From Candidatus Rokuibacteriota bacterium (GTDB lineage Bacteria; Methylomirabilota; Methylomirabilia; Rokubacteriales; CSP1-6): 64,000 nucleotides of DNA. Made by a program: the position numbers and the translations under genes. The notes beneath the pieces are model-generated. The model worked only from the letters and a program-made list of their open reading frames with translations. It was not told the DNA's origin and did not search any database. Of the stretch, positions 1 through 64,000 are shown piece after piece. The first letter of the stretch is position 1, and the number at the start of each line of letters is the position of its first letter. The stretch is taken from NCBI GenBank assembly GCA_003220225.1, contig QHRU01000038.1, positions 30,971 to 94,970 on the forward strand, in the 5' to 3' direction.

Positions 1-1
1 G

Positions 2-904
2 CGCGGCGCCGGACAGGGCCACCAAACGCTGCTCGACGAACTGACGACGATCGAGGCCGAGCTGCGTGGCGTGCAGGCGGAGTTGTCCCGTGCGGTCGCC
101 GCCATCCATGACGTCGAGCTCCGGGCCACGGAAGGCCGCGTGCGCCGCGAGGAGCTGGGGCAGGACGCCTGGCGCACCTACGGCGTCGACGCGGCGGCGC
201 TGCTGGCGCTCCACGATGCGGCGCGCGACCTCGCGTCCGCCCGAGATCGCGTCGGCGAGCTGGACGCCAAGCTGGCCGCCATCGGTCCCGTGAACCTCGT
301 GGCCGACGAGGAGTACCGCGAGCTCGACGAGCGCCTCACGTTCTTGCGGACGCAGTACGACGACCTCACGGCGTCGATCAAGGACCTGGAAAAAGCGCTG
401 CGCGGCATGACGCGCACGGCCCAGGACCGATTCGCCTCCGCGTTCGCGGAGATCAACCGCCACTTCGGCGAGATCTTCCAGCGCCTCTTCGAGGGCGGCC
501 GCGCCGAGCTGCGGCTGGTCGAGGCCGAGGACGGCGGCGACCCGCTCGACACGGGCGTCGAGCTCATGGCGCAGCCGCGCGGCAAGCGCCTGCAGGCGGT
601 GTCGCTGATGTCCGGCGGCGAGCGCGCGCTGACGGGACTGGCGCTGCTCTTCGCGATCTTCTACTTCCGTCCGAGCCCGTTCTGCGTGCTCGACGAGGTG
701 GACGCGCCGCTCGACGACGCCAACATCCACCGCTTCCTGCGCGTGCTGCGCGAGCTGACGAGCCAGACGCAGTTCCTCGTCATCACGCACAACCGCAAGA
801 CGATGGAGGCGGCCGACATCCTCTATGGCGTCACCATGGAGGAGCCCGGGCTCTCGAAGCTCGTCTCCGTGAACCTCGCCGCGGCCGGCGCGCACGCCGG
901 GTAG
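2..904 (+). CDS. smc: Chromosome segregation protein SMC, C-terminal part (5' truncated by window)
   Basis: GPVNL motif, signature MSGGERALT, Walker B PFCVLDEVDAPLD, QFLVITH; frame open from window start. Confidence 0.95.
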   Translation, partial: RGAGQGHQTLLDELTTIEAELRGVQAELSRAVAAIHDVELRATEGRVRREELGQDAWRTYGVDAAALLALHDAARDLASARDRVGELDAKLAAIGPVNLVADEEYRELDERLTFLRTQYDDLTASIKDLEKALRGMTRTAQDRFASAFAEINRHFGEIFQRLFEGGRAELRLVEAEDGGDPLDTGVELMAQPRGKRLQAVSLMSGGERALTGLALLFAIFYFRPSPFCVLDEVDAPLDDANIHRFLRVLRELTSQTQFLVITHNRKTMEAADILYGVTMEEPGLSKLVSVNLAAAGAHAG

Positions 905-905
905 G

Positions 906-934
906 GTGAAAAGCTCGGGCGCATAGGCTAGACT
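906..934 (+). promoter_or_regulatory. Putative sigma70 promoter for rodZ (GTGAAA-17-TAGACT)
   Basis: TANNNT hexamer at 929-934 with 17-nt spacer to a -35-like hexamer, 11 nt before ATG. Confidence 0.4.
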
Positions 935-945
935 CGTCTTGCAGC

Positions 946-1836
946 ATGGCCTCCGTCGGCGACTATCTCCGCGATCTCCGTGACCGCCGCGGGATCTCGC
1001 TCGAGGAGATCTCCCGCGTCACCCGCGTCGCGTCCGGCTACCTCGAGGCCCTGGAGTCCGACCGCTTCTCCGCGCTGCCCCCGCCCGTGTTCACGCGCGG
1101 CTTCATCCGCGCCTATTGCCAGGCGCTCGGCGAGTCGCCCGACGAGGCGCTGGCGCGCTACGACGGCCGCGAGGGCGGCGCGCCCCCGCCGCCGCGTCCC
1201 ACCGCCCCTGCCGGCACGACGCCGGCGGCCAAGGGCGAGCCGCCCAGCCGCAGCGCCGTGCTCGTCAGCTTCGTGCTGCTGGTGATCCTCGGGATGGCGC
1301 TGTTCGCGGTGGCGCTGATGACGCAGCCGGCTCGCGAGGACCGCGTGGAGCGGCGCATGCCGAGCGCGAGCGAACGGGCGGCGTCCCCTCCACCCACGCC
1401 GACGTCCCCATCGGCGTCGGCGCCGCCCTCGACCGCGAGGGTGCCGGCGGTGTCGTCCACCGCTCCGGGCCCCGGTGTCGTCCGGCCGACGCCGGCGGCG
1501 CCGCCGGTCCCCGCCGTGACCGCCGAGGCCGCGCGCGCGTCGTCGCCGCCGCCCTGGCTGGGCGACGTGCAGGCGGCGACCGGGGGCGTGGCGTCGCCCT
1601 ATCGCCTGGTCGCGCGCGTGTCAGAGCCGACATGGATCCGCGTGCGGACCGAGGACGGGAGCAGCACGGAGGAGACGGTGCCCGCGGGCCAGATCCGCGA
1701 GTGGGTCTCGAACCGCCCGTTCGTCCTCACGCTCGGCAACGCCGGCGGGGTCACGCTGGAGCTGAACGGGCGGACGCTGCCGCCGCTCGGCCCCAGCGGA
1801 ACCGTCATCAGCCGCATCGTCCTTCCTCCGCAATAA
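946..1836 (+). CDS. rodZ: RodZ-like protein (HTH_25, TM helix, Pro-rich linker, DUF4115)
   Basis: N-terminal VGDYLRDLR..RGFIRAYCQALG HTH, single TM, C-terminal LGNAGGVTLELNG. Confidence 0.85.
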   Translation: MASVGDYLRDLRDRRGISLEEISRVTRVASGYLEALESDRFSALPPPVFTRGFIRAYCQALGESPDEALARYDGREGGAPPPPRPTAPAGTTPAAKGEPPSRSAVLVSFVLLVILGMALFAVALMTQPAREDRVERRMPSASERAASPPPTPTSPSASAPPSTARVPAVSSTAPGPGVVRPTPAAPPVPAVTAEAARASSPPPWLGDVQAATGGVASPYRLVARVSEPTWIRVRTEDGSSTEETVPAGQIREWVSNRPFVLTLGNAGGVTLELNGRTLPPLGPSGTVISRIVLPPQ

Positions 1837-1850
1837 CGCTCGTCCTGATC

Positions 1851-1856
1851 TACACT
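1851..1856 (+). promoter_or_regulatory. Putative -10 element (TACACT) 7 nt upstream of ftsY ATG; leaderless candidate
   Basis: TANNNT-N7-ATG, no Shine-Dalgarno. Confidence 0.4.
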
Positions 1857-1863
1857 TGCACCC

Positions 1864-2811
1864 ATGTCCCTGTTTTCGGGTCTGAAGGAGCGCCTGCGTG
1901 ACGGGCTGAAGCGCTCCCAGGAATACCTCGCCACCGGTCTCGCCACCGTGCTCGAGGCCGACCGCCCGATCGACGACACGCTCTACGAGGAGCTCGAGGA
2001 GCTCCTGATCGCGGCCGACCTCGGCGCCGCCATCGCCGCCGACTTCACGAACCGCGCACGCGAGGAGGTCATGTTCGGGACCGTCACGCGCGCCGATCAG
2101 CTCCGGCCGTTGTTCCGGCGCTTCCTGGTGGACGCGTTGAAGCCCGCCGCCCAGCCGCTCAACCTCGACGCGCGGCCGAGCGTGCTGCTCATGCTCGGCG
2201 TCAACGGCGCGGGCAAGACGACCACGGCCGCCAAGCTCGCCGCCTCCCTGAAAGGCGACGGCCGGCAGGTGCTGCTCGCCGCGGCGGACACCTTTCGCGC
2301 GGCGGCGATCGAGCAGCTCGAGACGTGGGGGACGCGCATCGGCGTGGACGTCATCCGCCAAGCCGCCGGCTCCGACCCGGCCGCCGTCGTCTTCGACGCG
2401 GTGAAGGCGGCGCTGGCAAGGCGCGCTGACGTGCTCGTGGTGGACACGGCGGGCCGATTGCACACCAAGAGCAACCTCATGGACGAGCTGGCCAAGCTCA
2501 GGCGCGTGATCGAACGCCAGTGCCCCGGCGGCCCGCACGAGTCGCTGATGGTGCTGGACGCGCCCACCGGTCAGAACGGGTTCGCGCAGGCGCAGATGTT
2601 CCACGAGGCGATCGGGCTGAGCGGCGTGTGCCTCACCAAGCTCGACGGCACCGCCAAGGGCGGCATCGTGGTCCGCATCGTCCGCGAGCTGAAGCTGCCC
2701 ATCAAGCTCGTCGGCGTGGGCGAGCGCGTCGAGGATCTCAAGGCCTTCGACGCCGACGCCTTCGTTGACGCGCTGGTGCCCGCGGATCCCGCGGGAGGGC
2801 CACGCGAATGA
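1864..2811 (+). CDS. ftsY: Signal recognition particle receptor FtsY
   Basis: GVNGAGKTTT, DTFRAAA, DTAGR, TKLDGTAKGG motifs. Confidence 0.97.
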   Translation: MSLFSGLKERLRDGLKRSQEYLATGLATVLEADRPIDDTLYEELEELLIAADLGAAIAADFTNRAREEVMFGTVTRADQLRPLFRRFLVDALKPAAQPLNLDARPSVLLMLGVNGAGKTTTAAKLAASLKGDGRQVLLAAADTFRAAAIEQLETWGTRIGVDVIRQAAGSDPAAVVFDAVKAALARRADVLVVDTAGRLHTKSNLMDELAKLRRVIERQCPGGPHESLMVLDAPTGQNGFAQAQMFHEAIGLSGVCLTKLDGTAKGGIVVRIVRELKLPIKLVGVGERVEDLKAFDADAFVDALVPADPAGGPRE

Positions 2812-3953
2812 CGCCGGAGGCGCTCATGCGGCGCGCGCTCGAGCTGGCCGAGCGCGGGCGCGGGCTGACGTCGCCCAATCCGATGGTCGGCGCCGTCGTC
2901 GCGCGCAACGGCGAGATCGTGGGGGAGGGCTTCCACGCGCGCGCGGGCGGGCCGCACGCGGAGATCGTGGCCCTCGAGGCGGCGGGCGGCCGCGCGCGCG
3001 GCGCCACGCTCTACGTCACGCTGGAGCCGTGCAACCACGCGGGTCGTACGCCACCGTGCGTGCCGGCGATCTTCGCGGCCGGCATCACGCGCGTGGTGGC
3101 CGCGGCGGCGGATCCCAACCCGTTCGTCCCGGGCGGCGGCGTAGCGGCTCTGCGGGAGCAGGGCGTCGCCGTCGTGACCGGCGTGCTCGGCGCGGAGGCC
3201 GCCGCCCAGAACCGCGTCTTCTTCACGGCCATGCGCGAGCGCCGGCCGCACGTGACGCTCAAGGCGGGGATGAGCGCCGACGGCAAGATCGCCGACGTGC
3301 ACGGCGCCGCGCGCTGGGTCACCGGCGAGGCCGCGCGCGCCGAGGCGCACCGGCAGCGCAGCGAGGCCGACGCGCTCGTGGTCGGCGTCACCACGGTGCT
3401 GCGCGACGACCCGGCGCTGACGGTGCGGCTGGACCGGCCGTGGCCGCGCGAGCCGTGGCGCGTGGTCCTCGACACCGAGGCGCGCACCCCCTCCGGCGCC
3501 CAGGTGATCGCCGGCGCCACGCCGTCGCGCGCGCTCATCGCCGTGGGCGAGCGGGCGCCGGCCGCGCGCGTCACGGCGCTGCAGTCGGCGGGCGCGACCG
3601 TGCTCCGCTGCCCGGTCCGCGCCGGCCGCGTCGCCGTCGACGCGGTCCTGGCCGCGCTGTTCGAGCGGGAGGTCCGCGCCGTGCTGGTGGAGGGCGGCGG
3701 CGAGGTGCACGCGTCGTTCCTCGAGGCGGGCGTGGTCGATCGCGTGGCGCTGTTCGTCGCGCCGCTGCTGCTCGGCGGCCGGACGGCGCCGCCGGTCGTC
3801 GGCGGCCCCGGGCGCGAGCTGAAGTCCGCGATCCGTCTGGGACCGATGACCGCGCGCGCCGTCGGAGACGACCTCCTGATCGAGGCCGACGTGCTTCGCG
3901 ACACCGACGGTTCTCTGCCCGACCGCCGCGGCGGCGGCGCCGGCGGCACATAA
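2808..3953 (+). CDS. ribD: Bifunctional riboflavin deaminase/reductase RibD
   Basis: [21 protein letters not shown] zinc motifs, VEGGG reductase motif. Confidence 0.96.
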
Positions 3954-3955
3954 GA

Positions 3956-4555
3956 ATGTTCACCGGGATCATCGAGGAGGTCGGCACGGTGCGCGCCGTC
4001 GCGCGCCGGGGCGACGTGACGCGGCTCGAGGTCGCCGCCGCGCTCACGCTCGAGGGCAGCGACCGCGGCGCCAGCGTCGCGGTCAGCGGTGTCTGCCTTA
4101 CCGTGATCGGGCGCGCGCCCGACGGCCTCGCCTTCGAGATGGGCCCGGAGACGCTCGCGAGGACTGCGCTCGGTGCGTTGCGTCCGGGCGCCGCCGTCAA
4201 CCTCGAGCGTCCGCTGCGCTTCGGTGGCTCGCTGGGGGGGCATCTGGTTCTCGGCCACGTGGACGGGACGGGCACGGTAGAGGCGGTGACGCGTGTAGAA
4301 TCGACGGCACGGGTGAGGATCGCTTTCCGCGACCGGGGGCTGGCGCCGCTGCTGATCCCCCAGGGCTCGGTGGCCGTGGACGGTGTGAGCCTGACGGTGG
4401 CGTCGCTCGACGAGGCCGCCTTCGAGGTGATGCTGATCCCGCACACGCTGGCGGTCACGACGCTCGGCCGGCTGGCGGCGGGACGGGCGGTCAACATCGA
4501 GACGGACGTGATCGGCAAGTACGTGCAGCGGTCGCTCGCGGTGAAGGGGGCATGA
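3956..4555 (+). CDS. ribE: Riboflavin synthase (alpha chain)
   Basis: MFTGIIEE start at 3956, [28 protein letters not shown]. Confidence 0.96.
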
Positions 4556-5766
4556 TGAGCGGCTTCGCGACCATCGACGAGGCGATCGAGGAGATCCGGC
4601 ACGGCCGCATCCTGGTCGTCGTCGACGACGAGGACCGGGAGAACGAGGGCGACCTCGTCATGGCCGCCGACAAGATCACCCCCGAGGCCGTCAACTTCAT
4701 GGTCACGCACGCGCGCGGGCTCATGTGCGTGCCGATGCTGGGCGAGCGGCTGGACGAGCTCAAGCTCGGCATGATGGTGGCCGAGAACACCGCGCCGATG
4801 GGCACCGCCTTCACGATCAGCGTGGACGCGCGGCGCGGCATCACCACCGGTATCTCCGCCTACGACCGGGCCGTCACCATCCGCGCGCTCGTCGATCCGC
4901 AGATGACCTCGGCCGATCTCGTCACACCCGGACACATGTTCCCGCTGCGCGCGATGGAGGGCGGCGTGCTGCGCCGCGCCGGGCACACGGAGGCGGCGGT
5001 GGACCTCGCGCGGATGGCGGGCTGCTATCCCGCCGGCGTGATCTGCGAGGTGCTCGACGAGACCGGCGGCATGGCCCGCCTGGCCAAGCTGAGCGATCTT
5101 GCGCGGCGGCACGGACTCAAGCTCATCACCATCAAGGACCTCATCGAGTACCGCACGCAGAAGGAGAAGCTGGTGCGGCGGGTCGCGACCTCGCGGCTGC
5201 CGACCGACTACGGCGAGTTCACCGCGATCGCCTACGAGGCGACGGTCTACAGCCGGGTCCATTTCGCCATCGTGATGGGCAACGTGGCCGGCGACGACCC
5301 GGTGCTCGTGCGCATGCACTCCGAGTGCCTCACCGGCGACGTGTTCCACTCGATCCGCTGCGACTGCGGGCCGCAGCTCAACATGGCGATGGCGATGGTC
5401 CAGAAGGAGGGGCGCGGCGTGGTCGTGTACCTCCGGCAGGAGGGCCGCGGCATCGGCCTGCACAACAAGGTGCGCGCCTACGGGCTTCAAGATTTGGGCA
5501 TGGACACGGTGGAGGCCAACGCGGCACTCGGCTTCAAGGCCGACATGCGCGACTACGGCATCGGCGCCCAGATCCTCGTGGATCTCGGGCTGAAGAACCT
5601 GCGCCTGCTGACCAACAATCCGGCCAAGCGGGCCGGCCTCGAGGGCTACGGCCTCACGGTGGTCGAGCGCGTACCGATCGAGGTGCCCGCGAACCCCGAG
5701 AACCGCAAGTACCTCAGCACCAAGCGCGACAAGCTGGGTCACCTCCTGTCCTCGCTGCCGGATTGA
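4552..5766 (+). CDS. ribBA: Bifunctional DHBP synthase / GTP cyclohydrolase II
   Basis: [40 protein letters not shown]. Confidence 0.97.
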
Positions 5767-6035
5767 GTGGGGGCCCCGAGATGGCCCCCACACCCCCAAC
5801 GCTCGGCAGCGCCCCGGCAAAGCCGTGGCGCTCCTCAGTCCCGCGCTTCGTGCGCGCCCGATTGAGTGGGGGCTCCGACATGGCCCCCACACCCCCAACG
5901 CTCGGCAGCGCCCCGGCAAAGCCGTGGCGCTCCTCGGTCCCGCGCTTCGTGCGCGCCCGATTGAGTGGGGGCCCCGACATGGCCCCCACACCCCCACACG
6001 CTCGTCGCGCCCCGGCGCAGCCGTGGCGCTCCTCG
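5761..6035 (+). repeat. Tandem 99-bp palindromic repeat, about 2.8 copies (family A)
   Basis: Units start at 5761, 5860, 5959; each has hairpin GGGGGCC-ccgacat-GGCCCCC, a C-run, and hairpin AGCGCCCCGGC-aaa-GCCGTGGCGCT. Confidence 0.95.
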
Positions 6036-6063
6036 ACGATGCGATTCGTTCACGCCGTCTGAC

Positions 6064-6567
6064 ATGGCCGGCCGCGCGCCGTCACCCCGCCGGCGGACGC
6101 GGTCGCGCCCCGGCCTCAGATTCGCCGTCGTCGCCGCGCGCTTCAACGAGCCGATCACCAAGCGGCTGCTCGACGGCGCGCTGCACGCCCTCGACGCCTC
6201 CGGCGTCGCCGCGCGCGATCTCGAGGTGCACTGGGTGCCCGGCGCCTTCGAGCTGCCGCAGGCGGCGCTGTACCTGGCGCGCACGCGCCGTTTCGCCGCC
6301 ATCGTCTGCGTCGGGTGCGTGATTCGCGGCCAGACGCCGCACTTCGACTTCGTGGCGGGCCAGGCCGCAGCGGGGATCCAGCGCGTCGGCCTCGAGACGG
6401 GCGTGCCGACGACGTTCGGCGTGGTCACCGCGCTCACGGAGGCGCAAGCGTGGGAGCGCGCGGGTGGTGAAGTCGGCAACCGCGGCGCCGAGGCGGCGGA
6501 GGCCGCGCTCGAAATGGTCTCGTTCGTACAGCGGGTGAGGGGCCATGGGAAAACGGCGCAAGGCTAG
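6064..6567 (+). CDS. ribH: 6,7-dimethyl-8-ribityllumazine synthase
   Basis: ARFNEPIT, VPGAFELP, IRGQTPHFD; ATG 6064 chosen because the upstream in-frame GTG lies inside the repeat. Confidence 0.95.
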   Translation: MAGRAPSPRRRTRSRPGLRFAVVAARFNEPITKRLLDGALHALDASGVAARDLEVHWVPGAFELPQAALYLARTRRFAAIVCVGCVIRGQTPHFDFVAGQAAAGIQRVGLETGVPTTFGVVTALTEAQAWERAGGEVGNRGAEAAEAALEMVSFVQRVRGHGKTAQG

Positions 6568-6958
6568 GGAGGTCGCCCTGCAATTCCTCTATCAGCTCGA
6601 CCAGACGGGCGCCGACGATCCCACGCCCTTCGAGGACGACTTCTGGGGCCGTCATCCCGTGGACGAGGTCGCGCGCGCCTTCGCGGCCTCGCTCGTGCGG
6701 GGGACCAAGGCGCAGCAGCCGAAGATCGACGCGATCATCGCCGAGACCGCTGAGCACTGGGATCTCGAACGCATGGCCGTGGTCGACCGTAATATATTGA
6801 GGATGGCCGTGTACGAGCTGCTGTGCGAGCCCACCGTGCCGGGCAAGGTCGCGATCAACGAGGCCATCGAGATCGCCAAGAAGTTCGGCACGGCCGAGTC
6901 GAGCCGCTTCATCAACGGCGTGCTCGACCGTATCCACCGGGAGCTGCGTCCCGCCTGA
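6545..6958 (+). CDS. nusB: Transcription antitermination factor NusB
   Basis: RRKAREVALQFLYQ, VAINEAIEIAKKF, FINGVLD; ribH-nusB synteny. Confidence 0.96.
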   Translation: MGKRRKAREVALQFLYQLDQTGADDPTPFEDDFWGRHPVDEVARAFAASLVRGTKAQQPKIDAIIAETAEHWDLERMAVVDRNILRMAVYELLCEPTVPGKVAINEAIEIAKKFGTAESSRFINGVLDRIHRELRPA

Positions 6959-6971
6959 GCACGCGCCGCCC

Positions 6972-7697
6972 GTGAGGTACGCCATCCTGTCGGACGTCCA
7001 CGGTAACCTGGAGGCGCTGCGCGCCGTGCTGGCCGACGCCGTGCCGCGCACGGACGGCGTCCTCTGCCTCGGCGACAGCGTCGGCTACGGCGCGGATCCC
7101 GGGGCGTGCGTCGAGCTCCTCGACGCTCGCGCGCGCGCGATCGTCGCCGGCAACCACGAGCACGGCGTGGCGGGCCTGCTCGACCTCGACTGGTTCAACC
7201 GGTGGGCGCGCGCGGCCGCCGAGTGGACGCGCGAGCGCCTCCACGACGATCAACGCGCGTGGCTGGGCGCGCTGCCGCTGACGAAGGACGTGGAGGACGC
7301 CACGCTCGTGCACGCCTCCCCCGAGGCCCCCGACGAGTGGGAATACCTCGTGACGCCCGAAGAGGGCTGGGCGGCCTTTTCCCATTTTGCGACGCGCTGG
7401 TGCTTCGTCGGGCACTCGCACGTGCCGGGCGCGTGGTCGCTCGGCTCGTCGGGACCCGACTTCGAGCCGCGGCCGCGCGTCGTCACCGCCGAGGCCGGTC
7501 GCCGCTACATCGTCAACGTCGGCAGCGTCGGCCAGCCGCGCGACCGCGACCCGCGCGCCGCCTACGGGGTGTGGGACGTGGAGGCGGGGCGCGTGGAGCT
7601 GCGCCGCGTGACGTACGACGTCCAGGCCGCCCGCGACAAGATCGTGGCCGCGGGCCTGCCACGCTTCCTCGCCGATCGGCTGGCCACCGGCACATGA
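6972..7697 (+). CDS. Metallophosphoesterase (YfcE/calcineurin-like)
   Basis: SDVHGN, LGDSVGYG, GNH, GHSH, NVGSVGQPRD motifs. Confidence 0.9.
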   Translation: MRYAILSDVHGNLEALRAVLADAVPRTDGVLCLGDSVGYGADPGACVELLDARARAIVAGNHEHGVAGLLDLDWFNRWARAAAEWTRERLHDDQRAWLGALPLTKDVEDATLVHASPEAPDEWEYLVTPEEGWAAFSHFATRWCFVGHSHVPGAWSLGSSGPDFEPRPRVVTAEAGRRYIVNVGSVGQPRDRDPRAAYGVWDVEAGRVELRRVTYDVQAARDKIVAAGLPRFLADRLATGT

Positions 7698-9217
7698 CGC
7701 GACTCTGGGACGTCACGCTGCACGCGGTGATCTTGATGACGGCCGCCTTCGTGATGGCCCTCGCGTTCCCGCGCACCGACTGGTCGCTCACGCCGTGGGT
7801 GGCGCTGGCGCCGCTGCTCGCGATCGCCACCATCCGCGCGCCGCGGACGGCGTTCTTCTGGGGCTGGGCGTCGGGGACGCTCTTCTTCCTCGTCCTGCTG
7901 CGCTGGCTGCAGTACACCTTCCAGGTCTACAGCGCGATCCCGTGGCCGCTCGTCTACGGCCCCGTGTTGCTGCTCGCCGCCTACTGCGGATTCTGGACGG
8001 GCGCGGTGGCGTGGGCGGTGTCGTGGCTGACCGCGCGCCGGTCGGCCGCGCTGGCGCTGGCCCTGGCGCCGTTTCTCTGGGTGGCCGCGGAGTGGCTGCG
8101 CGGCCACCTCTTCGGCGGCTTCCCCTGGGGCGCGCTCGGCTACTCGCAATACCTGCGCTTGCGCGTGATCCAGATCGCGGAGCTGGCCGGCGTCCACGGC
8201 GTGTCGTTCGTGCTGCTCGCGGTGAACGCCGCCCTCGCCGGCTGCGTCGTGCTGCGCGGGCGCCACGCGCTCGGCGGCGTGGGGGCGGCGGCCGTCCTCG
8301 TCGCGGCCACGCTCGCCTTCGGGGCGGTCCGGCTCGGCGAGGCACCGCCCGCGAGCGTGGGACGCGTCGCGATCGTCCAGCCCTCGATCGAGCAGCCGCT
8401 CAAGTGGGAGGCACGCCACACGCGCGAGACGCTCGGCATCTACTTCGCGCTGCTGCGGCGTATCGGAGAGCAGCATCCCGCGCTGATCGTCTGGCCCGAG
8501 ACGGCGGCGCCGACGATTCTGACGCGGGACCCCGCGCTGGTCGAGCGCTTCCGGGCGGCCTCGGCCGAGCTGGGGGTGCCGATGCTCCTCGGCAGCATCG
8601 ACGCCGTGGACGGCGGCTTCCGCAACACCGCGTTCCTCATCACCGATCAGGGGATCGTGGATCGGTATGATAAAATCCATCTCGTTCCGTTCGGAGAGTT
8701 CGTGCCGCTGTCGGGGGTGCTCCGGTTCGTGCGCCGCTGGGCCCAGTTCATCGCCGAGCTGGAGGCCGGGACGCGCGCCCATGTCTTCAATGCTCCGCCG
8801 GCTCCCTTCGGTGTCGTAATCTGTTACGAGGGCACCTTCCCCGATCTGTTCAGACAATTCGTGAGGGACGGCGCGCTGCTGATGGTGAACATGACGAACG
8901 ACGCGTGGTTCGGGCGGACGAGCGGGCCCGCGCAGCATCTCGCGATGTACCCGTTCCGCGCGGTCGAGCACCGCGTGAGCATCGTGCGGGCCGCCAACAC
9001 CGGCGTCTCCGCCTTCATCGCGCCCAGCGGCATCATCGTGCGCCGCCTGCACCTCTTCGAGCGCGGCGTCATGACCGAGAGCGTGCCGCTGCGCGCGCGG
9101 CGGACGCTCTTCACGCGGCTCGGCGACTGGCTCGGCCTGCTCTCGCTGGCGGTGACGACGGCCGCGGTGGCGGGGACGTGGCGGCGGGCCGGCGCCGCTG
9201 CCGCCGGGAGCGCGTAG
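7694..9217 (+). CDS. lnt: Apolipoprotein N-acyltransferase
   Basis: GFPWGALGYSQ, WPETA, YDKIHLVPFGE, ICYE, TNDAWFG, RAANTG. Confidence 0.96.
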   Translation: MTRLWDVTLHAVILMTAAFVMALAFPRTDWSLTPWVALAPLLAIATIRAPRTAFFWGWASGTLFFLVLLRWLQYTFQVYSAIPWPLVYGPVLLLAAYCGFWTGAVAWAVSWLTARRSAALALALAPFLWVAAEWLRGHLFGGFPWGALGYSQYLRLRVIQIAELAGVHGVSFVLLAVNAALAGCVVLRGRHALGGVGAAAVLVAATLAFGAVRLGEAPPASVGRVAIVQPSIEQPLKWEARHTRETLGIYFALLRRIGEQHPALIVWPETAAPTILTRDPALVERFRAASAELGVPMLLGSIDAVDGGFRNTAFLITDQGIVDRYDKIHLVPFGEFVPLSGVLRFVRRWAQFIAELEAGTRAHVFNAPPAPFGVVICYEGTFPDLFRQFVRDGALLMVNMTNDAWFGRTSGPAQHLAMYPFRAVEHRVSIVRAANTGVSAFIAPSGIIVRRLHLFERGVMTESVPLRARRTLFTRLGDWLGLLSLAVTTAAVAGTWRRAGAAAAGSA

Positions 9218-10319
9218 ATGCTGAGCGATTTCAAGCGCGACGTCGCGGAGCTGACCGGACGCGTCGACGAGCTCCGGGGGCACCTTTGACCTGTCCGCCA
9301 AGGAGGCGCGCCTGGCGGCGCTCGACGCCGAGATGGCGTCGCCCGCCTTCTGGGACGACAACCGCCGCGCGCAAGAGCTGATCCGCGAGCGCGCCGAGCT
9401 GGCCCGCGTGGTGGCGCGGGTGACCGAGCTCGGCGGCCAGGCCTCCGATCTGGCCGTCCTGCTGGAGCTTGCGGGCGAGGCGGGCGACGACAGCGTCGAC
9501 GCCGAGATCCGCGAGGGGATCGCCAGGCTGCAGCGCGAGCTCGACGAGTTCGAGCTGAAGGTGATGCTCTCGGGCCCGCACGACGCGAAGGCGGCCATCC
9601 TCTCCATCCATCCGGGCGCGGGCGGCACCGAGTCGCAGGACTGGGCGCAGATGCTCATGCGCATGTACCTCCGCTGGTGCGAGCGCGCGGGCTTCAAGGC
9701 GGAGGTCGTGGACCTGCTGCCGGGCGAAGAGGCGGGCATCAAGTCCGCCACCATCGAGGTGACCGGCGACTACGCCTACGGCTATCTCAAGGGCGAGGCG
9801 GGCGTGCACCGTCTCATCCGCATCTCGCCCTTCGACGCCTCCAGCCGCCGCCAGACGTCGTTCGCGTCCGTCGCGGTGACGCCGGAGGTCGACGACGTCG
9901 AGGTCACCGTCCGCGAGGACGAGCTGCGTGTCGACGTCTATCGCTCGTCGGGGCCGGGCGGACAGGGCGTGAACACGGCGGACTCCGCGGTGCGGATCAC
10001 GCACCTGCCGACGGGGATCGTGGTGGCCTGCCAGAACGAGCGCTCGCAGCTCCGCAACCGGGACACCGCGCTCCGTATTCTGAAGGCGCGCCTGTACGAG
10101 GTGGCGTCGAGCAAGCAGAAGGAAGAGCTGTCGGCGCTGGCCGGGGAGAAGAAGGGGATCGCCTTCGGCAGCCAGATCCGCACCTACACCTTCCATCCCG
10201 AGCAGCGCATCAAGGACCACCGCACGGGCGTGGAGATCGGCAACGTCGAGGCGGTCATGGACGGCGCCATCGACGAGTTCATCAAGGCGTACCTGCTCTG
10301 GGCGCGGGGGAAAGCGTAG
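9218..10319 (+). CDS. prfB: Peptide chain release factor 2 (programmed +1 frameshift)
   Basis: ATG 9218, CTT-TGA-C slippery site at 9284-9290 after GGGGG; +1 frame carries SPF and GGQ motifs. Confidence 0.96.
9276..9290 (+). promoter_or_regulatory. prfB frameshift signal (GGGGG-cac-CTT TGA C)
   Basis: Canonical RF2 autoregulatory site with internal SD-like run. Confidence 0.92.
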
Positions 10320-10336
10320 CCCCAGGGGGGCCACCA

Positions 10337-11857
10337 GTGAGCGAGCAGCCGCGCGACACCAACGACCTGATCCGCCAGCGTGAGGAGAAACTGGAGGCGC
10401 TGCGCCGACGCGGCGTCGATCCCTTCGGCGGGCGCTACCCGGTCACGCACACGGCGGGCGACCTCACCACGCGGCTGGAAAAGGCCGCCGACGCCGAGCT
10501 GGAAGCCTTCGGCCCCGTGAGCCTGGCCGGGCGCCTGGTGGCCATGCGCGACCACGGCAAGACGGCCTTCGCGCACCTCATGGACCGGACCGGCCGGCTG
10601 CAGCTCTACGCGCGCGCCGACCAGCTCGGCGACGACTTCGCGCTCTTCCGCGACCTCGACGTCGGTGATTTCATCGGCGTCACGGGCGGGATGTTCCGCA
10701 CGCGCACGGGCCAGCTCACGCTGGCCGTGAAGTCGTTTGCGTTCCTGGCCAAGTCGCTGCGTCCGCTGCCCGAGAAGTGGCACGGCCTCAAGGACGTCGA
10801 GACGCGCTATCGGCAGCGCTACGTCGACCTGATCGTCAACCCCGAGGTCCGCGAGATCTTCCTGCTGCGCGCGCGGCTCGTCCAGGGGATCCGCGCGTTC
10901 CTCGACGCGCGCGGCTTCCTCGAGGTCGAGACGCCGATGATGCAGCCCATCCCGGGCGGCGCCATCGCGCGCCCGTTCAAGACGCACCACAACGCCCTCG
11001 ACATGGACCTCTATCTGCGGATCGCGCCGGAGCTCTACCTCAAGCGGCTGGTCGTCGGCGGCTTCGAGCGCGTGTACGAGATCAACCGCAACTTCCGGAA
11101 TGAAGGCGTGTCCACGCAGCACAACCCAGAATTCACCATGCTCGAGTTCTATCAAGCCTATGCGGACTATCAAGATCTCATGGAGCTCACCGAAGAGCTC
11201 TTCACCGATCTGGCGCAGTCGCTGCTCGGCCGGCTCACGCTGAGGTGGGGCGAGCACGCGATCGACCTCGCGCGGCCGTGGAAGCGCCTGCCGTTCTTCT
11301 CGGGCGTCTCGGCGGCGCTCGGGACCGTGGTGACCGTCGAGACCGACGCGGCGACCGTCGCGCGCGCGGCGGCCGCGAAGGGCGTCAGCGTGAAGCCCGG
11401 CGCCGCCGCGTGGGAGGTCTGGAAGGAGGTCTTCGACGAGCTGGTCCAGCCCACCCTCGTGCAGCCGACGTTCGTCGTGGACTACCCGATCGAGCTCTCG
11501 CCGCTGGCCAAGAAGAAGCGCGACAACCCGCGCCTGGTTGACCGCTTCGAGCTGTTCGTCGGCACGCGCGAGCTGGCGAACGCGTACAGCGAGCTGAACG
11601 ATCCCGTCGACCAGCTCGCGCGCTTCCGCGAGCAGGCCGCCCAGAAGGCGCGCGGCGACGACGAGGCCCACTGGCTCGACGAGGATTACGTGCGGGCCCT
11701 GGAGTACGGCATGCCGCCCGCGGCGGGGGAGGGAATCGGCATCGACCGGCTGACGATGCTCTTCGGCAACCTGCCGTCGATTCGCGAGGTGATCCTGTTC
11801 CCCCACTTGCGGCCGGAGGGAGACTCGGCATACCCCCCGGGAGGGCCGAGCGAGTGA
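10337..11857 (+). CDS. lysS: Lysine--tRNA ligase (class II)
   Basis: RYRQRYVDL, LYLRIAPELYLKRL, RNEG..HNPEF, YGMPP..GIGIDR. Confidence 0.97.
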   Translation: MSEQPRDTNDLIRQREEKLEALRRRGVDPFGGRYPVTHTAGDLTTRLEKAADAELEAFGPVSLAGRLVAMRDHGKTAFAHLMDRTGRLQLYARADQLGDDFALFRDLDVGDFIGVTGGMFRTRTGQLTLAVKSFAFLAKSLRPLPEKWHGLKDVETRYRQRYVDLIVNPEVREIFLLRARLVQGIRAFLDARGFLEVETPMMQPIPGGAIARPFKTHHNALDMDLYLRIAPELYLKRLVVGGFERVYEINRNFRNEGVSTQHNPEFTMLEFYQAYADYQDLMELTEELFTDLAQSLLGRLTLRWGEHAIDLARPWKRLPFFSGVSAALGTVVTVETDAATVARAAAAKGVSVKPGAAAWEVWKEVFDELVQPTLVQPTFVVDYPIELSPLAKKKRDNPRLVDRFELFVGTRELANAYSELNDPVDQLARFREQAAQKARGDDEAHWLDEDYVRALEYGMPPAAGEGIGIDRLTMLFGNLPSIREVILFPHLRPEGDSAYPPGGPSE

Positions 11858-13063
11858 AGCGCGGGCTCCCACTCGAGCTATTTCTCGGCCTGCGGTACCT
11901 GACCGCGCGCGGCAGCCGCGCCAACCTCTCGCTCTTCGTCTGGATCGGCGTGGGCGGCGTCTTCCTCGGCGTGGCCGCGCTCATCGTCGTGCTCGCCGTC
12001 ATGACCGGCTTCCAGGACGGCATCCGGGACCGGATCATCTCCGCCAACCCGCACCTGCTCGTGTTCCAGTCGGGCAGCGCGGGCATGGCCGATCCCGCCG
12101 CCGTCGTCGCGCGCGTCACGACGCTGCCCGGCGTGCGCGCCGCAACGCCGTTCGTGCTCCAGCAGGCGCTGTTCACGAGCGCGGGCGGCGACGCGCACGG
12201 CGGGCTCGTGCGGGGGGTGGATTTCGACTCACGCCCCGTGCGCGACGACCTCAAGGCGCAGCTGCGCTCCGGCCGGCTCGAGGCGGCGGTGGGTGGCGAG
12301 GGGATCCTCCTGGGCGTCGAGCTGGCGCGCACCCTCGGCGTCGTGCCGGGCGATGCGGTCACGGTCATCTCCCCGAAGGGCGCGCTGACGGCGGTGGGCA
12401 TGGTGCCGAAGATGCGCCGCTTCACCGTGGTCGGCACCATCGAGGTGGGGATGTACGAGTACGACGCCTCGCTCGCCTACCTCTCGCTGGCGGCGGCACG
12501 AGACTTCGCGGGGCTGGCCGGCGTCACGGGCGTGGAGGTGCGTCTGGACGATCCGTTCGACGCCAAGCGGGTAGGCCGCGCGGTGGCGGGCCGGCTCGGC
12601 GTTCCGTACTGGGTGCGCGACTGGATGGACATGAACCGCAACCTCTTCAACGCGCTCCAGCTCGAGAAGCTCGCGCTCTTCGTCGTGGTCACCATCATCG
12701 TGCTGGTGGCCGCCTTCGCGATCATCGGTCACCTGGTGCTCCTCGTGGCCGAGAAGCGCAAGGAGATCGGGGTGCTCAAGGCGATCGGCGCCAGCGCCTC
12801 GTCGATCACGGCCGTGTTCTTCTCGGTGGGGATGACCATCGGCGTCGTGGGCACCGTGGCCGGCAGCATCGTGGGCCTGGCGATCATCTGGATCCAGAAC
12901 ACCTACAAGATCATCAAGCTCGCCGGCGACGTCTACCAGATCGACTATCTGCCGATGAAGCTGGCCTTCGGCGATTTCGTGCTGATCGTGAGCGCGACGC
13001 TGCTCCTGTCGTTCCTGGCCACCATCGTACCCGCGCGCCGCGCAGGGTCACTCTCGCCGGTGG

Positions 13064-13083
<20 letters not shown>
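11854..13083 (+). CDS. lolC: Lipoprotein-releasing ABC transporter permease LolC/E family
   Basis: GVAALIVVLAVMTGF, DWMDMNRNLF, KEIGVLKAIGA, LRYE C-terminus. Confidence 0.9.
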
Positions 13084-13774
<691 letters not shown>

Positions 13775-13842
13775 ACGTCCCCCGAGTTGGCCACGGTTTC
13801 GCATAAGCTTTCGATGGGTTAGTTGCTCGTGAAGAAAAAGGC

Positions 13843-13871
13843 TAGCAGCGGTATCGGGCGCGGGCTATACT
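13843..13871 (+). promoter_or_regulatory. Putative sigma70 promoter upstream of clpC (TAGCAG-17-TATACT)
   Basis: Near-consensus -10 in an AT-richer intergenic gap. Confidence 0.5.
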
Positions 13872-13952
13872 ACGGTTGACCTCGATTAACTAGGCGTCGC
13901 CCAAAGCGAAATCGGCTCTCACGGAGACACGAAAAAGGGGTGGGGGACACCA

Positions 13953-16400
<2,448 letters not shown>

Positions 16401-16430
16401 GCACCACCCCGCGCGAGCCTGAGCGACCCG

Positions 16431-18683
16431 GTGACCCCAGGGGGGGGCCTGCGTCTTACCGTCGTCATCGTCGTGCTCGCGGCTGTGCTCGATCTCGCGT
16501 CGGTGGTGACCGCCCAGCAGCCCCCCGTCCTCATCAAAGAGCTCACCGTCGAGGGCAATCGCCGCGTGCAGGAGGCGGTCATCCTCGGCCGCGTGAAATC
16601 GGCCATCGGCGCGCCCTTCAGCCCCGCCCAGCTCTCCGAGGACGTCCGCGCCGTGTTCGCGCTCGGCTTCTTCGACGACGTCCAGGTGAAAGTCGAGGAC
16701 TTCGAGGGGGGCGTGAAGGTCGGCTTCGTCGTCGTGGAGCGGCCGTTCGTGCGCGACGTCGACTTCGTCGGCAACAAGCACGTCGCCACCAACGACCTGC
16801 AGGACAAGATCGACCTCAAGCTCGGCAGCGTCTACAACCCCGTGGACGTCCAGCGCGCGCGCGAGCGGATGAAGGACCACTACGAGAGCGAGGGCTACTT
16901 CGAGGTCCAGATCACGCCGGACATCGAGAAGTTCGCCGACGGCGACGTGAAGGTCGTCTTCACCATCAACGAAGGCCGCCAGATGAAGATCGAGCAGATC
17001 GTCATCCGCGGCAACCGGGGCCTCACCGACAAGCAGATCAAGAACGCCATGGCCACCCAGGAGCGCCAGTACTGGATCCTGCGCGGCACCGTGCAGCGGC
17101 AGCGCCTGGACGAGGACGTCGACCGCATCCTGCAGCTCTACAACGACCACGGGTACATCCAGGCGCGGGTCGAGTCGCACGACGTGACGGTGGACCGTGA
17201 GAAGGCGCGCGTCACCATCAACATCGTGGTGGTGGAGGGCTCGCAACACCGGGTGGCGTCGGTCGGCTTCACCGGGCTGACCCTCATGCCGGAGAACGAG
17301 CTCCGGCGGCAGGTGAAGCTCAAGGCCGGCGACGTCTTCTCGCGCTCCGCCCTGCGGGACTCCGCCAAAGCCCTCGAGGACCTCTACTCGAACATCGGCC
17401 GCGCGTCGGCGGAGGTGAATCCCAAGATCGACCTCCTGCCCGAAAACAAGATTGCCATCGTGTTCGAGATCAACGAGGGCCCCACCGTCTACGTCGAGCG
17501 GATCAACATCGCCGGCAACGTCCGCAGCCAGGACAAGATACTCAGACGAGAGCTGCAGATGGCCGAGGGCGAGATCTTCACCCTGCGGAAGATGCAGCGC
17601 AGCAAGCAGCGCCTGACCAACCTGGGCTACTTCGAAAAGGTCGAGGTCAACACGGCGCCCGGCTCCGACAAGACCAAGATCATCGTCAACATCGACGTCA
17701 CGGAGCGGCCGACGGGACTCTTCTCGATCGGCGGCGGATACTCCTCCGCGGACGGCGCGCTCGGCACCGTCGATCTCTCGCAGAACAACTTCCTGGGCCG
17801 GGGCTGGCTGGCCGCCATCAAGATCCGCGCGGGCGCCAACGTGCAACAGGGCCAGATCAGCTTCACCGAGCCGTGGCTGTTCGACCGGCCGCTGTCCACG
17901 GGCTTCGATGTCTTCAGCACGCGGCGAACGTTCATCGAGTACGACTACAACACCCTCGGCCTCGGCCTGCGGATGAGCCATCCGTTCGAGGAGTTCTGGC
18001 GCTGGCACCTCGGCTATCGCATCACCCAGGACGAGATCCTGCACCTGAAGAACCGCGACGACTCGTTCCTGCGCGCGGAGGAAGGCTCACTGATCACCTC
18101 ACTGGTGTCGGGCGTGATCGCGCGCGACAGCCGCGACAGCATCCAGACGCCGAGCAAGGGCGGGCAGATCGTCTTCACGACGGAAGCGGCGGGGCTCGGC
18201 GGCGACCATCACTACGCCAAGACCACGCTGTTCGCGACGTACTTCAAGCCGATCTGGCTCGATCACATCATGTCGGGGCGCATCCAGGGCGGCTACGGGT
18301 TCGGGTTCGGGAACGAGCGCCTCCCGGTGTTCGAGCGCTTCTACCAGGGCGGGCCCAACTCGAACCGGGCCTTCAAGCCGCGGCAGGTCTCGCCGATCGA
18401 CGAGTTCGGAACCCGCATCGGCGGCACCAGCGAGGTCCTCGGCACCCTCGAGTACATCGTGCCGCTGCCCTTCGACATCCGGCTGGCGGCGTTCTTCGAC
18501 ATCGGCAACGTGTACGGCTTCAGGACCAAGTTCGATCTGACCGACCTCCGCGAGGCCGCCGGCGGCGGCGTGCGCTGGGTGTCGCCGTTCGGCCCGGTCC
18601 GCGTAGACTACGGTTTCAATCTCGACAAGCGGCCCGGAGAGAAGGCGGGGAATTTCCATTTTTCGGTCGGCTCGCCGTTTTGA
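16431..18683 (+). CDS. bamA: Outer membrane protein assembly factor BamA
   Basis: Signal peptide, POTRA repeats, SFTEPWLFD, SPFGP, C-terminal Phe. Confidence 0.95.
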   Translation: MTPGGGLRLTVVIVVLAAVLDLASVVTAQQPPVLIKELTVEGNRRVQEAVILGRVKSAIGAPFSPAQLSEDVRAVFALGFFDDVQVKVEDFEGGVKVGFVVVERPFVRDVDFVGNKHVATNDLQDKIDLKLGSVYNPVDVQRARERMKDHYESEGYFEVQITPDIEKFADGDVKVVFTINEGRQMKIEQIVIRGNRGLTDKQIKNAMATQERQYWILRGTVQRQRLDEDVDRILQLYNDHGYIQARVESHDVTVDREKARVTINIVVVEGSQHRVASVGFTGLTLMPENELRRQVKLKAGDVFSRSALRDSAKALEDLYSNIGRASAEVNPKIDLLPENKIAIVFEINEGPTVYVERINIAGNVRSQDKILRRELQMAEGEIFTLRKMQRSKQRLTNLGYFEKVEVNTAPGSDKTKIIVNIDVTERPTGLFSIGGGYSSADGALGTVDLSQNNFLGRGWLAAIKIRAGANVQQGQISFTEPWLFDRPLSTGFDVFSTRRTFIEYDYNTLGLGLRMSHPFEEFWRWHLGYRITQDEILHLKNRDDSFLRAEEGSLITSLVSGVIARDSRDSIQTPSKGGQIVFTTEAAGLGGDHHYAKTTLFATYFKPIWLDHIMSGRIQGGYGFGFGNERLPVFERFYQGGPNSNRAFKPRQVSPIDEFGTRIGGTSEVLGTLEYIVPLPFDIRLAAFFDIGNVYGFRTKFDLTDLREAAGGGVRWVSPFGPVRVDYGFNLDKRPGEKAGNFHFSVGSPF

Positions 18684-18693
18684 GGAGGGGTTG

Positions 18694-19269
18694 ATGAAGG
18701 CAGCAGTCGCAGCGGTGGTGGCGATGGCCGCGGGCGTGATGCTGGTGTCGGGCACGGCCGCCCAGGGGCCGGCGCCCGCGGCGGTTCCGGCGGTGCCGGC
18801 GGTCCAGACGTCGAAGATCGGCTACATCGACGTGCAGCGGGTGCTGGCGCGCTCGGCGGCCGGCGTGGCCGCGCGCGAGCAGCTCGAGAAGGAGCGCGCC
18901 GCGATCCAGAAGGACATGGACGGTCGCCGGGTGGAGCTGGAGAAGCTGCGCGACGAGATCGAGAAGAAGGGCGCCCTCATGACGGCCGACGCGCGGCGTG
19001 AGAAGCAGGAGGTGTTCGAGCGCAAGCGCCGCGACGCCGCGCGCGCCGCCGACGACTACCAGAAGGAGCTGGAGAAGAAGGAGGGCCAGCTGCTCCAGAA
19101 GGTGCTCCAGGAGGTCGGTGGCGTCATCGAGAAGGTCGGCAAGGAGAAGAACTACTACATGATCGTCGAGAAGCGGAACGCGGGCGTCCTCTACGCCTCC
19201 AACGACGCCGACCTCACCGACGAGATCATCCGGGCCTATGATCGTGACGCCGGAGGCAAGAAGAAGTAG
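18694..19269 (+). CDS. skp: Periplasmic chaperone Skp/OmpH
   Basis: Signal peptide, [10 protein letters not shown], coiled coil, DLTDEII; follows bamA. Confidence 0.92.
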
Positions 19270-19274
19270 CGACG

Positions 19275-20336
19275 ATGGTCAGCCGAGCCGAGTTCACTCT
19301 CGGCCAGCTCGCGGAGGCGCTGGGCGCCACCCTCGAGGGTGACCCCGCGCGGGTGGTGAGGGGCGTGGCGCCGCTGGAGAGCGCCGGGCCCGACGACGTG
19401 TCCTTCCTCACCGACGCCCGCTACCGCGCGGCCGCCCAGGCCTCGCGCGCGGGCGCCTTCGTCGCCGGTGCCGACGTCACCGGCCTGCCCGCGCCGATCC
19501 TGACGGTGGCCGCGCCGCAGCAGGCGATGATCGATCTGCTCCTGCTGTTCCACCCCGCGCCCCCGCTGCTCCCGGGCGTCGACGCGAGCGCCGTCGTCGC
19601 CGGGGACGCGCGCGTCGACGCGACGGCGGCGGTGGGACCGCTGGCCGTGATCGAAGCGGGCGCGCGCATCGGATCGGGCGCGCGCGTCGGCGCGCTCACG
19701 TACGTGGGCCCCGACGTGGAGGTCGGCGAGGGCTGCGTGCTGGGCCCGCACGTGACGCTGCTGGCGGGCGCGCGGCTCGGGCGCCGCGTGCTCGTGCATC
19801 CGGGCGCCGTCATCGGCGCCGACGGCTTCGGGTTCGCCTTCGACGGCGCGCGCCACCGCAAGATTCCGCAGACGGGCGGCGTCGTCATCGAGGACGACGT
19901 GGAGATCGGCGCCAACACCACGATCGACCGCGCGACCTTCGGCGATACCATCGTCCGCCGGGGGACCAAGATCGACAATCTCGTCCAGATCGGGCACAAC
20001 GTGGAGGTGGGTGAGCACTCGATTCTCGTGGCCCAGGTCGGCGTCTCGGGGTCCTCGAAGCTCGGGCGCGGGGTGGTGCTGGCCGGGCAGGTGGGGATCG
20101 CCGACCACGTCAGCGTCGGCGACGGGGCCATGGTCGCCGCGCAGGGCGGCGTGCCGTCCGACCTCGAGGCCGGCGGGCGCTACCTCGGCACGCCGGCGCG
20201 GCCCGCGATGGAAGCGCGGCGGATCTTCGCGGCGGAGTCGCGTCTGCCCGAGCTGCTGCAGCGCGTGCGCGCGCTGGAGCGCGCGGTGGAGGCCCTCGGC
20301 GGCGGTCCGCTCGGGCGCAAAGGGGGCGCGCGATGA
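19275..20336 (+). CDS. lpxD: UDP-3-O-acylglucosamine N-acyltransferase LpxD
   Basis: [30 protein letters not shown] hexapeptide repeats. Confidence 0.96.
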
Positions 20337-21199
20337 GTGACGCGATCCATCCCTCGGCGATCATCGATCCGCGCGCGCGGCTCGAGGCCGGGGTGCGGGT
20401 CGGCGCCTTCAGCGTGATCGGCCCCGAGGTGACGCTGGAGAGTGGCGTCGAGATCGGCCACCACGCCGTGCTCGAGGGCCGCGTGGCGCTCGGCCCGCGC
20501 GTGAAGGTCGGCCACGGCAGCGTGCTCGGCGGCGTGCCCCAGGACCTCAAGTACAAGGACGGCACGCCCTCGGGCGTGCGCGTGGGCGCCGACACCGTCA
20601 TCCGCGAGTACGTGACCGTGCACCGCTCCACGCGCGCGGAGGGTTGGACGGACATCGGTCGCGAGTGCCTGGTGATGGGCCTGAGCCACGTCGCGCACGA
20701 CTGTCGGATCGGCGACGGCGTGATCGTCATCAACTACGCGGGCCTCACCGGCCACTGCGAGATCGGCGACCGCGCGACGATCGGCGGCCTCTCCGGCATG
20801 GTGCCGTTCACGCGCGTCGGCGCCTACGCGTACGTCGGGGGGATGGCGAAGCTCACGGCCGACGTACCGCCCTACGTCCTGGTGGAAGGCCAGCCGGCCA
20901 CCGCGCGCGCGATCAACGTGATCGGCCTGCGCCGCGCGGGCATGAACCCGGCCGACCGGCGCAGCCTTCAGAATTCGTTCCGCATCCTCTATCGCAGCGG
21001 GCTGGCGCCGGCGCGGGCCGTCGAGCGGATCCGCGAGGAGGTGCCCGCCACGGAGCCGATCCGCGTGCTCCTGGACTTCGTCGCTCGGGCCAGTCGTCAC
21101 GGGATCGTGAAGGGGACTCTCATGTCTGCCGAAGATTGGGGGGACGAGGCGTCCCCCCGATTGCCCCCCGCCCCGCGTCACCGGGAGATCACCGGCTGA
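20333..21199 (+). CDS. lpxA: Acyl-ACP--UDP-N-acetylglucosamine acyltransferase LpxA
   Basis: [34 protein letters not shown]; extra C-terminal tail. Confidence 0.95.
21135..21175 (+). repeat. G/C-run hairpin embedded in the lpxA 3' end
   Basis: ATTGGGGGGACG-agg-CGTCCCCCCGAT stem followed by C-runs; architecture resembles family A. Confidence 0.55.
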
Positions 21200-22224
21200 T
21201 GGCCAACGGGGCGAAGGTGCGCGCCGGCGTCGTCGGCACCGGCCACATGGGCCAGTACCACGTGCTCGTGTACGCCGAGCTGCCGGACGTCGAGCTGGTC
21301 GGCGTGGTCGACACGGACGCCGCGCGCGCGGCCGCGGTGGCCAGGCAGTACGACACGCAGGTCTTCGCCGACCATCGGGCGCTCGTCGGCCGCGTGGACG
21401 TCGCGAGCGTCGCCGTCCCCACCGGCGAGCACTTCGCGGTCGCGCGCGACCTGCTCGAGGCCGGGGTCAGCGTGCTCGTGGAGAAACCGATGACGCCGAC
21501 GCTGGAGGAGGCGCGCGCGCTCTTCGCGGTGGCCGAGCGCACCGGCGCCGTCCTGCACGTCGGCCACGTCGAGCGGTTCAACGGCGCCGTCGAGGAGCTG
21601 CGGCAGATCGTGCGCGCGCCCATCCTCATCGAGTCGCGCCGGCTGGGACCGTTCGCGTCGCGCGTGCAGAAGGACACGGTGGTGATGGACCTCATGATCC
21701 ACGACATCGACATCGTGCTGGGTCTCGTGGACTCGCCGCCCCTGCGGCTGGCCGCCCAGGGCGCCGCCGTGCACTCGCCCGTGACCGACGTGGCCAGCGT
21801 CCAGGTCCGGTTCGAGTCGGGCACGATCGCCATCATCACCGCGAGCCGCGCCACCGAGGAGAAGGTCCGCACGCTGGCGATCACCATGCACGACGCCTAC
21901 GTCCACCTCGACTACACGGACCAGGACATCCGCGTCTACCGGCGCGCGAAACAGCAGTACACGATGAGCCGCAAGGCCATTCGCTACTCCCGCGCCTCGC
22001 TCGTCGAGCATCTCCAGGTGCACCGCGAGAACCCGCTGAAGCTCGAGATCCAGCACCTGATCGCCGCCCACCGCCGGCGCCAGGCGGGGCGGAAGGTCGA
22101 GCTGAACCTCGCCGAGGATCTCACGTCGCTCGCGATGGCCCTCGAGATCGAGCGGATGATCCGCGACGGCGTCCCCGAGATCGCGTGGCCGAAGGACCTG
22201 CCGTGGAGCGGTCGCTCGGACTGA
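21199..22224 (+). CDS. Gfo/Idh/MocA NAD-dependent oxidoreductase (GnnA-like, lipid A cluster)
   Basis: GTGHMG, VLVEKP, VGHVERFN, DLMIHDID; located between lpxA and lpxI/lpxB. Confidence 0.88.
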   Translation: MANGAKVRAGVVGTGHMGQYHVLVYAELPDVELVGVVDTDAARAAAVARQYDTQVFADHRALVGRVDVASVAVPTGEHFAVARDLLEAGVSVLVEKPMTPTLEEARALFAVAERTGAVLHVGHVERFNGAVEELRQIVRAPILIESRRLGPFASRVQKDTVVMDLMIHDIDIVLGLVDSPPLRLAAQGAAVHSPVTDVASVQVRFESGTIAIITASRATEEKVRTLAITMHDAYVHLDYTDQDIRVYRRAKQQYTMSRKAIRYSRASLVEHLQVHRENPLKLEIQHLIAAHRRRQAGRKVELNLAEDLTSLAMALEIERMIRDGVPEIAWPKDLPWSGRSD

Positions 22225-23015
22225 TGTGCGGCGCCGGCGAGCTGCCGGCGCTGATGGCCGCCGAGGCGCGACGGCGGGGATGGCGCGTCGTCGCCTTCGC
22301 GTTCGCTCGCGACACCGGCGCCGCCGCCCACGCCGCGCGCGTCGTCCCCGCCGCCATCGCCGAGATGGCGCCCGTCATCGCCGCCCTGCGGGAGGAGAAG
22401 GTCGCGGGCGTGCTCTTCTCCGGCAAGTTCTGGATGGGAGATCTCCTGCGCGCGGAGGCGGTGGACGACGCGCACCGCGCGATGGCGCGGCGCGCGGGCG
22501 GCCTGCTCGACGGCAACGTCAAGGCCGTGCTGCTCGCCACCCTCGGCTCGATGGGCATCGAGCTGCTCGACCAGCGGCCGTTCCTGGGCACCGGCCTGCC
22601 CGGCGAGACGGTGCTCGGCGCGCGCGCGCCGACGGCGGACGAGTGGGCGGACGTTCGCCGCGGCCTCGCCGTCGCGCGCGCGGCGGCGGATCTCGGCGTG
22701 GGACAGACGGTGGTCGTGCGCCGCAGCGTCGTGAGCGCGGTGGAGGCGATCGAGGGCACGACGGCGGCCATCCGTCGCGGCACGGCGCTGAGCGGCCCCG
22801 GCGCCGCCATCGTGAAGGCGGTGGGCGGCGAGCACGACTTCCGCTTCGACGTGCCGACCATCGGGCCGGAGACGATCGAGGCGGCGGCCGAGGGCGGCGC
22901 CACCGTCATCGCGCTCGAGGCCGAGCGCGTCTTCGTGCTCGAGCGGGAGGCGACGGCGCGGCGCGCCGACGCGGCGTCCATCGCGCTGGTCAGCACGCGT
23001 GGCGCCGGCGCCTGA
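22185..23015 (+). CDS. lpxI: UDP-2,3-diacylglucosamine pyrophosphatase LpxI
   Basis: LGLMCGAGELP, GQTVVV, AVEAIEGT, DFRFDVPTIG; start uncertain. Confidence 0.9.
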   Translation: MAEGPAVERSLGLMCGAGELPALMAAEARRRGWRVVAFAFARDTGAAAHAARVVPAAIAEMAPVIAALREEKVAGVLFSGKFWMGDLLRAEAVDDAHRAMARRAGGLLDGNVKAVLLATLGSMGIELLDQRPFLGTGLPGETVLGARAPTADEWADVRRGLAVARAAADLGVGQTVVVRRSVVSAVEAIEGTTAAIRRGTALSGPGAAIVKAVGGEHDFRFDVPTIGPETIEAAAEGGATVIALEAERVFVLEREATARRADAASIALVSTRGAGA

Positions 23016-24162
23016 GCGGCCGCGCTCCATCATGCTCGTCGCCGGCGAGGCCTCCGGCGACCTGCACGGGGCGACGCTGGCGCGCGCGCTGCGCGCCGCC
23101 GCGCCGGGCGCGCGGCTCTCCGGGATGGGCGGCCGCCGCATGGCCGCCGAGGGCGTCGAGCTGCTCGTCGACGTGACGGCCGCGGCCAGCATGGGCGGCA
23201 CCGAGGCGGTCGGCGGCATGCCCGCACTCTACCGCGCGTACCGGCGGTTGCGGGCCGTCGTGACCGGCCCCGACCGTCCCGACGCTCTCGTCGTCATCGA
23301 TTTCCCGGAGTTCAACCTGCGACTGGCGCGGGCCGCGCGCCGGGCGGGCGTCGCCGTCGCCTACTTCATCCCGCCCCAGGTGTGGGCGTGGCGGCCGTGG
23401 CGCGTGCGGCTCATCCGTCGCGTGGTGTCGCTCGTCCTCGCCGTGTTTCCGTTCGAGACCGCGCTGTATCGTCGGGCCGGGGTGCCCGTGGCGTTCGTCG
23501 GCCATCCGGTGCTCGACGCGCTCGCCGGGGCGCCGTCGCGCGCCGCCGCGCGCAAGGAGCTCGGCGTCGACGGCGACGCGCCCGTGGTGGGGCTCGTGCC
23601 CGGCAGCCGCCGCCACGAGGTCGCCGGCGTGCTGCCGATGATGCGCGAGGCCGCCGCCCTCGTCGTGGCCGCGCATCCCGACGCGCGCTTCCTGGTGGCG
23701 CAGGCGCCCACGGTGGACGCGGAGGACCTGCGCGTGGCCGGCGCACCGCCGTTCCGCGTCGTCACCGGCCGCACCTACGCCGTGATGCGCGCCGCCGATC
23801 TGCTGCTCGTGACCTCCGGCACGGCGACTCTCGAGGCCGCGCTGCTCGGCACGCCGATGGTCGTCTGCTACCGGCTCTCGCGCCTCAGCGAGCTGCTCTT
23901 CAAGCCGCTCGTGCGCGTGCCGTGGATCAGCCTCGCCAACATCGCGCTCGGCCGCGCGGTGGTGCCCGAGCTCTACCAGCGCGGGCTGACAGGCCAGGCG
24001 CTCGGCCGCGAAGCGCTGCGCCTGCTCGATTCGCCGGCGGCGCTCGCCGGGCAGCGCGAGGCGTTCGGCGAGCTGGCCGGCCAGCTCGGCGCGCCGGGCG
24101 TCGGCGCGCGCGCCGCGCGTCACGTGCTCGAGCTGGCCGCCGGCCGCGCGGCGCGCCCATGA
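22999..24162 (+). CDS. lpxB: Lipid-A-disaccharide synthase
   Basis: AGEASGDLHG, IDFPEFN, PQVWAWR, VGHP, PGSR, SGTATLE. Confidence 0.96.
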   Translation: MAPAPERPRSIMLVAGEASGDLHGATLARALRAAAPGARLSGMGGRRMAAEGVELLVDVTAAASMGGTEAVGGMPALYRAYRRLRAVVTGPDRPDALVVIDFPEFNLRLARAARRAGVAVAYFIPPQVWAWRPWRVRLIRRVVSLVLAVFPFETALYRRAGVPVAFVGHPVLDALAGAPSRAAARKELGVDGDAPVVGLVPGSRRHEVAGVLPMMREAAALVVAAHPDARFLVAQAPTVDAEDLRVAGAPPFRVVTGRTYAVMRAADLLLVTSGTATLEAALLGTPMVVCYRLSRLSELLFKPLVRVPWISLANIALGRAVVPELYQRGLTGQALGREALRLLDSPAALAGQREAFGELAGQLGAPGVGARAARHVLELAAGRAARP

Positions 24163-24824
24163 GCGCGCTCCTGGCGCGGATGCTGCCCGTGGTGGCCGCC
24201 TCCGCCGTCAGCGCGCTCGGCGCGACGCTCTCGGTGCGCGCGGCCGGCGTGGACGCGCTCCGGCCGCTCTGGCAGGCGCGCCGCCCGCTGATCTACGCCG
24301 TCTGGCACGGCCGCATCCTCATCGTGCCGTGGCTCAACGCGCGGCTTCGTCGGAGCGAGGGCGCCCGGCGCGTGCGCGTGCTGGCCAGCCGCTCGCGCGA
24401 CGGCCAGCTGATGGCGGACTTCGCGCGGCGCTTCGGGCTCGACGTCGTGCGCGGGTCGTCGTCGCGCGGCGGACTGGACGCCCTGCGTGAGCTCACGCGC
24501 GCGATCCATGCCGGCGAGGACGTGGCCATGGTGCCCGACGGCCCGCGCGGACCGGCCCGCCGGCTGCAGGGCGGCATCGTGGCGCTGGCCGCGACCACGG
24601 GTGCGCCGATCGTGCCGGTGGGCGTGGCCGCGCGGCCCGCGCGCCGTCTCGGCTCCTGGGACCGCTTCATGGTGCCGGCGCCGTTCGCCAGGTGCGCGGT
24701 GGTGTTCGGCGGCCTGCTCGAGGTCAAGGGCCATGACGATCGCGAGGACGCGCGCCTGCGCGTGGAGCGCGCGCTCGAGGACGCCACCGACGCGGCGGAC
24801 GCGCTGGTCGGAGCACGCCGGTGA
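24159..24824 (+). CDS. DUF374 lysophospholipid acyltransferase family (LpxJ-like)
   Basis: WHGR, SRSRDG, RGSSSRGG, PDGPRGP, SWDRF..P.PF. Confidence 0.88.
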   Translation: MSALLARMLPVVAASAVSALGATLSVRAAGVDALRPLWQARRPLIYAVWHGRILIVPWLNARLRRSEGARRVRVLASRSRDGQLMADFARRFGLDVVRGSSSRGGLDALRELTRAIHAGEDVAMVPDGPRGPARRLQGGIVALAATTGAPIVPVGVAARPARRLGSWDRFMVPAPFARCAVVFGGLLEVKGHDDREDARLRVERALEDATDAADALVGARR

Positions 24825-26128
24825 CCTACGCGACGTACGTGCTCTACACCGCGCTGCTCGCCGCGGGCGTCACCGCGTACGCGCCGCTCGCCGTGGCGCG
24901 GCGCCTCACGCGCGGCGTGCCGCTGAACCTCCGGGCCCGGTTCGGCTACGGCGGCCAGGACGGACGGGGACCGCGCGGCTGGGTGCACGCCGTCTCGGTG
25001 GGCGAGGCGATCGCGGCGGCGCCGCTCGTGGAGGGCCTCCACCAGACGTATCCGTCGCTGCCGCTCGTGGTCACGACGGTCACGCCGACGGGCGCGCGCG
25101 TCGTCACCGAGCGCTTCGCGGGGCTCGCGAGCCATCGCTACTTTCCGCTCGACTTTCCCGGCGCCGTGCGCCGCACGCTGGCGGCCATCGACCCCGCGTT
25201 TTTCATCTGCATGGAGACGGAGCTCTGGCCCAACGCGCTGCGCGCGCTCGCCGCGCGGGGCGTGCCGACGATGATCGCCAACGGCCGGCTCTCCGACCGC
25301 TCCTTCCGGCGCTACCGGCTGGTCCGCTCGGCCCTGCGCGGCGTGCTGGCCGACGTCCGCGTCTTCGCGATGCGCTCGGACGAGGACGCGCGGCGGATCA
25401 TCGCGCTCGGCGCTCCGGCGGAGCGCGTCGTGGTGACCGGCAATCTCAAGAACGACGCGCCGGCGGACCCGGCCGGGGTCGCCGATCTCTGGCGGCGCCT
25501 GCTCGGCCTGTCGCGGGATCAGCGCGTGTGGATCGCGGGCAGCACGCACGGCGGCGAGGAGGAGGCCGCGCTCGCCGCGCACGCGGCGGCGGCGGCGGAG
25601 CACCCCGGGCTCGCGCTGATCCTGGCGCCGCGCCATCCGGAGCGGGTGGACGAGGTGCTGTCGCTCATCGCCGCCCGCGGCCTCAGGGCGGTGCGCCGCA
25701 GCGCGCTGCCCGTTGGGCGCGCCGCCGGCGCCATCATCGTCGTCGACACCGTCGGCGAGCTGGCGCAGATGTACGCCGTCGCCGACGTCGTCTTCGTCGG
25801 CGGCAGCCTCGTGCCGCTCGGCGGCCACAACGTGCTGGAGCCGGCGTTGCGCCGCAAGCCCGTGCTCATGGGTCCGCACACCGACAACTTCCGCGAGGCC
25901 GCCGGGCTCCTGACGGCGAGCGGCGGCGCCCTCGTCGTCCACGACGCCGCGTCGCTCGGGTTCGAGCTGCGCCGGCTGCTCGCCGATCCCGGGCTGGCGG
26001 CGCAGCGCGGCGAGGCCGGCTTCGAGTCGCTCGCGGCCCAGCACGGCGCCGTGCGCCAGACGCTCGAGCTCGTCGCGCGCTTCCTGGCCCCGGAGTCGCT
26101 GGCCCGCTCCGGGGACGCCGGACGGTGA
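24821..26128 (+). CDS. waaA: Kdo transferase
   Basis: WVHAVSVGE, ETELWPN, GNLK, AGSTH, APRHPER, GGHNVLEPA. Confidence 0.96.
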   Translation: MTYATYVLYTALLAAGVTAYAPLAVARRLTRGVPLNLRARFGYGGQDGRGPRGWVHAVSVGEAIAAAPLVEGLHQTYPSLPLVVTTVTPTGARVVTERFAGLASHRYFPLDFPGAVRRTLAAIDPAFFICMETELWPNALRALAARGVPTMIANGRLSDRSFRRYRLVRSALRGVLADVRVFAMRSDEDARRIIALGAPAERVVVTGNLKNDAPADPAGVADLWRRLLGLSRDQRVWIAGSTHGGEEEAALAAHAAAAAEHPGLALILAPRHPERVDEVLSLIAARGLRAVRRSALPVGRAAGAIIVVDTVGELAQMYAVADVVFVGGSLVPLGGHNVLEPALRRKPVLMGPHTDNFREAAGLLTASGGALVVHDAASLGFELRRLLADPGLAAQRGEAGFESLAAQHGAVRQTLELVARFLAPESLARSGDAGR

Positions 26129-26160
26129 GCGCCGTGCGGCCACTCGGATTTCGGGGGGCC

Positions 26161-26232
26161 GCCGTGCGAGCCCGCTTCAGGAGCCGCAGCCGCAGGCGAG
26201 GCGACGCTGTGACGAGCGAGGCGAGCCTGTGA
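26161..26232 (+). repeat. Family B junction element (copy 1)
   Basis: GTGCGAGCC..AGGAGCCGCAGCCGCAGGCGAGGCGACGCTGTGA..GCGAGGCGAGCCTGTGA, near-identical to 38198-38274. Confidence 0.85.
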
Positions 26233-27326
26233 GCGACCTGAGCGCGCGCGTCACGCGCGCCTGGCAGCGCGGGGTCGGCCCCGCCGGCTCGCGCGTTCTT
26301 GGCGTGGCCGCCGGCGGCTATCGCGGGCTCCTCGGCACGCGCGACTGGCTCTACGCGCGCGGCGTGCTCAAGTGCCGCGGGCTCGGCGTGCCCGTGGTGT
26401 CGGTGGGCAACCTCACGGTGGGCGGCACCGGCAAGACGCCTGCCGTCGAGCTCGCGGTGCGCACGCTCATGGAGCTCGGCCATCGACCCGCGGTGGTGAG
26501 CCGCGGCTACGGCCGGCGCGGCCACGGCATCCAGGTCGTCGCCGACGCCGCCTCCATCCGCCTGGATGCCGACGAGGGCGGCGACGAGCCGTTCCTTCTC
26601 GCCCGGCGGCTGCCCGGCGTGCCCGTCGTCGTGGGCGCCCATCGGTACGAGGCGGGCCGTCACGCCGTCGAGCGCTTCGGCGTCAGCGCGATCGTGCTCG
26701 ACGACGGCTTCCAGCACCGCACGCTCGCCAAGGATCTCGAGATCGTGATGGCCCGGGCCCGCGCGCCGTGGGGCAGCGCGCGGCTCCTGCCCGGCGGGCC
26801 GCTGCGCGAGCCGCTCGCGGCCCTGGCGCGCGCGCACCTGATCGTCGTCACGGGCGCGCGCGGCCGCGACGACGTCGGCGAGGTGGCCGCCGCCGCGCGG
26901 GTCCACGCCCCCGGCGTGCCGATCCTGGCCGCGCGTCACGTGCCGACCGAGTGCTGGGAAGCGGGCGCGATGCGCTATCTCGGTCCGGAGGCGCTGCGCG
27001 GGCTCAAGCTGTTCGCCTTCGCCGGCATCGGCTCACCGGACGGCTTCCGGCAGACGCTCGAGGAGACCGGCGCGCTCGAGGCGGGCTTCGCGCGGTTCGC
27101 CGATCACCACTGGTACTCGCGCGAGGAGGTGGCCGCGCTCGAGCAGCGCGCCCTCGCCGCGTCGGCCGTCGGCCTCGTGACCACGGAGAAGGACTGGGCG
27201 CGCCTGCGCCGGTTACCGCCCCGCGGCGTCCCGCTCTACGTGCTGGCGGTGCGGCTGGCGCTGCTCTCCGGAGCCGCGCAGTGGCGGGCGGCCTTCGCGC
27301 GCGCCTGTCCCGCGCCCTCCCCATGA
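26229..27326 (+). CDS. lpxK: Tetraacyldisaccharide 4'-kinase
   Basis: VGNLTVGGTGKTP, SRGYG, GDEP, LDDGFQH, GPLRE, TTEKD. Confidence 0.96.
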   Translation: MSDLSARVTRAWQRGVGPAGSRVLGVAAGGYRGLLGTRDWLYARGVLKCRGLGVPVVSVGNLTVGGTGKTPAVELAVRTLMELGHRPAVVSRGYGRRGHGIQVVADAASIRLDADEGGDEPFLLARRLPGVPVVVGAHRYEAGRHAVERFGVSAIVLDDGFQHRTLAKDLEIVMARARAPWGSARLLPGGPLREPLAALARAHLIVVTGARGRDDVGEVAAAARVHAPGVPILAARHVPTECWEAGAMRYLGPEALRGLKLFAFAGIGSPDGFRQTLEETGALEAGFARFADHHWYSREEVAALEQRALAASAVGLVTTEKDWARLRRLPPRGVPLYVLAVRLALLSGAAQWRAAFARACPAPSP

Positions 27327-28348
27327 TCTCGGCGCTCGCGGTGCGCCTGCCCAACTGGCTGGGCGACACGGTGATGGCCGAGCCGGCCGTGCGCGCGCTG
27401 CGCCGCGCGCATCCGCAGGCGCAGGTGCTGCTGGCGGGGCCGTGGGCGACGGTGCTCGGCGGCCAGGGGCTCGCGGACACGCTCGTGACCTATCCGCGCG
27501 CGTGGTCCGGGCGGCTCGCTGCCGCCGACGTCGTGCGGCGGCTCGCGCCCGACACCGCCGTGCTGCTGCCCAACTCGGTCGAGTCGGCGCTGGCCGCCTG
27601 GTACTGGGGTGCGGGCCGTCGCATCGGCTTCGACGCCGGCGTGCGCGGCAAGGTGCTCACCGACGTCGTCGCGCTGCCCGAGCCGCGGCGCCACCAGATC
27701 GACGAGTACCTGATGCTCGCCGAGCGGTGTGGCGCGAGCGCCGACGACGCGGAGCCGACGCTCACGCCGCCGCCGGCCGACGGCGCCGCGCGGGCCGAAG
27801 CGCGCGCGCTGCTCGCCGAGGCCGGCGCGCACGGCGGACGCCGCACGGTCGGCGTGCACCTGGGCGCCGCCTACGGGCCGGCGAAGACGTGGCCCGCCGA
27901 GCGCGTCGCCGAGCTCTGCCGGCTGCTCGACACCGTCGGCGCGCGCGCTGTCCTGCTCGGCACGGCCGCCGAGGCGCCCGCGGCGGCGGCCCTCGCCGCC
28001 GAGGCGCCGGCGGCGACGCTGGCCGGGCGCGATCGTCCCGCGCTGCTGCCGTCGCTCCTCGCGGAGCTGGACGCGCTCGTGTCTGGCGACACGGGCGTGG
28101 CGCATCTCGCCACCGCGCTCGGCACGCCCGTGGTCGCGCTGTTCGGTCCCACCGATCCCGCGCTGTCGGCGCCGCGCGGCCGCGCGGTGGCGCTGACCCA
28201 CCCGGTGCCGTGCGCGCCGTGCTTCTATCGCGTCTGCCCGATCGAGCATCCCTGCCTGCGCGGGCTCGAGGCCAAGCGCGTGCGCGACGCCGTGCTGGCG
28301 CTGCTGGAGAGCGCGCCACCGCCGCGTCCGGCGCGGAGGCAGCAATGA
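27323..28348 (+). CDS. waaF: LPS heptosyltransferase II (GT9)
   Basis: RLPNWLGDTVM, GAAYGPAKTW, DTG..H, FGPT, CAPC..RVCP..HPC. Confidence 0.9.
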   Translation: MISALAVRLPNWLGDTVMAEPAVRALRRAHPQAQVLLAGPWATVLGGQGLADTLVTYPRAWSGRLAAADVVRRLAPDTAVLLPNSVESALAAWYWGAGRRIGFDAGVRGKVLTDVVALPEPRRHQIDEYLMLAERCGASADDAEPTLTPPPADGAARAEARALLAEAGAHGGRRTVGVHLGAAYGPAKTWPAERVAELCRLLDTVGARAVLLGTAAEAPAAAALAAEAPAATLAGRDRPALLPSLLAELDALVSGDTGVAHLATALGTPVVALFGPTDPALSAPRGRAVALTHPVPCAPCFYRVCPIEHPCLRGLEAKRVRDAVLALLESAPPPRPARRQQ

Positions 28349-28415
28349 GCGCGCGCGTTGACTTGCCGACCGTCGAGCGGCGGAGCCCTGCGAAGCCGCG
28401 CCGACGGCAAATCCA

Positions 28416-29555
28416 ATGACCGCGGGAGCGCTGACCGTCCTGCATCTCGCGGCCAATCGCTGGTGGACTGGCAGCGCCGACCCGACCATCCAGCTCGCGA
28501 GCGCGCAGCAGGCGCGCGGCCACCGCGTGCTGCTGGCGGTGCCGCCGGGCGACCGATTCGAGGCCAAGGCGCGCGAGGCCGGGCTGACGCTGGTCGAGGG
28601 CTTCCACCTGCGCGCGCGGCTGGCGCCGTTGCAGATCGCCCGCGACGCCGTCCGGCTGCGCCGTGTCGCGCGCGAGCAGGCGGTGGACGTGCTGCACGCG
28701 CATCATTCCCACGACCACTGGCTCGCGCTGCTCGCGCGGCCCCGCAGCGGCGGGCGGCGGCCACCGGTGGCCCGCACGTTCCACGCGCTGCGCGCGGTGA
28801 AGCGCGACGCGGTGTCGCGCCGGCTCTACCGTCGCACGGACGCCGCGCTCGCCGTTTCGCGCCAGATCGAGGCGCGCTGCCGCGAGGCGGGCGTTCCTCC
28901 CGAGCGCGTGTACTGGACGCCGGGGATGGCGGACCTGCCGCGCTTCGCCGCCGAGGCCGACGGCCGCGCGGTCCGCGAGGAGTTCGCGCTGGGCGACGCG
29001 CCGGTGGTCGTGTCCGTCGCGCGGCTCGCGGCCAACCGCGGCCACGAGTTGCTGCTCGCGGGCTTTCGCGGACTGCTCGCCGATCTCCCCGCCGCGCGCC
29101 TGTTGCTGGTGGGCAAGGGGGAGACGCGCGAGCGCCTCGAGCGGCTCGTCGCCGGGCAGGGGCTCGCCCGACACGTCACGTTCGCCGGCTACCGCGACCG
29201 CGACCTGCCGTCGGTGCTGGCGGCGGCCGACTGCTTCGCCCTGATGGCGCCGGGCTCCGACGACTCGTGCCGCGCGGCGCTCGAGGCGATGGCGGCCGCA
29301 CGCCCCGTCGTCGCGCGCGCGGTCGGCGCGCTGCCGGAGACGGTCGCTCACGGCGAGACCGGACTCCTGGTGGAGGGCGACCGGCCGGAGGCGGTCGCGT
29401 GGGCGCTCCGCTCCGTGCTGACCGATCGCGCGCGCGCCCGCGCGATGGGGGCGGCGGGGCGGCGGCGCGCCGAGAAGGAATTCAGCCCGGCGCGCGCCGT
29501 CGAGACCGTCGAGCGTGCGTACCGCGCGATGCTCGGCGCCCGGCCGGCCCGGTGA
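28416..29555 (+). CDS. Glycosyltransferase family 4 (LPS core)
   Basis: GT-B fold features, ALEAMAAARPVVA, ETGLLV. Confidence 0.9.
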   Translation: MTAGALTVLHLAANRWWTGSADPTIQLASAQQARGHRVLLAVPPGDRFEAKAREAGLTLVEGFHLRARLAPLQIARDAVRLRRVAREQAVDVLHAHHSHDHWLALLARPRSGGRRPPVARTFHALRAVKRDAVSRRLYRRTDAALAVSRQIEARCREAGVPPERVYWTPGMADLPRFAAEADGRAVREEFALGDAPVVVSVARLAANRGHELLLAGFRGLLADLPAARLLLVGKGETRERLERLVAGQGLARHVTFAGYRDRDLPSVLAAADCFALMAPGSDDSCRAALEAMAAARPVVARAVGALPETVAHGETGLLVEGDRPEAVAWALRSVLTDRARARAMGAAGRRRAEKEFSPARAVETVERAYRAMLGARPAR

Positions 29556-29565
29556 GAGCTCGCCG

Positions 29566-30681
29566 GTGAGGATCCTGCACCTGATGTCGTGCCGCGGCTG
29601 GTCGTCGGACGCCTACTGGGCGGCGCGCGCGTGTCGCGAGCTCGAGCGCCGCGGGCACGCGGTGACGCTCGGGTGCAAGCGCGGCACCGACGATCGCGTC
29701 ATCGACCGCGCGCGCGAGGAGGGGGTGACGCGGATCGAGACGTTCGAGCTGGCGGGCGGCCTGCGGCCGGCGCTGGACGGCGCCGATCTGCGACGGCTCG
29801 CGCGCGCGCTGCGCGACGCCGACGTCGTGCACGTCCACCGCGGCAAGGAGCACTGGCTCGCCGCGGCCGCCGGGTACCTCACGGGCGGGCGGCGGCCGCC
29901 GGTCGTGCGCACGCGCCACATCGCGCAGGCGGTGCGGCCGCACGCCGCCAATCGCTGGCTCTACCGCCGGGCCACGGCCCTCGTCGTCACCGTGACCGAG
30001 GCGATCCGCCGCCAGTACCTCGCATCCGGCCTGCTGCCTCCCGAGCGCGTCGTCGCGCTGCAAGGCGGCGCCGACGTCGAGACGTATCGCCCGGGGCCGG
30101 CGGATCCCAGCGTCCGGCGCCGGCTCGGCGGCGACGGCGAGCCGCTCGTCGGCCTCGTCTCCGGGCTGCGCGTGATGAAGGGCCACCAGGTTGTCGTCGA
30201 CGCCCTCGCGCGTCTGGCGTCGCGGGGCCGGACCCCCCGCGTGGTCTTCGTCGGCCGCGGCACTCACGAGCCCGCCGTGCTCGCGGCGATCCACCGCGCC
30301 GGACTCGAGCGCCGCGTGACGGTCGCGGGCTTCGCCCCCGACCTCCCGGCGGTGATGGCCGCCCTCGACGTCGCGCTCTACGTGCCGCTGGAGTCCGACG
30401 GGATGTCGCGCGTGCTGTTCGAGTACCTCGCGGCCGGGCGGCCGCTCGTCGCCGCGCGCACCGGGGTCGTGCCCGAGGTGCTGGGCGACGGCGTGCACGC
30501 GCTCCTCGTGCCGGCCGGCGACGCGGGCGCGCTGGCCGAGGCCCTCGAGCGCCTGCTCGACAACGCCGCGCTCCGTGCGCGACTCGGAGCGGCCGCGCGC
30601 GCGCTGGCGCTGGAGCGCTACTCCGGTGCGCGGCTGGCCGAGGCGCTCGAAACCCTCTACGCGCGCCTCCTCGTGGCATGA
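29566..30681 (+). CDS. Glycosyltransferase family 4 (LPS core)
   Basis: RILHL start, MKGHQ, FEYLAAGRPLVA. Confidence 0.9.
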   Translation: MRILHLMSCRGWSSDAYWAARACRELERRGHAVTLGCKRGTDDRVIDRAREEGVTRIETFELAGGLRPALDGADLRRLARALRDADVVHVHRGKEHWLAAAAGYLTGGRRPPVVRTRHIAQAVRPHAANRWLYRRATALVVTVTEAIRRQYLASGLLPPERVVALQGGADVETYRPGPADPSVRRRLGGDGEPLVGLVSGLRVMKGHQVVVDALARLASRGRTPRVVFVGRGTHEPAVLAAIHRAGLERRVTVAGFAPDLPAVMAALDVALYVPLESDGMSRVLFEYLAAGRPLVAARTGVVPEVLGDGVHALLVPAGDAGALAEALERLLDNAALRARLGAAARALALERYSGARLAEALETLYARLLVA

Positions 30682-31817
30682 AGGTCTCCGTCCTCGCCTT
30701 CGACCTCTCGGACAACGCCACCGGACGCGCCGACCTGCTCGCACGCTTGCTGGCGCCGCGCTACGAGGTGGAGGTGGTGGGACCGCGCTTCGGCGACGCC
30801 GTCTGGCGCCCCGCTCGCGACGGCGCGGTCCGTTACCGCGCACTCCCGGGCGCGCGCTGGCCGCGCTTCGGCGCGATGCTGCCCGCGCTCGCCCGGCTCG
30901 CCGACGGCGACGTGTTGTTCGCCTCCAAGCCGCGGCCGACCAGCTTCGGCGTCGCGCTGCTCGCGCGACGGCAGCGACGCCGGCCGCTGATCCTCGACAT
31001 CGACGACTGGGAGCTCGGCTTCTTCTATCGCGCCGGCTTCTGGGGGCGGGTGGGGCGGCTGCTGAACCTCGGGAACCCGAACGGGCTGCCGTGGACGTGG
31101 CTCGCCGAGCGGTTCGTGGCCCGCGCCGACGCGCTGACGGTGGCCTCGCGCTTCCTCGCCGATCGCTTCGGCGGGATCCTCGTGCCCCACGTCCGCGATA
31201 CCGAGGCGTGGGCGCCGGAGCGCTTCGACCGTGCCGCGGCGCGCGCCCGGCTCGGCGTCGGCGACGCGCGCGTCGTGATGTTCCTCGGCACGCCGCGCGG
31301 CCACAAGGGCGTCGAGGATTTGGTCGAGGCGACGGCCGGACTCGACGCCGCGCGGCTCGTCCTCGTCGGCGCCAATGCCGACAGCGCCGCCGCGCGGCGC
31401 TGGGCCGCGCGCGGGCACGTGAAGGTCGTCGGCGAGATCCCGTTCGACGACGTGCCGCGCTACCTGGTGGCTGCCGACGTGGTCGCCGTGCCGCAGCGCG
31501 CGACCACGGACACGCTCGGGCAGGTGCCCGCGAAGCTCTTCGACGCGATGGCGCTGGGACGGCCGATCGTGTCCACGGCCGTGTCCATGATCCCCGAGAT
31601 CCTCGAGGGCTGCGGCGTGCTCGTTCGTCCGGGCGACACGACGGCGCTGCGCGTGGCCCTCGGGCGCCTGCTCGACGATCCGGCGAGCGCCGCCGAGCTG
31701 GGACGCCGCGCCCGTCAGCGCTGCGCCGAGCGCTACAGCTTCGCCACCGCCCGCGCCGTCCTGTTCCCGCTCATCGACGATCTCGCCTCCAAGTTCCGTC
31801 TGAAGCGAGGCACGTGA
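30678..31817 (+). CDS. Glycosyltransferase family 4
   Basis: HKGVEDL, PAKLFDAMALGRPIVST. Confidence 0.9.
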   Translation: MKVSVLAFDLSDNATGRADLLARLLAPRYEVEVVGPRFGDAVWRPARDGAVRYRALPGARWPRFGAMLPALARLADGDVLFASKPRPTSFGVALLARRQRRRPLILDIDDWELGFFYRAGFWGRVGRLLNLGNPNGLPWTWLAERFVARADALTVASRFLADRFGGILVPHVRDTEAWAPERFDRAAARARLGVGDARVVMFLGTPRGHKGVEDLVEATAGLDAARLVLVGANADSAAARRWAARGHVKVVGEIPFDDVPRYLVAADVVAVPQRATTDTLGQVPAKLFDAMALGRPIVSTAVSMIPEILEGCGVLVRPGDTTALRVALGRLLDDPASAAELGRRARQRCAERYSFATARAVLFPLIDDLASKFRLKRGT

Positions 31818-31875
31818 CGGCAGTGCGGCGGATCGTGCGCGCGCGCTTCGCTGGCGAGTGGGCAAGCGCGTGGCC

Positions 31876-32031
31876 GCGGCGGCGGGCCGGCGGGGCGGCC
31901 GGCCCTGTTCGGCCACGCAAATCGACAACGCAGTGCGCCTGTCATCGGCCCACGATGTACAGCCGGAATCGACGCAATACCCAGAAGACACGGGCCTCAC
32001 AGGGCCGGCCGCCCCGCCGACCCGCCGCCGC
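31876..32031. repeat. 33-bp inverted repeats flanking a 90-bp lower-GC core (MITE-like)
   Basis: GCGGCGGCGGGCCGGCGGGGCGGCCGGCCCTGT (31876-31908) vs reverse complement at 31999-32031, 1 mismatch. Confidence 0.8.
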
Positions 32032-32061
32032 AACCCACACGCTCGGCGCCGCCACCGTGTC

Positions 32062-33156
32062 ATGAGAATTCTCATCATCGCTCGCCCGTATGCGTTTCAT
32101 GGGGGCGTGGAGAGTGCGACGGCCGGGCTGATGCGCGCGCTCGTCGCGTACGGCCACGACGTGCATCGCGCCGGTCCTGGCCGCCAGTCGCCGCAGATCG
32201 GTGTCACCGAGCACCCGCTGCCTCTCCCGCCGCTGCCCTCGGCAGCGCGTGGGCTGGCGCTGGCGCTCGCGGCCGTGGTCGTCGCCCGCCGCCGGGGGTG
32301 GGACGTGGTGCAGAGCCACGAGCGCACGCTCGTTCAGGATGTCTATCGCGCGGGCGAGGGGTGCCACCGCGCGTATCTCGAGGCGATCGGCGCCTCGGCG
32401 GGACGGCGGCTGCATCACGCGGTGACGCTCGCCCTCGAGCGGCGCGTGTTCGCGCGCACGCCCCAGATCGTCGCGATCGCGCGACGCGGCGCGGAGGAGA
32501 TCGCGCGGCACTACGCGGTGCCGGCACCGCGGCTCTCCGTCGTCTACAACGGCGTGGACCTGGAGCGCTTCCATCCACGGCTGCGCGGTCCGCATCGCGA
32601 GGGCGCGCGCGACGAGGCCGGCATCCCGGCCGGCGCGTTCACCGCGCTGTTCGCCGGCAGCGGCTTCGCGCGCAAGGGTCTCGCGACGGCGATCCGCGCG
32701 CTCGCGCAGCTCACGGACTCGCGCGCGCGCCTGCTCGTGGTCGGGCGGGACGACACGGCTCCCTATCGGCGGCTCGCGGGCGAGCTCGGCGTGGCGGGAC
32801 GCGTCGCGTGGCTCGGCGCGCGGCCGGACATCGAGCGCTGGTACGCCGCCGCCGACGCGCTGGCGCTGCCCACGCGCTACGAGCCGTTCGGCAACGTCCA
32901 CCTCGAGGCGCTCGCGAGCGGCCTGCCCGTGGTGACGAGCGTGGTGGCGGGCGGTGCCGAGATCGTCGACGAGCGCTGCGGCGCGATCGTGGCCCCTGAT
33001 GACGCCGCCGGGCTCGCGGCCGCGCTCGACAAGCTGCGTGGCCGGAACGCGGCGGAGGTTCGCGACGCGGCGCGCGCGGCCGCCGAGCCGTTCACTTTCG
33101 CGCGGCAGGTGCGCGCGCTGGAAGAGGTCTATCGTCGTTTGGGGCGCAACCGCTGA
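32062..33156 (+). CDS. Glycosyltransferase family 4, WaaG/RfaG-like
   Basis: GGVE, QSHER, YRAGEGCH, NGVD, GSGFARKG, YEPFGNVHLEALASGLPV. Confidence 0.9.
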   Translation: MRILIIARPYAFHGGVESATAGLMRALVAYGHDVHRAGPGRQSPQIGVTEHPLPLPPLPSAARGLALALAAVVVARRRGWDVVQSHERTLVQDVYRAGEGCHRAYLEAIGASAGRRLHHAVTLALERRVFARTPQIVAIARRGAEEIARHYAVPAPRLSVVYNGVDLERFHPRLRGPHREGARDEAGIPAGAFTALFAGSGFARKGLATAIRALAQLTDSRARLLVVGRDDTAPYRRLAGELGVAGRVAWLGARPDIERWYAAADALALPTRYEPFGNVHLEALASGLPVVTSVVAGGAEIVDERCGAIVAPDDAAGLAAALDKLRGRNAAEVRDAARAAAEPFTFARQVRALEEVYRRLGRNR

Positions 33157-33162
33157 TTTTCC

Positions 33163-33191
33163 TTGAGCAAACGACGCCGAGAGCATAGACT
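33163..33191 (+). promoter_or_regulatory. Putative sigma70 promoter (TTGAGC-17-TAGACT); leaderless gmhB candidate
   Basis: -35/-10 with 17-nt spacing; GTG start 6 nt after the -10. Confidence 0.6.
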
Positions 33192-33197
33192 GCCGGA

Positions 33198-33806
33198 GTG
33201 GGTCATCGCCCCGCTGTCTTCATCGACCGCGACGGGACGCTCACGGAAGAGGTCGGGTACGTGAACCATCCATCTCGCCTCCGGCTCCTGCCGCGCTCGG
33301 CCGAGGCCATTCGCTGCCTCAACGCCGCCGGTGTCGCCGCCGTCGTCGTGACCAATCAGGCGGGCATCGCGCGCGGCTACTTCTCCGCCGAGGTGCTGCG
33401 CGCCACCAACGACGCGCTCGTGGCCCAGCTCGAGGACGCGGGCGCGCACCTCGACGGAATCTACGTGTGCCCGCATCACCCGACCGAGGGCGTGCCGCCC
33501 TATCGCGTGGTGTGCGACTGCCGCAAGCCGGCGCCTGGACTCCTCGAGCGCGCCGCGGCCGAGCTCGACCTCGATCTCGCGGCCTCGACGATGGTGGGGG
33601 ACAAGGCGAGCGACCTCGTGCCCGCGCGCAGCGTCGGCGCCGGTGCCGTGCTCGTGCTGACCGGCTACGGTCTCGGCGAGTGGGAGTACCGCCGCGAGGA
33701 TTTCGGCCTGGCGCCGGACCACGTGGCCGGTGACCTGCTCGACGCCGTCGAGTGGGTACTCGCCCGGCGGCCGGCCGCGGCCTCCCGCACGGGGCCGCGG
33801 CGATGA
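33198..33806 (+). CDS. gmhB: D-glycero-D-manno-heptose 1,7-bisphosphate phosphatase
   Basis: DRDGT, VTNQAGIARG, CPHHP..CDCRKP, MVGDK. Confidence 0.94.
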   Translation: MGHRPAVFIDRDGTLTEEVGYVNHPSRLRLLPRSAEAIRCLNAAGVAAVVVTNQAGIARGYFSAEVLRATNDALVAQLEDAGAHLDGIYVCPHHPTEGVPPYRVVCDCRKPAPGLLERAAAELDLDLAASTMVGDKASDLVPARSVGAGAVLVLTGYGLGEWEYRREDFGLAPDHVAGDLLDAVEWVLARRPAAASRTGPRR

Positions 33807-34840
33807 CCGGGGGCGGCGTGAACGCACGGCTGCGCGGCCTCGTCGACGGCTTCGCGGGCAAGACGCTCGTCGTGGTCGGCGACCTGATCAGCGACGAGTA
33901 CCTCTACGGCAAGCCCGCGCGCATCTCGCGCGAGGCGCCGGTGCTGATCCTGCGCTTCACCGAGCGTGAGGTGAGCCTCGGCGGCGCCGCCAACGCCGCC
34001 CACAACGTCCACGATCTCGGCGCGCGCGTGGTGCCGGTGGGCGTCGTCGGCAAGGACGTCGCCGGCGACGAGCTGCTCGCCCTCTTCCGCGGCGCGGGCA
34101 TTCCGACCGACGGCATCCTCCCCGAGACCGGCCGCGTCACGCCGGTGAAGACGCGCATCATGGCCGGCGGCTACCAGGCCACACGCCAGCAGGTCGTGCG
34201 GCTCGATCGCGAGCCCTCACACGAGCCGCAGCCGATCACCGAGGACTTGCTGCTGACTCGCCTGACCTCCCTGGCCGCCCGCGCCGACGCCATCCTCGTC
34301 TCCGACTATGGCTACGGCACCGTCACCCCGCGCGTCTTCGACCGGATCCGCGCCATCGCGCGTCGCACCGGCGCCGTCCTGACCGTCGACAGCCGGTACA
34401 GCCTCCTGCGCTTCACCGGGGTGACGGCGGCGACACCGAACGAGGCCGAGCTGGCGCAGCTGGCCGGCGCCCTCACCGACGGCGAGCGCGAGGTCGAGAA
34501 GGCAGGCCGCCAGCTCCTCGAGCGGCTCGACGCGCGCTTCCTCCTCGTCACGCGCGGCAGCCGCGGGATGGCCCTGCTCGAGCGCGACGGCGCGACCACG
34601 TTCATCCCCGTCCACGGCACCGACGAGATCGCCGACGTCACCGGCGCCGGCGACACCGTCATCAGCGCCTTCACGCTGGCGCTGGCCTGCGGCGCGCCGG
34701 CGCTGGAGGCCGCGACGCTCGCCAACGTGGCCGGTGGCATCGTGGTCATGAAGCGCGGCACGGCCACCGTCACCGCCACGGAGCTGCGCCAGTCGCTCGG
34801 TGGCAGTGCGAGTGGCGGTGCGAGTGGCAGTGCGAGCTGA
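33803..34840 (+). CDS. hldA: Heptose 7-phosphate kinase (HldA/RfaE domain I)
   Basis: RISREAPV, GGAANAA, SDYG, TPNE, DVTGAGDTV. Confidence 0.9.
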   Translation: MTGGGVNARLRGLVDGFAGKTLVVVGDLISDEYLYGKPARISREAPVLILRFTEREVSLGGAANAAHNVHDLGARVVPVGVVGKDVAGDELLALFRGAGIPTDGILPETGRVTPVKTRIMAGGYQATRQQVVRLDREPSHEPQPITEDLLLTRLTSLAARADAILVSDYGYGTVTPRVFDRIRAIARRTGAVLTVDSRYSLLRFTGVTAATPNEAELAQLAGALTDGEREVEKAGRQLLERLDARFLLVTRGSRGMALLERDGATTFIPVHGTDEIADVTGAGDTVISAFTLALACGAPALEAATLANVAGGIVVMKRGTATVTATELRQSLGGSASGGASGSAS

Positions 34841-34968
34841 GCAGCGCCGCGCTGCGAGCCGAGCGTGGCGGTGCGAGGTGAGCAGCGCCCCGCTGCGAGC
34901 CGAGCGGTGAAATGATCGTGGCGGTGCGAGGTGAGCAGCGCCCGGCTGCGAGCCGAGCGGTGAAATGA
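34801..34968 (+). repeat. Compound tandem repeat (3x12-bp TGGCRGTGCGAG plus about 53-bp units); family B-related
   Basis: TGGCGGTGCGAGGTGAGCAGCGCCC..GCTGCGAGCCGAGCGGTGAAATGA at 34866 and 34919, partial copy at 34825. Confidence 0.9.
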
Positions 34969-35438
34969 CCTTGAAGGAGGCGGGAGCTCTCTCTGCTCGC
35001 CTCCGTGCCGAAGGCAAGCGCATCGTTCTCGCCAACGGCTGCTTCGACCTCCTGCACGTCGGCCACGTCCGCTATCTCGAGGCCGCGCGCGCGCTCGGCG
35101 ACGTCCTCTTCGTCGGCATCAACGGCGACGCGGCGGTGGCGCGGCTCAAGGGAGCCGGGCGGCCGCTGATGCCGGCCGCCGAGCGCACGGAGGTGCTCGC
35201 CGCGCTGCGCGCGGTGGACCACGTGGTCGTGTTCGACGAGGACACCGCCGACGCCCTCGTGGCGGCCATCCGTCCGGCCATCCACGCCAAGGGCACCGAC
35301 TACACGCCCGAGACCGTGCCCGAGCGCGACACGGTGCGCGCCCACGGCGGCCGGGTCGTCATCGTCGGCGACCCGAAGGACCACGCGACGCGCGACGCCA
35401 TCCAGACGATCGTGGAACGGTTCGCGCGTGCCCGCTGA
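34965..35438 (+). CDS. hldC: Heptose 1-phosphate adenylyltransferase (HldC/RfaE domain II)
   Basis: [25 protein letters not shown]. Confidence 0.9.
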
Positions 35439-36453
35439 GCCGCGCGCGGTCGCCCTCGTCAAGCTCTCGTCGCTGGGCGACGTGGTCCACGCGCTGCCCG
35501 TGGCCGAGGCGCTGGCGGCCGCCTTCCCGCGCGCGCGGCTGGTCTGGATCGTCGAGCGGCGCGAGGCGGCGCTGCTGCGCGATCACCCGGCGCTCGACGA
35601 GGTGATCGACGTCGACACGCGCGCCTGGCGCTCGGCGCGCACGCCCCGGCAGGTGGCCGAGGTCGTGCGCGGCCTCGTCGTGCTGCGCCGGCGCCTGCGC
35701 GCGGCGCGGTTCGACGTGGCGATCGACCTGCAGGGGCTCGTGAAATCCGGCGCTGTCACTCGGGCCACGGGCGCGCCGCTGCGCATCGGCTTCGCCGCCG
35801 GCTGGAGCCGTGAGCGGCTCAACGCGCTCTTCACGACCCGGCGCGTGACGCCGCCGCTCGAGGCGCGCCACGTGGTGGACCAGTACCTGGCGCTGCTGGC
35901 GCCGCTGGGCGTCGCGGTGTCTCCGGGGCGCGCGCGGTTTCGGCTTGCGACTCGCGCGGCCGCGGAGCTGCGCATCGACGATTTCTTCGTGGGCGTCGGC
36001 CTCAAGCCGCGGCACCGTCTGGTCGTGCTGAACCCGGGCGCCGGCCGCACGAACAAGCGTTGGCCGGTGGCGCGGTTCCGCGCGCTGGCCGAGCGGCTGT
36101 GTCACGAGGCCGGCGCGCAGGTGCTCGTGCTCTGGGGCCCGAGCGAGCGCGACGCCGCGCGCGCCATCGTGGACATCCCGGTGCCGCGCCCGGCGCTCGC
36201 GCCGCCCACCGATCTCGACGAGCTGGCCGCGGTCACGCGCCGGGCGTCGGTGATGGTGGCCGGTGACACGGGCCCGCTGCACCTCGCGGCCGCCGTCGGC
36301 ACGCCGTGCGTGGGCCTCTACGGGCCGACCTCCGCGGCGCGCAACGGGCCGTACGGCGCCGGCCACCGTGTCCTCGCGGCGCCCGACGGCCGGATGGCGT
36401 CCATCGACGTGCCGCCCGTCCTCGAGGCCGTCCTCGAGGTGCTCGGCCGGTGA
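35428..36453 (+). CDS. waaC: LPS heptosyltransferase I (GT9)
   Basis: [37 protein letters not shown]. Confidence 0.92.
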
Positions 36454-37205
36454 CGCCCCGGCCCCGCCTGTCGGTGGTGGTCGTCACGCGCGACGAGGAG
36501 GAGCGGCTGCGCGCGTGTCTGGAGTCGGTGGCGTGGGCCGACGAGATCGTGGTCGTGGACGCCGAGTCCGAGGACAAGACGGTCACGATCGCGCGGGAGT
36601 TCACCGACCGCGTCGTCGTCCGCCCGTGGCCGGGCTACGCCGCGCAGAAGAACGCCGCGCTCGACCTGGCCACCGGAGACTGGGCGCTGTCGCTCGACGC
36701 CGACGAGGTCGTCTCACCGGAGCTGCGGTCCGAGATCGCCGGGGTCCTCGCCTCCGATGGTCCCGCCGACGGTTACGCCGTGCCCCGGCGCAACATCTTC
36801 TGGGGGCGCTGGGTCCGCCACGGCGGGCTTTATCCCGACTGGCAGGTCCGCCTCTTCCGCCGCGGCCGCGGACGGTTCGTGCCGCGCGCGGTCCACGAGT
36901 CGGTGAGCGTGGATGGCCGCGTCGAGCGGCTGGTCGGTCACCTCGAGCACCGCTCCTATCGCGACGTCAGCGACTTCCTGGCGCGCGCCGACCGCTACTC
37001 CACGCTCGCCGCCGACGAAGCCGTGGCTCAGGGACGGGGCGCGCGCGTCGGCGACCTCCTGCTGCGGCCGCTCGGGCGCTTCCTGGCCATGTACGTCGTG
37101 GGGCGCGGCTTCCTCGACGGCTGGAGGGGGTTCCTTCTGGCCACCCTCTATGCGTACTATGTGCTGATTCGGGCGGCGAAGATCTGGGAGAGGACCAAGG
37201 GGTGA
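36450..37205 (+). CDS. Glycosyltransferase family 2 (KdtX/LgtF-like beta-1,4-glucosyltransferase)
   Basis: CLESV.WADEIVVVD, QKN, LDADE, YPD, VHE, GFLDG. Confidence 0.9.
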   Translation: MTPRPRLSVVVVTRDEEERLRACLESVAWADEIVVVDAESEDKTVTIAREFTDRVVVRPWPGYAAQKNAALDLATGDWALSLDADEVVSPELRSEIAGVLASDGPADGYAVPRRNIFWGRWVRHGGLYPDWQVRLFRRGRGRFVPRAVHESVSVDGRVERLVGHLEHRSYRDVSDFLARADRYSTLAADEAVAQGRGARVGDLLLRPLGRFLAMYVVGRGFLDGWRGFLLATLYAYYVLIRAAKIWERTKG

Positions 37206-38194
37206 TGGCGGCGGCCAAAGAGCGCGTGCTGTCGGGGATGCGACCGAGCGGACGGCTGCACCTGGGGAACTACCTGGGGGCCCTGGCCAACTGGGTCAAG
37301 CTCCAGGACTCCTACGACTGCTTCTACTTCTCCGCCGACTGGCACCTGCTGACCGACCGCCTGGAGACGTCCCAGGTCCCCCAGCACACCATCGAGATGG
37401 CCGCGGACTGGCTGGGCGCCGGGCTGGATCCCGCGCGCTCGACGCTGTTCATCCAGTCGCTGATTCCCGAGCACGCGGAGCTGCACCTGCTGTTCTCGAT
37501 GGTGACGCCGGTGTCCTGGCTCGAGCGCGTGCCGACCTATCGCGAGCGGATCGAGCAGCAGGAGATCACCTCGCCGTCATACGGCCTGCTCGGCTATCCG
37601 CTGCTGCAGGCGGCGGACATCCTCATGTACAAGCCGAGGTGGGTCCCCGTGGGCATCGACCAGGCGCCGCACGTCGAGCTCACGCGCGAGGTCGCGCGCC
37701 GGTTCAACAACGCGTTCGGCGAGGTCTTCCCCGAGCCCGACGTCAAGCTGACGGAGATTCCCAAGGTCCCGGGCACCGACGGCCGCAAGATGTCGAAGTC
37801 CTACGGCAACGACATCGAGCTGGCCGACCCGCCGGAGACGATCCGCGCCAAGGTGCGCCCGATGATGACGGACCCCGCGCGCAAGCGCCGCACGGATCCG
37901 GGGAACCCGGACGTGTGCCCGGTGTTCGACCTGCACAAGATCTTCACGCCGGAGGCCGACCTGCAGTTCGTCGCCAACGGCTGCCGCACCGCCGGCATCG
38001 GGTGTCTCGACTGCAAGGACGTGCTGCTCAAGCACATGGTGCCGCCGCTCGAGAAGATCCGCGAGCGGCGCCAGCAGTTCGTGGAGAAACCGGATAGGAT
38101 CGTGGAGATCCTGCACGAGGGAAGTCGCCGCGCGCGGGCGGTGGCGGGCCGAACGATGGAGGAGGTCAGGGCGGCGGTGCATCTGACTCCATGA
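37205..38194 (+). CDS. trpS: Tryptophan--tRNA ligase
   Basis: SGMRPSGRLHLGNY, YPLLQAADIL, VPVGIDQ, KMSKS. Confidence 0.97.
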   Translation: MAAAKERVLSGMRPSGRLHLGNYLGALANWVKLQDSYDCFYFSADWHLLTDRLETSQVPQHTIEMAADWLGAGLDPARSTLFIQSLIPEHAELHLLFSMVTPVSWLERVPTYRERIEQQEITSPSYGLLGYPLLQAADILMYKPRWVPVGIDQAPHVELTREVARRFNNAFGEVFPEPDVKLTEIPKVPGTDGRKMSKSYGNDIELADPPETIRAKVRPMMTDPARKRRTDPGNPDVCPVFDLHKIFTPEADLQFVANGCRTAGIGCLDCKDVLLKHMVPPLEKIRERRQQFVEKPDRIVEILHEGSRRARAVAGRTMEEVRAAVHLTP

Positions 38195-38274
38195 TGGCAG
38201 TGCGAGCCGCAGCCCGCATCAGGAGCCGCAGCCGTAGGCGAGGCGACGCTGTGAGAAGCGAGGCGAGTCTGTGA
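38195..38274 (+). repeat. Family B junction element (copy 2)
   Basis: TGGCAGTGCGAGCC..AGGAGCCGCAGCCGTAGGCGAGGCGACGCTGTGA..GCGAGGCGAGTCTGTGA. Confidence 0.85.
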
Positions 38275-39029
38275 CTGACACCGAGCTCAGGCTTCGCGTC
38301 GGCACCTTCGAAGGCCCGTTCGACCTGCTGCTTCATCTCTGCCGCACCAACGAGATCGACCTCGCCGCGCTGCCCGTGCGCCCGATCACCGACCAGTACC
38401 TGGCGCACCTGGAGGCGATGGAATTCCGTGACCTCGAGATGGCGGGCGCGTATCTCGTGATGGCGGCCACCCTCATCTATCTGAAGTCCAAGCTGCTCGT
38501 CCCGCCCGACGAGAGCGAGGAGCAGCTCGACGACGAGGGCCTGCTGCTCAAGCAGGAGCTGGAGGACCGCCTGCGTGAGTACGCGCGCGTGAAGATGGAA
38601 GGCGCCTGGCTCGCCGCCCGCGAGGCGGAGATGGCGCTCATCTGGGGCCGGCCCGGGGCCGCGCTGCCCAGCGTCGAGGACCTTCCGCTCGAGGACCTGA
38701 GCGTGGACTGGCTCGCGCGGATGCTGAGCAAGCTCATCGAGGAGCAGCGGCGCAACCGGCCGCGGGAGATCGAGCCCAACCCGCCGTCCGTGCTGGAGCG
38801 CATGACCGAGATCCTCTCGGTGCTGCGCGACACGTGGTCGCTCCTGTTCAGCTCGCTCACGGGCGGCGAGCGCAAACGCTCGGAGATCGTGGTGACGCTG
38901 CTCGCGGTGCTGGAGCTGGTGCGCCAGGGCCGCATCAAGACGCAGCAGACGGAGCTGTTCGGGGAGATCGTCATCGAACGTCAGGCCGCGCGGGCCGACG
39001 GGGAGGCGCCGAGTGCCCAAGCCGATTGA
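38271..39029 (+). CDS. scpA: Segregation and condensation protein A
   Basis: FEGPFDLLLHL, LVMAATLIYLKSKLL, LLAVLEL..Q..LFGEI. Confidence 0.95.
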   Translation: MTDTELRLRVGTFEGPFDLLLHLCRTNEIDLAALPVRPITDQYLAHLEAMEFRDLEMAGAYLVMAATLIYLKSKLLVPPDESEEQLDDEGLLLKQELEDRLREYARVKMEGAWLAAREAEMALIWGRPGAALPSVEDLPLEDLSVDWLARMLSKLIEEQRRNRPREIEPNPPSVLERMTEILSVLRDTWSLLFSSLTGGERKRSEIVVTLLAVLELVRQGRIKTQQTELFGEIVIERQAARADGEAPSAQAD

Positions 39030-39624
39030 CGTGGTGGAAGCCCTGCTGTTCGCGTCAGACGCGCCGCTCGAGGCGGAGCGCATCCGCGACGTCCTGGACC
39101 TCGAGAACGTCGCGGCCGCCCGCGCGCTGGTCGGCGAGCTGGTCGCGCGCTACGAGGCGGAGGAGCGCGGGCTGGCGATCATGGAGGTCGGCGGCGGCTG
39201 GCGGATGGTCACGCGGCCCGAGCTGGCGCCCTGGCTGGTGCGGCTGGCGCGCGCGCGGACGCGCGTGCGGCTCTCGCGGCCGGCGCTGGAGACGCTGGCC
39301 ATCGTCGCCTACAAGCAGCCGGTGTCGCGTCCCGAGATCGACGCCGTGCGCGGGGTGAACTCGGAGGCCACGCTCGACAATCTGCTGGAGCGGCGGCTGA
39401 TCCGCATCGCGGGGCGCAAGGAGGCGCCGGGCCGGCCGTTCGTGTACGAGACGACGCGCGAGTTCCTCGTCGCCTTTGGCCTGCGTGACCCCGGCGACCT
39501 GCCGAAGATCGAGGGCGAGCTCGTGATCCCCGAGCTCGCGGCGGAGGCGGCGACGGCCGATGGCGAAGCTCAGGCTCAACAAGATCCTGGCGCAGGCGGG
39601 GCTCAGCAGCCGGCGGGGAGCTGA
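39013..39624 (+). CDS. scpB: Segregation and condensation protein B
   Basis: VEALLFAS, LSRPALETLAIVAYKQPV, RGVNS, PGRP..TT..FL. Confidence 0.95.
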   Translation: MPKPIDVVEALLFASDAPLEAERIRDVLDLENVAAARALVGELVARYEAEERGLAIMEVGGGWRMVTRPELAPWLVRLARARTRVRLSRPALETLAIVAYKQPVSRPEIDAVRGVNSEATLDNLLERRLIRIAGRKEAPGRPFVYETTREFLVAFGLRDPGDLPKIEGELVIPELAAEAATADGEAQAQQDPGAGGAQQPAGS

Positions 39625-40300
39625 CCGGCTCATCGCCGACGGCCGCGTCGCCATCAACGGCGCCGTGTCCCGCGAGCTCGGCACGCTGGCCGATCCCGAG
39701 CGCGACGTCGTCACCGTCGACGGCCGTCCGCTGCCGCGCGCGGAGACCAAGCAGTACCTCGTCCTGCACAAGCCCGCCGGGTACGTGACTTCGGTCAAGG
39801 ATCCGCGCGGTCGCCCAGTCGTCGCCGACCTCGTCAGCGACGTCGACGCGCGGCTCTATCCCGTCGGCCGCCTCGACTGGGACGTCGAAGGCGCGCTGCT
39901 GATGACCAACGACGGCGCGCTGACCCACCGGCTGCTCCATCCGCGCTACGGCCTGCCGCGGGTATACGAGGCGGACGTCGAGGGCCGCGTGGCGCCGGGC
40001 GCGCTCGAGCGCTGGCGGCGCGGCGTCGTGCTGGACGACGGGCCGGCGCGGCCGCTGGAGGTCGAGCTGCTGCACGGCGGCCGTGACGGGACGCTCGTGC
40101 GTCTGACGTTCGCCGAGGGCCGCAAGCACGAGGTCAAGCGCTACTGCGCGGCCCTGGGACATCGCGTGCGGCGGCTGCGCCGGGTGGCCTTCGGGCCGGT
40201 GCGGCTCGGCGACCTGCCGCGCGGCCGCTACCGGCGGCTCACGCCGCGCGAGGTTTCGGCGCTGCGGGCGGCCGCCGAAGGGACGTCCCCGGCCCGTTAA
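39560..40300 (+). CDS. rluB: Pseudouridine synthase RluB/RsuA family
   Basis: RLNKILAQAG.SSRR S4 domain, HKPAG, PVGRLD, EGRKHEVKR; scpAB-rluB synteny. Confidence 0.9.
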   Translation: MAKLRLNKILAQAGLSSRRGADRLIADGRVAINGAVSRELGTLADPERDVVTVDGRPLPRAETKQYLVLHKPAGYVTSVKDPRGRPVVADLVSDVDARLYPVGRLDWDVEGALLMTNDGALTHRLLHPRYGLPRVYEADVEGRVAPGALERWRRGVVLDDGPARPLEVELLHGGRDGTLVRLTFAEGRKHEVKRYCAALGHRVRRLRRVAFGPVRLGDLPRGRYRRLTPREVSALRAAAEGTSPAR

Positions 40301-40301
40301 C

Positions 40302-40330
40302 TTGCCCACCCGGGAGCGTTGGCCTATAAT
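40302..40330 (+). promoter_or_regulatory. Sigma70 promoter upstream of pheA (TTGCCC-17-TATAAT)
   Basis: Perfect -10 consensus and 17-nt spacer. Confidence 0.7.
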
Positions 40331-40368
40331 CCCGCTATTCTCGAGCGTACTCGTGGGCAGGTGTTCCT

Positions 40369-41445
40369 ATGGACCTGGCCGACTGGCGGTCCAGGATCAA
40401 CGATCTCGACAACCAAATCCTCAACCTCCTCAACCAACGCGCCGAGGCCGCCCTTCAGATCGGCCACCTCAAACGACGGCAGGGGACGCCGTCGTATGTT
40501 CCGGAGCGGGAAGCTGAGATCTTGAGGTCGTTGTCCGCGCAGAACCGCGGACCGCTCACCGCCGACAACCTGGCCGCGATCTGGCGCGAAATTCTGTCCG
40601 CGTCCCGGGCGCTCGAGGGGCCCCTGACCGTCGCGTACTTCGGGCCGCAGGCGACCTTCACCCACCAGGCGGCCATCACGCACTTCGGCGCCGCCGTGCA
40701 CTTCCGCCCCGTGCGCACGATCGTGGACGTCTTCGACGAGGTCGAGCGTGGGCGCGCCGCCTTCGGCGTGGTCCCGGTGGAGAACACCACCGAGGGCGCG
40801 GTCAATGTCACGCTCGACCGCCTGACCGATTCCGAGGCGACGATCTGCGGCGAGCTCTATCTCGAGATCGCGCAGTATCTGTTGTCGCGGGCCTCGGACC
40901 TCTCCGAGGTCAAGCGCGTGCTCTCACACCCCCAGGGGCTCGCGCAGTGCCGCGCCTGGCTGTCCGCCAACCTCCCCGGGGTGGCGACCGAGGAGACGAC
41001 GTCCACCGCGGCGGCCGCCGAGATGGCGGCCAGCGACCCGAGCGTGGCGGCCATCGCGTCCGAGCTGGCCGGCACCCTCTACGGCGTGCCGACGCTGCGC
41101 CCGCACATCGAGGACAACCGCCACAACGCGACGCGCTTCCTCGTCATCGGCTCGGCGGCAGGAGGCCGGCCGGGGAGCGGGCCCAGCGGCCACGACAAGA
41201 CGTCGCTCCTGTTCGCGATGAAGAACGAGCCGGGAGCGCTCTACCGCATCCTCGAGCCGTTCGTGCGGGCGGGCCTGAACCTGAGCAAGATCGAGTCGCG
41301 TCCGGCCAAGAGCCGGGCCTGGGAATACGTGATCTTCGTGGACTTCGAGGGCCATCGCGAGACGCCGGCGGTGGCCGCCGCGCTGCGGGAAATCGGTGAG
41401 CGGACGCTCTACCTGAGGGTCCTGGGCTCGTACCCCGCGGCATAA
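40369..41445 (+). CDS. pheA: Chorismate mutase / prephenate dehydratase
   Basis: N-terminal AroQ domain, PVENTTEG, SHPQ, TRF, IESRP, LGSYP. Confidence 0.96.
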   Translation: MDLADWRSRINDLDNQILNLLNQRAEAALQIGHLKRRQGTPSYVPEREAEILRSLSAQNRGPLTADNLAAIWREILSASRALEGPLTVAYFGPQATFTHQAAITHFGAAVHFRPVRTIVDVFDEVERGRAAFGVVPVENTTEGAVNVTLDRLTDSEATICGELYLEIAQYLLSRASDLSEVKRVLSHPQGLAQCRAWLSANLPGVATEETTSTAAAAEMAASDPSVAAIASELAGTLYGVPTLRPHIEDNRHNATRFLVIGSAAGGRPGSGPSGHDKTSLLFAMKNEPGALYRILEPFVRAGLNLSKIESRPAKSRAWEYVIFVDFEGHRETPAVAAALREIGERTLYLRVLGSYPAA

Positions 41446-41454
41446 GGAGACGGC

Positions 41455-42567
41455 ATGCACACGCAGTGGGAGTCGCTCGCCAACACGCACATCCTCGGCA
41501 TCGCGCCCTACGAGCCCGGCAAGCCGATCGAGGAGACCGAGCGCGAATACGGCGTCCACGACGCGATCAAGCTCGCGTCCAACGAGAACCCGCTCGCGCC
41601 CTCCGAGCGCGTGCAGCGGGCGATCGCCGCGCAGCTCGCCCATCTGAACCGCTACCCCGACGGCAGCGGCTTCTACCTGCGCCAGGCGCTGGCCAAGAAG
41701 CACGGCTTCACGCATGACCAGATCGTCCTCGGCAACGGCAGCAACGAGCTGATCGAGCTGGCGGTGCGCACGTTCCTCAAGCCGGGCGACGAGGCGATCG
41801 TCCCGCACCCGTCGTTCGTCGTCTACCCGATGATCGTGCAGGCGGCGGGCGGCATCCGCGTGATGGTGATGCTGCGCGAGCACCGGCTGGACCTCGAGGC
41901 GATGGCGCGTGCGATCACGCCCATGACGAAGATGGTGTTCGTGGCCAATCCCAACAACCCCACGGCCACCATCGTCACCGCCGACGAGGTCGAGGCCTTC
42001 ATGGCGCGCGTGCCCGAGCGCACGATCGTCATCTTCGACGAGGCCTACATCGAGTTCGCGATGGGCCCCGACTTCCCGGACGCGCTGAACTACATCCGGC
42101 AGGGTCGCAAGGTCATCGTCCTCCGCACCTTCTCGAAGGCGGCCAGCCTGGCCGGCCTGCGCGTGGGGTACGGCATCGCCGACGCCGACGCGATCTCGCT
42201 GATGAACCGCATCCGCCAGCCTTTCAACGTGAACTCGCTCGCCCAGGCGGCCGGCCTCGCCGCGCTGGAGGACGACAACCACGTGCTGGAGTGCGTGCGG
42301 ATGATCGAGGCGGGCCGCCACTTCCTCTACGACGAGTTCAAGGCCCTCGGCATCCGCTACGTGCCCTCGCGCGCCAACTTCATCCTCGTCGACGTCGGCC
42401 GCAGCGCCTCCGACATCTACCAGCGGCTCCTGAAGGAGGGCGTGATCGTGCGCCCGATGACGCCGTTCGGCATGGAGTCCGCGCTGCGCGTCACCGTGGG
42501 CACGCCCCAGGAGAACGGCCGGCTCGTGAAGGCGCTCAAGACGGTGCTGGGGAAGGCGCCCGCGTGA
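41455..42567 (+). CDS. hisC: Histidinol-phosphate aminotransferase
   Basis: KLASNENP, GNGSNE, NPNNPT, DEAY, RTFSKA.SLAGLRVGY. Confidence 0.95.
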   Translation: MHTQWESLANTHILGIAPYEPGKPIEETEREYGVHDAIKLASNENPLAPSERVQRAIAAQLAHLNRYPDGSGFYLRQALAKKHGFTHDQIVLGNGSNELIELAVRTFLKPGDEAIVPHPSFVVYPMIVQAAGGIRVMVMLREHRLDLEAMARAITPMTKMVFVANPNNPTATIVTADEVEAFMARVPERTIVIFDEAYIEFAMGPDFPDALNYIRQGRKVIVLRTFSKAASLAGLRVGYGIADADAISLMNRIRQPFNVNSLAQAAGLAALEDDNHVLECVRMIEAGRHFLYDEFKALGIRYVPSRANFILVDVGRSASDIYQRLLKEGVIVRPMTPFGMESALRVTVGTPQENGRLVKALKTVLGKAPA

Positions 42568-43412
42568 TCGGCCGGCTGGCCGTCGTCGGCGTCGGGCTCC
42601 TGGGCGGCTCGGTCGCCCTGGCCGCGCGCGCGGGTGGGGTGGCGCGCGAGATCGTCGGCGTGGGCCGGGACCGGCGGCGGCTGGAAGGGCCGCTGCGCGC
42701 GGGCGTGGTGGATCGCATCGCCACCGACGTCGAGGCGGGCGTGGACGGCGCCGACTGCGTCGTGCTCGCGGCCACCGTGCTCGCGAACGAGCGCCTGCTG
42801 GAATCGATCTGGGGCCGCGTGCCCGCCGGAGCCCTCGTCACCGATGTCGGCTCCACCAAGCGCGGCATCGTGGCCGTCGCCGAGCGGCTGGGCTCCGGAC
42901 GCCCGCTCGCGTTCCTCGGCAGCCATCCCATGGCCGGCTCGGAGAAGAGCGGCTGGCAGGTCGCGCGGGGCGACCTCTTCCGCGGTGCCACCGTCATCGT
43001 GACGCCGACCGACGCCACGGAGCCGCGCGCGATCAAGGGGGTCACCGCGCTGTGGGAGGCGCTCGGCGCCCGCGTCAGCGCGCTCGATCCCGAGACGCAC
43101 GACCGCACGGTCGCCGCCATCAGCCACCTGCCGCACGTGGCGGCGTGGGCGCTGGTCGACGCCGTCGGGCGCTTCGAGCCCGGCGCGCTCGCGTTCGCCG
43201 CGCGCGGCTTCCGGGACACCACGCGGATCGCCGCCTCCGATCCCCCGATGTGGCGCGACGTCCTGCTCGCCAACGCCGACGCGGTGCGCGCGAGCCTCGG
43301 CGCCTTCCGCGCGGCGCTCGACGAGCTCGAGCGGCTCCTCGCGGCCGGCGACGCCGCGGGTATCGAGGAGCTGCTGGCGCGGTTGAAGGCGACGCGGGAG
43401 GGGCTCGCGTGA
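42564..43412 (+). CDS. tyrA: Prephenate/arogenate dehydrogenase
   Basis: GVGLLGGS, TDVGSTK, HPMAGSE, HD..ISHLPH, FRDTTRIA. Confidence 0.94.
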   Translation: MIGRLAVVGVGLLGGSVALAARAGGVAREIVGVGRDRRRLEGPLRAGVVDRIATDVEAGVDGADCVVLAATVLANERLLESIWGRVPAGALVTDVGSTKRGIVAVAERLGSGRPLAFLGSHPMAGSEKSGWQVARGDLFRGATVIVTPTDATEPRAIKGVTALWEALGARVSALDPETHDRTVAAISHLPHVAAWALVDAVGRFEPGALAFAARGFRDTTRIAASDPPMWRDVLLANADAVRASLGAFRAALDELERLLAAGDAAGIEELLARLKATREGLA

Positions 43413-44731
43413 ACTTCCGCGTGCGTCCCGTCCGGCGGCTGGCGGGCGAGTGCGAGGTGCCGGGCGACAAGTCCATCTCGCACCGCGCGGCGTTGCTCGG
43501 CGCCCTGGCCGACGGGCTCACCGAGGTGCAGGGCTACCTCGAGGCGGAGGACTGCCTGCGCACGCTCACCGCCATCCAGATGATGGGCGTGGAGGTCACG
43601 AGGAAGGGCCCCGGCCACTACCGGATCGCGGGGGCGGGTCTCGGTGGCCTGGTCGAGCCGGCGGACGTCGTGGACTGCGGCAACTCCGGCACGACGGTGC
43701 GGCTGCTGATCGGCGTGCTCGCGGGCCAGCCGTTCTGGACGCTGCTCACCGGCGACGAGTCGCTCCGCCGGCGGCCGATGAAGCGCGTCGCCGAGCCGCT
43801 CACGCTGATGGGCGCGACGATCGTGGGCCGCTCCGACGGTGGGCGCCTTCCGCTGGCCGTCCGCGGCGCCGCGCTGCCGCGTGCGATCGCGTACGACACC
43901 CCCGTCGCCTCGGCGCAGGTGAAGTCGGCCATCCTGCTCGCCGGGCTGCGCGCGGACGGCCCGGTGACGGTGCGCGAGCCCGCGCCCTCGCGCGACCACA
44001 GCGAGGTGATGCTGCGCGCGTTCGGCGCGCGGCTGGAGCGGCCCGATACGCGGACGGTCACGCTGCATCCCGGCCCGCTGAGCGGCGCCGCCGTGCAGGT
44101 ACCGGGCGACATCTCGTCGGCGGCGTTTCTGCTGGTGGCCGGCCTGATCGTCCCAGACGCCCGCGTGACCGTGCGCCGCGTGGGCGTGAACCCCACACGG
44201 ACCGGCCTGCTCGACGTGCTGGCCGCGATGCGGGCGCCGGTCACCACGGCCCTGCAGGGCGGCCCGGGTGAGCCGACCGGCGAGCCCATGGCCGCGCTCA
44301 CGGTGACGCCCGCGCCGTTGCTCGCGACCACCGTCGCCGGGCCGCTGATCCCGCGGCTCATCGACGAGGTGCCCGCGCTCGCCGTGCTCGCCGCCACCGC
44401 GCGCGGCACGACCGAGATCCGTGACGCGGCCGAGCTGCGCGTGAAGGAGTCGGACCGCATCGCCGCCCTCGCGCGCGAGCTGGCGAAGATGGGTGTGGGC
44501 GTCGAGGAGCGCGCGGATGGTATGGCGATCCCCGGAGGGCAGCGCTTCCGCGGAGCCCGCGTGACCTCGGGCGGCGACCATCGCATGGCGATGGCCCTGG
44601 CCGTGGCCGGGCTCACCGCCGAGGGCGAGACCGTCGTCGAGGACACGGCCTGCGTGCAGACGTCGTTCCCGACGTTCGTGGACACGCTGAATGCGCTCGC
44701 CGGGGGCCCGGCGATCACGGTGGAGCGCTGA
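43409..44731 (+). CDS. aroA: EPSP synthase (class II)
   Basis: PGDKSISHR, GNSGTT, SAQVKSA, RDHSE, ELRVKESDR, DHR. Confidence 0.97.
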   Translation: MNFRVRPVRRLAGECEVPGDKSISHRAALLGALADGLTEVQGYLEAEDCLRTLTAIQMMGVEVTRKGPGHYRIAGAGLGGLVEPADVVDCGNSGTTVRLLIGVLAGQPFWTLLTGDESLRRRPMKRVAEPLTLMGATIVGRSDGGRLPLAVRGAALPRAIAYDTPVASAQVKSAILLAGLRADGPVTVREPAPSRDHSEVMLRAFGARLERPDTRTVTLHPGPLSGAAVQVPGDISSAAFLLVAGLIVPDARVTVRRVGVNPTRTGLLDVLAAMRAPVTTALQGGPGEPTGEPMAALTVTPAPLLATTVAGPLIPRLIDEVPALAVLAATARGTTEIRDAAELRVKESDRIAALARELAKMGVGVEERADGMAIPGGQRFRGARVTSGGDHRMAMALAVAGLTAEGETVVEDTACVQTSFPTFVDTLNALAGGPAITVER

Positions 44732-46014
44732 TGGTTCCGCGCGGCCTCGTGGTGACCATCGACGGCCCCGCCGGGGCAGGCAAGACGACGGTGGCGCGGC
44801 GGCTCGCCGAGCGGCTCGGCTACGAGCTGATCCCGACGGGCGCCATGTACCGCGCGCTCGCGCTCAGCGTGCTGCGCGCCGGGATCTCGCTCGACGACAC
44901 GGCCGCGCTGGCGCGGCACCTGGCGCCGCTCGACGTCACCATCGAGCACGGCCACGTGAAGCTGAACGGCGAGGACGTGACGCGCGAGATCCGCAGCCAG
45001 GCGGTGGCCGACGCGACCTCGACCCTCTCGATGCGCCGCGAGGTCCGCGACAAGGTGACGCCGCTGCAGCGGCGCGCCGCCGAGCCCGGCGGTGTCGTGC
45101 TCGAGGGCCGGGACACGGGCACCATCGTGTGCCCGGACGCCGACGTGAAGTTCTTCCTGACCGCGACGCTCGAGAGCCGCGCGCGCCGGCGACACGCCGA
45201 GCTGGCCGAGCAGGGGGTGAGCGCCGACCTCGACACGATCCGCGACGAGGTCAAGGTGCGCGACCGCCAGGACACCACGCGGGTGCTGGCGCCCCTGGTC
45301 AAGGCCGCCGACGCCATCGAGATCGACACGAGCGATCTCTCGATCGACGAGGTCGTGGACCGCATGGCCGCCACCGTGGCGGCCCGGCGCGCGGCGGCGC
45401 CCCGCAGCGCGTTCTACAGCGTGTGCAGGGGCCTGGCGCTGGCGATCATGCGCGTGCTCTGGCGGGTCGAGGGGCGCGGCATGCAGCACGTGCCCCCGAG
45501 CGGTCCGGTGCTCCTGATCGCCAACCACTCGAGCGTGCTCGACCCGCCGTTCGTCGGCGGCGTGGCGCCGCGCCAGCTCACGTTCCTGGCGAAGGCCGAG
45601 CTGTTCGCGGTGCCCGGCTTCGGCCGGTTGATCCACGCGCTCAACGCGCGCCCGGTGCGGCGCGAGGGCGCCGACGCCACCGCGCTGCGCGTGGCCCTGC
45701 GCGCGCTCGAGCGCAACGGCGCCCTCCTCGTGTTCCCCGAAGGCACGCGGGGCGAGGAGGGGACGCTGCGGGCGCCGAAGCCCGGGGCGGCGCTGCTCGC
45801 CGTGCTCAGCGGGGCGCCCGTGGTGCCCGTCTACGTCCGCGGCAGCGGACGCGCCTGGCCGCGCGGGCGGCGGCTTCCGCGGCCTGCTAAGGTGGTGGTG
45901 ACATTCGGGCCACCCCTGCGCTTCGAACGGCCAGCGGGCGCCGGTAAAAAGGAGTATTACGACTCCGTGAGCCGCGACATGATGGCGGCCATCGCTCGGC
46001 TGCAAAATCACTGA
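44731..46014 (+). CDS. cmk: Cytidylate kinase fused to 1-acyl-sn-glycerol-3-phosphate acyltransferase (Cmk-PlsC)
   Basis: IDGPAGAGKTT, TGAMYR, EGRD in N-half; NHSSVLD, FLAK, FPEGTR in C-half; no stop between. Confidence 0.92.
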   Translation: MVPRGLVVTIDGPAGAGKTTVARRLAERLGYELIPTGAMYRALALSVLRAGISLDDTAALARHLAPLDVTIEHGHVKLNGEDVTREIRSQAVADATSTLSMRREVRDKVTPLQRRAAEPGGVVLEGRDTGTIVCPDADVKFFLTATLESRARRRHAELAEQGVSADLDTIRDEVKVRDRQDTTRVLAPLVKAADAIEIDTSDLSIDEVVDRMAATVAARRAAAPRSAFYSVCRGLALAIMRVLWRVEGRGMQHVPPSGPVLLIANHSSVLDPPFVGGVAPRQLTFLAKAELFAVPGFGRLIHALNARPVRREGADATALRVALRALERNGALLVFPEGTRGEEGTLRAPKPGAALLAVLSGAPVVPVYVRGSGRAWPRGRRLPRPAKVVVTFGPPLRFERPAGAGKKEYYDSVSRDMMAAIARLQNH

Positions 46015-46031
46015 GGGGAGGACCTGGCGGC

Positions 46032-47750
46032 ATGGCCAAGGATGATCGGAGGAACCTCGGCGGTTCGCGCATGGAGGGCGCAGAACCGGAGGAACGCATG
46101 GAGGACTGGTTCAAGGAAGGCTCGACGACGAGCGAGTTCGAGGAAGGCGAGGTCGTGCGCGGTCGCGTGGTGCACGTGGGGACGAGCGAGGTGCTCGTCG
46201 ACGTCGGCTACAAGAGCGAGGGCGCGATCCCGATCGAGGAGTTCCACCGCCACGGCACGCTGCCGAAGGTCGGCGAGGAGATCGAGGTCTACCTCGAGGC
46301 CAAGGAGGACTCCGAAGGCCTGATCGTCCTGTCCAAGGACAAAGCGGACAAGATCAAGGTCTGGGACGCGATCACCCAGGCGTATGAGAAGGCCCAGCCG
46401 GTCGAGGGCCGCGTGGTGGAGGTCGTCAAGGGCGGCCTCGCCGTCGACGTCGGCGTGAAGGCGTTCCTGCCCGGCTCGCAGGTGGACCTGCGCCCGGTGA
46501 AGAACCTCGCCTCGATGGTCGGCCAGCTGATCCGCGCCAAGGTCATCAAGCTCAACCGCCGTCGCGGCAACGTCGTGCTCTCCCGCCGCTCCGTCCTGGA
46601 GGAGGAGCGGGAGGAGAAGAAGAAGCACACGCTCGAGGTGCTGAACGAGGGCATGGTGCTCACGGGCACCGTGAAGAACATCACGGACTATGGCGCCTTC
46701 ATCGACCTCGGCGGTATCGACGGCCTGCTGCACGTGACGGACATGAGCTGGGGCCGCGTGGGCCACCCGTCGGAGATCTTCCAGGTCGGCGACCAGGTCG
46801 AGGTGGTCGTGCTGCACTTCGACCGTGAGAGCGGCCGCGTGTCGCTCGGCTACAAGCAGAAGTCCAACGACCCGTGGGAGACGGTGGAGACGCGCTTCGC
46901 GCCCGGGACCAAGACGCATGGGCGGGTGGTGAGCCTCACCAACTACGGCGCCTTCGTCGAGCTGGAGCCCGGCGTCGAGGGCCTCGTGCACGTCTCCGAG
47001 ATGTCGTGGACGCGCCGGGTGCGCCACCCGTCGAAGCTGGTCAACGTCGGCGACGAGGTCGAGGTGATCGTGCTCGACGTCAACCGGGCGGCCAAGCGGA
47101 TCTCGCTCGGCATGAAGCAGGTCGAGCCGGATCCGTGGACGACCATCGAGGAGCGCTACAAGCCGGGGACGCGGGTCTCGGGCAAGGTGCGCAACCTCAC
47201 GGATTTTGGCGCGTTCATCGAGCTCGAGCCCGGGGTCGACGGCCTCCTGCACATTTCGGACATGTCCTGGACCCGGAATGTCGGGCATCCTTCTGAAGTT
47301 CTCAAGAAAGGCCAGGACATCGAGACGCAGATCCTGAACATCGACCGCGACAACAAGCGGATCTCGCTGGGCCTCAAGCAGATCCAGCCCGATCCCTGGT
47401 CCACGGTCGCCCAGCGCTATCCGATGGGCTCGCGCGTGACGGGCAAGGTAGTGCGGCTCACCGACTTCGGCGCGTTCGTGGAGCTGGAGCCGGGCGTGGA
47501 CGGGCTCCTGCACATCTCGCAGATGGCCCATCGCCCGATCGCCACCCCGGGCGAGGTCGTCAACGTCGGCGACGAGCTGACGCTGCTGGTGATCCGCGTC
47601 GATCCTCACGAGCGGCGCATCGGGCTGTCGCTGAAGGAGCTCGCGCACGCGGTGGCGCCTCCGCCCGAGGCGATGGACGATCGCGGCGGCGGCGGCCGCA
47701 AGGGCAAGCGCGGCAAGAGCCGGGATTACGACTACGACGACGAGGAATAG
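46032..47750 (+). CDS. rpsA: 30S ribosomal protein S1
   Basis: DVGYKSEG, repeated YGAF/FGAF..GL.HxS S1 domains; cmk-rpsA synteny. Confidence 0.97.
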   Translation: MAKDDRRNLGGSRMEGAEPEERMEDWFKEGSTTSEFEEGEVVRGRVVHVGTSEVLVDVGYKSEGAIPIEEFHRHGTLPKVGEEIEVYLEAKEDSEGLIVLSKDKADKIKVWDAITQAYEKAQPVEGRVVEVVKGGLAVDVGVKAFLPGSQVDLRPVKNLASMVGQLIRAKVIKLNRRRGNVVLSRRSVLEEEREEKKKHTLEVLNEGMVLTGTVKNITDYGAFIDLGGIDGLLHVTDMSWGRVGHPSEIFQVGDQVEVVVLHFDRESGRVSLGYKQKSNDPWETVETRFAPGTKTHGRVVSLTNYGAFVELEPGVEGLVHVSEMSWTRRVRHPSKLVNVGDEVEVIVLDVNRAAKRISLGMKQVEPDPWTTIEERYKPGTRVSGKVRNLTDFGAFIELEPGVDGLLHISDMSWTRNVGHPSEVLKKGQDIETQILNIDRDNKRISLGLKQIQPDPWSTVAQRYPMGSRVTGKVVRLTDFGAFVELEPGVDGLLHISQMAHRPIATPGEVVNVGDELTLLVIRVDPHERRIGLSLKELAHAVAPPPEAMDDRGGGGRKGKRGKSRDYDYDDEE

Positions 47751-48650
47751 GTGAGCCGTCGGCTGACGGTCCTCACGGCCACCCTGCTGGTGTTCGTCGG
47801 AGTGGTGGGGCTCTTCTTGCTCGCTGCCGGGTCGTGGGGCCGTGGCGGCGGCGGCGAGGGCGGCGGCTCGCTGTTCGGTCCGAAGGTCGCCATCGTCGAG
47901 CTCGAGGGACTCATCGCCGAGACCGACGACCTCGTCCGCGAGCTGCGCCAGCATCGCGAGAACCCCAGCATCAAGGCCGTCGTCATCCGGATCAACAGCC
48001 CGGGCGGCGTGGTGGGCCCGACCCAGGAGGTCTACGACGCGATCCGCCGCGTGCGCGAGGCGGGCAAGCCCGTGGTGGCCTCGCTCGGCGCCGTCGCGGC
48101 GTCCGGCGGCTACTACATCGCCGTCGCCGCCGACCAGATCTACGCGAATCCCGGCTCGCTCACGGGGTCCATCGGCGTGATCATGCAGCTCGCGAACCTC
48201 GACTCGCTGATGAAGAAGGTCGGCGTCGAGTACGTCGTCGTGAAGGCGGGCGCCTTCAAGGACATCGGCAACCTCTCGCGCCCGATGACGTCCGAGGAGC
48301 GGCGCGTGCTGCAGACGCTGCTCGACGACGTGCACGGCCAGTTCATCGACGCGGTGGCCAAGGGCCGCAAGCTGCCGCGCGAGCAGGTCGTGCAGTTCGC
48401 CGACGGGCGCGTATTCTCGGGTACGCAGGCCCTGCAGCTCAAGATGGTGGACGCGCTCGGGAGCCTGGAAGACGCGGTCAACGCCGCCGCCAAGCTCGCG
48501 AACTTGCCGACGCCGCCGTCGGTGGAGCGGCCCCGCCGAAGGTTCTCGATCATCGAATTACTGAGGAACGAATTGGGTCTCCCGGCCCCTGGGAGCCTCC
48601 TGCGACCGAGCCTGCCGGTGTTCAAGACGCCTCTATACCTGATGGACTGA
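47751..48650 (+). CDS. sppA: Signal peptide peptidase SppA (S49, 36K type)
   Basis: RINSPGG, AASGGYY, TGSIGV, ADGRVF. Confidence 0.94.
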   Translation: MSRRLTVLTATLLVFVGVVGLFLLAAGSWGRGGGGEGGGSLFGPKVAIVELEGLIAETDDLVRELRQHRENPSIKAVVIRINSPGGVVGPTQEVYDAIRRVREAGKPVVASLGAVAASGGYYIAVAADQIYANPGSLTGSIGVIMQLANLDSLMKKVGVEYVVVKAGAFKDIGNLSRPMTSEERRVLQTLLDDVHGQFIDAVAKGRKLPREQVVQFADGRVFSGTQALQLKMVDALGSLEDAVNAAAKLANLPTPPSVERPRRRFSIIELLRNELGLPAPGSLLRPSLPVFKTPLYLMD

Positions 48651-48670
48651 CGGCTAACTCCCTAATGACG

Positions 48671-48700
48671 TTGACATTCTTCAAACGGCCGTGGTAGGTT
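48671..48700 (+). promoter_or_regulatory. Putative promoter upstream of ihfB (TTGACA-18-TAGGTT, with TG extension)
   Basis: Perfect -35; extended -10-like TGgTAGGTT. Confidence 0.6.
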
Positions 48701-48722
48701 CCCAGCGAGGGGAGCCACCACG

Positions 48723-48998
48723 ATGACGAAAGCCGACCTCATCGACGAAGTCTCGAAGCTCTCGAATCTCACGAAGAAAGAGACCGAGACGATCGTCAAC
48801 ACGATCTTCGACAACATCACCGACGCGCTGGCGAAGGGCGACAAGGTGGAGTTGCGGGGGTTCGGCAGCTTCAGGATCCGCCACCGGAACTCGCGCAAGG
48901 GCCGAAATCCGAAGACCGGCAGCGCCGTGGACGTTCCCCAGAAGCGCGTTCCCTTCTTCAAGGTCGGCAAGCGCCTGCGAGAGCTCGTCAACGCGTGA
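48723..48998 (+). CDS. ihfB: Integration host factor beta / HU family
   Basis: MTKADLI, VELRGFGSF, GRNPKTG, PFFKVGK; rpsA-sppA-ihfB synteny. Confidence 0.9.
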   Translation: MTKADLIDEVSKLSNLTKKETETIVNTIFDNITDALAKGDKVELRGFGSFRIRHRNSRKGRNPKTGSAVDVPQKRVPFFKVGKRLRELVNA

Positions 48999-49014
48999 GG
49001 GCCCGCCTGGCGTT

Positions 49015-49494
49015 TTGAAGCGCCTGTGGGCTCCCTGGCGGATGGCCTGGATTCGGGGCGCGCACCCCGCCGCCGGCTGCGTCTTCTGCAACGCTCGTGA
49101 CGGCGCCGACGACCGCGCCTCGCTCGTGCTGCTCCGCGGCCCCCACGCCTTCCTGGTCCTCAACGCCTATCCCTACACGCCCGGGCACCTCATGGCGGTG
49201 ACGAATCGCCACGTGGGCGCCCTCGGCGAGGCGCGGCCCGAGGAGCTGACCGACGCGCTGACGCTCGTGCAGCGCGCGGTGTCGGCGCTGAGCCTCGAGT
49301 ACCGCGCCGAGGGCTTCAACGTCGGCCTGAACCAGGGCCGCGTGGCGGGGGCGGGGATCGAGGACCATCTGCACGTGCACGTCGTGCCGCGCTGGGGCGG
49401 CGATCACAACTTCGTGACGGTCGTGGGCGACACGCGCGTCCTGCCCGAAGACCTGGCGACCACGTGGGAGCGCCTGCGGAGCCGCGTGGCGTGA
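49015..49494 (+). CDS. HIT family hydrolase (Ap4A phosphorylase-like)
   Basis: LWAPWR, CVFC, NAYPY..GHLM, AGAG..HLHVHVVPRW. Confidence 0.92.
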   Translation: MKRLWAPWRMAWIRGAHPAAGCVFCNARDGADDRASLVLLRGPHAFLVLNAYPYTPGHLMAVTNRHVGALGEARPEELTDALTLVQRAVSALSLEYRAEGFNVGLNQGRVAGAGIEDHLHVHVVPRWGGDHNFVTVVGDTRVLPEDLATTWERLRSRVA

Positions 49495-49511
49495 GCGCAG
49501 GAGGCTCCGCC

Positions 49512-53747
<4,236 letters not shown>

Positions 53748-53752
<5 letters not shown>

Positions 53753-53871
53753 TGCGAGCCGAGGCCGTCCGACGGCCGAGGCGAGCCTGTGATGGAGCTG
53801 GGCGTGCGAGCCGAGGCCGTTCGACGGCCGAGGCGAGCCTGTGATGGAGCTGGTAGTGCGAGCCGAGGCCG
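53748..53871 (+). repeat. Tandem 52-bp repeat, about 2.4 copies (family B-related)
   Basis: GTGCGAGCCGAGG at 53752, 53804, 53856; internal hairpin GGCCGT-nnn-ACGGCC; units end GAGGCGAGCCTGTGA. Confidence 0.92.
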
Positions 53872-53876
53872 AAGGG

Positions 53877-53882
53877 TAGACT
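53877..53882 (+). promoter_or_regulatory. Putative -10 (TAGACT) 7 nt before miaA ATG; leaderless candidate
   Basis: TANNNT-N7-ATG. Confidence 0.45.
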
Positions 53883-53889
53883 GCCACTG

Positions 53890-54834
53890 ATGTCCGACAA
53901 GCCTCCGCTCCTCGTCATCGCGGGTCCCACCGGTGTCGGCAAGACGGCCGCCGCGGTCGCGCTCGCGGCGCGGCTGCCGATCGAGGTCGTGTCGGCGGAC
54001 TCGCGCCAGGTCTACCGCGGCATGGATGTCGCGACCGGCAAGCCGACCGCCGATGAGCTGCGCGCCGTGCGCCATCACCTGGTGGACGTCGTGGATCCAG
54101 ACGATCGCTACGACGCCGCGCGCTTCGCCCGCGACGCGCGGGCCGCGATCGACGCGATCCGCCAGCGCGGCCGGCTGCCGGCCGTCGTGGGCGGCACCGG
54201 GCTCTACATCCGCGCGCTCCTGCGCGGGCTCGATCCCGCGACGCCGGCGGACCCGGCCTTCCGCGCCGAGCTCGCAGAGGTCGCGGCTCGCGAGGGACGG
54301 GCGGCGCTGCATGGGCGGCTCGCCGCCCAGGAGCCCGCGCTGGCCCGGCGGCTGCACCCGAACGACCACGTGAGGATCATTCGCGCGCTCGAGCTGGTGC
54401 GGGCGGGCAGCCCCGCGGGCGAGGCTCAGACGCGCTGGCGTGAGGGCGACGCCGAGTGGGACGTCGTCTACGTCGGGCTCACGCTGGATCGCGCGAGGCT
54501 CGACGACCGTCTGCGTCGGCGCGCGCAGCGCATGGTCGCCGCCGGCCTCGAGGACGAGGTCCGTGGTCTCCTCGCGCGCGGCTACGTGCCGACGCTGCCG
54601 GCGATGCAGGGTCTCGGCTACCGCGAGTTCGTCCGCGTGGTCCAGGAGCGACTCGACGTGGAGGAGGCGCGGCGGCTCATGCAGCGCGACACGCTGCGCT
54701 ACGCGCGGCGGCAGTGGACCTGGTTTGCCCGCGAGCCGGAGTTGCAGTGGATCGACGTCGAGGCCGCGGAGGCGGCCGGCGGCGTGGCGGCGGCGATCGA
54801 GGCGAGACTCAAGCAGGAGGGCCGGATCGGGTGA
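53890..54834 (+). CDS. miaA: tRNA dimethylallyltransferase
   Basis: GPTGVGKT, DSRQVYRGMD, GGTGLY, RALE, LGYRE, YARRQ.TWF. Confidence 0.97.
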   Translation: MSDKPPLLVIAGPTGVGKTAAAVALAARLPIEVVSADSRQVYRGMDVATGKPTADELRAVRHHLVDVVDPDDRYDAARFARDARAAIDAIRQRGRLPAVVGGTGLYIRALLRGLDPATPADPAFRAELAEVAAREGRAALHGRLAAQEPALARRLHPNDHVRIIRALELVRAGSPAGEAQTRWREGDAEWDVVYVGLTLDRARLDDRLRRRAQRMVAAGLEDEVRGLLARGYVPTLPAMQGLGYREFVRVVQERLDVEEARRLMQRDTLRYARRQWTWFAREPELQWIDVEAAEAAGGVAAAIEARLKQEGRIG

Positions 54835-56150
54835 GACAACGGGTGAGAGACGGCGCGCACGGCGGCAACGGCCGCGGCCACGAGGTGGGGCGCGTGCGCG
54901 AGCATGCGATGCTGGCGGCGCTGCGGCGCCCCAAGCAGCGGCGCGTCGACGTCGAGGAGTCGCTGGAGGAGCTGGCGGGGCTCGCCACGGCGGCCGGCGC
55001 GAGCGTCGGCGAGCGGGTGATCCAGGAGCGGCCGGCGGCGACGCCCTCGCTCTACTTCGGCAGCGGCAAGGTCGAGGAAATGGCCGAGGCCGCGCGCACA
55101 GGCGGCGTCAATCTGTTCATCTCCGACGATCCGCTCTCGCCGATCCAGGAGCGCAACCTCAGCGAGTCGCTCGGCATCAAGGTGATCGACCGCACCGCGC
55201 TCATCCTCGACATCTTCGCCCAGCGCGCGCGCAGCGCCGAGGGCAAGCTCCAGGTCGAGCTGGCGCAGCTCACGTACCTGCTGCCGCGGCTCGTCGGCCA
55301 GTGGAAGCACCTCGAGCGCCTGGGCGGCGGCATCGGCACGCGCGGTCCCGGTGAGACGCAGCTCGAGTCCGACCGCCGCGTGATCCGCCAGCGCGTGCAG
55401 AAGCTCAAGCGCGAGCTCGAAGGCGTGCAGGCGCACCGCCGGCTGCAGCGCGCCAGTCGGCGGCGCGCGGGCGTGCCCATCGTCGCGCTCGTCGGCTACA
55501 CCAACGCCGGCAAGACGACGCTGCTGAACCGCCTCACCGGCTCGCACCTCACCGCGGCCGACCAGCTGTTCGTCACGCTCGACCCGGCCGCGCGCCTCGT
55601 CGAGCGGCCGGGCCGCCGCCCGTTCATCCTGACCGACACCGTCGGCTTCATCCGCAAGCTGCCGCACGAGCTGGTGGCGGCGTTCCGCGCGACGCTGGAG
55701 GAGCTGACGGAGGCCGACGTGCTCGTGCACGTGGTGGACGCCAGCCAGGGAGCGCTCGAGGAGCACATGGCGGCGGTGGACTCGCTGCTGCGCGAGCTGG
55801 AGGTGGCGGCGGACCGGCCGACCGTCCTCGCGCTGAACAAGGTCGACCGGCTCGACGAGGCGCACGCCGCCGCGGTCCTCGCCGGTCGCCGCTCCGCCGT
55901 CGCGCTGTCGGCGGCGACGGGTGAGGGCGTGGAAACGCTGCTCGATGCGATCGAGAAGGCGCTGCCCGTGTCTGGCGCGGTGACGCTGCGCATCCCGCAC
56001 GGCGACGGCGCCGCGCTGGCGCTCTGCTACGAGCGTGGGCGCGTGCTGACGCGCGCCGACACGCCGGGCCACGTCACCCTGGAGGTCGAGCTGGCCGGCC
56101 CGGCGCTCGCGGCCCTCGGGGCCTACCGGGTCGAGCGCGTGCTAGACTGA
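54831..56150 (+). CDS. hflX: Ribosome-splitting GTPase HflX
   Basis: LILDIFAQRA, EGKLQVELAQL, GPGETQLE, GYTNAGKT, DTVGF, NKVD; start uncertain. Confidence 0.95.
   Translation: MRQRVRDGAHGGNGRGHEVGRVREHAMLAALRRPKQRRVDVEESLEELAGLATAAGASVGERVIQERPAATPSLYFGSGKVEEMAEAARTGGVNLFISDDPLSPIQERNLSESLGIKVIDRTALILDIFAQRARSAEGKLQVELAQLTYLLPRLVGQWKHLERLGGGIGTRGPGETQLESDRRVIRQRVQKLKRELEGVQAHRRLQRASRRRAGVPIVALVGYTNAGKTTLLNRLTGSHLTAADQLFVTLDPAARLVERPGRRPFILTDTVGFIRKLPHELVAAFRATLEELTEADVLVHVVDASQGALEEHMAAVDSLLRELEVAADRPTVLALNKVDRLDEAHAAAVLAGRRSAVALSAATGEGVETLLDAIEKALPVSGAVTLRIPHGDGAALALCYERGRVLTRADTPGHVTLEVELAGPALAALGAYRVERVLD
56140..56148 (+). promoter_or_regulatory. Putative extended -10 (TGcTAGACT) upstream of pgsA
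   Basis: TGnTANNNT 10 nt before ATG. Confidence 0.4.
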
Positions 56151-56158
56151 AGCCTTCG

Positions 56159-56705
<547 letters not shown>

Positions 56706-56728
<23 letters not shown>

Positions 56729-58025
56729 GGGCGTCGTCGTCGCCGCGGTGCACGCCCGAACGGCGGCCGCGGCGGCCGGGCTGCGGCCCGGCGACCGCGT
56801 CCTCGCCATCAACGGCCACGCGCTGCGCGACGCCATCGACTTCCGGTTCCACGGGGGCGACGAGCGGCTCGCGCTGAGCGTCGAGCGCGACGGCGCCCGG
56901 CACGCGCTGCGGCTCGCGCGCCGGCCCGGCGCCGACCTCGGCGTCGAGCTCGAGGCGCCACGGGCGGACGAGATCGCCACCTGCGCCAACAAGTGCGTGT
57001 TCTGCTTCATCCACCAGCTGCCGAAGGGCATGCGCAAGAGCCTCTACGTCAAGGACGACGACTTCCGGCTCTCGTTCCTGCACGGCAACTACATCACGCT
57101 GACGGATCTCGAGGAGGCGGAGCTCACGCGCATCGTCGAGCAGCGCCTGTCGCCGCTCTACGTGTCCGTGCACGCGACCGACCCCGCGCTGCGCTGGGAG
57201 CTGCTCGGCCGCCCGCGCGCCTCGGCGGAGATCCTGCCGCGGCTCGAGCGGCTCGCCAGGGCGGGCATCCGCATGCACGCGCAGGTCGTGCTCTGCCCTG
57301 GGCTCAACGACGGCGCGCACCTCGAGCGGACCGTCCGCGAGCTCGCGCCGCTGCACCCGCACGTGGCGACGACGGCGGTCGTGCCCGTCGGCCTCACGCG
57401 CCACCGGGAGCGTCTGCCGGCGCTGCGCACCCTCACCGATCAGGAAGCGTGCGCGCTGGTGGGGACGGTCGCGGCGTGGCAGTCGGAATTTCAGGCGCGC
57501 CTGGGCAGCCGCTTCGTGTTCCTCGGCGACGAGGTCTATCTCCAGGCGGCGCTGCCGTTGCCCGAGGCGGACGCCTACGAAGGGTTCGCGGTGGCGGAGG
57601 ACGGCATCGGCCTCGTGCGGCGCTTCGAGGACGGCGTCGAGCGCGCGCGGCGCCGACGCCGCGCCGCGGGCCGGCCGCTCGACGTCACGCTGGTGAGCGG
57701 CTCGCTCTACGCCCCGCGGCTCGCGCGCCTCGTCGCGTCGATTCCCGGCGCGACCGCGCGCGTGGCGGCCGTGGCGAACCGCTTCTTCGGCGGCACCGTG
57801 TCGGTCGCGGGCCTCCTCACCGGGGAGGACATCGCGCGGCATCTGGCCACGCTGCCGACCCTCGGCGAGGCCGTCGTCGTCCCGGCCGTCGCGCTGCGCG
57901 ACCGCGACGGCGTCTTCCTGGACGACATGAGCCCGGCGGACCTGGCCGCGGCCGTCGGCGTCCCGGTTCGCGTCGTCGAGCCCGAGCCGAGGGCGCTGCT
58001 CTCAGCGGTATGCTCCGCCCCGTAA
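56706..58025 (+). CDS. PDZ + radical-SAM-like CxxxCxxC + DUF512 protein
   Basis: AGLRPGDRVLAING PDZ, CANKCVFC, KDDDFRLSFLHGNYITL, NRFFGGTVSVAGLLTG. Confidence 0.88.
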
Positions 58026-59353
58026 TCGCGATCGTCGGCCGGCCGAACGTCGGCAAGTCCACGCTGTTCAATCGCCTCGTCGGACGCCGGCAGGCGCTCG
58101 TCCGTGACACGCCGGGCGTGACGCGCGATCGCCTCTACGGCCAGGTCCAGTTCGAGCGCTGGCAGGCGACGGTGATCGACACGGGCGGCTTCGATCCCGG
58201 CTCGACGGAGCCGCTCGTCGAGGGCGTGCGCCGCCAGGTGCTGGCAGCCGTGGAGGACGCCGACCTCATCGCCTTCGTCGTCGACGCGCGCGAGGGCGCG
58301 ACGGCGCTGGACCAGGAGATCGCGCGGCTGCTGCGAAAGACCAACAAGCCCGTGGTCCTCGTCGCCAGCAAGGTGGACGACCGCGGCCAGGAGCCGGCGC
58401 TGGCGGACCTCTATCGGCTCGGCTTCGGCGAGCCGCTCGGCGTCTCGGGCGAGCACGGCCGCGGCGTCGCCGAGATGCTCGAGGTCCTGCGCGAGCGCGC
58501 GCCGTCGCCGACGGCGCCTCCCGGCGGCAAGCGTCCGGTCGCCATCGCGGTGATCGGCCGCCCCAACGTCGGCAAGTCGTCGCTCGTCAACGCGATGCTC
58601 GGCACCGAGCGCGTGCTCGTGCACGAGGCGCCGGGCACGACGCGCGACGCCGTGGACACGCCGTTCGTCTACGAAGGCCGACCCTACGTGCTGGTCGACA
58701 CCGCCGGCATCCGGCGCAAGGGCAAGGTGACGGAGGCGCTCGAAAAGCTCGCCGTGGTGATGGCGCTCAAGAGCCTCGAGCGCTCGCAGGTTGCGCTGCT
58801 CGTCATGGACGCCTCCGAGGGCCTGACCGCGCAGGACGCGCACATCGCGGGCTACGCGCACGAGGCCGGGCGCGCCATCGTCCTCGTCGTCAACAAGTGG
58901 GACCTCGTGCCCCGGGGCATGGTGAGAAAGGCCGAGGTCGTCGAGCAGGTGCGCGACCGGCTGCCGTTCCTCGACTACGCGCCGATGTGCTTCACCTCGG
59001 CGACGCGCGGCGAGGGACTGCGCGAGCTGTTCGAGACGATCGACCGCGTCGCGGCCGAGGCTCAGCGCCGCGTGCCGGCCGAGGAGGTGACCGCCGTTCT
59101 GCGCCAGGCGCTCGACCGTCGCCCGCTGTCGGTGGCCGGCCTGCCCCTGACCATCCAGTCGGCGAACCAGGTGAGCGTCGGCCCGCCGACCATCGCCGTG
59201 CGCGTGAACCGGCCGGACGAGATCCATTTCTCCTACGAGCGCTATCTCGCCAAGTCGCTGCGCCACGCGTTCGGCTGGGAGGGCTCGCCGCTGCGGCTGT
59301 CGTTCCGCCGCGCCGGGCGCGCCCGCCCGAGCGCGCCGAAGGCACGGCGATGA
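58010..59353 (+). CDS. der: Ribosome biogenesis GTPase Der (EngA)
   Basis: Two GRPNVGKS P-loops, PGVTRD / PGTTRD, DTGG / DTAG, NKWD. Confidence 0.96.
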
Positions 59354-59371
59354 GACATCCTGTGTCAAGCC

Positions 59372-59536
59372 CGAGGCGCGCCACGGCTGCGCCGGGGCGC
59401 GTCCGAGCGCTGGGGGGTGTGGGGGGCCATGTCGGGGCCCCCCACGCTCACGAGCGAGTGATCGAGGCGCGTCACGGGTTTCCCGGGATGCGCCGAGCGT
59501 TGGGGGGTGTGGGGGGCCATGTCGGGGCCCCCCACG
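59372..59536 (-). repeat. Family A palindromic repeat, 2 copies in reverse orientation (90-bp period)
   Basis: TGGGGGGTGTGGGGGGCCATGTCGGGGCCCCCCACG at 59411 and 59501 is the reverse complement of the 5761-6035 unit core. Confidence 0.93.
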
Positions 59537-59543
59537 TAAGCAG

Positions 59544-60401
59544 ATGAGCCCCTTCCGCCGCACCGGCTCGGGACTCTGGCTCGCGATCCTCGGCGTCCTG
59601 CTGTTCGCGGCCGGCGCCGGCATCCTGCTGGCCAGCCCGCGGCATCGTGCGCTCTACTACGGTGAGCCGCCCGCCGTGGTGGCGCCGGCCGCCGGTCCGT
59701 CGCAGGTGGTGGCGGCCGTCGGCAGCGGCAAGGTGCCGTATCCCGACGCGTTGGGGCGCTTGCGCGTGCGTATCGCGGATCGCGAGCCCACGCGGCTGCC
59801 GGCCGAGGGCGCGCCGCCCGGCTGGACGCTCAAGGAGTTCGCCGGCCACGCATCGATCGAGCTCGTGCGCGCCGACGGCCGCCTGGCCGCGCGCCTGCGC
59901 AGCGAGCGCGCCTCGTTCGCGATGCACCGCGACGTCGTCGTCGAGCTGCGCGAGTTCCCGTACCTGTCGTGGACGTGGAAGGTGACGAGGCTCCCCGCGG
60001 GCGGCGACGTGCGCGACGCCGCGCGCGACGATCAGGCCGCGCAGGTCTACGTGATCTTCCCGCGCTGGCCCTCGCCGCGGACGAAGAGCGACGTGGTGGG
60101 CTACATCTGGGACTCGCGCGCGCCCGTCGGCACCCGGCTCAAGAGCCCCCGCGCCGACAACGTCCGCATCGTGGTCGTCGAGTCGGGGGGGGCGCGGCTC
60201 AACGAGTGGCGCGCCTACGAGCGCAACGTGGCCGCCGACTACGCGGCGCTCTTCGGCCGCCAGCCGCCCCGGGTCGGCAAGCTGGCCGTCATGGTCGACT
60301 CCAACGACACCCGGGGGGAGGCGGAGGCCCTGTTCGGCGATCTGGTCTTCGCCCGGACGCGCCAGAGAAGCGTGGAAATCCCAACCCCCGTGCTAAGATA
60401 A
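59544..60401 (+). CDS. DUF3047-like exported protein
   Basis: N-terminal TM, LSWTWKV, DDQAAQVYVIF, YIW, ERNVAADY..LFG, DSNDT. Confidence 0.8.
   Translation: MSPFRRTGSGLWLAILGVLLFAAGAGILLASPRHRALYYGEPPAVVAPAAGPSQVVAAVGSGKVPYPDALGRLRVRIADREPTRLPAEGAPPGWTLKEFAGHASIELVRADGRLAARLRSERASFAMHRDVVVELREFPYLSWTWKVTRLPAGGDVRDAARDDQAAQVYVIFPRWPSPRTKSDVVGYIWDSRAPVGTRLKSPRADNVRIVVVESGGARLNEWRAYERNVAADYAALFGRQPPRVGKLAVMVDSNDTRGEAEALFGDLVFARTRQRSVEIPTPVLR
60391..60399 (+). promoter_or_regulatory. Putative extended -10 (TGcTAAGAT) 7 nt before SPOR gene ATG; leaderless candidate
   Basis: TGnTANNNT-N7-ATG. Confidence 0.5.
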
Positions 60402-60406
60402 CGCGC

Positions 60407-61564
60407 ATGACGCCGCCAGACGACGATCGTCCGGAGCGCGACCTGTACGACGAGACGCCGCGATCGATCTTCGCGGCGACGTGGTTTCGCGCGCTGCTCG
60501 TCCTGATCGTCCTCGCCGTGGTCGGAGCCGTTGCGGTGCCCTACATCCTCGACGCGATGAACCCGCCGGTGAAGAGCGTGGCGTCGCGTCCGACGCCGCC
60601 GCCCACGCCAGCGCCGCCCGCCGCGACCCCGACGCCGTCGCCGCCGCCGGGCGCGATGTCCGCACCGGCTGACAAGGCGCCGGACAAGACGCTGCTGCCC
60701 GACCGAGCGCTCGCCGACAAGCCAACGACGACCATGCCGACGGCGCGCAGCCCGTTCGGCGTCGACAAGGCGCCGACCGACAAGCCGGCCATGAGCCCGA
60801 AGCCGGGCCCGAGCGACAAGTCACCGGCGAGCACGAAGCCGGCGCCGACGGAAAAATCCGCGACGGCGGAGAAGAAGGACACGCGGATGGCAGCGGCGGC
60901 GCCGGAGACGAGGCCCAAGCCCGAGGCCAAGGCGGCGCCCACGACGACGAAGCGCGCCGCGACCAGCAGCACCAGCACCGCGAAGGCGCCGAGGGGTGTC
61001 GCGACCGGCGAGTGGTGGGTGCAGGTCGGCGCCTTCCGCGACGAGGGCACGGCCAAGAAGGTCGCCGCGAAGCTCCGCGAGCAGAACTACAAGGTCGAGG
61101 AAACGGTCAGCGGCGGCGGCGAGCGGGCGGCGAAGCCGGCCGCGGCGGACAAGCTCGCGCCGGCGGCCTCGGCGGCCAATCCAGCCGGCGCCGACCAGTA
61201 CGACGTCTTCGTCTCCGGCCTTTCGGCGGCCGAGCTGAACGAGCGGCTGGCCGCCAAGGGACTCGCCGCGGAGCCGGCGGGCAGTGGCGCCGTCATCAAG
61301 CCGAGCCTGCCGTTGCGCGACGCGGTGGCGCTTTCGAAGGATCTCGCTGTGGAAGGCCTCAAGGTCCAGGTGCGCCGCGCCGGCGGGGCCGCGCCCGCGC
61401 CGCGCGTGACGCAGGCCCGGCCGCGGCAGCCCGCCGCGAACGGCGGGGAGACGTTCTACCGCGTGCGGGTCGGCGCGTTCCCGGACCGCGCGACGGCGAT
61501 GACCACGCTGAAGGAGCTCGAGACCAAGGGCTACAAGCCGTTCATCGCGCGGGGCGGGCCGTAG
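60407..61564 (+). CDS. SPOR domain membrane protein (DedD/FtsN-like)
   Basis: Short cytoplasmic N-terminus, TM, Pro/Lys linker, WWVQVGAF and YRVRVGAF SPOR motifs. Confidence 0.85.
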   Translation: MTPPDDDRPERDLYDETPRSIFAATWFRALLVLIVLAVVGAVAVPYILDAMNPPVKSVASRPTPPPTPAPPAATPTPSPPPGAMSAPADKAPDKTLLPDRALADKPTTTMPTARSPFGVDKAPTDKPAMSPKPGPSDKSPASTKPAPTEKSATAEKKDTRMAAAAPETRPKPEAKAAPTTTKRAATSSTSTAKAPRGVATGEWWVQVGAFRDEGTAKKVAAKLREQNYKVEETVSGGGERAAKPAAADKLAPAASAANPAGADQYDVFVSGLSAAELNERLAAKGLAAEPAGSGAVIKPSLPLRDAVALSKDLAVEGLKVQVRRAGGAAPAPRVTQARPRQPAANGGETFYRVRVGAFPDRATAMTTLKELETKGYKPFIARGGP

Positions 61565-61593
61565 CCGTCTCGACGAGGAGGTGAGTCTCCACC

Positions 61594-61881
61594 GTGACCA
61601 AGAACGACCTGGTCAACGCCGTTGCCGCGCACGGGCTGAGTAAGCGCCAGTCCGCGTCCGTGGTCGAATCGGTGTTCGACATCATCTTCCGCTGCTTCGA
61701 GAAGGGCGAGGACGTCAAGATCGTCGGCTTTGGACACTTCCGCATCCGGCGCAAGGCGTCGCGGCGGGGCCGCAATCCCCAGACCGGCGACTCCATCGAG
61801 ATCACCGCGCGCAAAGTCCTCACCTTCAAGCCCAGCAAGGGCCTCAAGCAGCGCATCAACACCACCACGCCGAACGCCTAG
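61594..61881 (+). CDS. ihfA: Integration host factor alpha / HU family
   Basis: TKNDLV, VKIVGFGHF, GRNPQTG, ITARKVLTFKPS; ihfA-MerR-tRNA-Pro synteny. Confidence 0.9.
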   Translation: MTKNDLVNAVAAHGLSKRQSASVVESVFDIIFRCFEKGEDVKIVGFGHFRIRRKASRRGRNPQTGDSIEITARKVLTFKPSKGLKQRINTTTPNA

Positions 61882-61886
61882 CGGCC

Positions 61887-62243
61887 GTGCCCGAGATCGC
61901 GGAGAAGCTCTACTACCGCATCGGGGAGGTCGAGGAGATCGCGGGCGTGCCCGCGTACGTCCTCCGCTACTGGGAGTCGGAGTTCAAGCTGCTCCGTCCC
62001 AAGAAGAATCCCGCTGGCCAGCGCCTCTATCGCCGGCGCGACGTGGACCTGGTGCAGCGGATCAAGGCCCTCCTCTACGACGAGCGGCTCACGCTGGAGG
62101 GCGCGCGCAAGCGCCTGGTGGCGGAATCGCGCAAGACGCAGCCGCTGCAGCTCGAGCTCGGCATGCGCGAGGCGGCGTACGCGGAGGCGCTCAAGCGGGT
62201 GCGCAACCGGCTCGCCGCGCTGCGCTCGCGGCTGACGCCTTGA
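61887..62243 (+). CDS. MerR-family HTH transcriptional regulator
   Basis: KLYYRIGEV, VLRYWESEF, GQRLY, LLY..TLEGA. Confidence 0.92.
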   Translation: MPEIAEKLYYRIGEVEEIAGVPAYVLRYWESEFKLLRPKKNPAGQRLYRRRDVDLVQRIKALLYDERLTLEGARKRLVAESRKTQPLQLELGMREAAYAEALKRVRNRLAALRSRLTP

Positions 62244-62280
62244 AGGGATCGGCCGTTTCTGGGAAGATTCGAGCCTGCGT

Positions 62281-62357
62281 CGGGGCGTAGCGCAGCCCGG
62301 TAGCGCACCGGACTGGGGGTCCGGTGGTCGCAGGTTCAAATCCTGTCGCCCCGACCA
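62281..62357 (+). tRNA. tRNA-Pro (GGG)
   Basis: CGGGGCG acceptor, anticodon GGG at 62315-62317 in stem CCGGA/TCCGG, GGTTCAAATCC T-arm, encoded CCA. Confidence 0.97.
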
Positions 62358-62371
62358 TTTTTCATGTAGTG

Positions 62372-62415
62372 AGAAACCGCGCCGGACGGCCACGGTGCCC
62401 ACGGCGCGGTTTTCT
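62372..62415 (+). terminator. Hairpin / putative intrinsic terminator after tRNA-Pro
   Basis: AAACCGCGCCG (62374-84) pairs with CGGCGCGGTTT (62402-12), ending in TTTTCT. Confidence 0.55.
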
Positions 62416-62620
62416 GTGCCCGTCCCCGGGCCCGGGCTTCAGGCATTCATCGCCACGTCGGCGGCTTTGCTGATGCCCTGACCGAGGACCGAGGCGGGGA
62501 CGATTAGCGCCCCGCCCCGTCGCACAGTGGACCCCACTCCGCCCAACTCCCGCCAATCAAGCCGCGCGAGACAAACACGCGTGGTATTTATAGACGGCGT
62601 GTCTACGCGACGCGGCGTGT

Positions 62621-62646
62621 CGGTCTGGGGGTCCGGTGGTCGGAGG
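62621..62646 (+). repeat. Partial duplicate of tRNA-Pro (anticodon arm to T-stem)
   Basis: 24/26 identity to 62309-62334, including an 18-nt exact core. Confidence 0.75.
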
Positions 62647-62675
62647 GTGTCCGTTCCGTTTCCAGCGGAGGCCGA

Positions 62676-63488
62676 GTGCCCGTTCTGCTCGTGACCAACG
62701 ACGACGGCGTCCACGCCGCGGGCCTCGCCGCGCTAGCCGGCGCCCTCGAGGACCTGGGCGAGGTGCACGTGCTGGCGCCCGAGCGCGAGCAGAGCGCCTG
62801 CGGCCACGCCCTGACGCTGCACAGGCCGCTCAGCGTTCACCGCTGGGGCGAGCGACGCACTTCCGTGAACGGCACGCCCTCGGACTGCGTCAACCTCGGC
62901 GTCCTCGGCTTCCTGCCCGAGCGCCCCGTGCTCGTCGTGTCCGGCATCAACCACGGCTCCAACCTCGGCGACGACGTGACGTACTCGGGGACCGTGTCGG
63001 CGGCCATGGAGGGCACGCTGCTCGGCGTGCCGTCGATCGCAATCTCGCTCGTGGAGGGCGACGAGCTCGAGGCGGCGGCCCGCGTGGCGCGGCAGGTGGC
63101 GATGCGCGTGCTCGTGAGCGGGCTGCCGCCGATGACGCTGCTCAACGTCAACGTGCCGGCGGGCACGCCCAAGGGCGTGCGCCTCACGCGGCTCGGCCAC
63201 CGCGTCTACTCGGGCAAGATCGTGGAGCAGGCCGATCCCCGCGGCCGCGCGCATTACTGGATCGGCGCGGGGCCGCCCGCGTGGGAGGCGCTCGACGGCA
63301 CCGACATGGGCGCCGTGCACGACGGCTACGCCTCGGTGACGCCGCTGGACCTCGACCTCACGCACCACCGCGCGCTCGCGCAGATGACGGACTGGGAGCC
63401 CGCCCTCAACGCCGCGCTGCGGGCGCGCCCGCGCGAGCCCGCAAAGCCGGCGTCGCGCGCGAAGCCGGGGAAGCGCCGGAGGCGGTGA
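62676..63488 (+). CDS. surE: 5'/3'-nucleotidase SurE
   Basis: LVTNDDG, APEREQS, GTPSDCV, SGINHGSNLG, YSGTVSAA, NVNVP. Confidence 0.96.
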   Translation: MPVLLVTNDDGVHAAGLAALAGALEDLGEVHVLAPEREQSACGHALTLHRPLSVHRWGERRTSVNGTPSDCVNLGVLGFLPERPVLVVSGINHGSNLGDDVTYSGTVSAAMEGTLLGVPSIAISLVEGDELEAAARVARQVAMRVLVSGLPPMTLLNVNVPAGTPKGVRLTRLGHRVYSGKIVEQADPRGRAHYWIGAGPPAWEALDGTDMGAVHDGYASVTPLDLDLTHHRALAQMTDWEPALNAALRARPREPAKPASRAKPGKRRRR

Positions 63489-64000
63489 GTGGAGGCGGGC
63501 TTCGAGGCGCGCCTGGCGCGCGAGCGCGAGCGCATGGTGGACGAGCAGCTCAAGCGCCGCGGGATCACCGACGCTCGCGTGCTCGACGCCATGCGGCGCA
63601 TCCCGCGGCACCGGTTCGTCGAGGAGGGACTCGCCCACAACGCCTACGAGGACCATCCGCTGCCGATCGGCGAGGGACAGACGATCTCGCAGCCGTACAT
63701 CGTGGCGCTCATGACGTCGCTGCTCGGGCTGACGGGGCAGGAAAAGGTGCTGGAGGTCGGCACGGGCTCCGGCTACCAGACGGCCGTGCTCGGGGCGCTC
63801 GCGCGCCGCGTGTGCTCGATCGAGCGGCTGCCGCGGCTGGCCGAGCGCGCGCGCGCCACGCTCGAGGCGCTGGGCGTGGCCAACGTCTGGATCCGTGTCG
63901 GCAACGGGGCGCTCGGCTGGCCGGACGAGGCGCCCTTCGATCGCATCCTGGTCGCCGCGGGCGGGCCGTCGGTGCCGCCGCCGCTGGTGGAGCAGCTCGT
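63489..64000 (+). CDS. pcm: Protein-L-isoaspartate O-methyltransferase (3' truncated by window)
   Basis: IPRHRF, AYED.PLPIG.GQTISQPY, VLEVGTGSGYQ, APFDRI; surE-pcm synteny. Confidence 0.95.
   Translation, partial: MEAGFEARLARERERMVDEQLKRRGITDARVLDAMRRIPRHRFVEEGLAHNAYEDHPLPIGEGQTISQPYIVALMTSLLGLTGQEKVLEVGTGSGYQTAVLGALARRVCSIERLPRLAERARATLEALGVANVWIRVGNGALGWPDEAPFDRILVAAGGPSVPPPLVEQL

Follow-up and report, generated by a model that had tools for sequence, protein, structure and literature searches.

Repeat elements at gene overlaps of a Candidatus Rokubacteria genome carry stop-free mini-ORFs that may relay translational coupling between operon genes

The window, by which we mean the whole 64,000-nt stretch of DNA analysed, belongs to a 97% complete Candidatus Rokubacteria MAG of 6 Mb from soil. 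Our own gene caller, which is home-made and unbenchmarked and has no knowledge of NTGA motifs, places 60 genes in it, all on the + strand. Pfam matches agreed with the gene names proposed earlier in a sequence-only reading, namely RibBA, lumazine synthase, Kdo transferase, LpxK, GT9, four GT1/GT4 genes, a PfkB kinase, a cytidylyltransferase, a TrpS-type synthetase, ScpA, EngA/Der and DUF3047, and the NTGA-blind caller recovered the downstream starts of that reading at 6064, 26229, 28416, 29566, 32062, 34965, 38271 and 59544. At gathering score, Rfam returned a tRNA (62281-62354) as its sole match in the window.

The sequence-only reading had claimed that, where extra DNA separates genes of this cluster, a mini-ORF typically runs from the NTGA of the upstream stop to the NTGA of the downstream start at an offset of 3n+2. 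All eight intervals that it cited have NTGA at both ends, an offset of 2 mod 3 and no internal stop on translation. We use RTGA for an ATGA or GTGA at a stop, and exact relay for a stop-free frame that ends precisely on the next start. The window has 33 junctions with spacers of at least 5 nt, of which eight carry an ATGA or GTGA stop, and six of these eight are exact relays. The extra DNA had also been taken for repeat insertions, and at five of the six main junctions it does belong to dispersed repeat families, designated A to D (Table 1).

Table 1. Relay junctions and related intervals in the window.
Junction	Positions	Strand	Feature
ribBA>ribH	5757..6063	+	Three tandem 99-nt family A units, antisense
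waaA>lpxK	26125..26232	+	Family B element; mini-ORF GTGA to GTGA, offset 104
waaF>GT	28345..28419	+	Family C element; mini-ORF ATGA to ATGA, offset 71
GT>GT	29552..29569	+	Five-codon mini-ORF GTGA to GTGA, 14-nt offset
GT>waaG-like	31814..32065	+	Family D element; mini-ORF GTGA to ATGA, offset 248
PfkB kinase>hldC-like	34837..34968	+	Tandem 53-nt units, four-step chain of NTGA-overlapping mini-ORFs
trpS>scpA	38191..38274	+	Family B element; mini-ORF ATGA to GTGA, offset 80
Possible extra short relay	48995..49018	+	Mini-ORF from GTGA stop to TTGA 49015
Counter-example	53750..53890	+	Family B tandem units (53 nt) after TAG stop
der>DUF3047	59350..59547	+	Subfamily A1 (family A), internal partial duplication; offset 194

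At der>DUF3047 the der stop and the DUF3047 start each lie in an ATGA, and the mini-ORF joins the two through an element with strong hairpins (z = -4.1), and no Shine-Dalgarno (SD) sequence precedes the DUF3047 start. The trpS>scpA element is 90% identical to the waaA>lpxK copy across 69 nt, the waaF>GT element has three copies with the 71-nt offset in the genome, and the inverted-repeat arms of the GT>waaG-like element, at 31876-31914 and 31993-32031, are 39 nt long. The spacer at GT>GT is not a dispersed repeat and belongs to the short-spacer class. The chain between the PfkB kinase and hldC-like genes steps through 34837, 34878, 34907 and 34912 to the ATGA start at 34965; it is absent from our chain count because its first step opens on CTG, which was not accepted as a start. 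The TTGA at 49015 opens a 159-codon TTG ORF, and our caller starts the gene at ATG 49042. In the family B array at 53750..53890, which was missing from the earlier list of junctions, the chain is broken by a TAG (53877-53879) 10 nt ahead of ATG 53890. The inclusion of ribBA>ribH as a case of NTGA overlap did not stand. Its ends are TTGA and CTGA (element fold z = -3.4), and the open frame runs from TTGA 5763 to a stop at 6060-6062, 1 nt ahead of ATG 6064; it is a weak case because the start is TTG, the units are antisense and the unit length is 0 mod 3, and the empty site in three relatives (G003, G008 and G006) reads TGA-C-ATG.

Genome-wide, 2238 co-directional spacer pairs have a gap of 5-400 nt, and the 468 with NTGA at both ends show the claimed register, with offsets (mod 3 = 0/1/2) of 139/113/216 (chi-square p = 1e-8). 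Offsets after ATGA or GTGA are skewed (59/35/118) whereas those after CTGA are near-even (70/68/83), and the bias is therefore specific to start-capable stops. This control, the base before the TGA of the stop, is independent of the gene caller. On our own gene calls, exact relays occur in 102/518 RTGA pairs (ATGA 35/147, GTGA 67/371) against 55/682 CTGA pairs, with TTGA at 10/104; the difference between RTGA and controls is 2 to 3-fold in each gap class (p = 1e-6 to 7e-3), copies of one repeat family being non-independent events in such counts. Where the stop is followed by TG, so that a start shares 1 nt with it in the same frame, relays are likewise more frequent (37/116 vs 299/2122, p = 3e-6). 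Among in-register RTGA pairs, 59% have A as the +4 base of the downstream start, compared with 29-31% of those out of register.

Short spacers (5-30 nt) without repeats keep the register, with relays at 57/207 vs 89/702 in controls. Above 30 nt, the excess vanishes once pairs with family A-D matches are removed (13/140 vs 31/457; 4/117 vs 15/375), so in this genome it stems wholly from the four repeat families, and non-repeat spacers >30 nt have no relay excess. The stop-type difference recurs in G034, whose genome represents a different family within the order (1.2 Mb covered; RTGA 31/136, CTGA 23/221, other stops 10/207), and single-copy spacers there, 34-127 nt long, keep the register too (3/19 of them checked genome-wide).

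Chance combined with selection by eye, a caveat raised in the sequence-only reading itself, would explain the relays by the rarity of stops and the dominance of TGA, such that any frame ends on some NTGA whose NTG can then be taken for a start. Exact or chained relays have a background rate of 8-14% in this high-GC genome, so any single short relay may be chance, about half of the 150 relay chains found genome-wide are expected anyway, and the cases that depend on TTG or CTG (ribBA>ribH, the first step at hldC) are weak. We nevertheless consider this explanation extremely improbable given the agreement of NTGA-blind start calls, the internal controls, the proportion of relays among RTGA junctions of the window, the replication in relatives and in G034, and the results on register, stop type, family removal and stop+TG, which already contradict it. 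The relay pattern is real and goes beyond chance.

Comparison with relatives showed the predicted empty sites, with plain ATGA or GTGA overlaps at der>DUF3047, trpS>scpA, waaA>lpxK and GT>waaG. At der>DUF3047 the overlap is ATGA in G003 and G006, and RTGA in most of 20 Rokubacteria der loci; at trpS>scpA it is ATGA in G003 and G006. For waaA>lpxK, G008 has a GTGA overlap, G003 a 14-nt CTGA..ATGA spacer, and G005 a different family B relay of 62 nt in place of the 104 nt seen here. The waaF>GT site is occupied by the same element in G005 and lacks it in G003. At GT>waaG, G005 has an ATGA overlap, and G006 and G003 carry part of the element in the opposite orientation with no relay. The GT>GT spacer keeps its register, with an offset of 14 in G005, as here, and of 11 in G003. 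The short direct repeats on the NTGA, which had been likened to target-site duplications, behave as such: comparison of filled with empty sites yields ATGAG at der>DUF3047 and GTGAGCG, present at both ends, at waaA>lpxK.

The four families comprise 278 (A), 36 (B), 32 (C) and 72 (D) nhmmer matches. They are short (about 40-100 bp), dispersed and often tandem repeats, with units of 44-143 nt, and family D and composite copies reach 268 nt. Loci of these families with RTGA at one end and NTGA at the other have offsets of 2/5/29 (mod 3 = 0/1/2), i.e. 29/36 are in the expected register (p = 8e-9), and the mod-1 offsets include double relays. Chains from the upstream stop to the downstream start were found at 20/51 family A, 9/21 family B and 6/15 family C sense loci; the internal ORF that overlaps both flanking genes is thus present, yet absent from many copies of families A-C.

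Family A consists of G+C-rich hairpins at 221 loci, 89 of them between convergent and 3 between divergent genes, and 47 antisense between co-directional genes. Its overall behaviour is that of a REP-type 3'-end element, and the relay picture suits subfamilies only. Together with the family B copies that are not relays, such as the one at 53750-53890, this distribution shows that the earlier statement that elements persist only when coupling is preserved was too strong. It also invites the alternative that all these elements are REP-like, targeting stop codons or ATGA junctions, with untranslated mini-ORFs that have no role and a downstream gene that initiates independently. The ATGAG and GTGAGCG duplications would then account for the NTGA at both ends, and the open frame would be a by-product of 70-73% G+C, at which roughly 70% of spacers lack a stop in a given frame. 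Moreover, translation of the mini-ORFs is inferred, and none of the metatranscriptome contigs examined at der>DUF3047 bridges the element. Duplication alone, however, predicts no preference for 3n+2. Relays are also orientation-dependent, exact relays being found at 17/53 sense loci of family A (36/53 fail) against 3/47 antisense loci (p = 0.002). Families B and C, unlike A, are unstructured, and lie nearly always sense between co-directional genes (21 sense and 2 antisense among 28 family B loci; 15 and 5 among 27 family C loci; 36 vs 7 together, p = 9e-6). This same-orientation location within operons characterizes B, C and subfamily A1, and is not a property of family A as a whole.

We counted 19 copies of subfamily A1, spread over 17 loci that are all sense. 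RTGA precedes 19/19 copies, and its TGA is the stop of a called gene at 13/17 loci. At each of the 17 loci, one to three mini-ORFs lead to an NTGA where a called gene (15 loci) or a long ORF (149 and 248 codons at the other two) begins. The downstream start has an SD in 0/19 copies and lies just behind a 14-bp G+C stem, and an SD stands ahead of the mini-ORF start in just 5/19 copies. Because the A1 copies are almost identical, a single master copy, and not repeated selection, may account for their open frame and length. A1 was followed at 16 loci fetched from six related genomes, where the head motif was found at 14 and missing at 2. RTGA lies ahead of 14/14, with the TGA closing a long upstream frame in 12, and a 101- or 104-nt mini-ORF ends on NTGA in 10 (nine start-capable, one CTGA), at which the next ORF stays open as far as the fetched sequence goes, for at least 130 codons in nine cases and for 44 in the other. 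SD sequences are also scarcer before the downstream starts of long relays in general (9/45 vs 110/266 non-relays, p = 0.007). In view of the A1 starts and of the register kept in non-repeat short spacers and in single-copy spacers of G034, we regard the purely REP-like explanation as unlikely.

Mini-ORFs of 5 to 83 codons look like junk, as had been proposed, and lack the codon-position GC signature of genes: GC at positions 1/2/3 is 0.67/0.73/0.72 for short and 0.71/0.64/0.76 for long mini-ORFs of this genome, and 0.76/0.75/0.73 in G034, against 0.72/0.49/0.91 for real genes. This composition largely contradicts the view that the mini-ORFs are remnants of an old N- or C-terminus cut off by a real or an assembly frameshift. 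A frameshift near a -4 overlap would give this geometry, and the G034 assembly (10 contigs) may, at a guess, be a long-read assembly prone to indels, but the long cases here are dispersed repeats with clean empty sites in relatives, and CTGA stops, which the frameshift route would favour, are not enriched. We thus hold the remnant view to be very improbable. Still less credible, to the point of being hardly worth entertaining, is that the mini-ORFs encode functional small proteins: the A1 peptide is near-identical across 17 loci, but this mirrors the nucleotide identity among the copies, and the mini-ORFs otherwise have no coding composition, vary widely in length and belong to families unrelated in sequence.

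We consider it probable that unrelated short intercistronic families (A/A1, B, C and D) inserted at RTGA overlaps, duplicating the overlap, and that coupling was kept through the mini-ORFs. We observed the anatomy of the elements, the statistics, the bias in orientation and the empty sites; that the mini-ORFs are translated, that ribosomes reinitiate and that selection is responsible are inferences. Tolerated copies would be those that lie in the orientation of the genes, begin on the RTGA of the upstream stop, are stop-free in the frame opened by RTG and place their final TGA over the start of the next gene, with tandem copies yielding chained mini-ORFs. The mini-ORF may have taken over the SD and start codon from which the downstream gene was originally translated, or ribosomes ending on the upstream gene may reinitiate on the mini-ORF. 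These ribosomes would then melt the hairpins on their way through the element, stop at the TGA and start again at the codon that overlaps it. In this way the insertion would leave translational coupling intact, the peptide itself being junk.

Mycobacterial MIRUs, described in 1997, are reported to insert at start codons, to hold an internal ORF with -4 coupling, and to show tetranucleotide direct repeats, filled and empty sites, ORF ends overlapping the adjacent genes, and units of 77 and 53 bp, both 3n+2 (Supply et al. 1997, via PMC12548453, PMC3184786, PMC4213456). The assertion in the sequence-only reading that no such system had been described has to be withdrawn, since MIRUs already have this architecture. 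Our elements are MIRU-like in architecture, MIRUs being the closest known case, and we class them not as MIRUs but as elements that would work in a similar way. Both are dispersed, often tandem sequences of 40-100 bp inside operons of high-GC bacteria and share start-codon insertion, direct repeats, filled and empty sites, -4 ORF overlaps and 3n+2 units, as well as the suggested role, in which an insertion is tolerated because coupling is kept. The Rokubacteria elements differ in that they come from another phylum and are presumably unrelated in sequence, at least four unrelated families share one architecture, elements reach 143-248 nt, family A, present in hundreds of copies, is for the most part a 3'-end element of REP-like type, and the favoured register is also seen in non-repeat spacers across the genome and in a second family of the order.

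The likeness to REP/BIME sequences, which RAYT (Y1) transposases mobilise, concerns family A only, which has G+C hairpins, both orientations, high copy number and 3'-end positions, lying between convergent genes and inside operons and being nearly absent from divergent (promoter) regions. The Y1 (RAYT) transposase PF01797 had 0 matches in this 97% complete genome, the control being positive in 6/14 reference genomes. We know of no description of REPs as carriers of stop-to-start ORFs, and families B and C differ from them in being unstructured and orientation-specific. A short upstream ORF whose stop overlaps the next start delivers a ribosome and overrides secondary structure there, according to a review. 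The mini-ORFs resemble such upstream ORFs and engineered bicistronic designs in the proposed hand-over of the ribosome, but here the short ORF would itself be coupled upstream as a serial relay, is carried by mobile repeats and is chained up to three or four times. Rickettsia palindromic elements are also selfish repeats tolerated since the reading frame stays intact, inserting in frame within genes and joining the protein; the elements here are intergenic, and it is the hand-over rather than the protein that is kept.

That short spacers without repeats favour this register as well suggests that selection acts on the register in its own right and not on the elements alone. Because of this signal, both in the 5-30 nt spacers here and in the single-copy spacers of G034, we tentatively raise a broader possibility, short of an expectation, that serial termination-reinitiation is a general selected rule of Rokubacteria operons and that several element families independently evolved relay ORFs. 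Any DNA that ends up behind RTGA or stop+TG would be kept only with an in-register, stop-free mini-ORF ending on the next start, and relay ORFs would make the elements translationally transparent passengers of operons. If true, the class would be much broader than MIRU.

To our knowledge, MIRUs are almost the only repeats known to insert at start codons while staying coupled via an internal ORF, and their function is still a suggestion. The same solution now turns up in an uncultured phylum of soil bacteria, where no fewer than three or four mutually unrelated repeat families have it and where start-capable stops differ from other stops in genome-wide statistics. In practical terms, gene callers will misplace starts or miss coupling at relay junctions, and the elements are natural designs for bicistronic relays in high-GC hosts. 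Our data support the view that spacer length modulo three is constrained in tightly coupled operons, and are consistent with termination-reinitiation being relayable through junk ORFs. They also support relay architecture as a means, reached by convergence, for selfish DNA to persist within operons.

All eight intervals in which the sequence-only reading had seen relay mini-ORFs, short stop-free frames running from the NTGA of an upstream stop to the NTGA of a downstream start, carry NTGA at both ends, have an offset of 2 mod 3 and hold no internal stop, and their downstream start positions were reproduced by gene calls that are blind to NTGA. The caller was home-made and unbenchmarked (an iteratively trained dicodon model that also weighs start codons and bins Shine-Dalgarno motifs) and placed 5516 genes at 87% coding density on the genome holding the window (G000; 6.03 Mb in 167 contigs, 70% G+C, with 66-78% in the window). 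Every one of the 60 genes in the window was called on the + strand; a co-directional run of this length is unusual, and 12 of its junctions are 4-nt overlaps. The gene names proposed for the window were borne out by Pfam, and Rfam matched tRNA and nothing else in its 64 kb; a tRNA-Pro (GGG) sits in a spacer close to the window end (see table).

We called a relay exact when the frame opened by the RTG (R being A or G) that overlaps the upstream stop has as its first stop a TGA on which the next gene's called start overlaps. Six of the eight window junctions that follow an ATGA or GTGA stop, among 33 with a spacer of at least 5 nt, are exact relays. Genome-wide, 468 of the 2238 pairs with a gap of 5-400 nt combine a TGA stop with an NTGA start; their offsets mod 3 are 139/113/216 (p = 1e-8), and the three-base periodicity is clear at gaps 1, 4, 7 and onwards to 25. 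The skew follows the base before the stop, with offsets of 59/35/118 after ATGA or GTGA versus 70/68/83 after CTGA, and so do exact relays (ATGA 35/147, GTGA 67/371, TTGA 10/104, CTGA 55/682), the difference between RTGA and controls being present in every gap class (p = 1.5e-6, 1.9e-4 and 7.5e-3). Since the base before the upstream stop is invisible to the caller, gene calling cannot have produced this contrast. An A follows the downstream start in 59% of in-register RTGA pairs versus 29-31% of those out of register. A stop followed by TG, in which the start shares one base with the stop, opens the frame that the -4 start already covers; it was dropped as a separate frame and provided a further check on start capability instead (37/116 versus 299/2122, p = 3e-6). 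Pairs with a TGA stop and a non-NTGA start were also skewed genome-wide, the downstream gene lying in the frame of the stop-overlapping NTG above expectation (352/223/261); either true overlap starts were skipped by the caller, or starts have shifted downstream in frame.

The chance level of relays is 8-14%, and about half of the 150 real chains among the 2238 spacer pairs are expected by chance. About 30 of the 45 RTGA exact relays with a gap above 30 nt are made of dispersed repeats, and once pairs hit by the repeat families were removed, the RTGA excess in this genome was gone at gaps above 30 nt (13/140 vs 31/457; 4/117 vs 15/375), whereas it persisted at 5-30 nt (57/207 vs 89/702). The signal thus has two layers: dispersed repeats that carry a relay of their own, and short unique spacers in which the register is preferred. 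A Shine-Dalgarno motif precedes the downstream start in 9 of the 45 long relays versus 110 of 266 non-relay RTGA spacers (p = 0.007), a scarcity consistent with reliance on hand-over.

Profiles of four families (A-D) were built from the long relays and searched against the genome with nhmmer (see table). Family A has 89 convergent versus 3 divergent loci, in a genome with 636 convergent and 651 divergent pairs (p = 3e-22), and so avoids promoter regions, as REP elements do. Families B and C are nearly confined to the sense orientation, with 36 sense versus 7 antisense loci between co-directional genes (p = 9e-6). Chains leading from upstream stop to downstream start were found at 9/21 loci of family B, 6/15 of family C, 20/51 of family A in sense and 3/44 of family A in antisense. 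At family loci with an RTGA stop and an NTGA start the offsets mod 3 are 2/5/29 (p = 8e-9, the copies not being independent), the mod-1 class including double relays. Family B relay units measure 44, 50, 53, 62, 74, 80 and 104 nt, and many of its copies carry at their head a TAG stop whose G is shared with a GTG start. A Y1/RAYT transposase was rejected as mobiliser, none being found in the genome (97% complete).

Located features and repeat families of the relay analysis
Feature	Position	nhmmer hits	Loci	Setting
Family A		278	221	co-directional: 53 sense, 47 antisense, 1 mixed-orientation; other: 89 convergent, 3 divergent, 24 genic, 4 contig edge
Family B		36	28	co-directional: 21 sense, 2 antisense
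Family C		32	27	co-directional: 15 sense, 5 antisense
Family D		72	32	17 convergent, 14 co-directional
Family D core at GT>waaG	window 31876-32031			
der region sought in public runs	window 57800-60400			
tRNA-Pro (GGG)	window 62281-62357			inside 432-nt spacer
Uncalled 149-codon ORF	G000 contig C30, + strand, ~4262-4830			starts on 3' ATGA of A1 element
Sample of a second genome	G034:C8, 1-1,200,000			

The anatomy is clearest in subfamily A1, defined by a 23-nt head motif and present in 19 copies at 17 loci. The head is preceded by ATGA in 17 copies and by GTGA in two, and at 13 loci a called gene ends on this TGA. All 17 loci contain one to three consecutive mini-ORFs ending on NTGA (offsets 104, 143, 101, 194, 137 and 98), tandem copies forming serial relays, and the closing NTGA opens a called gene at 15 loci and an uncalled long ORF at the other two (149 and 248 codons); the former, on contig C30, is probably a gene missed by the caller. 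A Shine-Dalgarno motif precedes the mini-ORF start in 5 of the 19 copies and the next start in none. Folding of the element gives two long G+C hairpins (z = -4.1), and about 10 nt separate the end of the second from the downstream start. Folding of families B and C gave no structure above that of shuffled sequence (z = +0.3, +0.8 and -0.6), so hairpin melting is not a general part of the mechanism. Six other genomes, of the same and a second genus, supplied 16 A1-like loci, of which 14 have the head; RTGA precedes it in all 14, and in 12 a long upstream frame ends on that TGA. A mini-ORF of 101 or 104 nt ends on NTGA in 10 loci (nine start-capable, one CTGA), where the next ORF meets no stop before the fetched sequence ends, over 44 codons in one and at least 130 in nine.

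The sequence-only reading held that unrelated elements insert at or duplicate NTGA overlaps, and comparison with relatives (40 genomes of the same order searched; no claim is drawn from G020, which is flagged as unpublished) recovers the empty sites. The der>DUF3047 junction, filled here by an A1 element, is a plain ATGA overlap in G003 and G006, the two nearest species whose junction is clean, and CTGA in a third relative, G005, and in most of 20 der loci from Rokubacteria the downstream gene starts on an RTG overlapping the der stop. Comparison of filled and empty sites shows ATGAG duplicated. ATGA overlaps are likewise found at trpS>scpA in G003 and G006 and at GT>waaG in G005. At waaA>lpxK, G008 has a GTGA overlap, G003 a 14-nt CTGA..ATGA spacer and G005 a different, 62-nt family B relay; the GT>GT spacer, of 14, 14 and 11 nt, stays in register; and the family C element at waaF>GT is common to G000 and G005. 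The family D core at GT>waaG lies in the opposite orientation in G006 and G003, so that it has either flipped between its long inverted arms or been inserted independently. The ribBA>ribH junction differs, with an empty site of TGA-C-ATG, three antisense units and a frame that opens on TTG.

The same caller and tests were applied to a genome from another family of the order (G034), sampled as 60 separate 20-kb stretches (1.2 Mb). Exact relays number 31/136 after RTGA, 23/221 after CTGA and 10/207 after other stops, with significance in both gap classes (p = 0.002 and 0.001). The 19 long relays of G034 do not recur within the sample and have no match in G000, and three that were checked are single-copy across the whole genome. 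The relay register is present in its single-copy spacers despite a lower share of 4-nt overlaps (84 of 786 co-directional pairs, far below the 812 of 4062 in G000).

The mini-ORFs appear to be neither relic coding nor small proteins. G+C at codon positions 1/2/3 is 0.67/0.73/0.72 in short ones and 0.71/0.64/0.76 in long non-family ones, compared with 0.72/0.49/0.91 in real genes, and on this basis an origin from frameshifted or relic coding sequence was rejected; coding composition is also absent from the long relays of G034. Anatomy, orientation bias, register, empty sites and the absent downstream Shine-Dalgarno motif are documented here. Ribosomes would translate the mini-ORF and then reinitiate at the downstream start, by analogy with termination-reinitiation at overlapping stop and start codons, which passages of a review describe as established (PMC12548453). 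In public data, at least 89% of sampled words of the der region occur in 18 soil metagenome runs from 15 studies, which points to near-identical strains in many soil data sets, although the best-matching run may be the source sample itself. Small shares of the region are present in two metatranscriptome runs; in two RNA and two DNA runs the contigs were broken at the repeat, and no RNA contig spans der, the element and DUF3047.

This arrangement resembles the mycobacterial interspersed repetitive unit (MIRU), known to us through passages in PMC12548453, PMC3184786 and PMC4213456. MIRUs are reported in PMC12548453 to insert at start codons and to carry an internal ORF coupled at -4. According to the passages of a 2011 review, the units are 40-100 bp long, occur in 40-50 copies and are transcribed polycistronically; filled as well as empty sites are known, the direct repeats are tetranucleotides, and the ORF ends overlap the adjacent genes. 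Unit lengths in the excerpted 2014 paper are 77 and 53 bp, which are 3n+2 like the relays here. The 'system' of the sequence-only reading is thus MIRU architecture: insertion at overlaps and a preserved register stand, while its claims that elements persist only when coupling is preserved, and that the arrangement was undescribed, do not, that architecture being already published. In the open-access literature searched, such elements were described for mycobacteria only, and there was nothing on them in Rokubacteria and nothing on MITEs with translational coupling in bacteria. Several points are new relative to MIRU: the phylum is another one, several unrelated families share one solution, family A is REP-like and has a single subfamily that can act as a relay, mini-ORFs are chained, up to three or four in a row, and evidence from across the genome shows the register to be favoured also where no repeat can be recognised.
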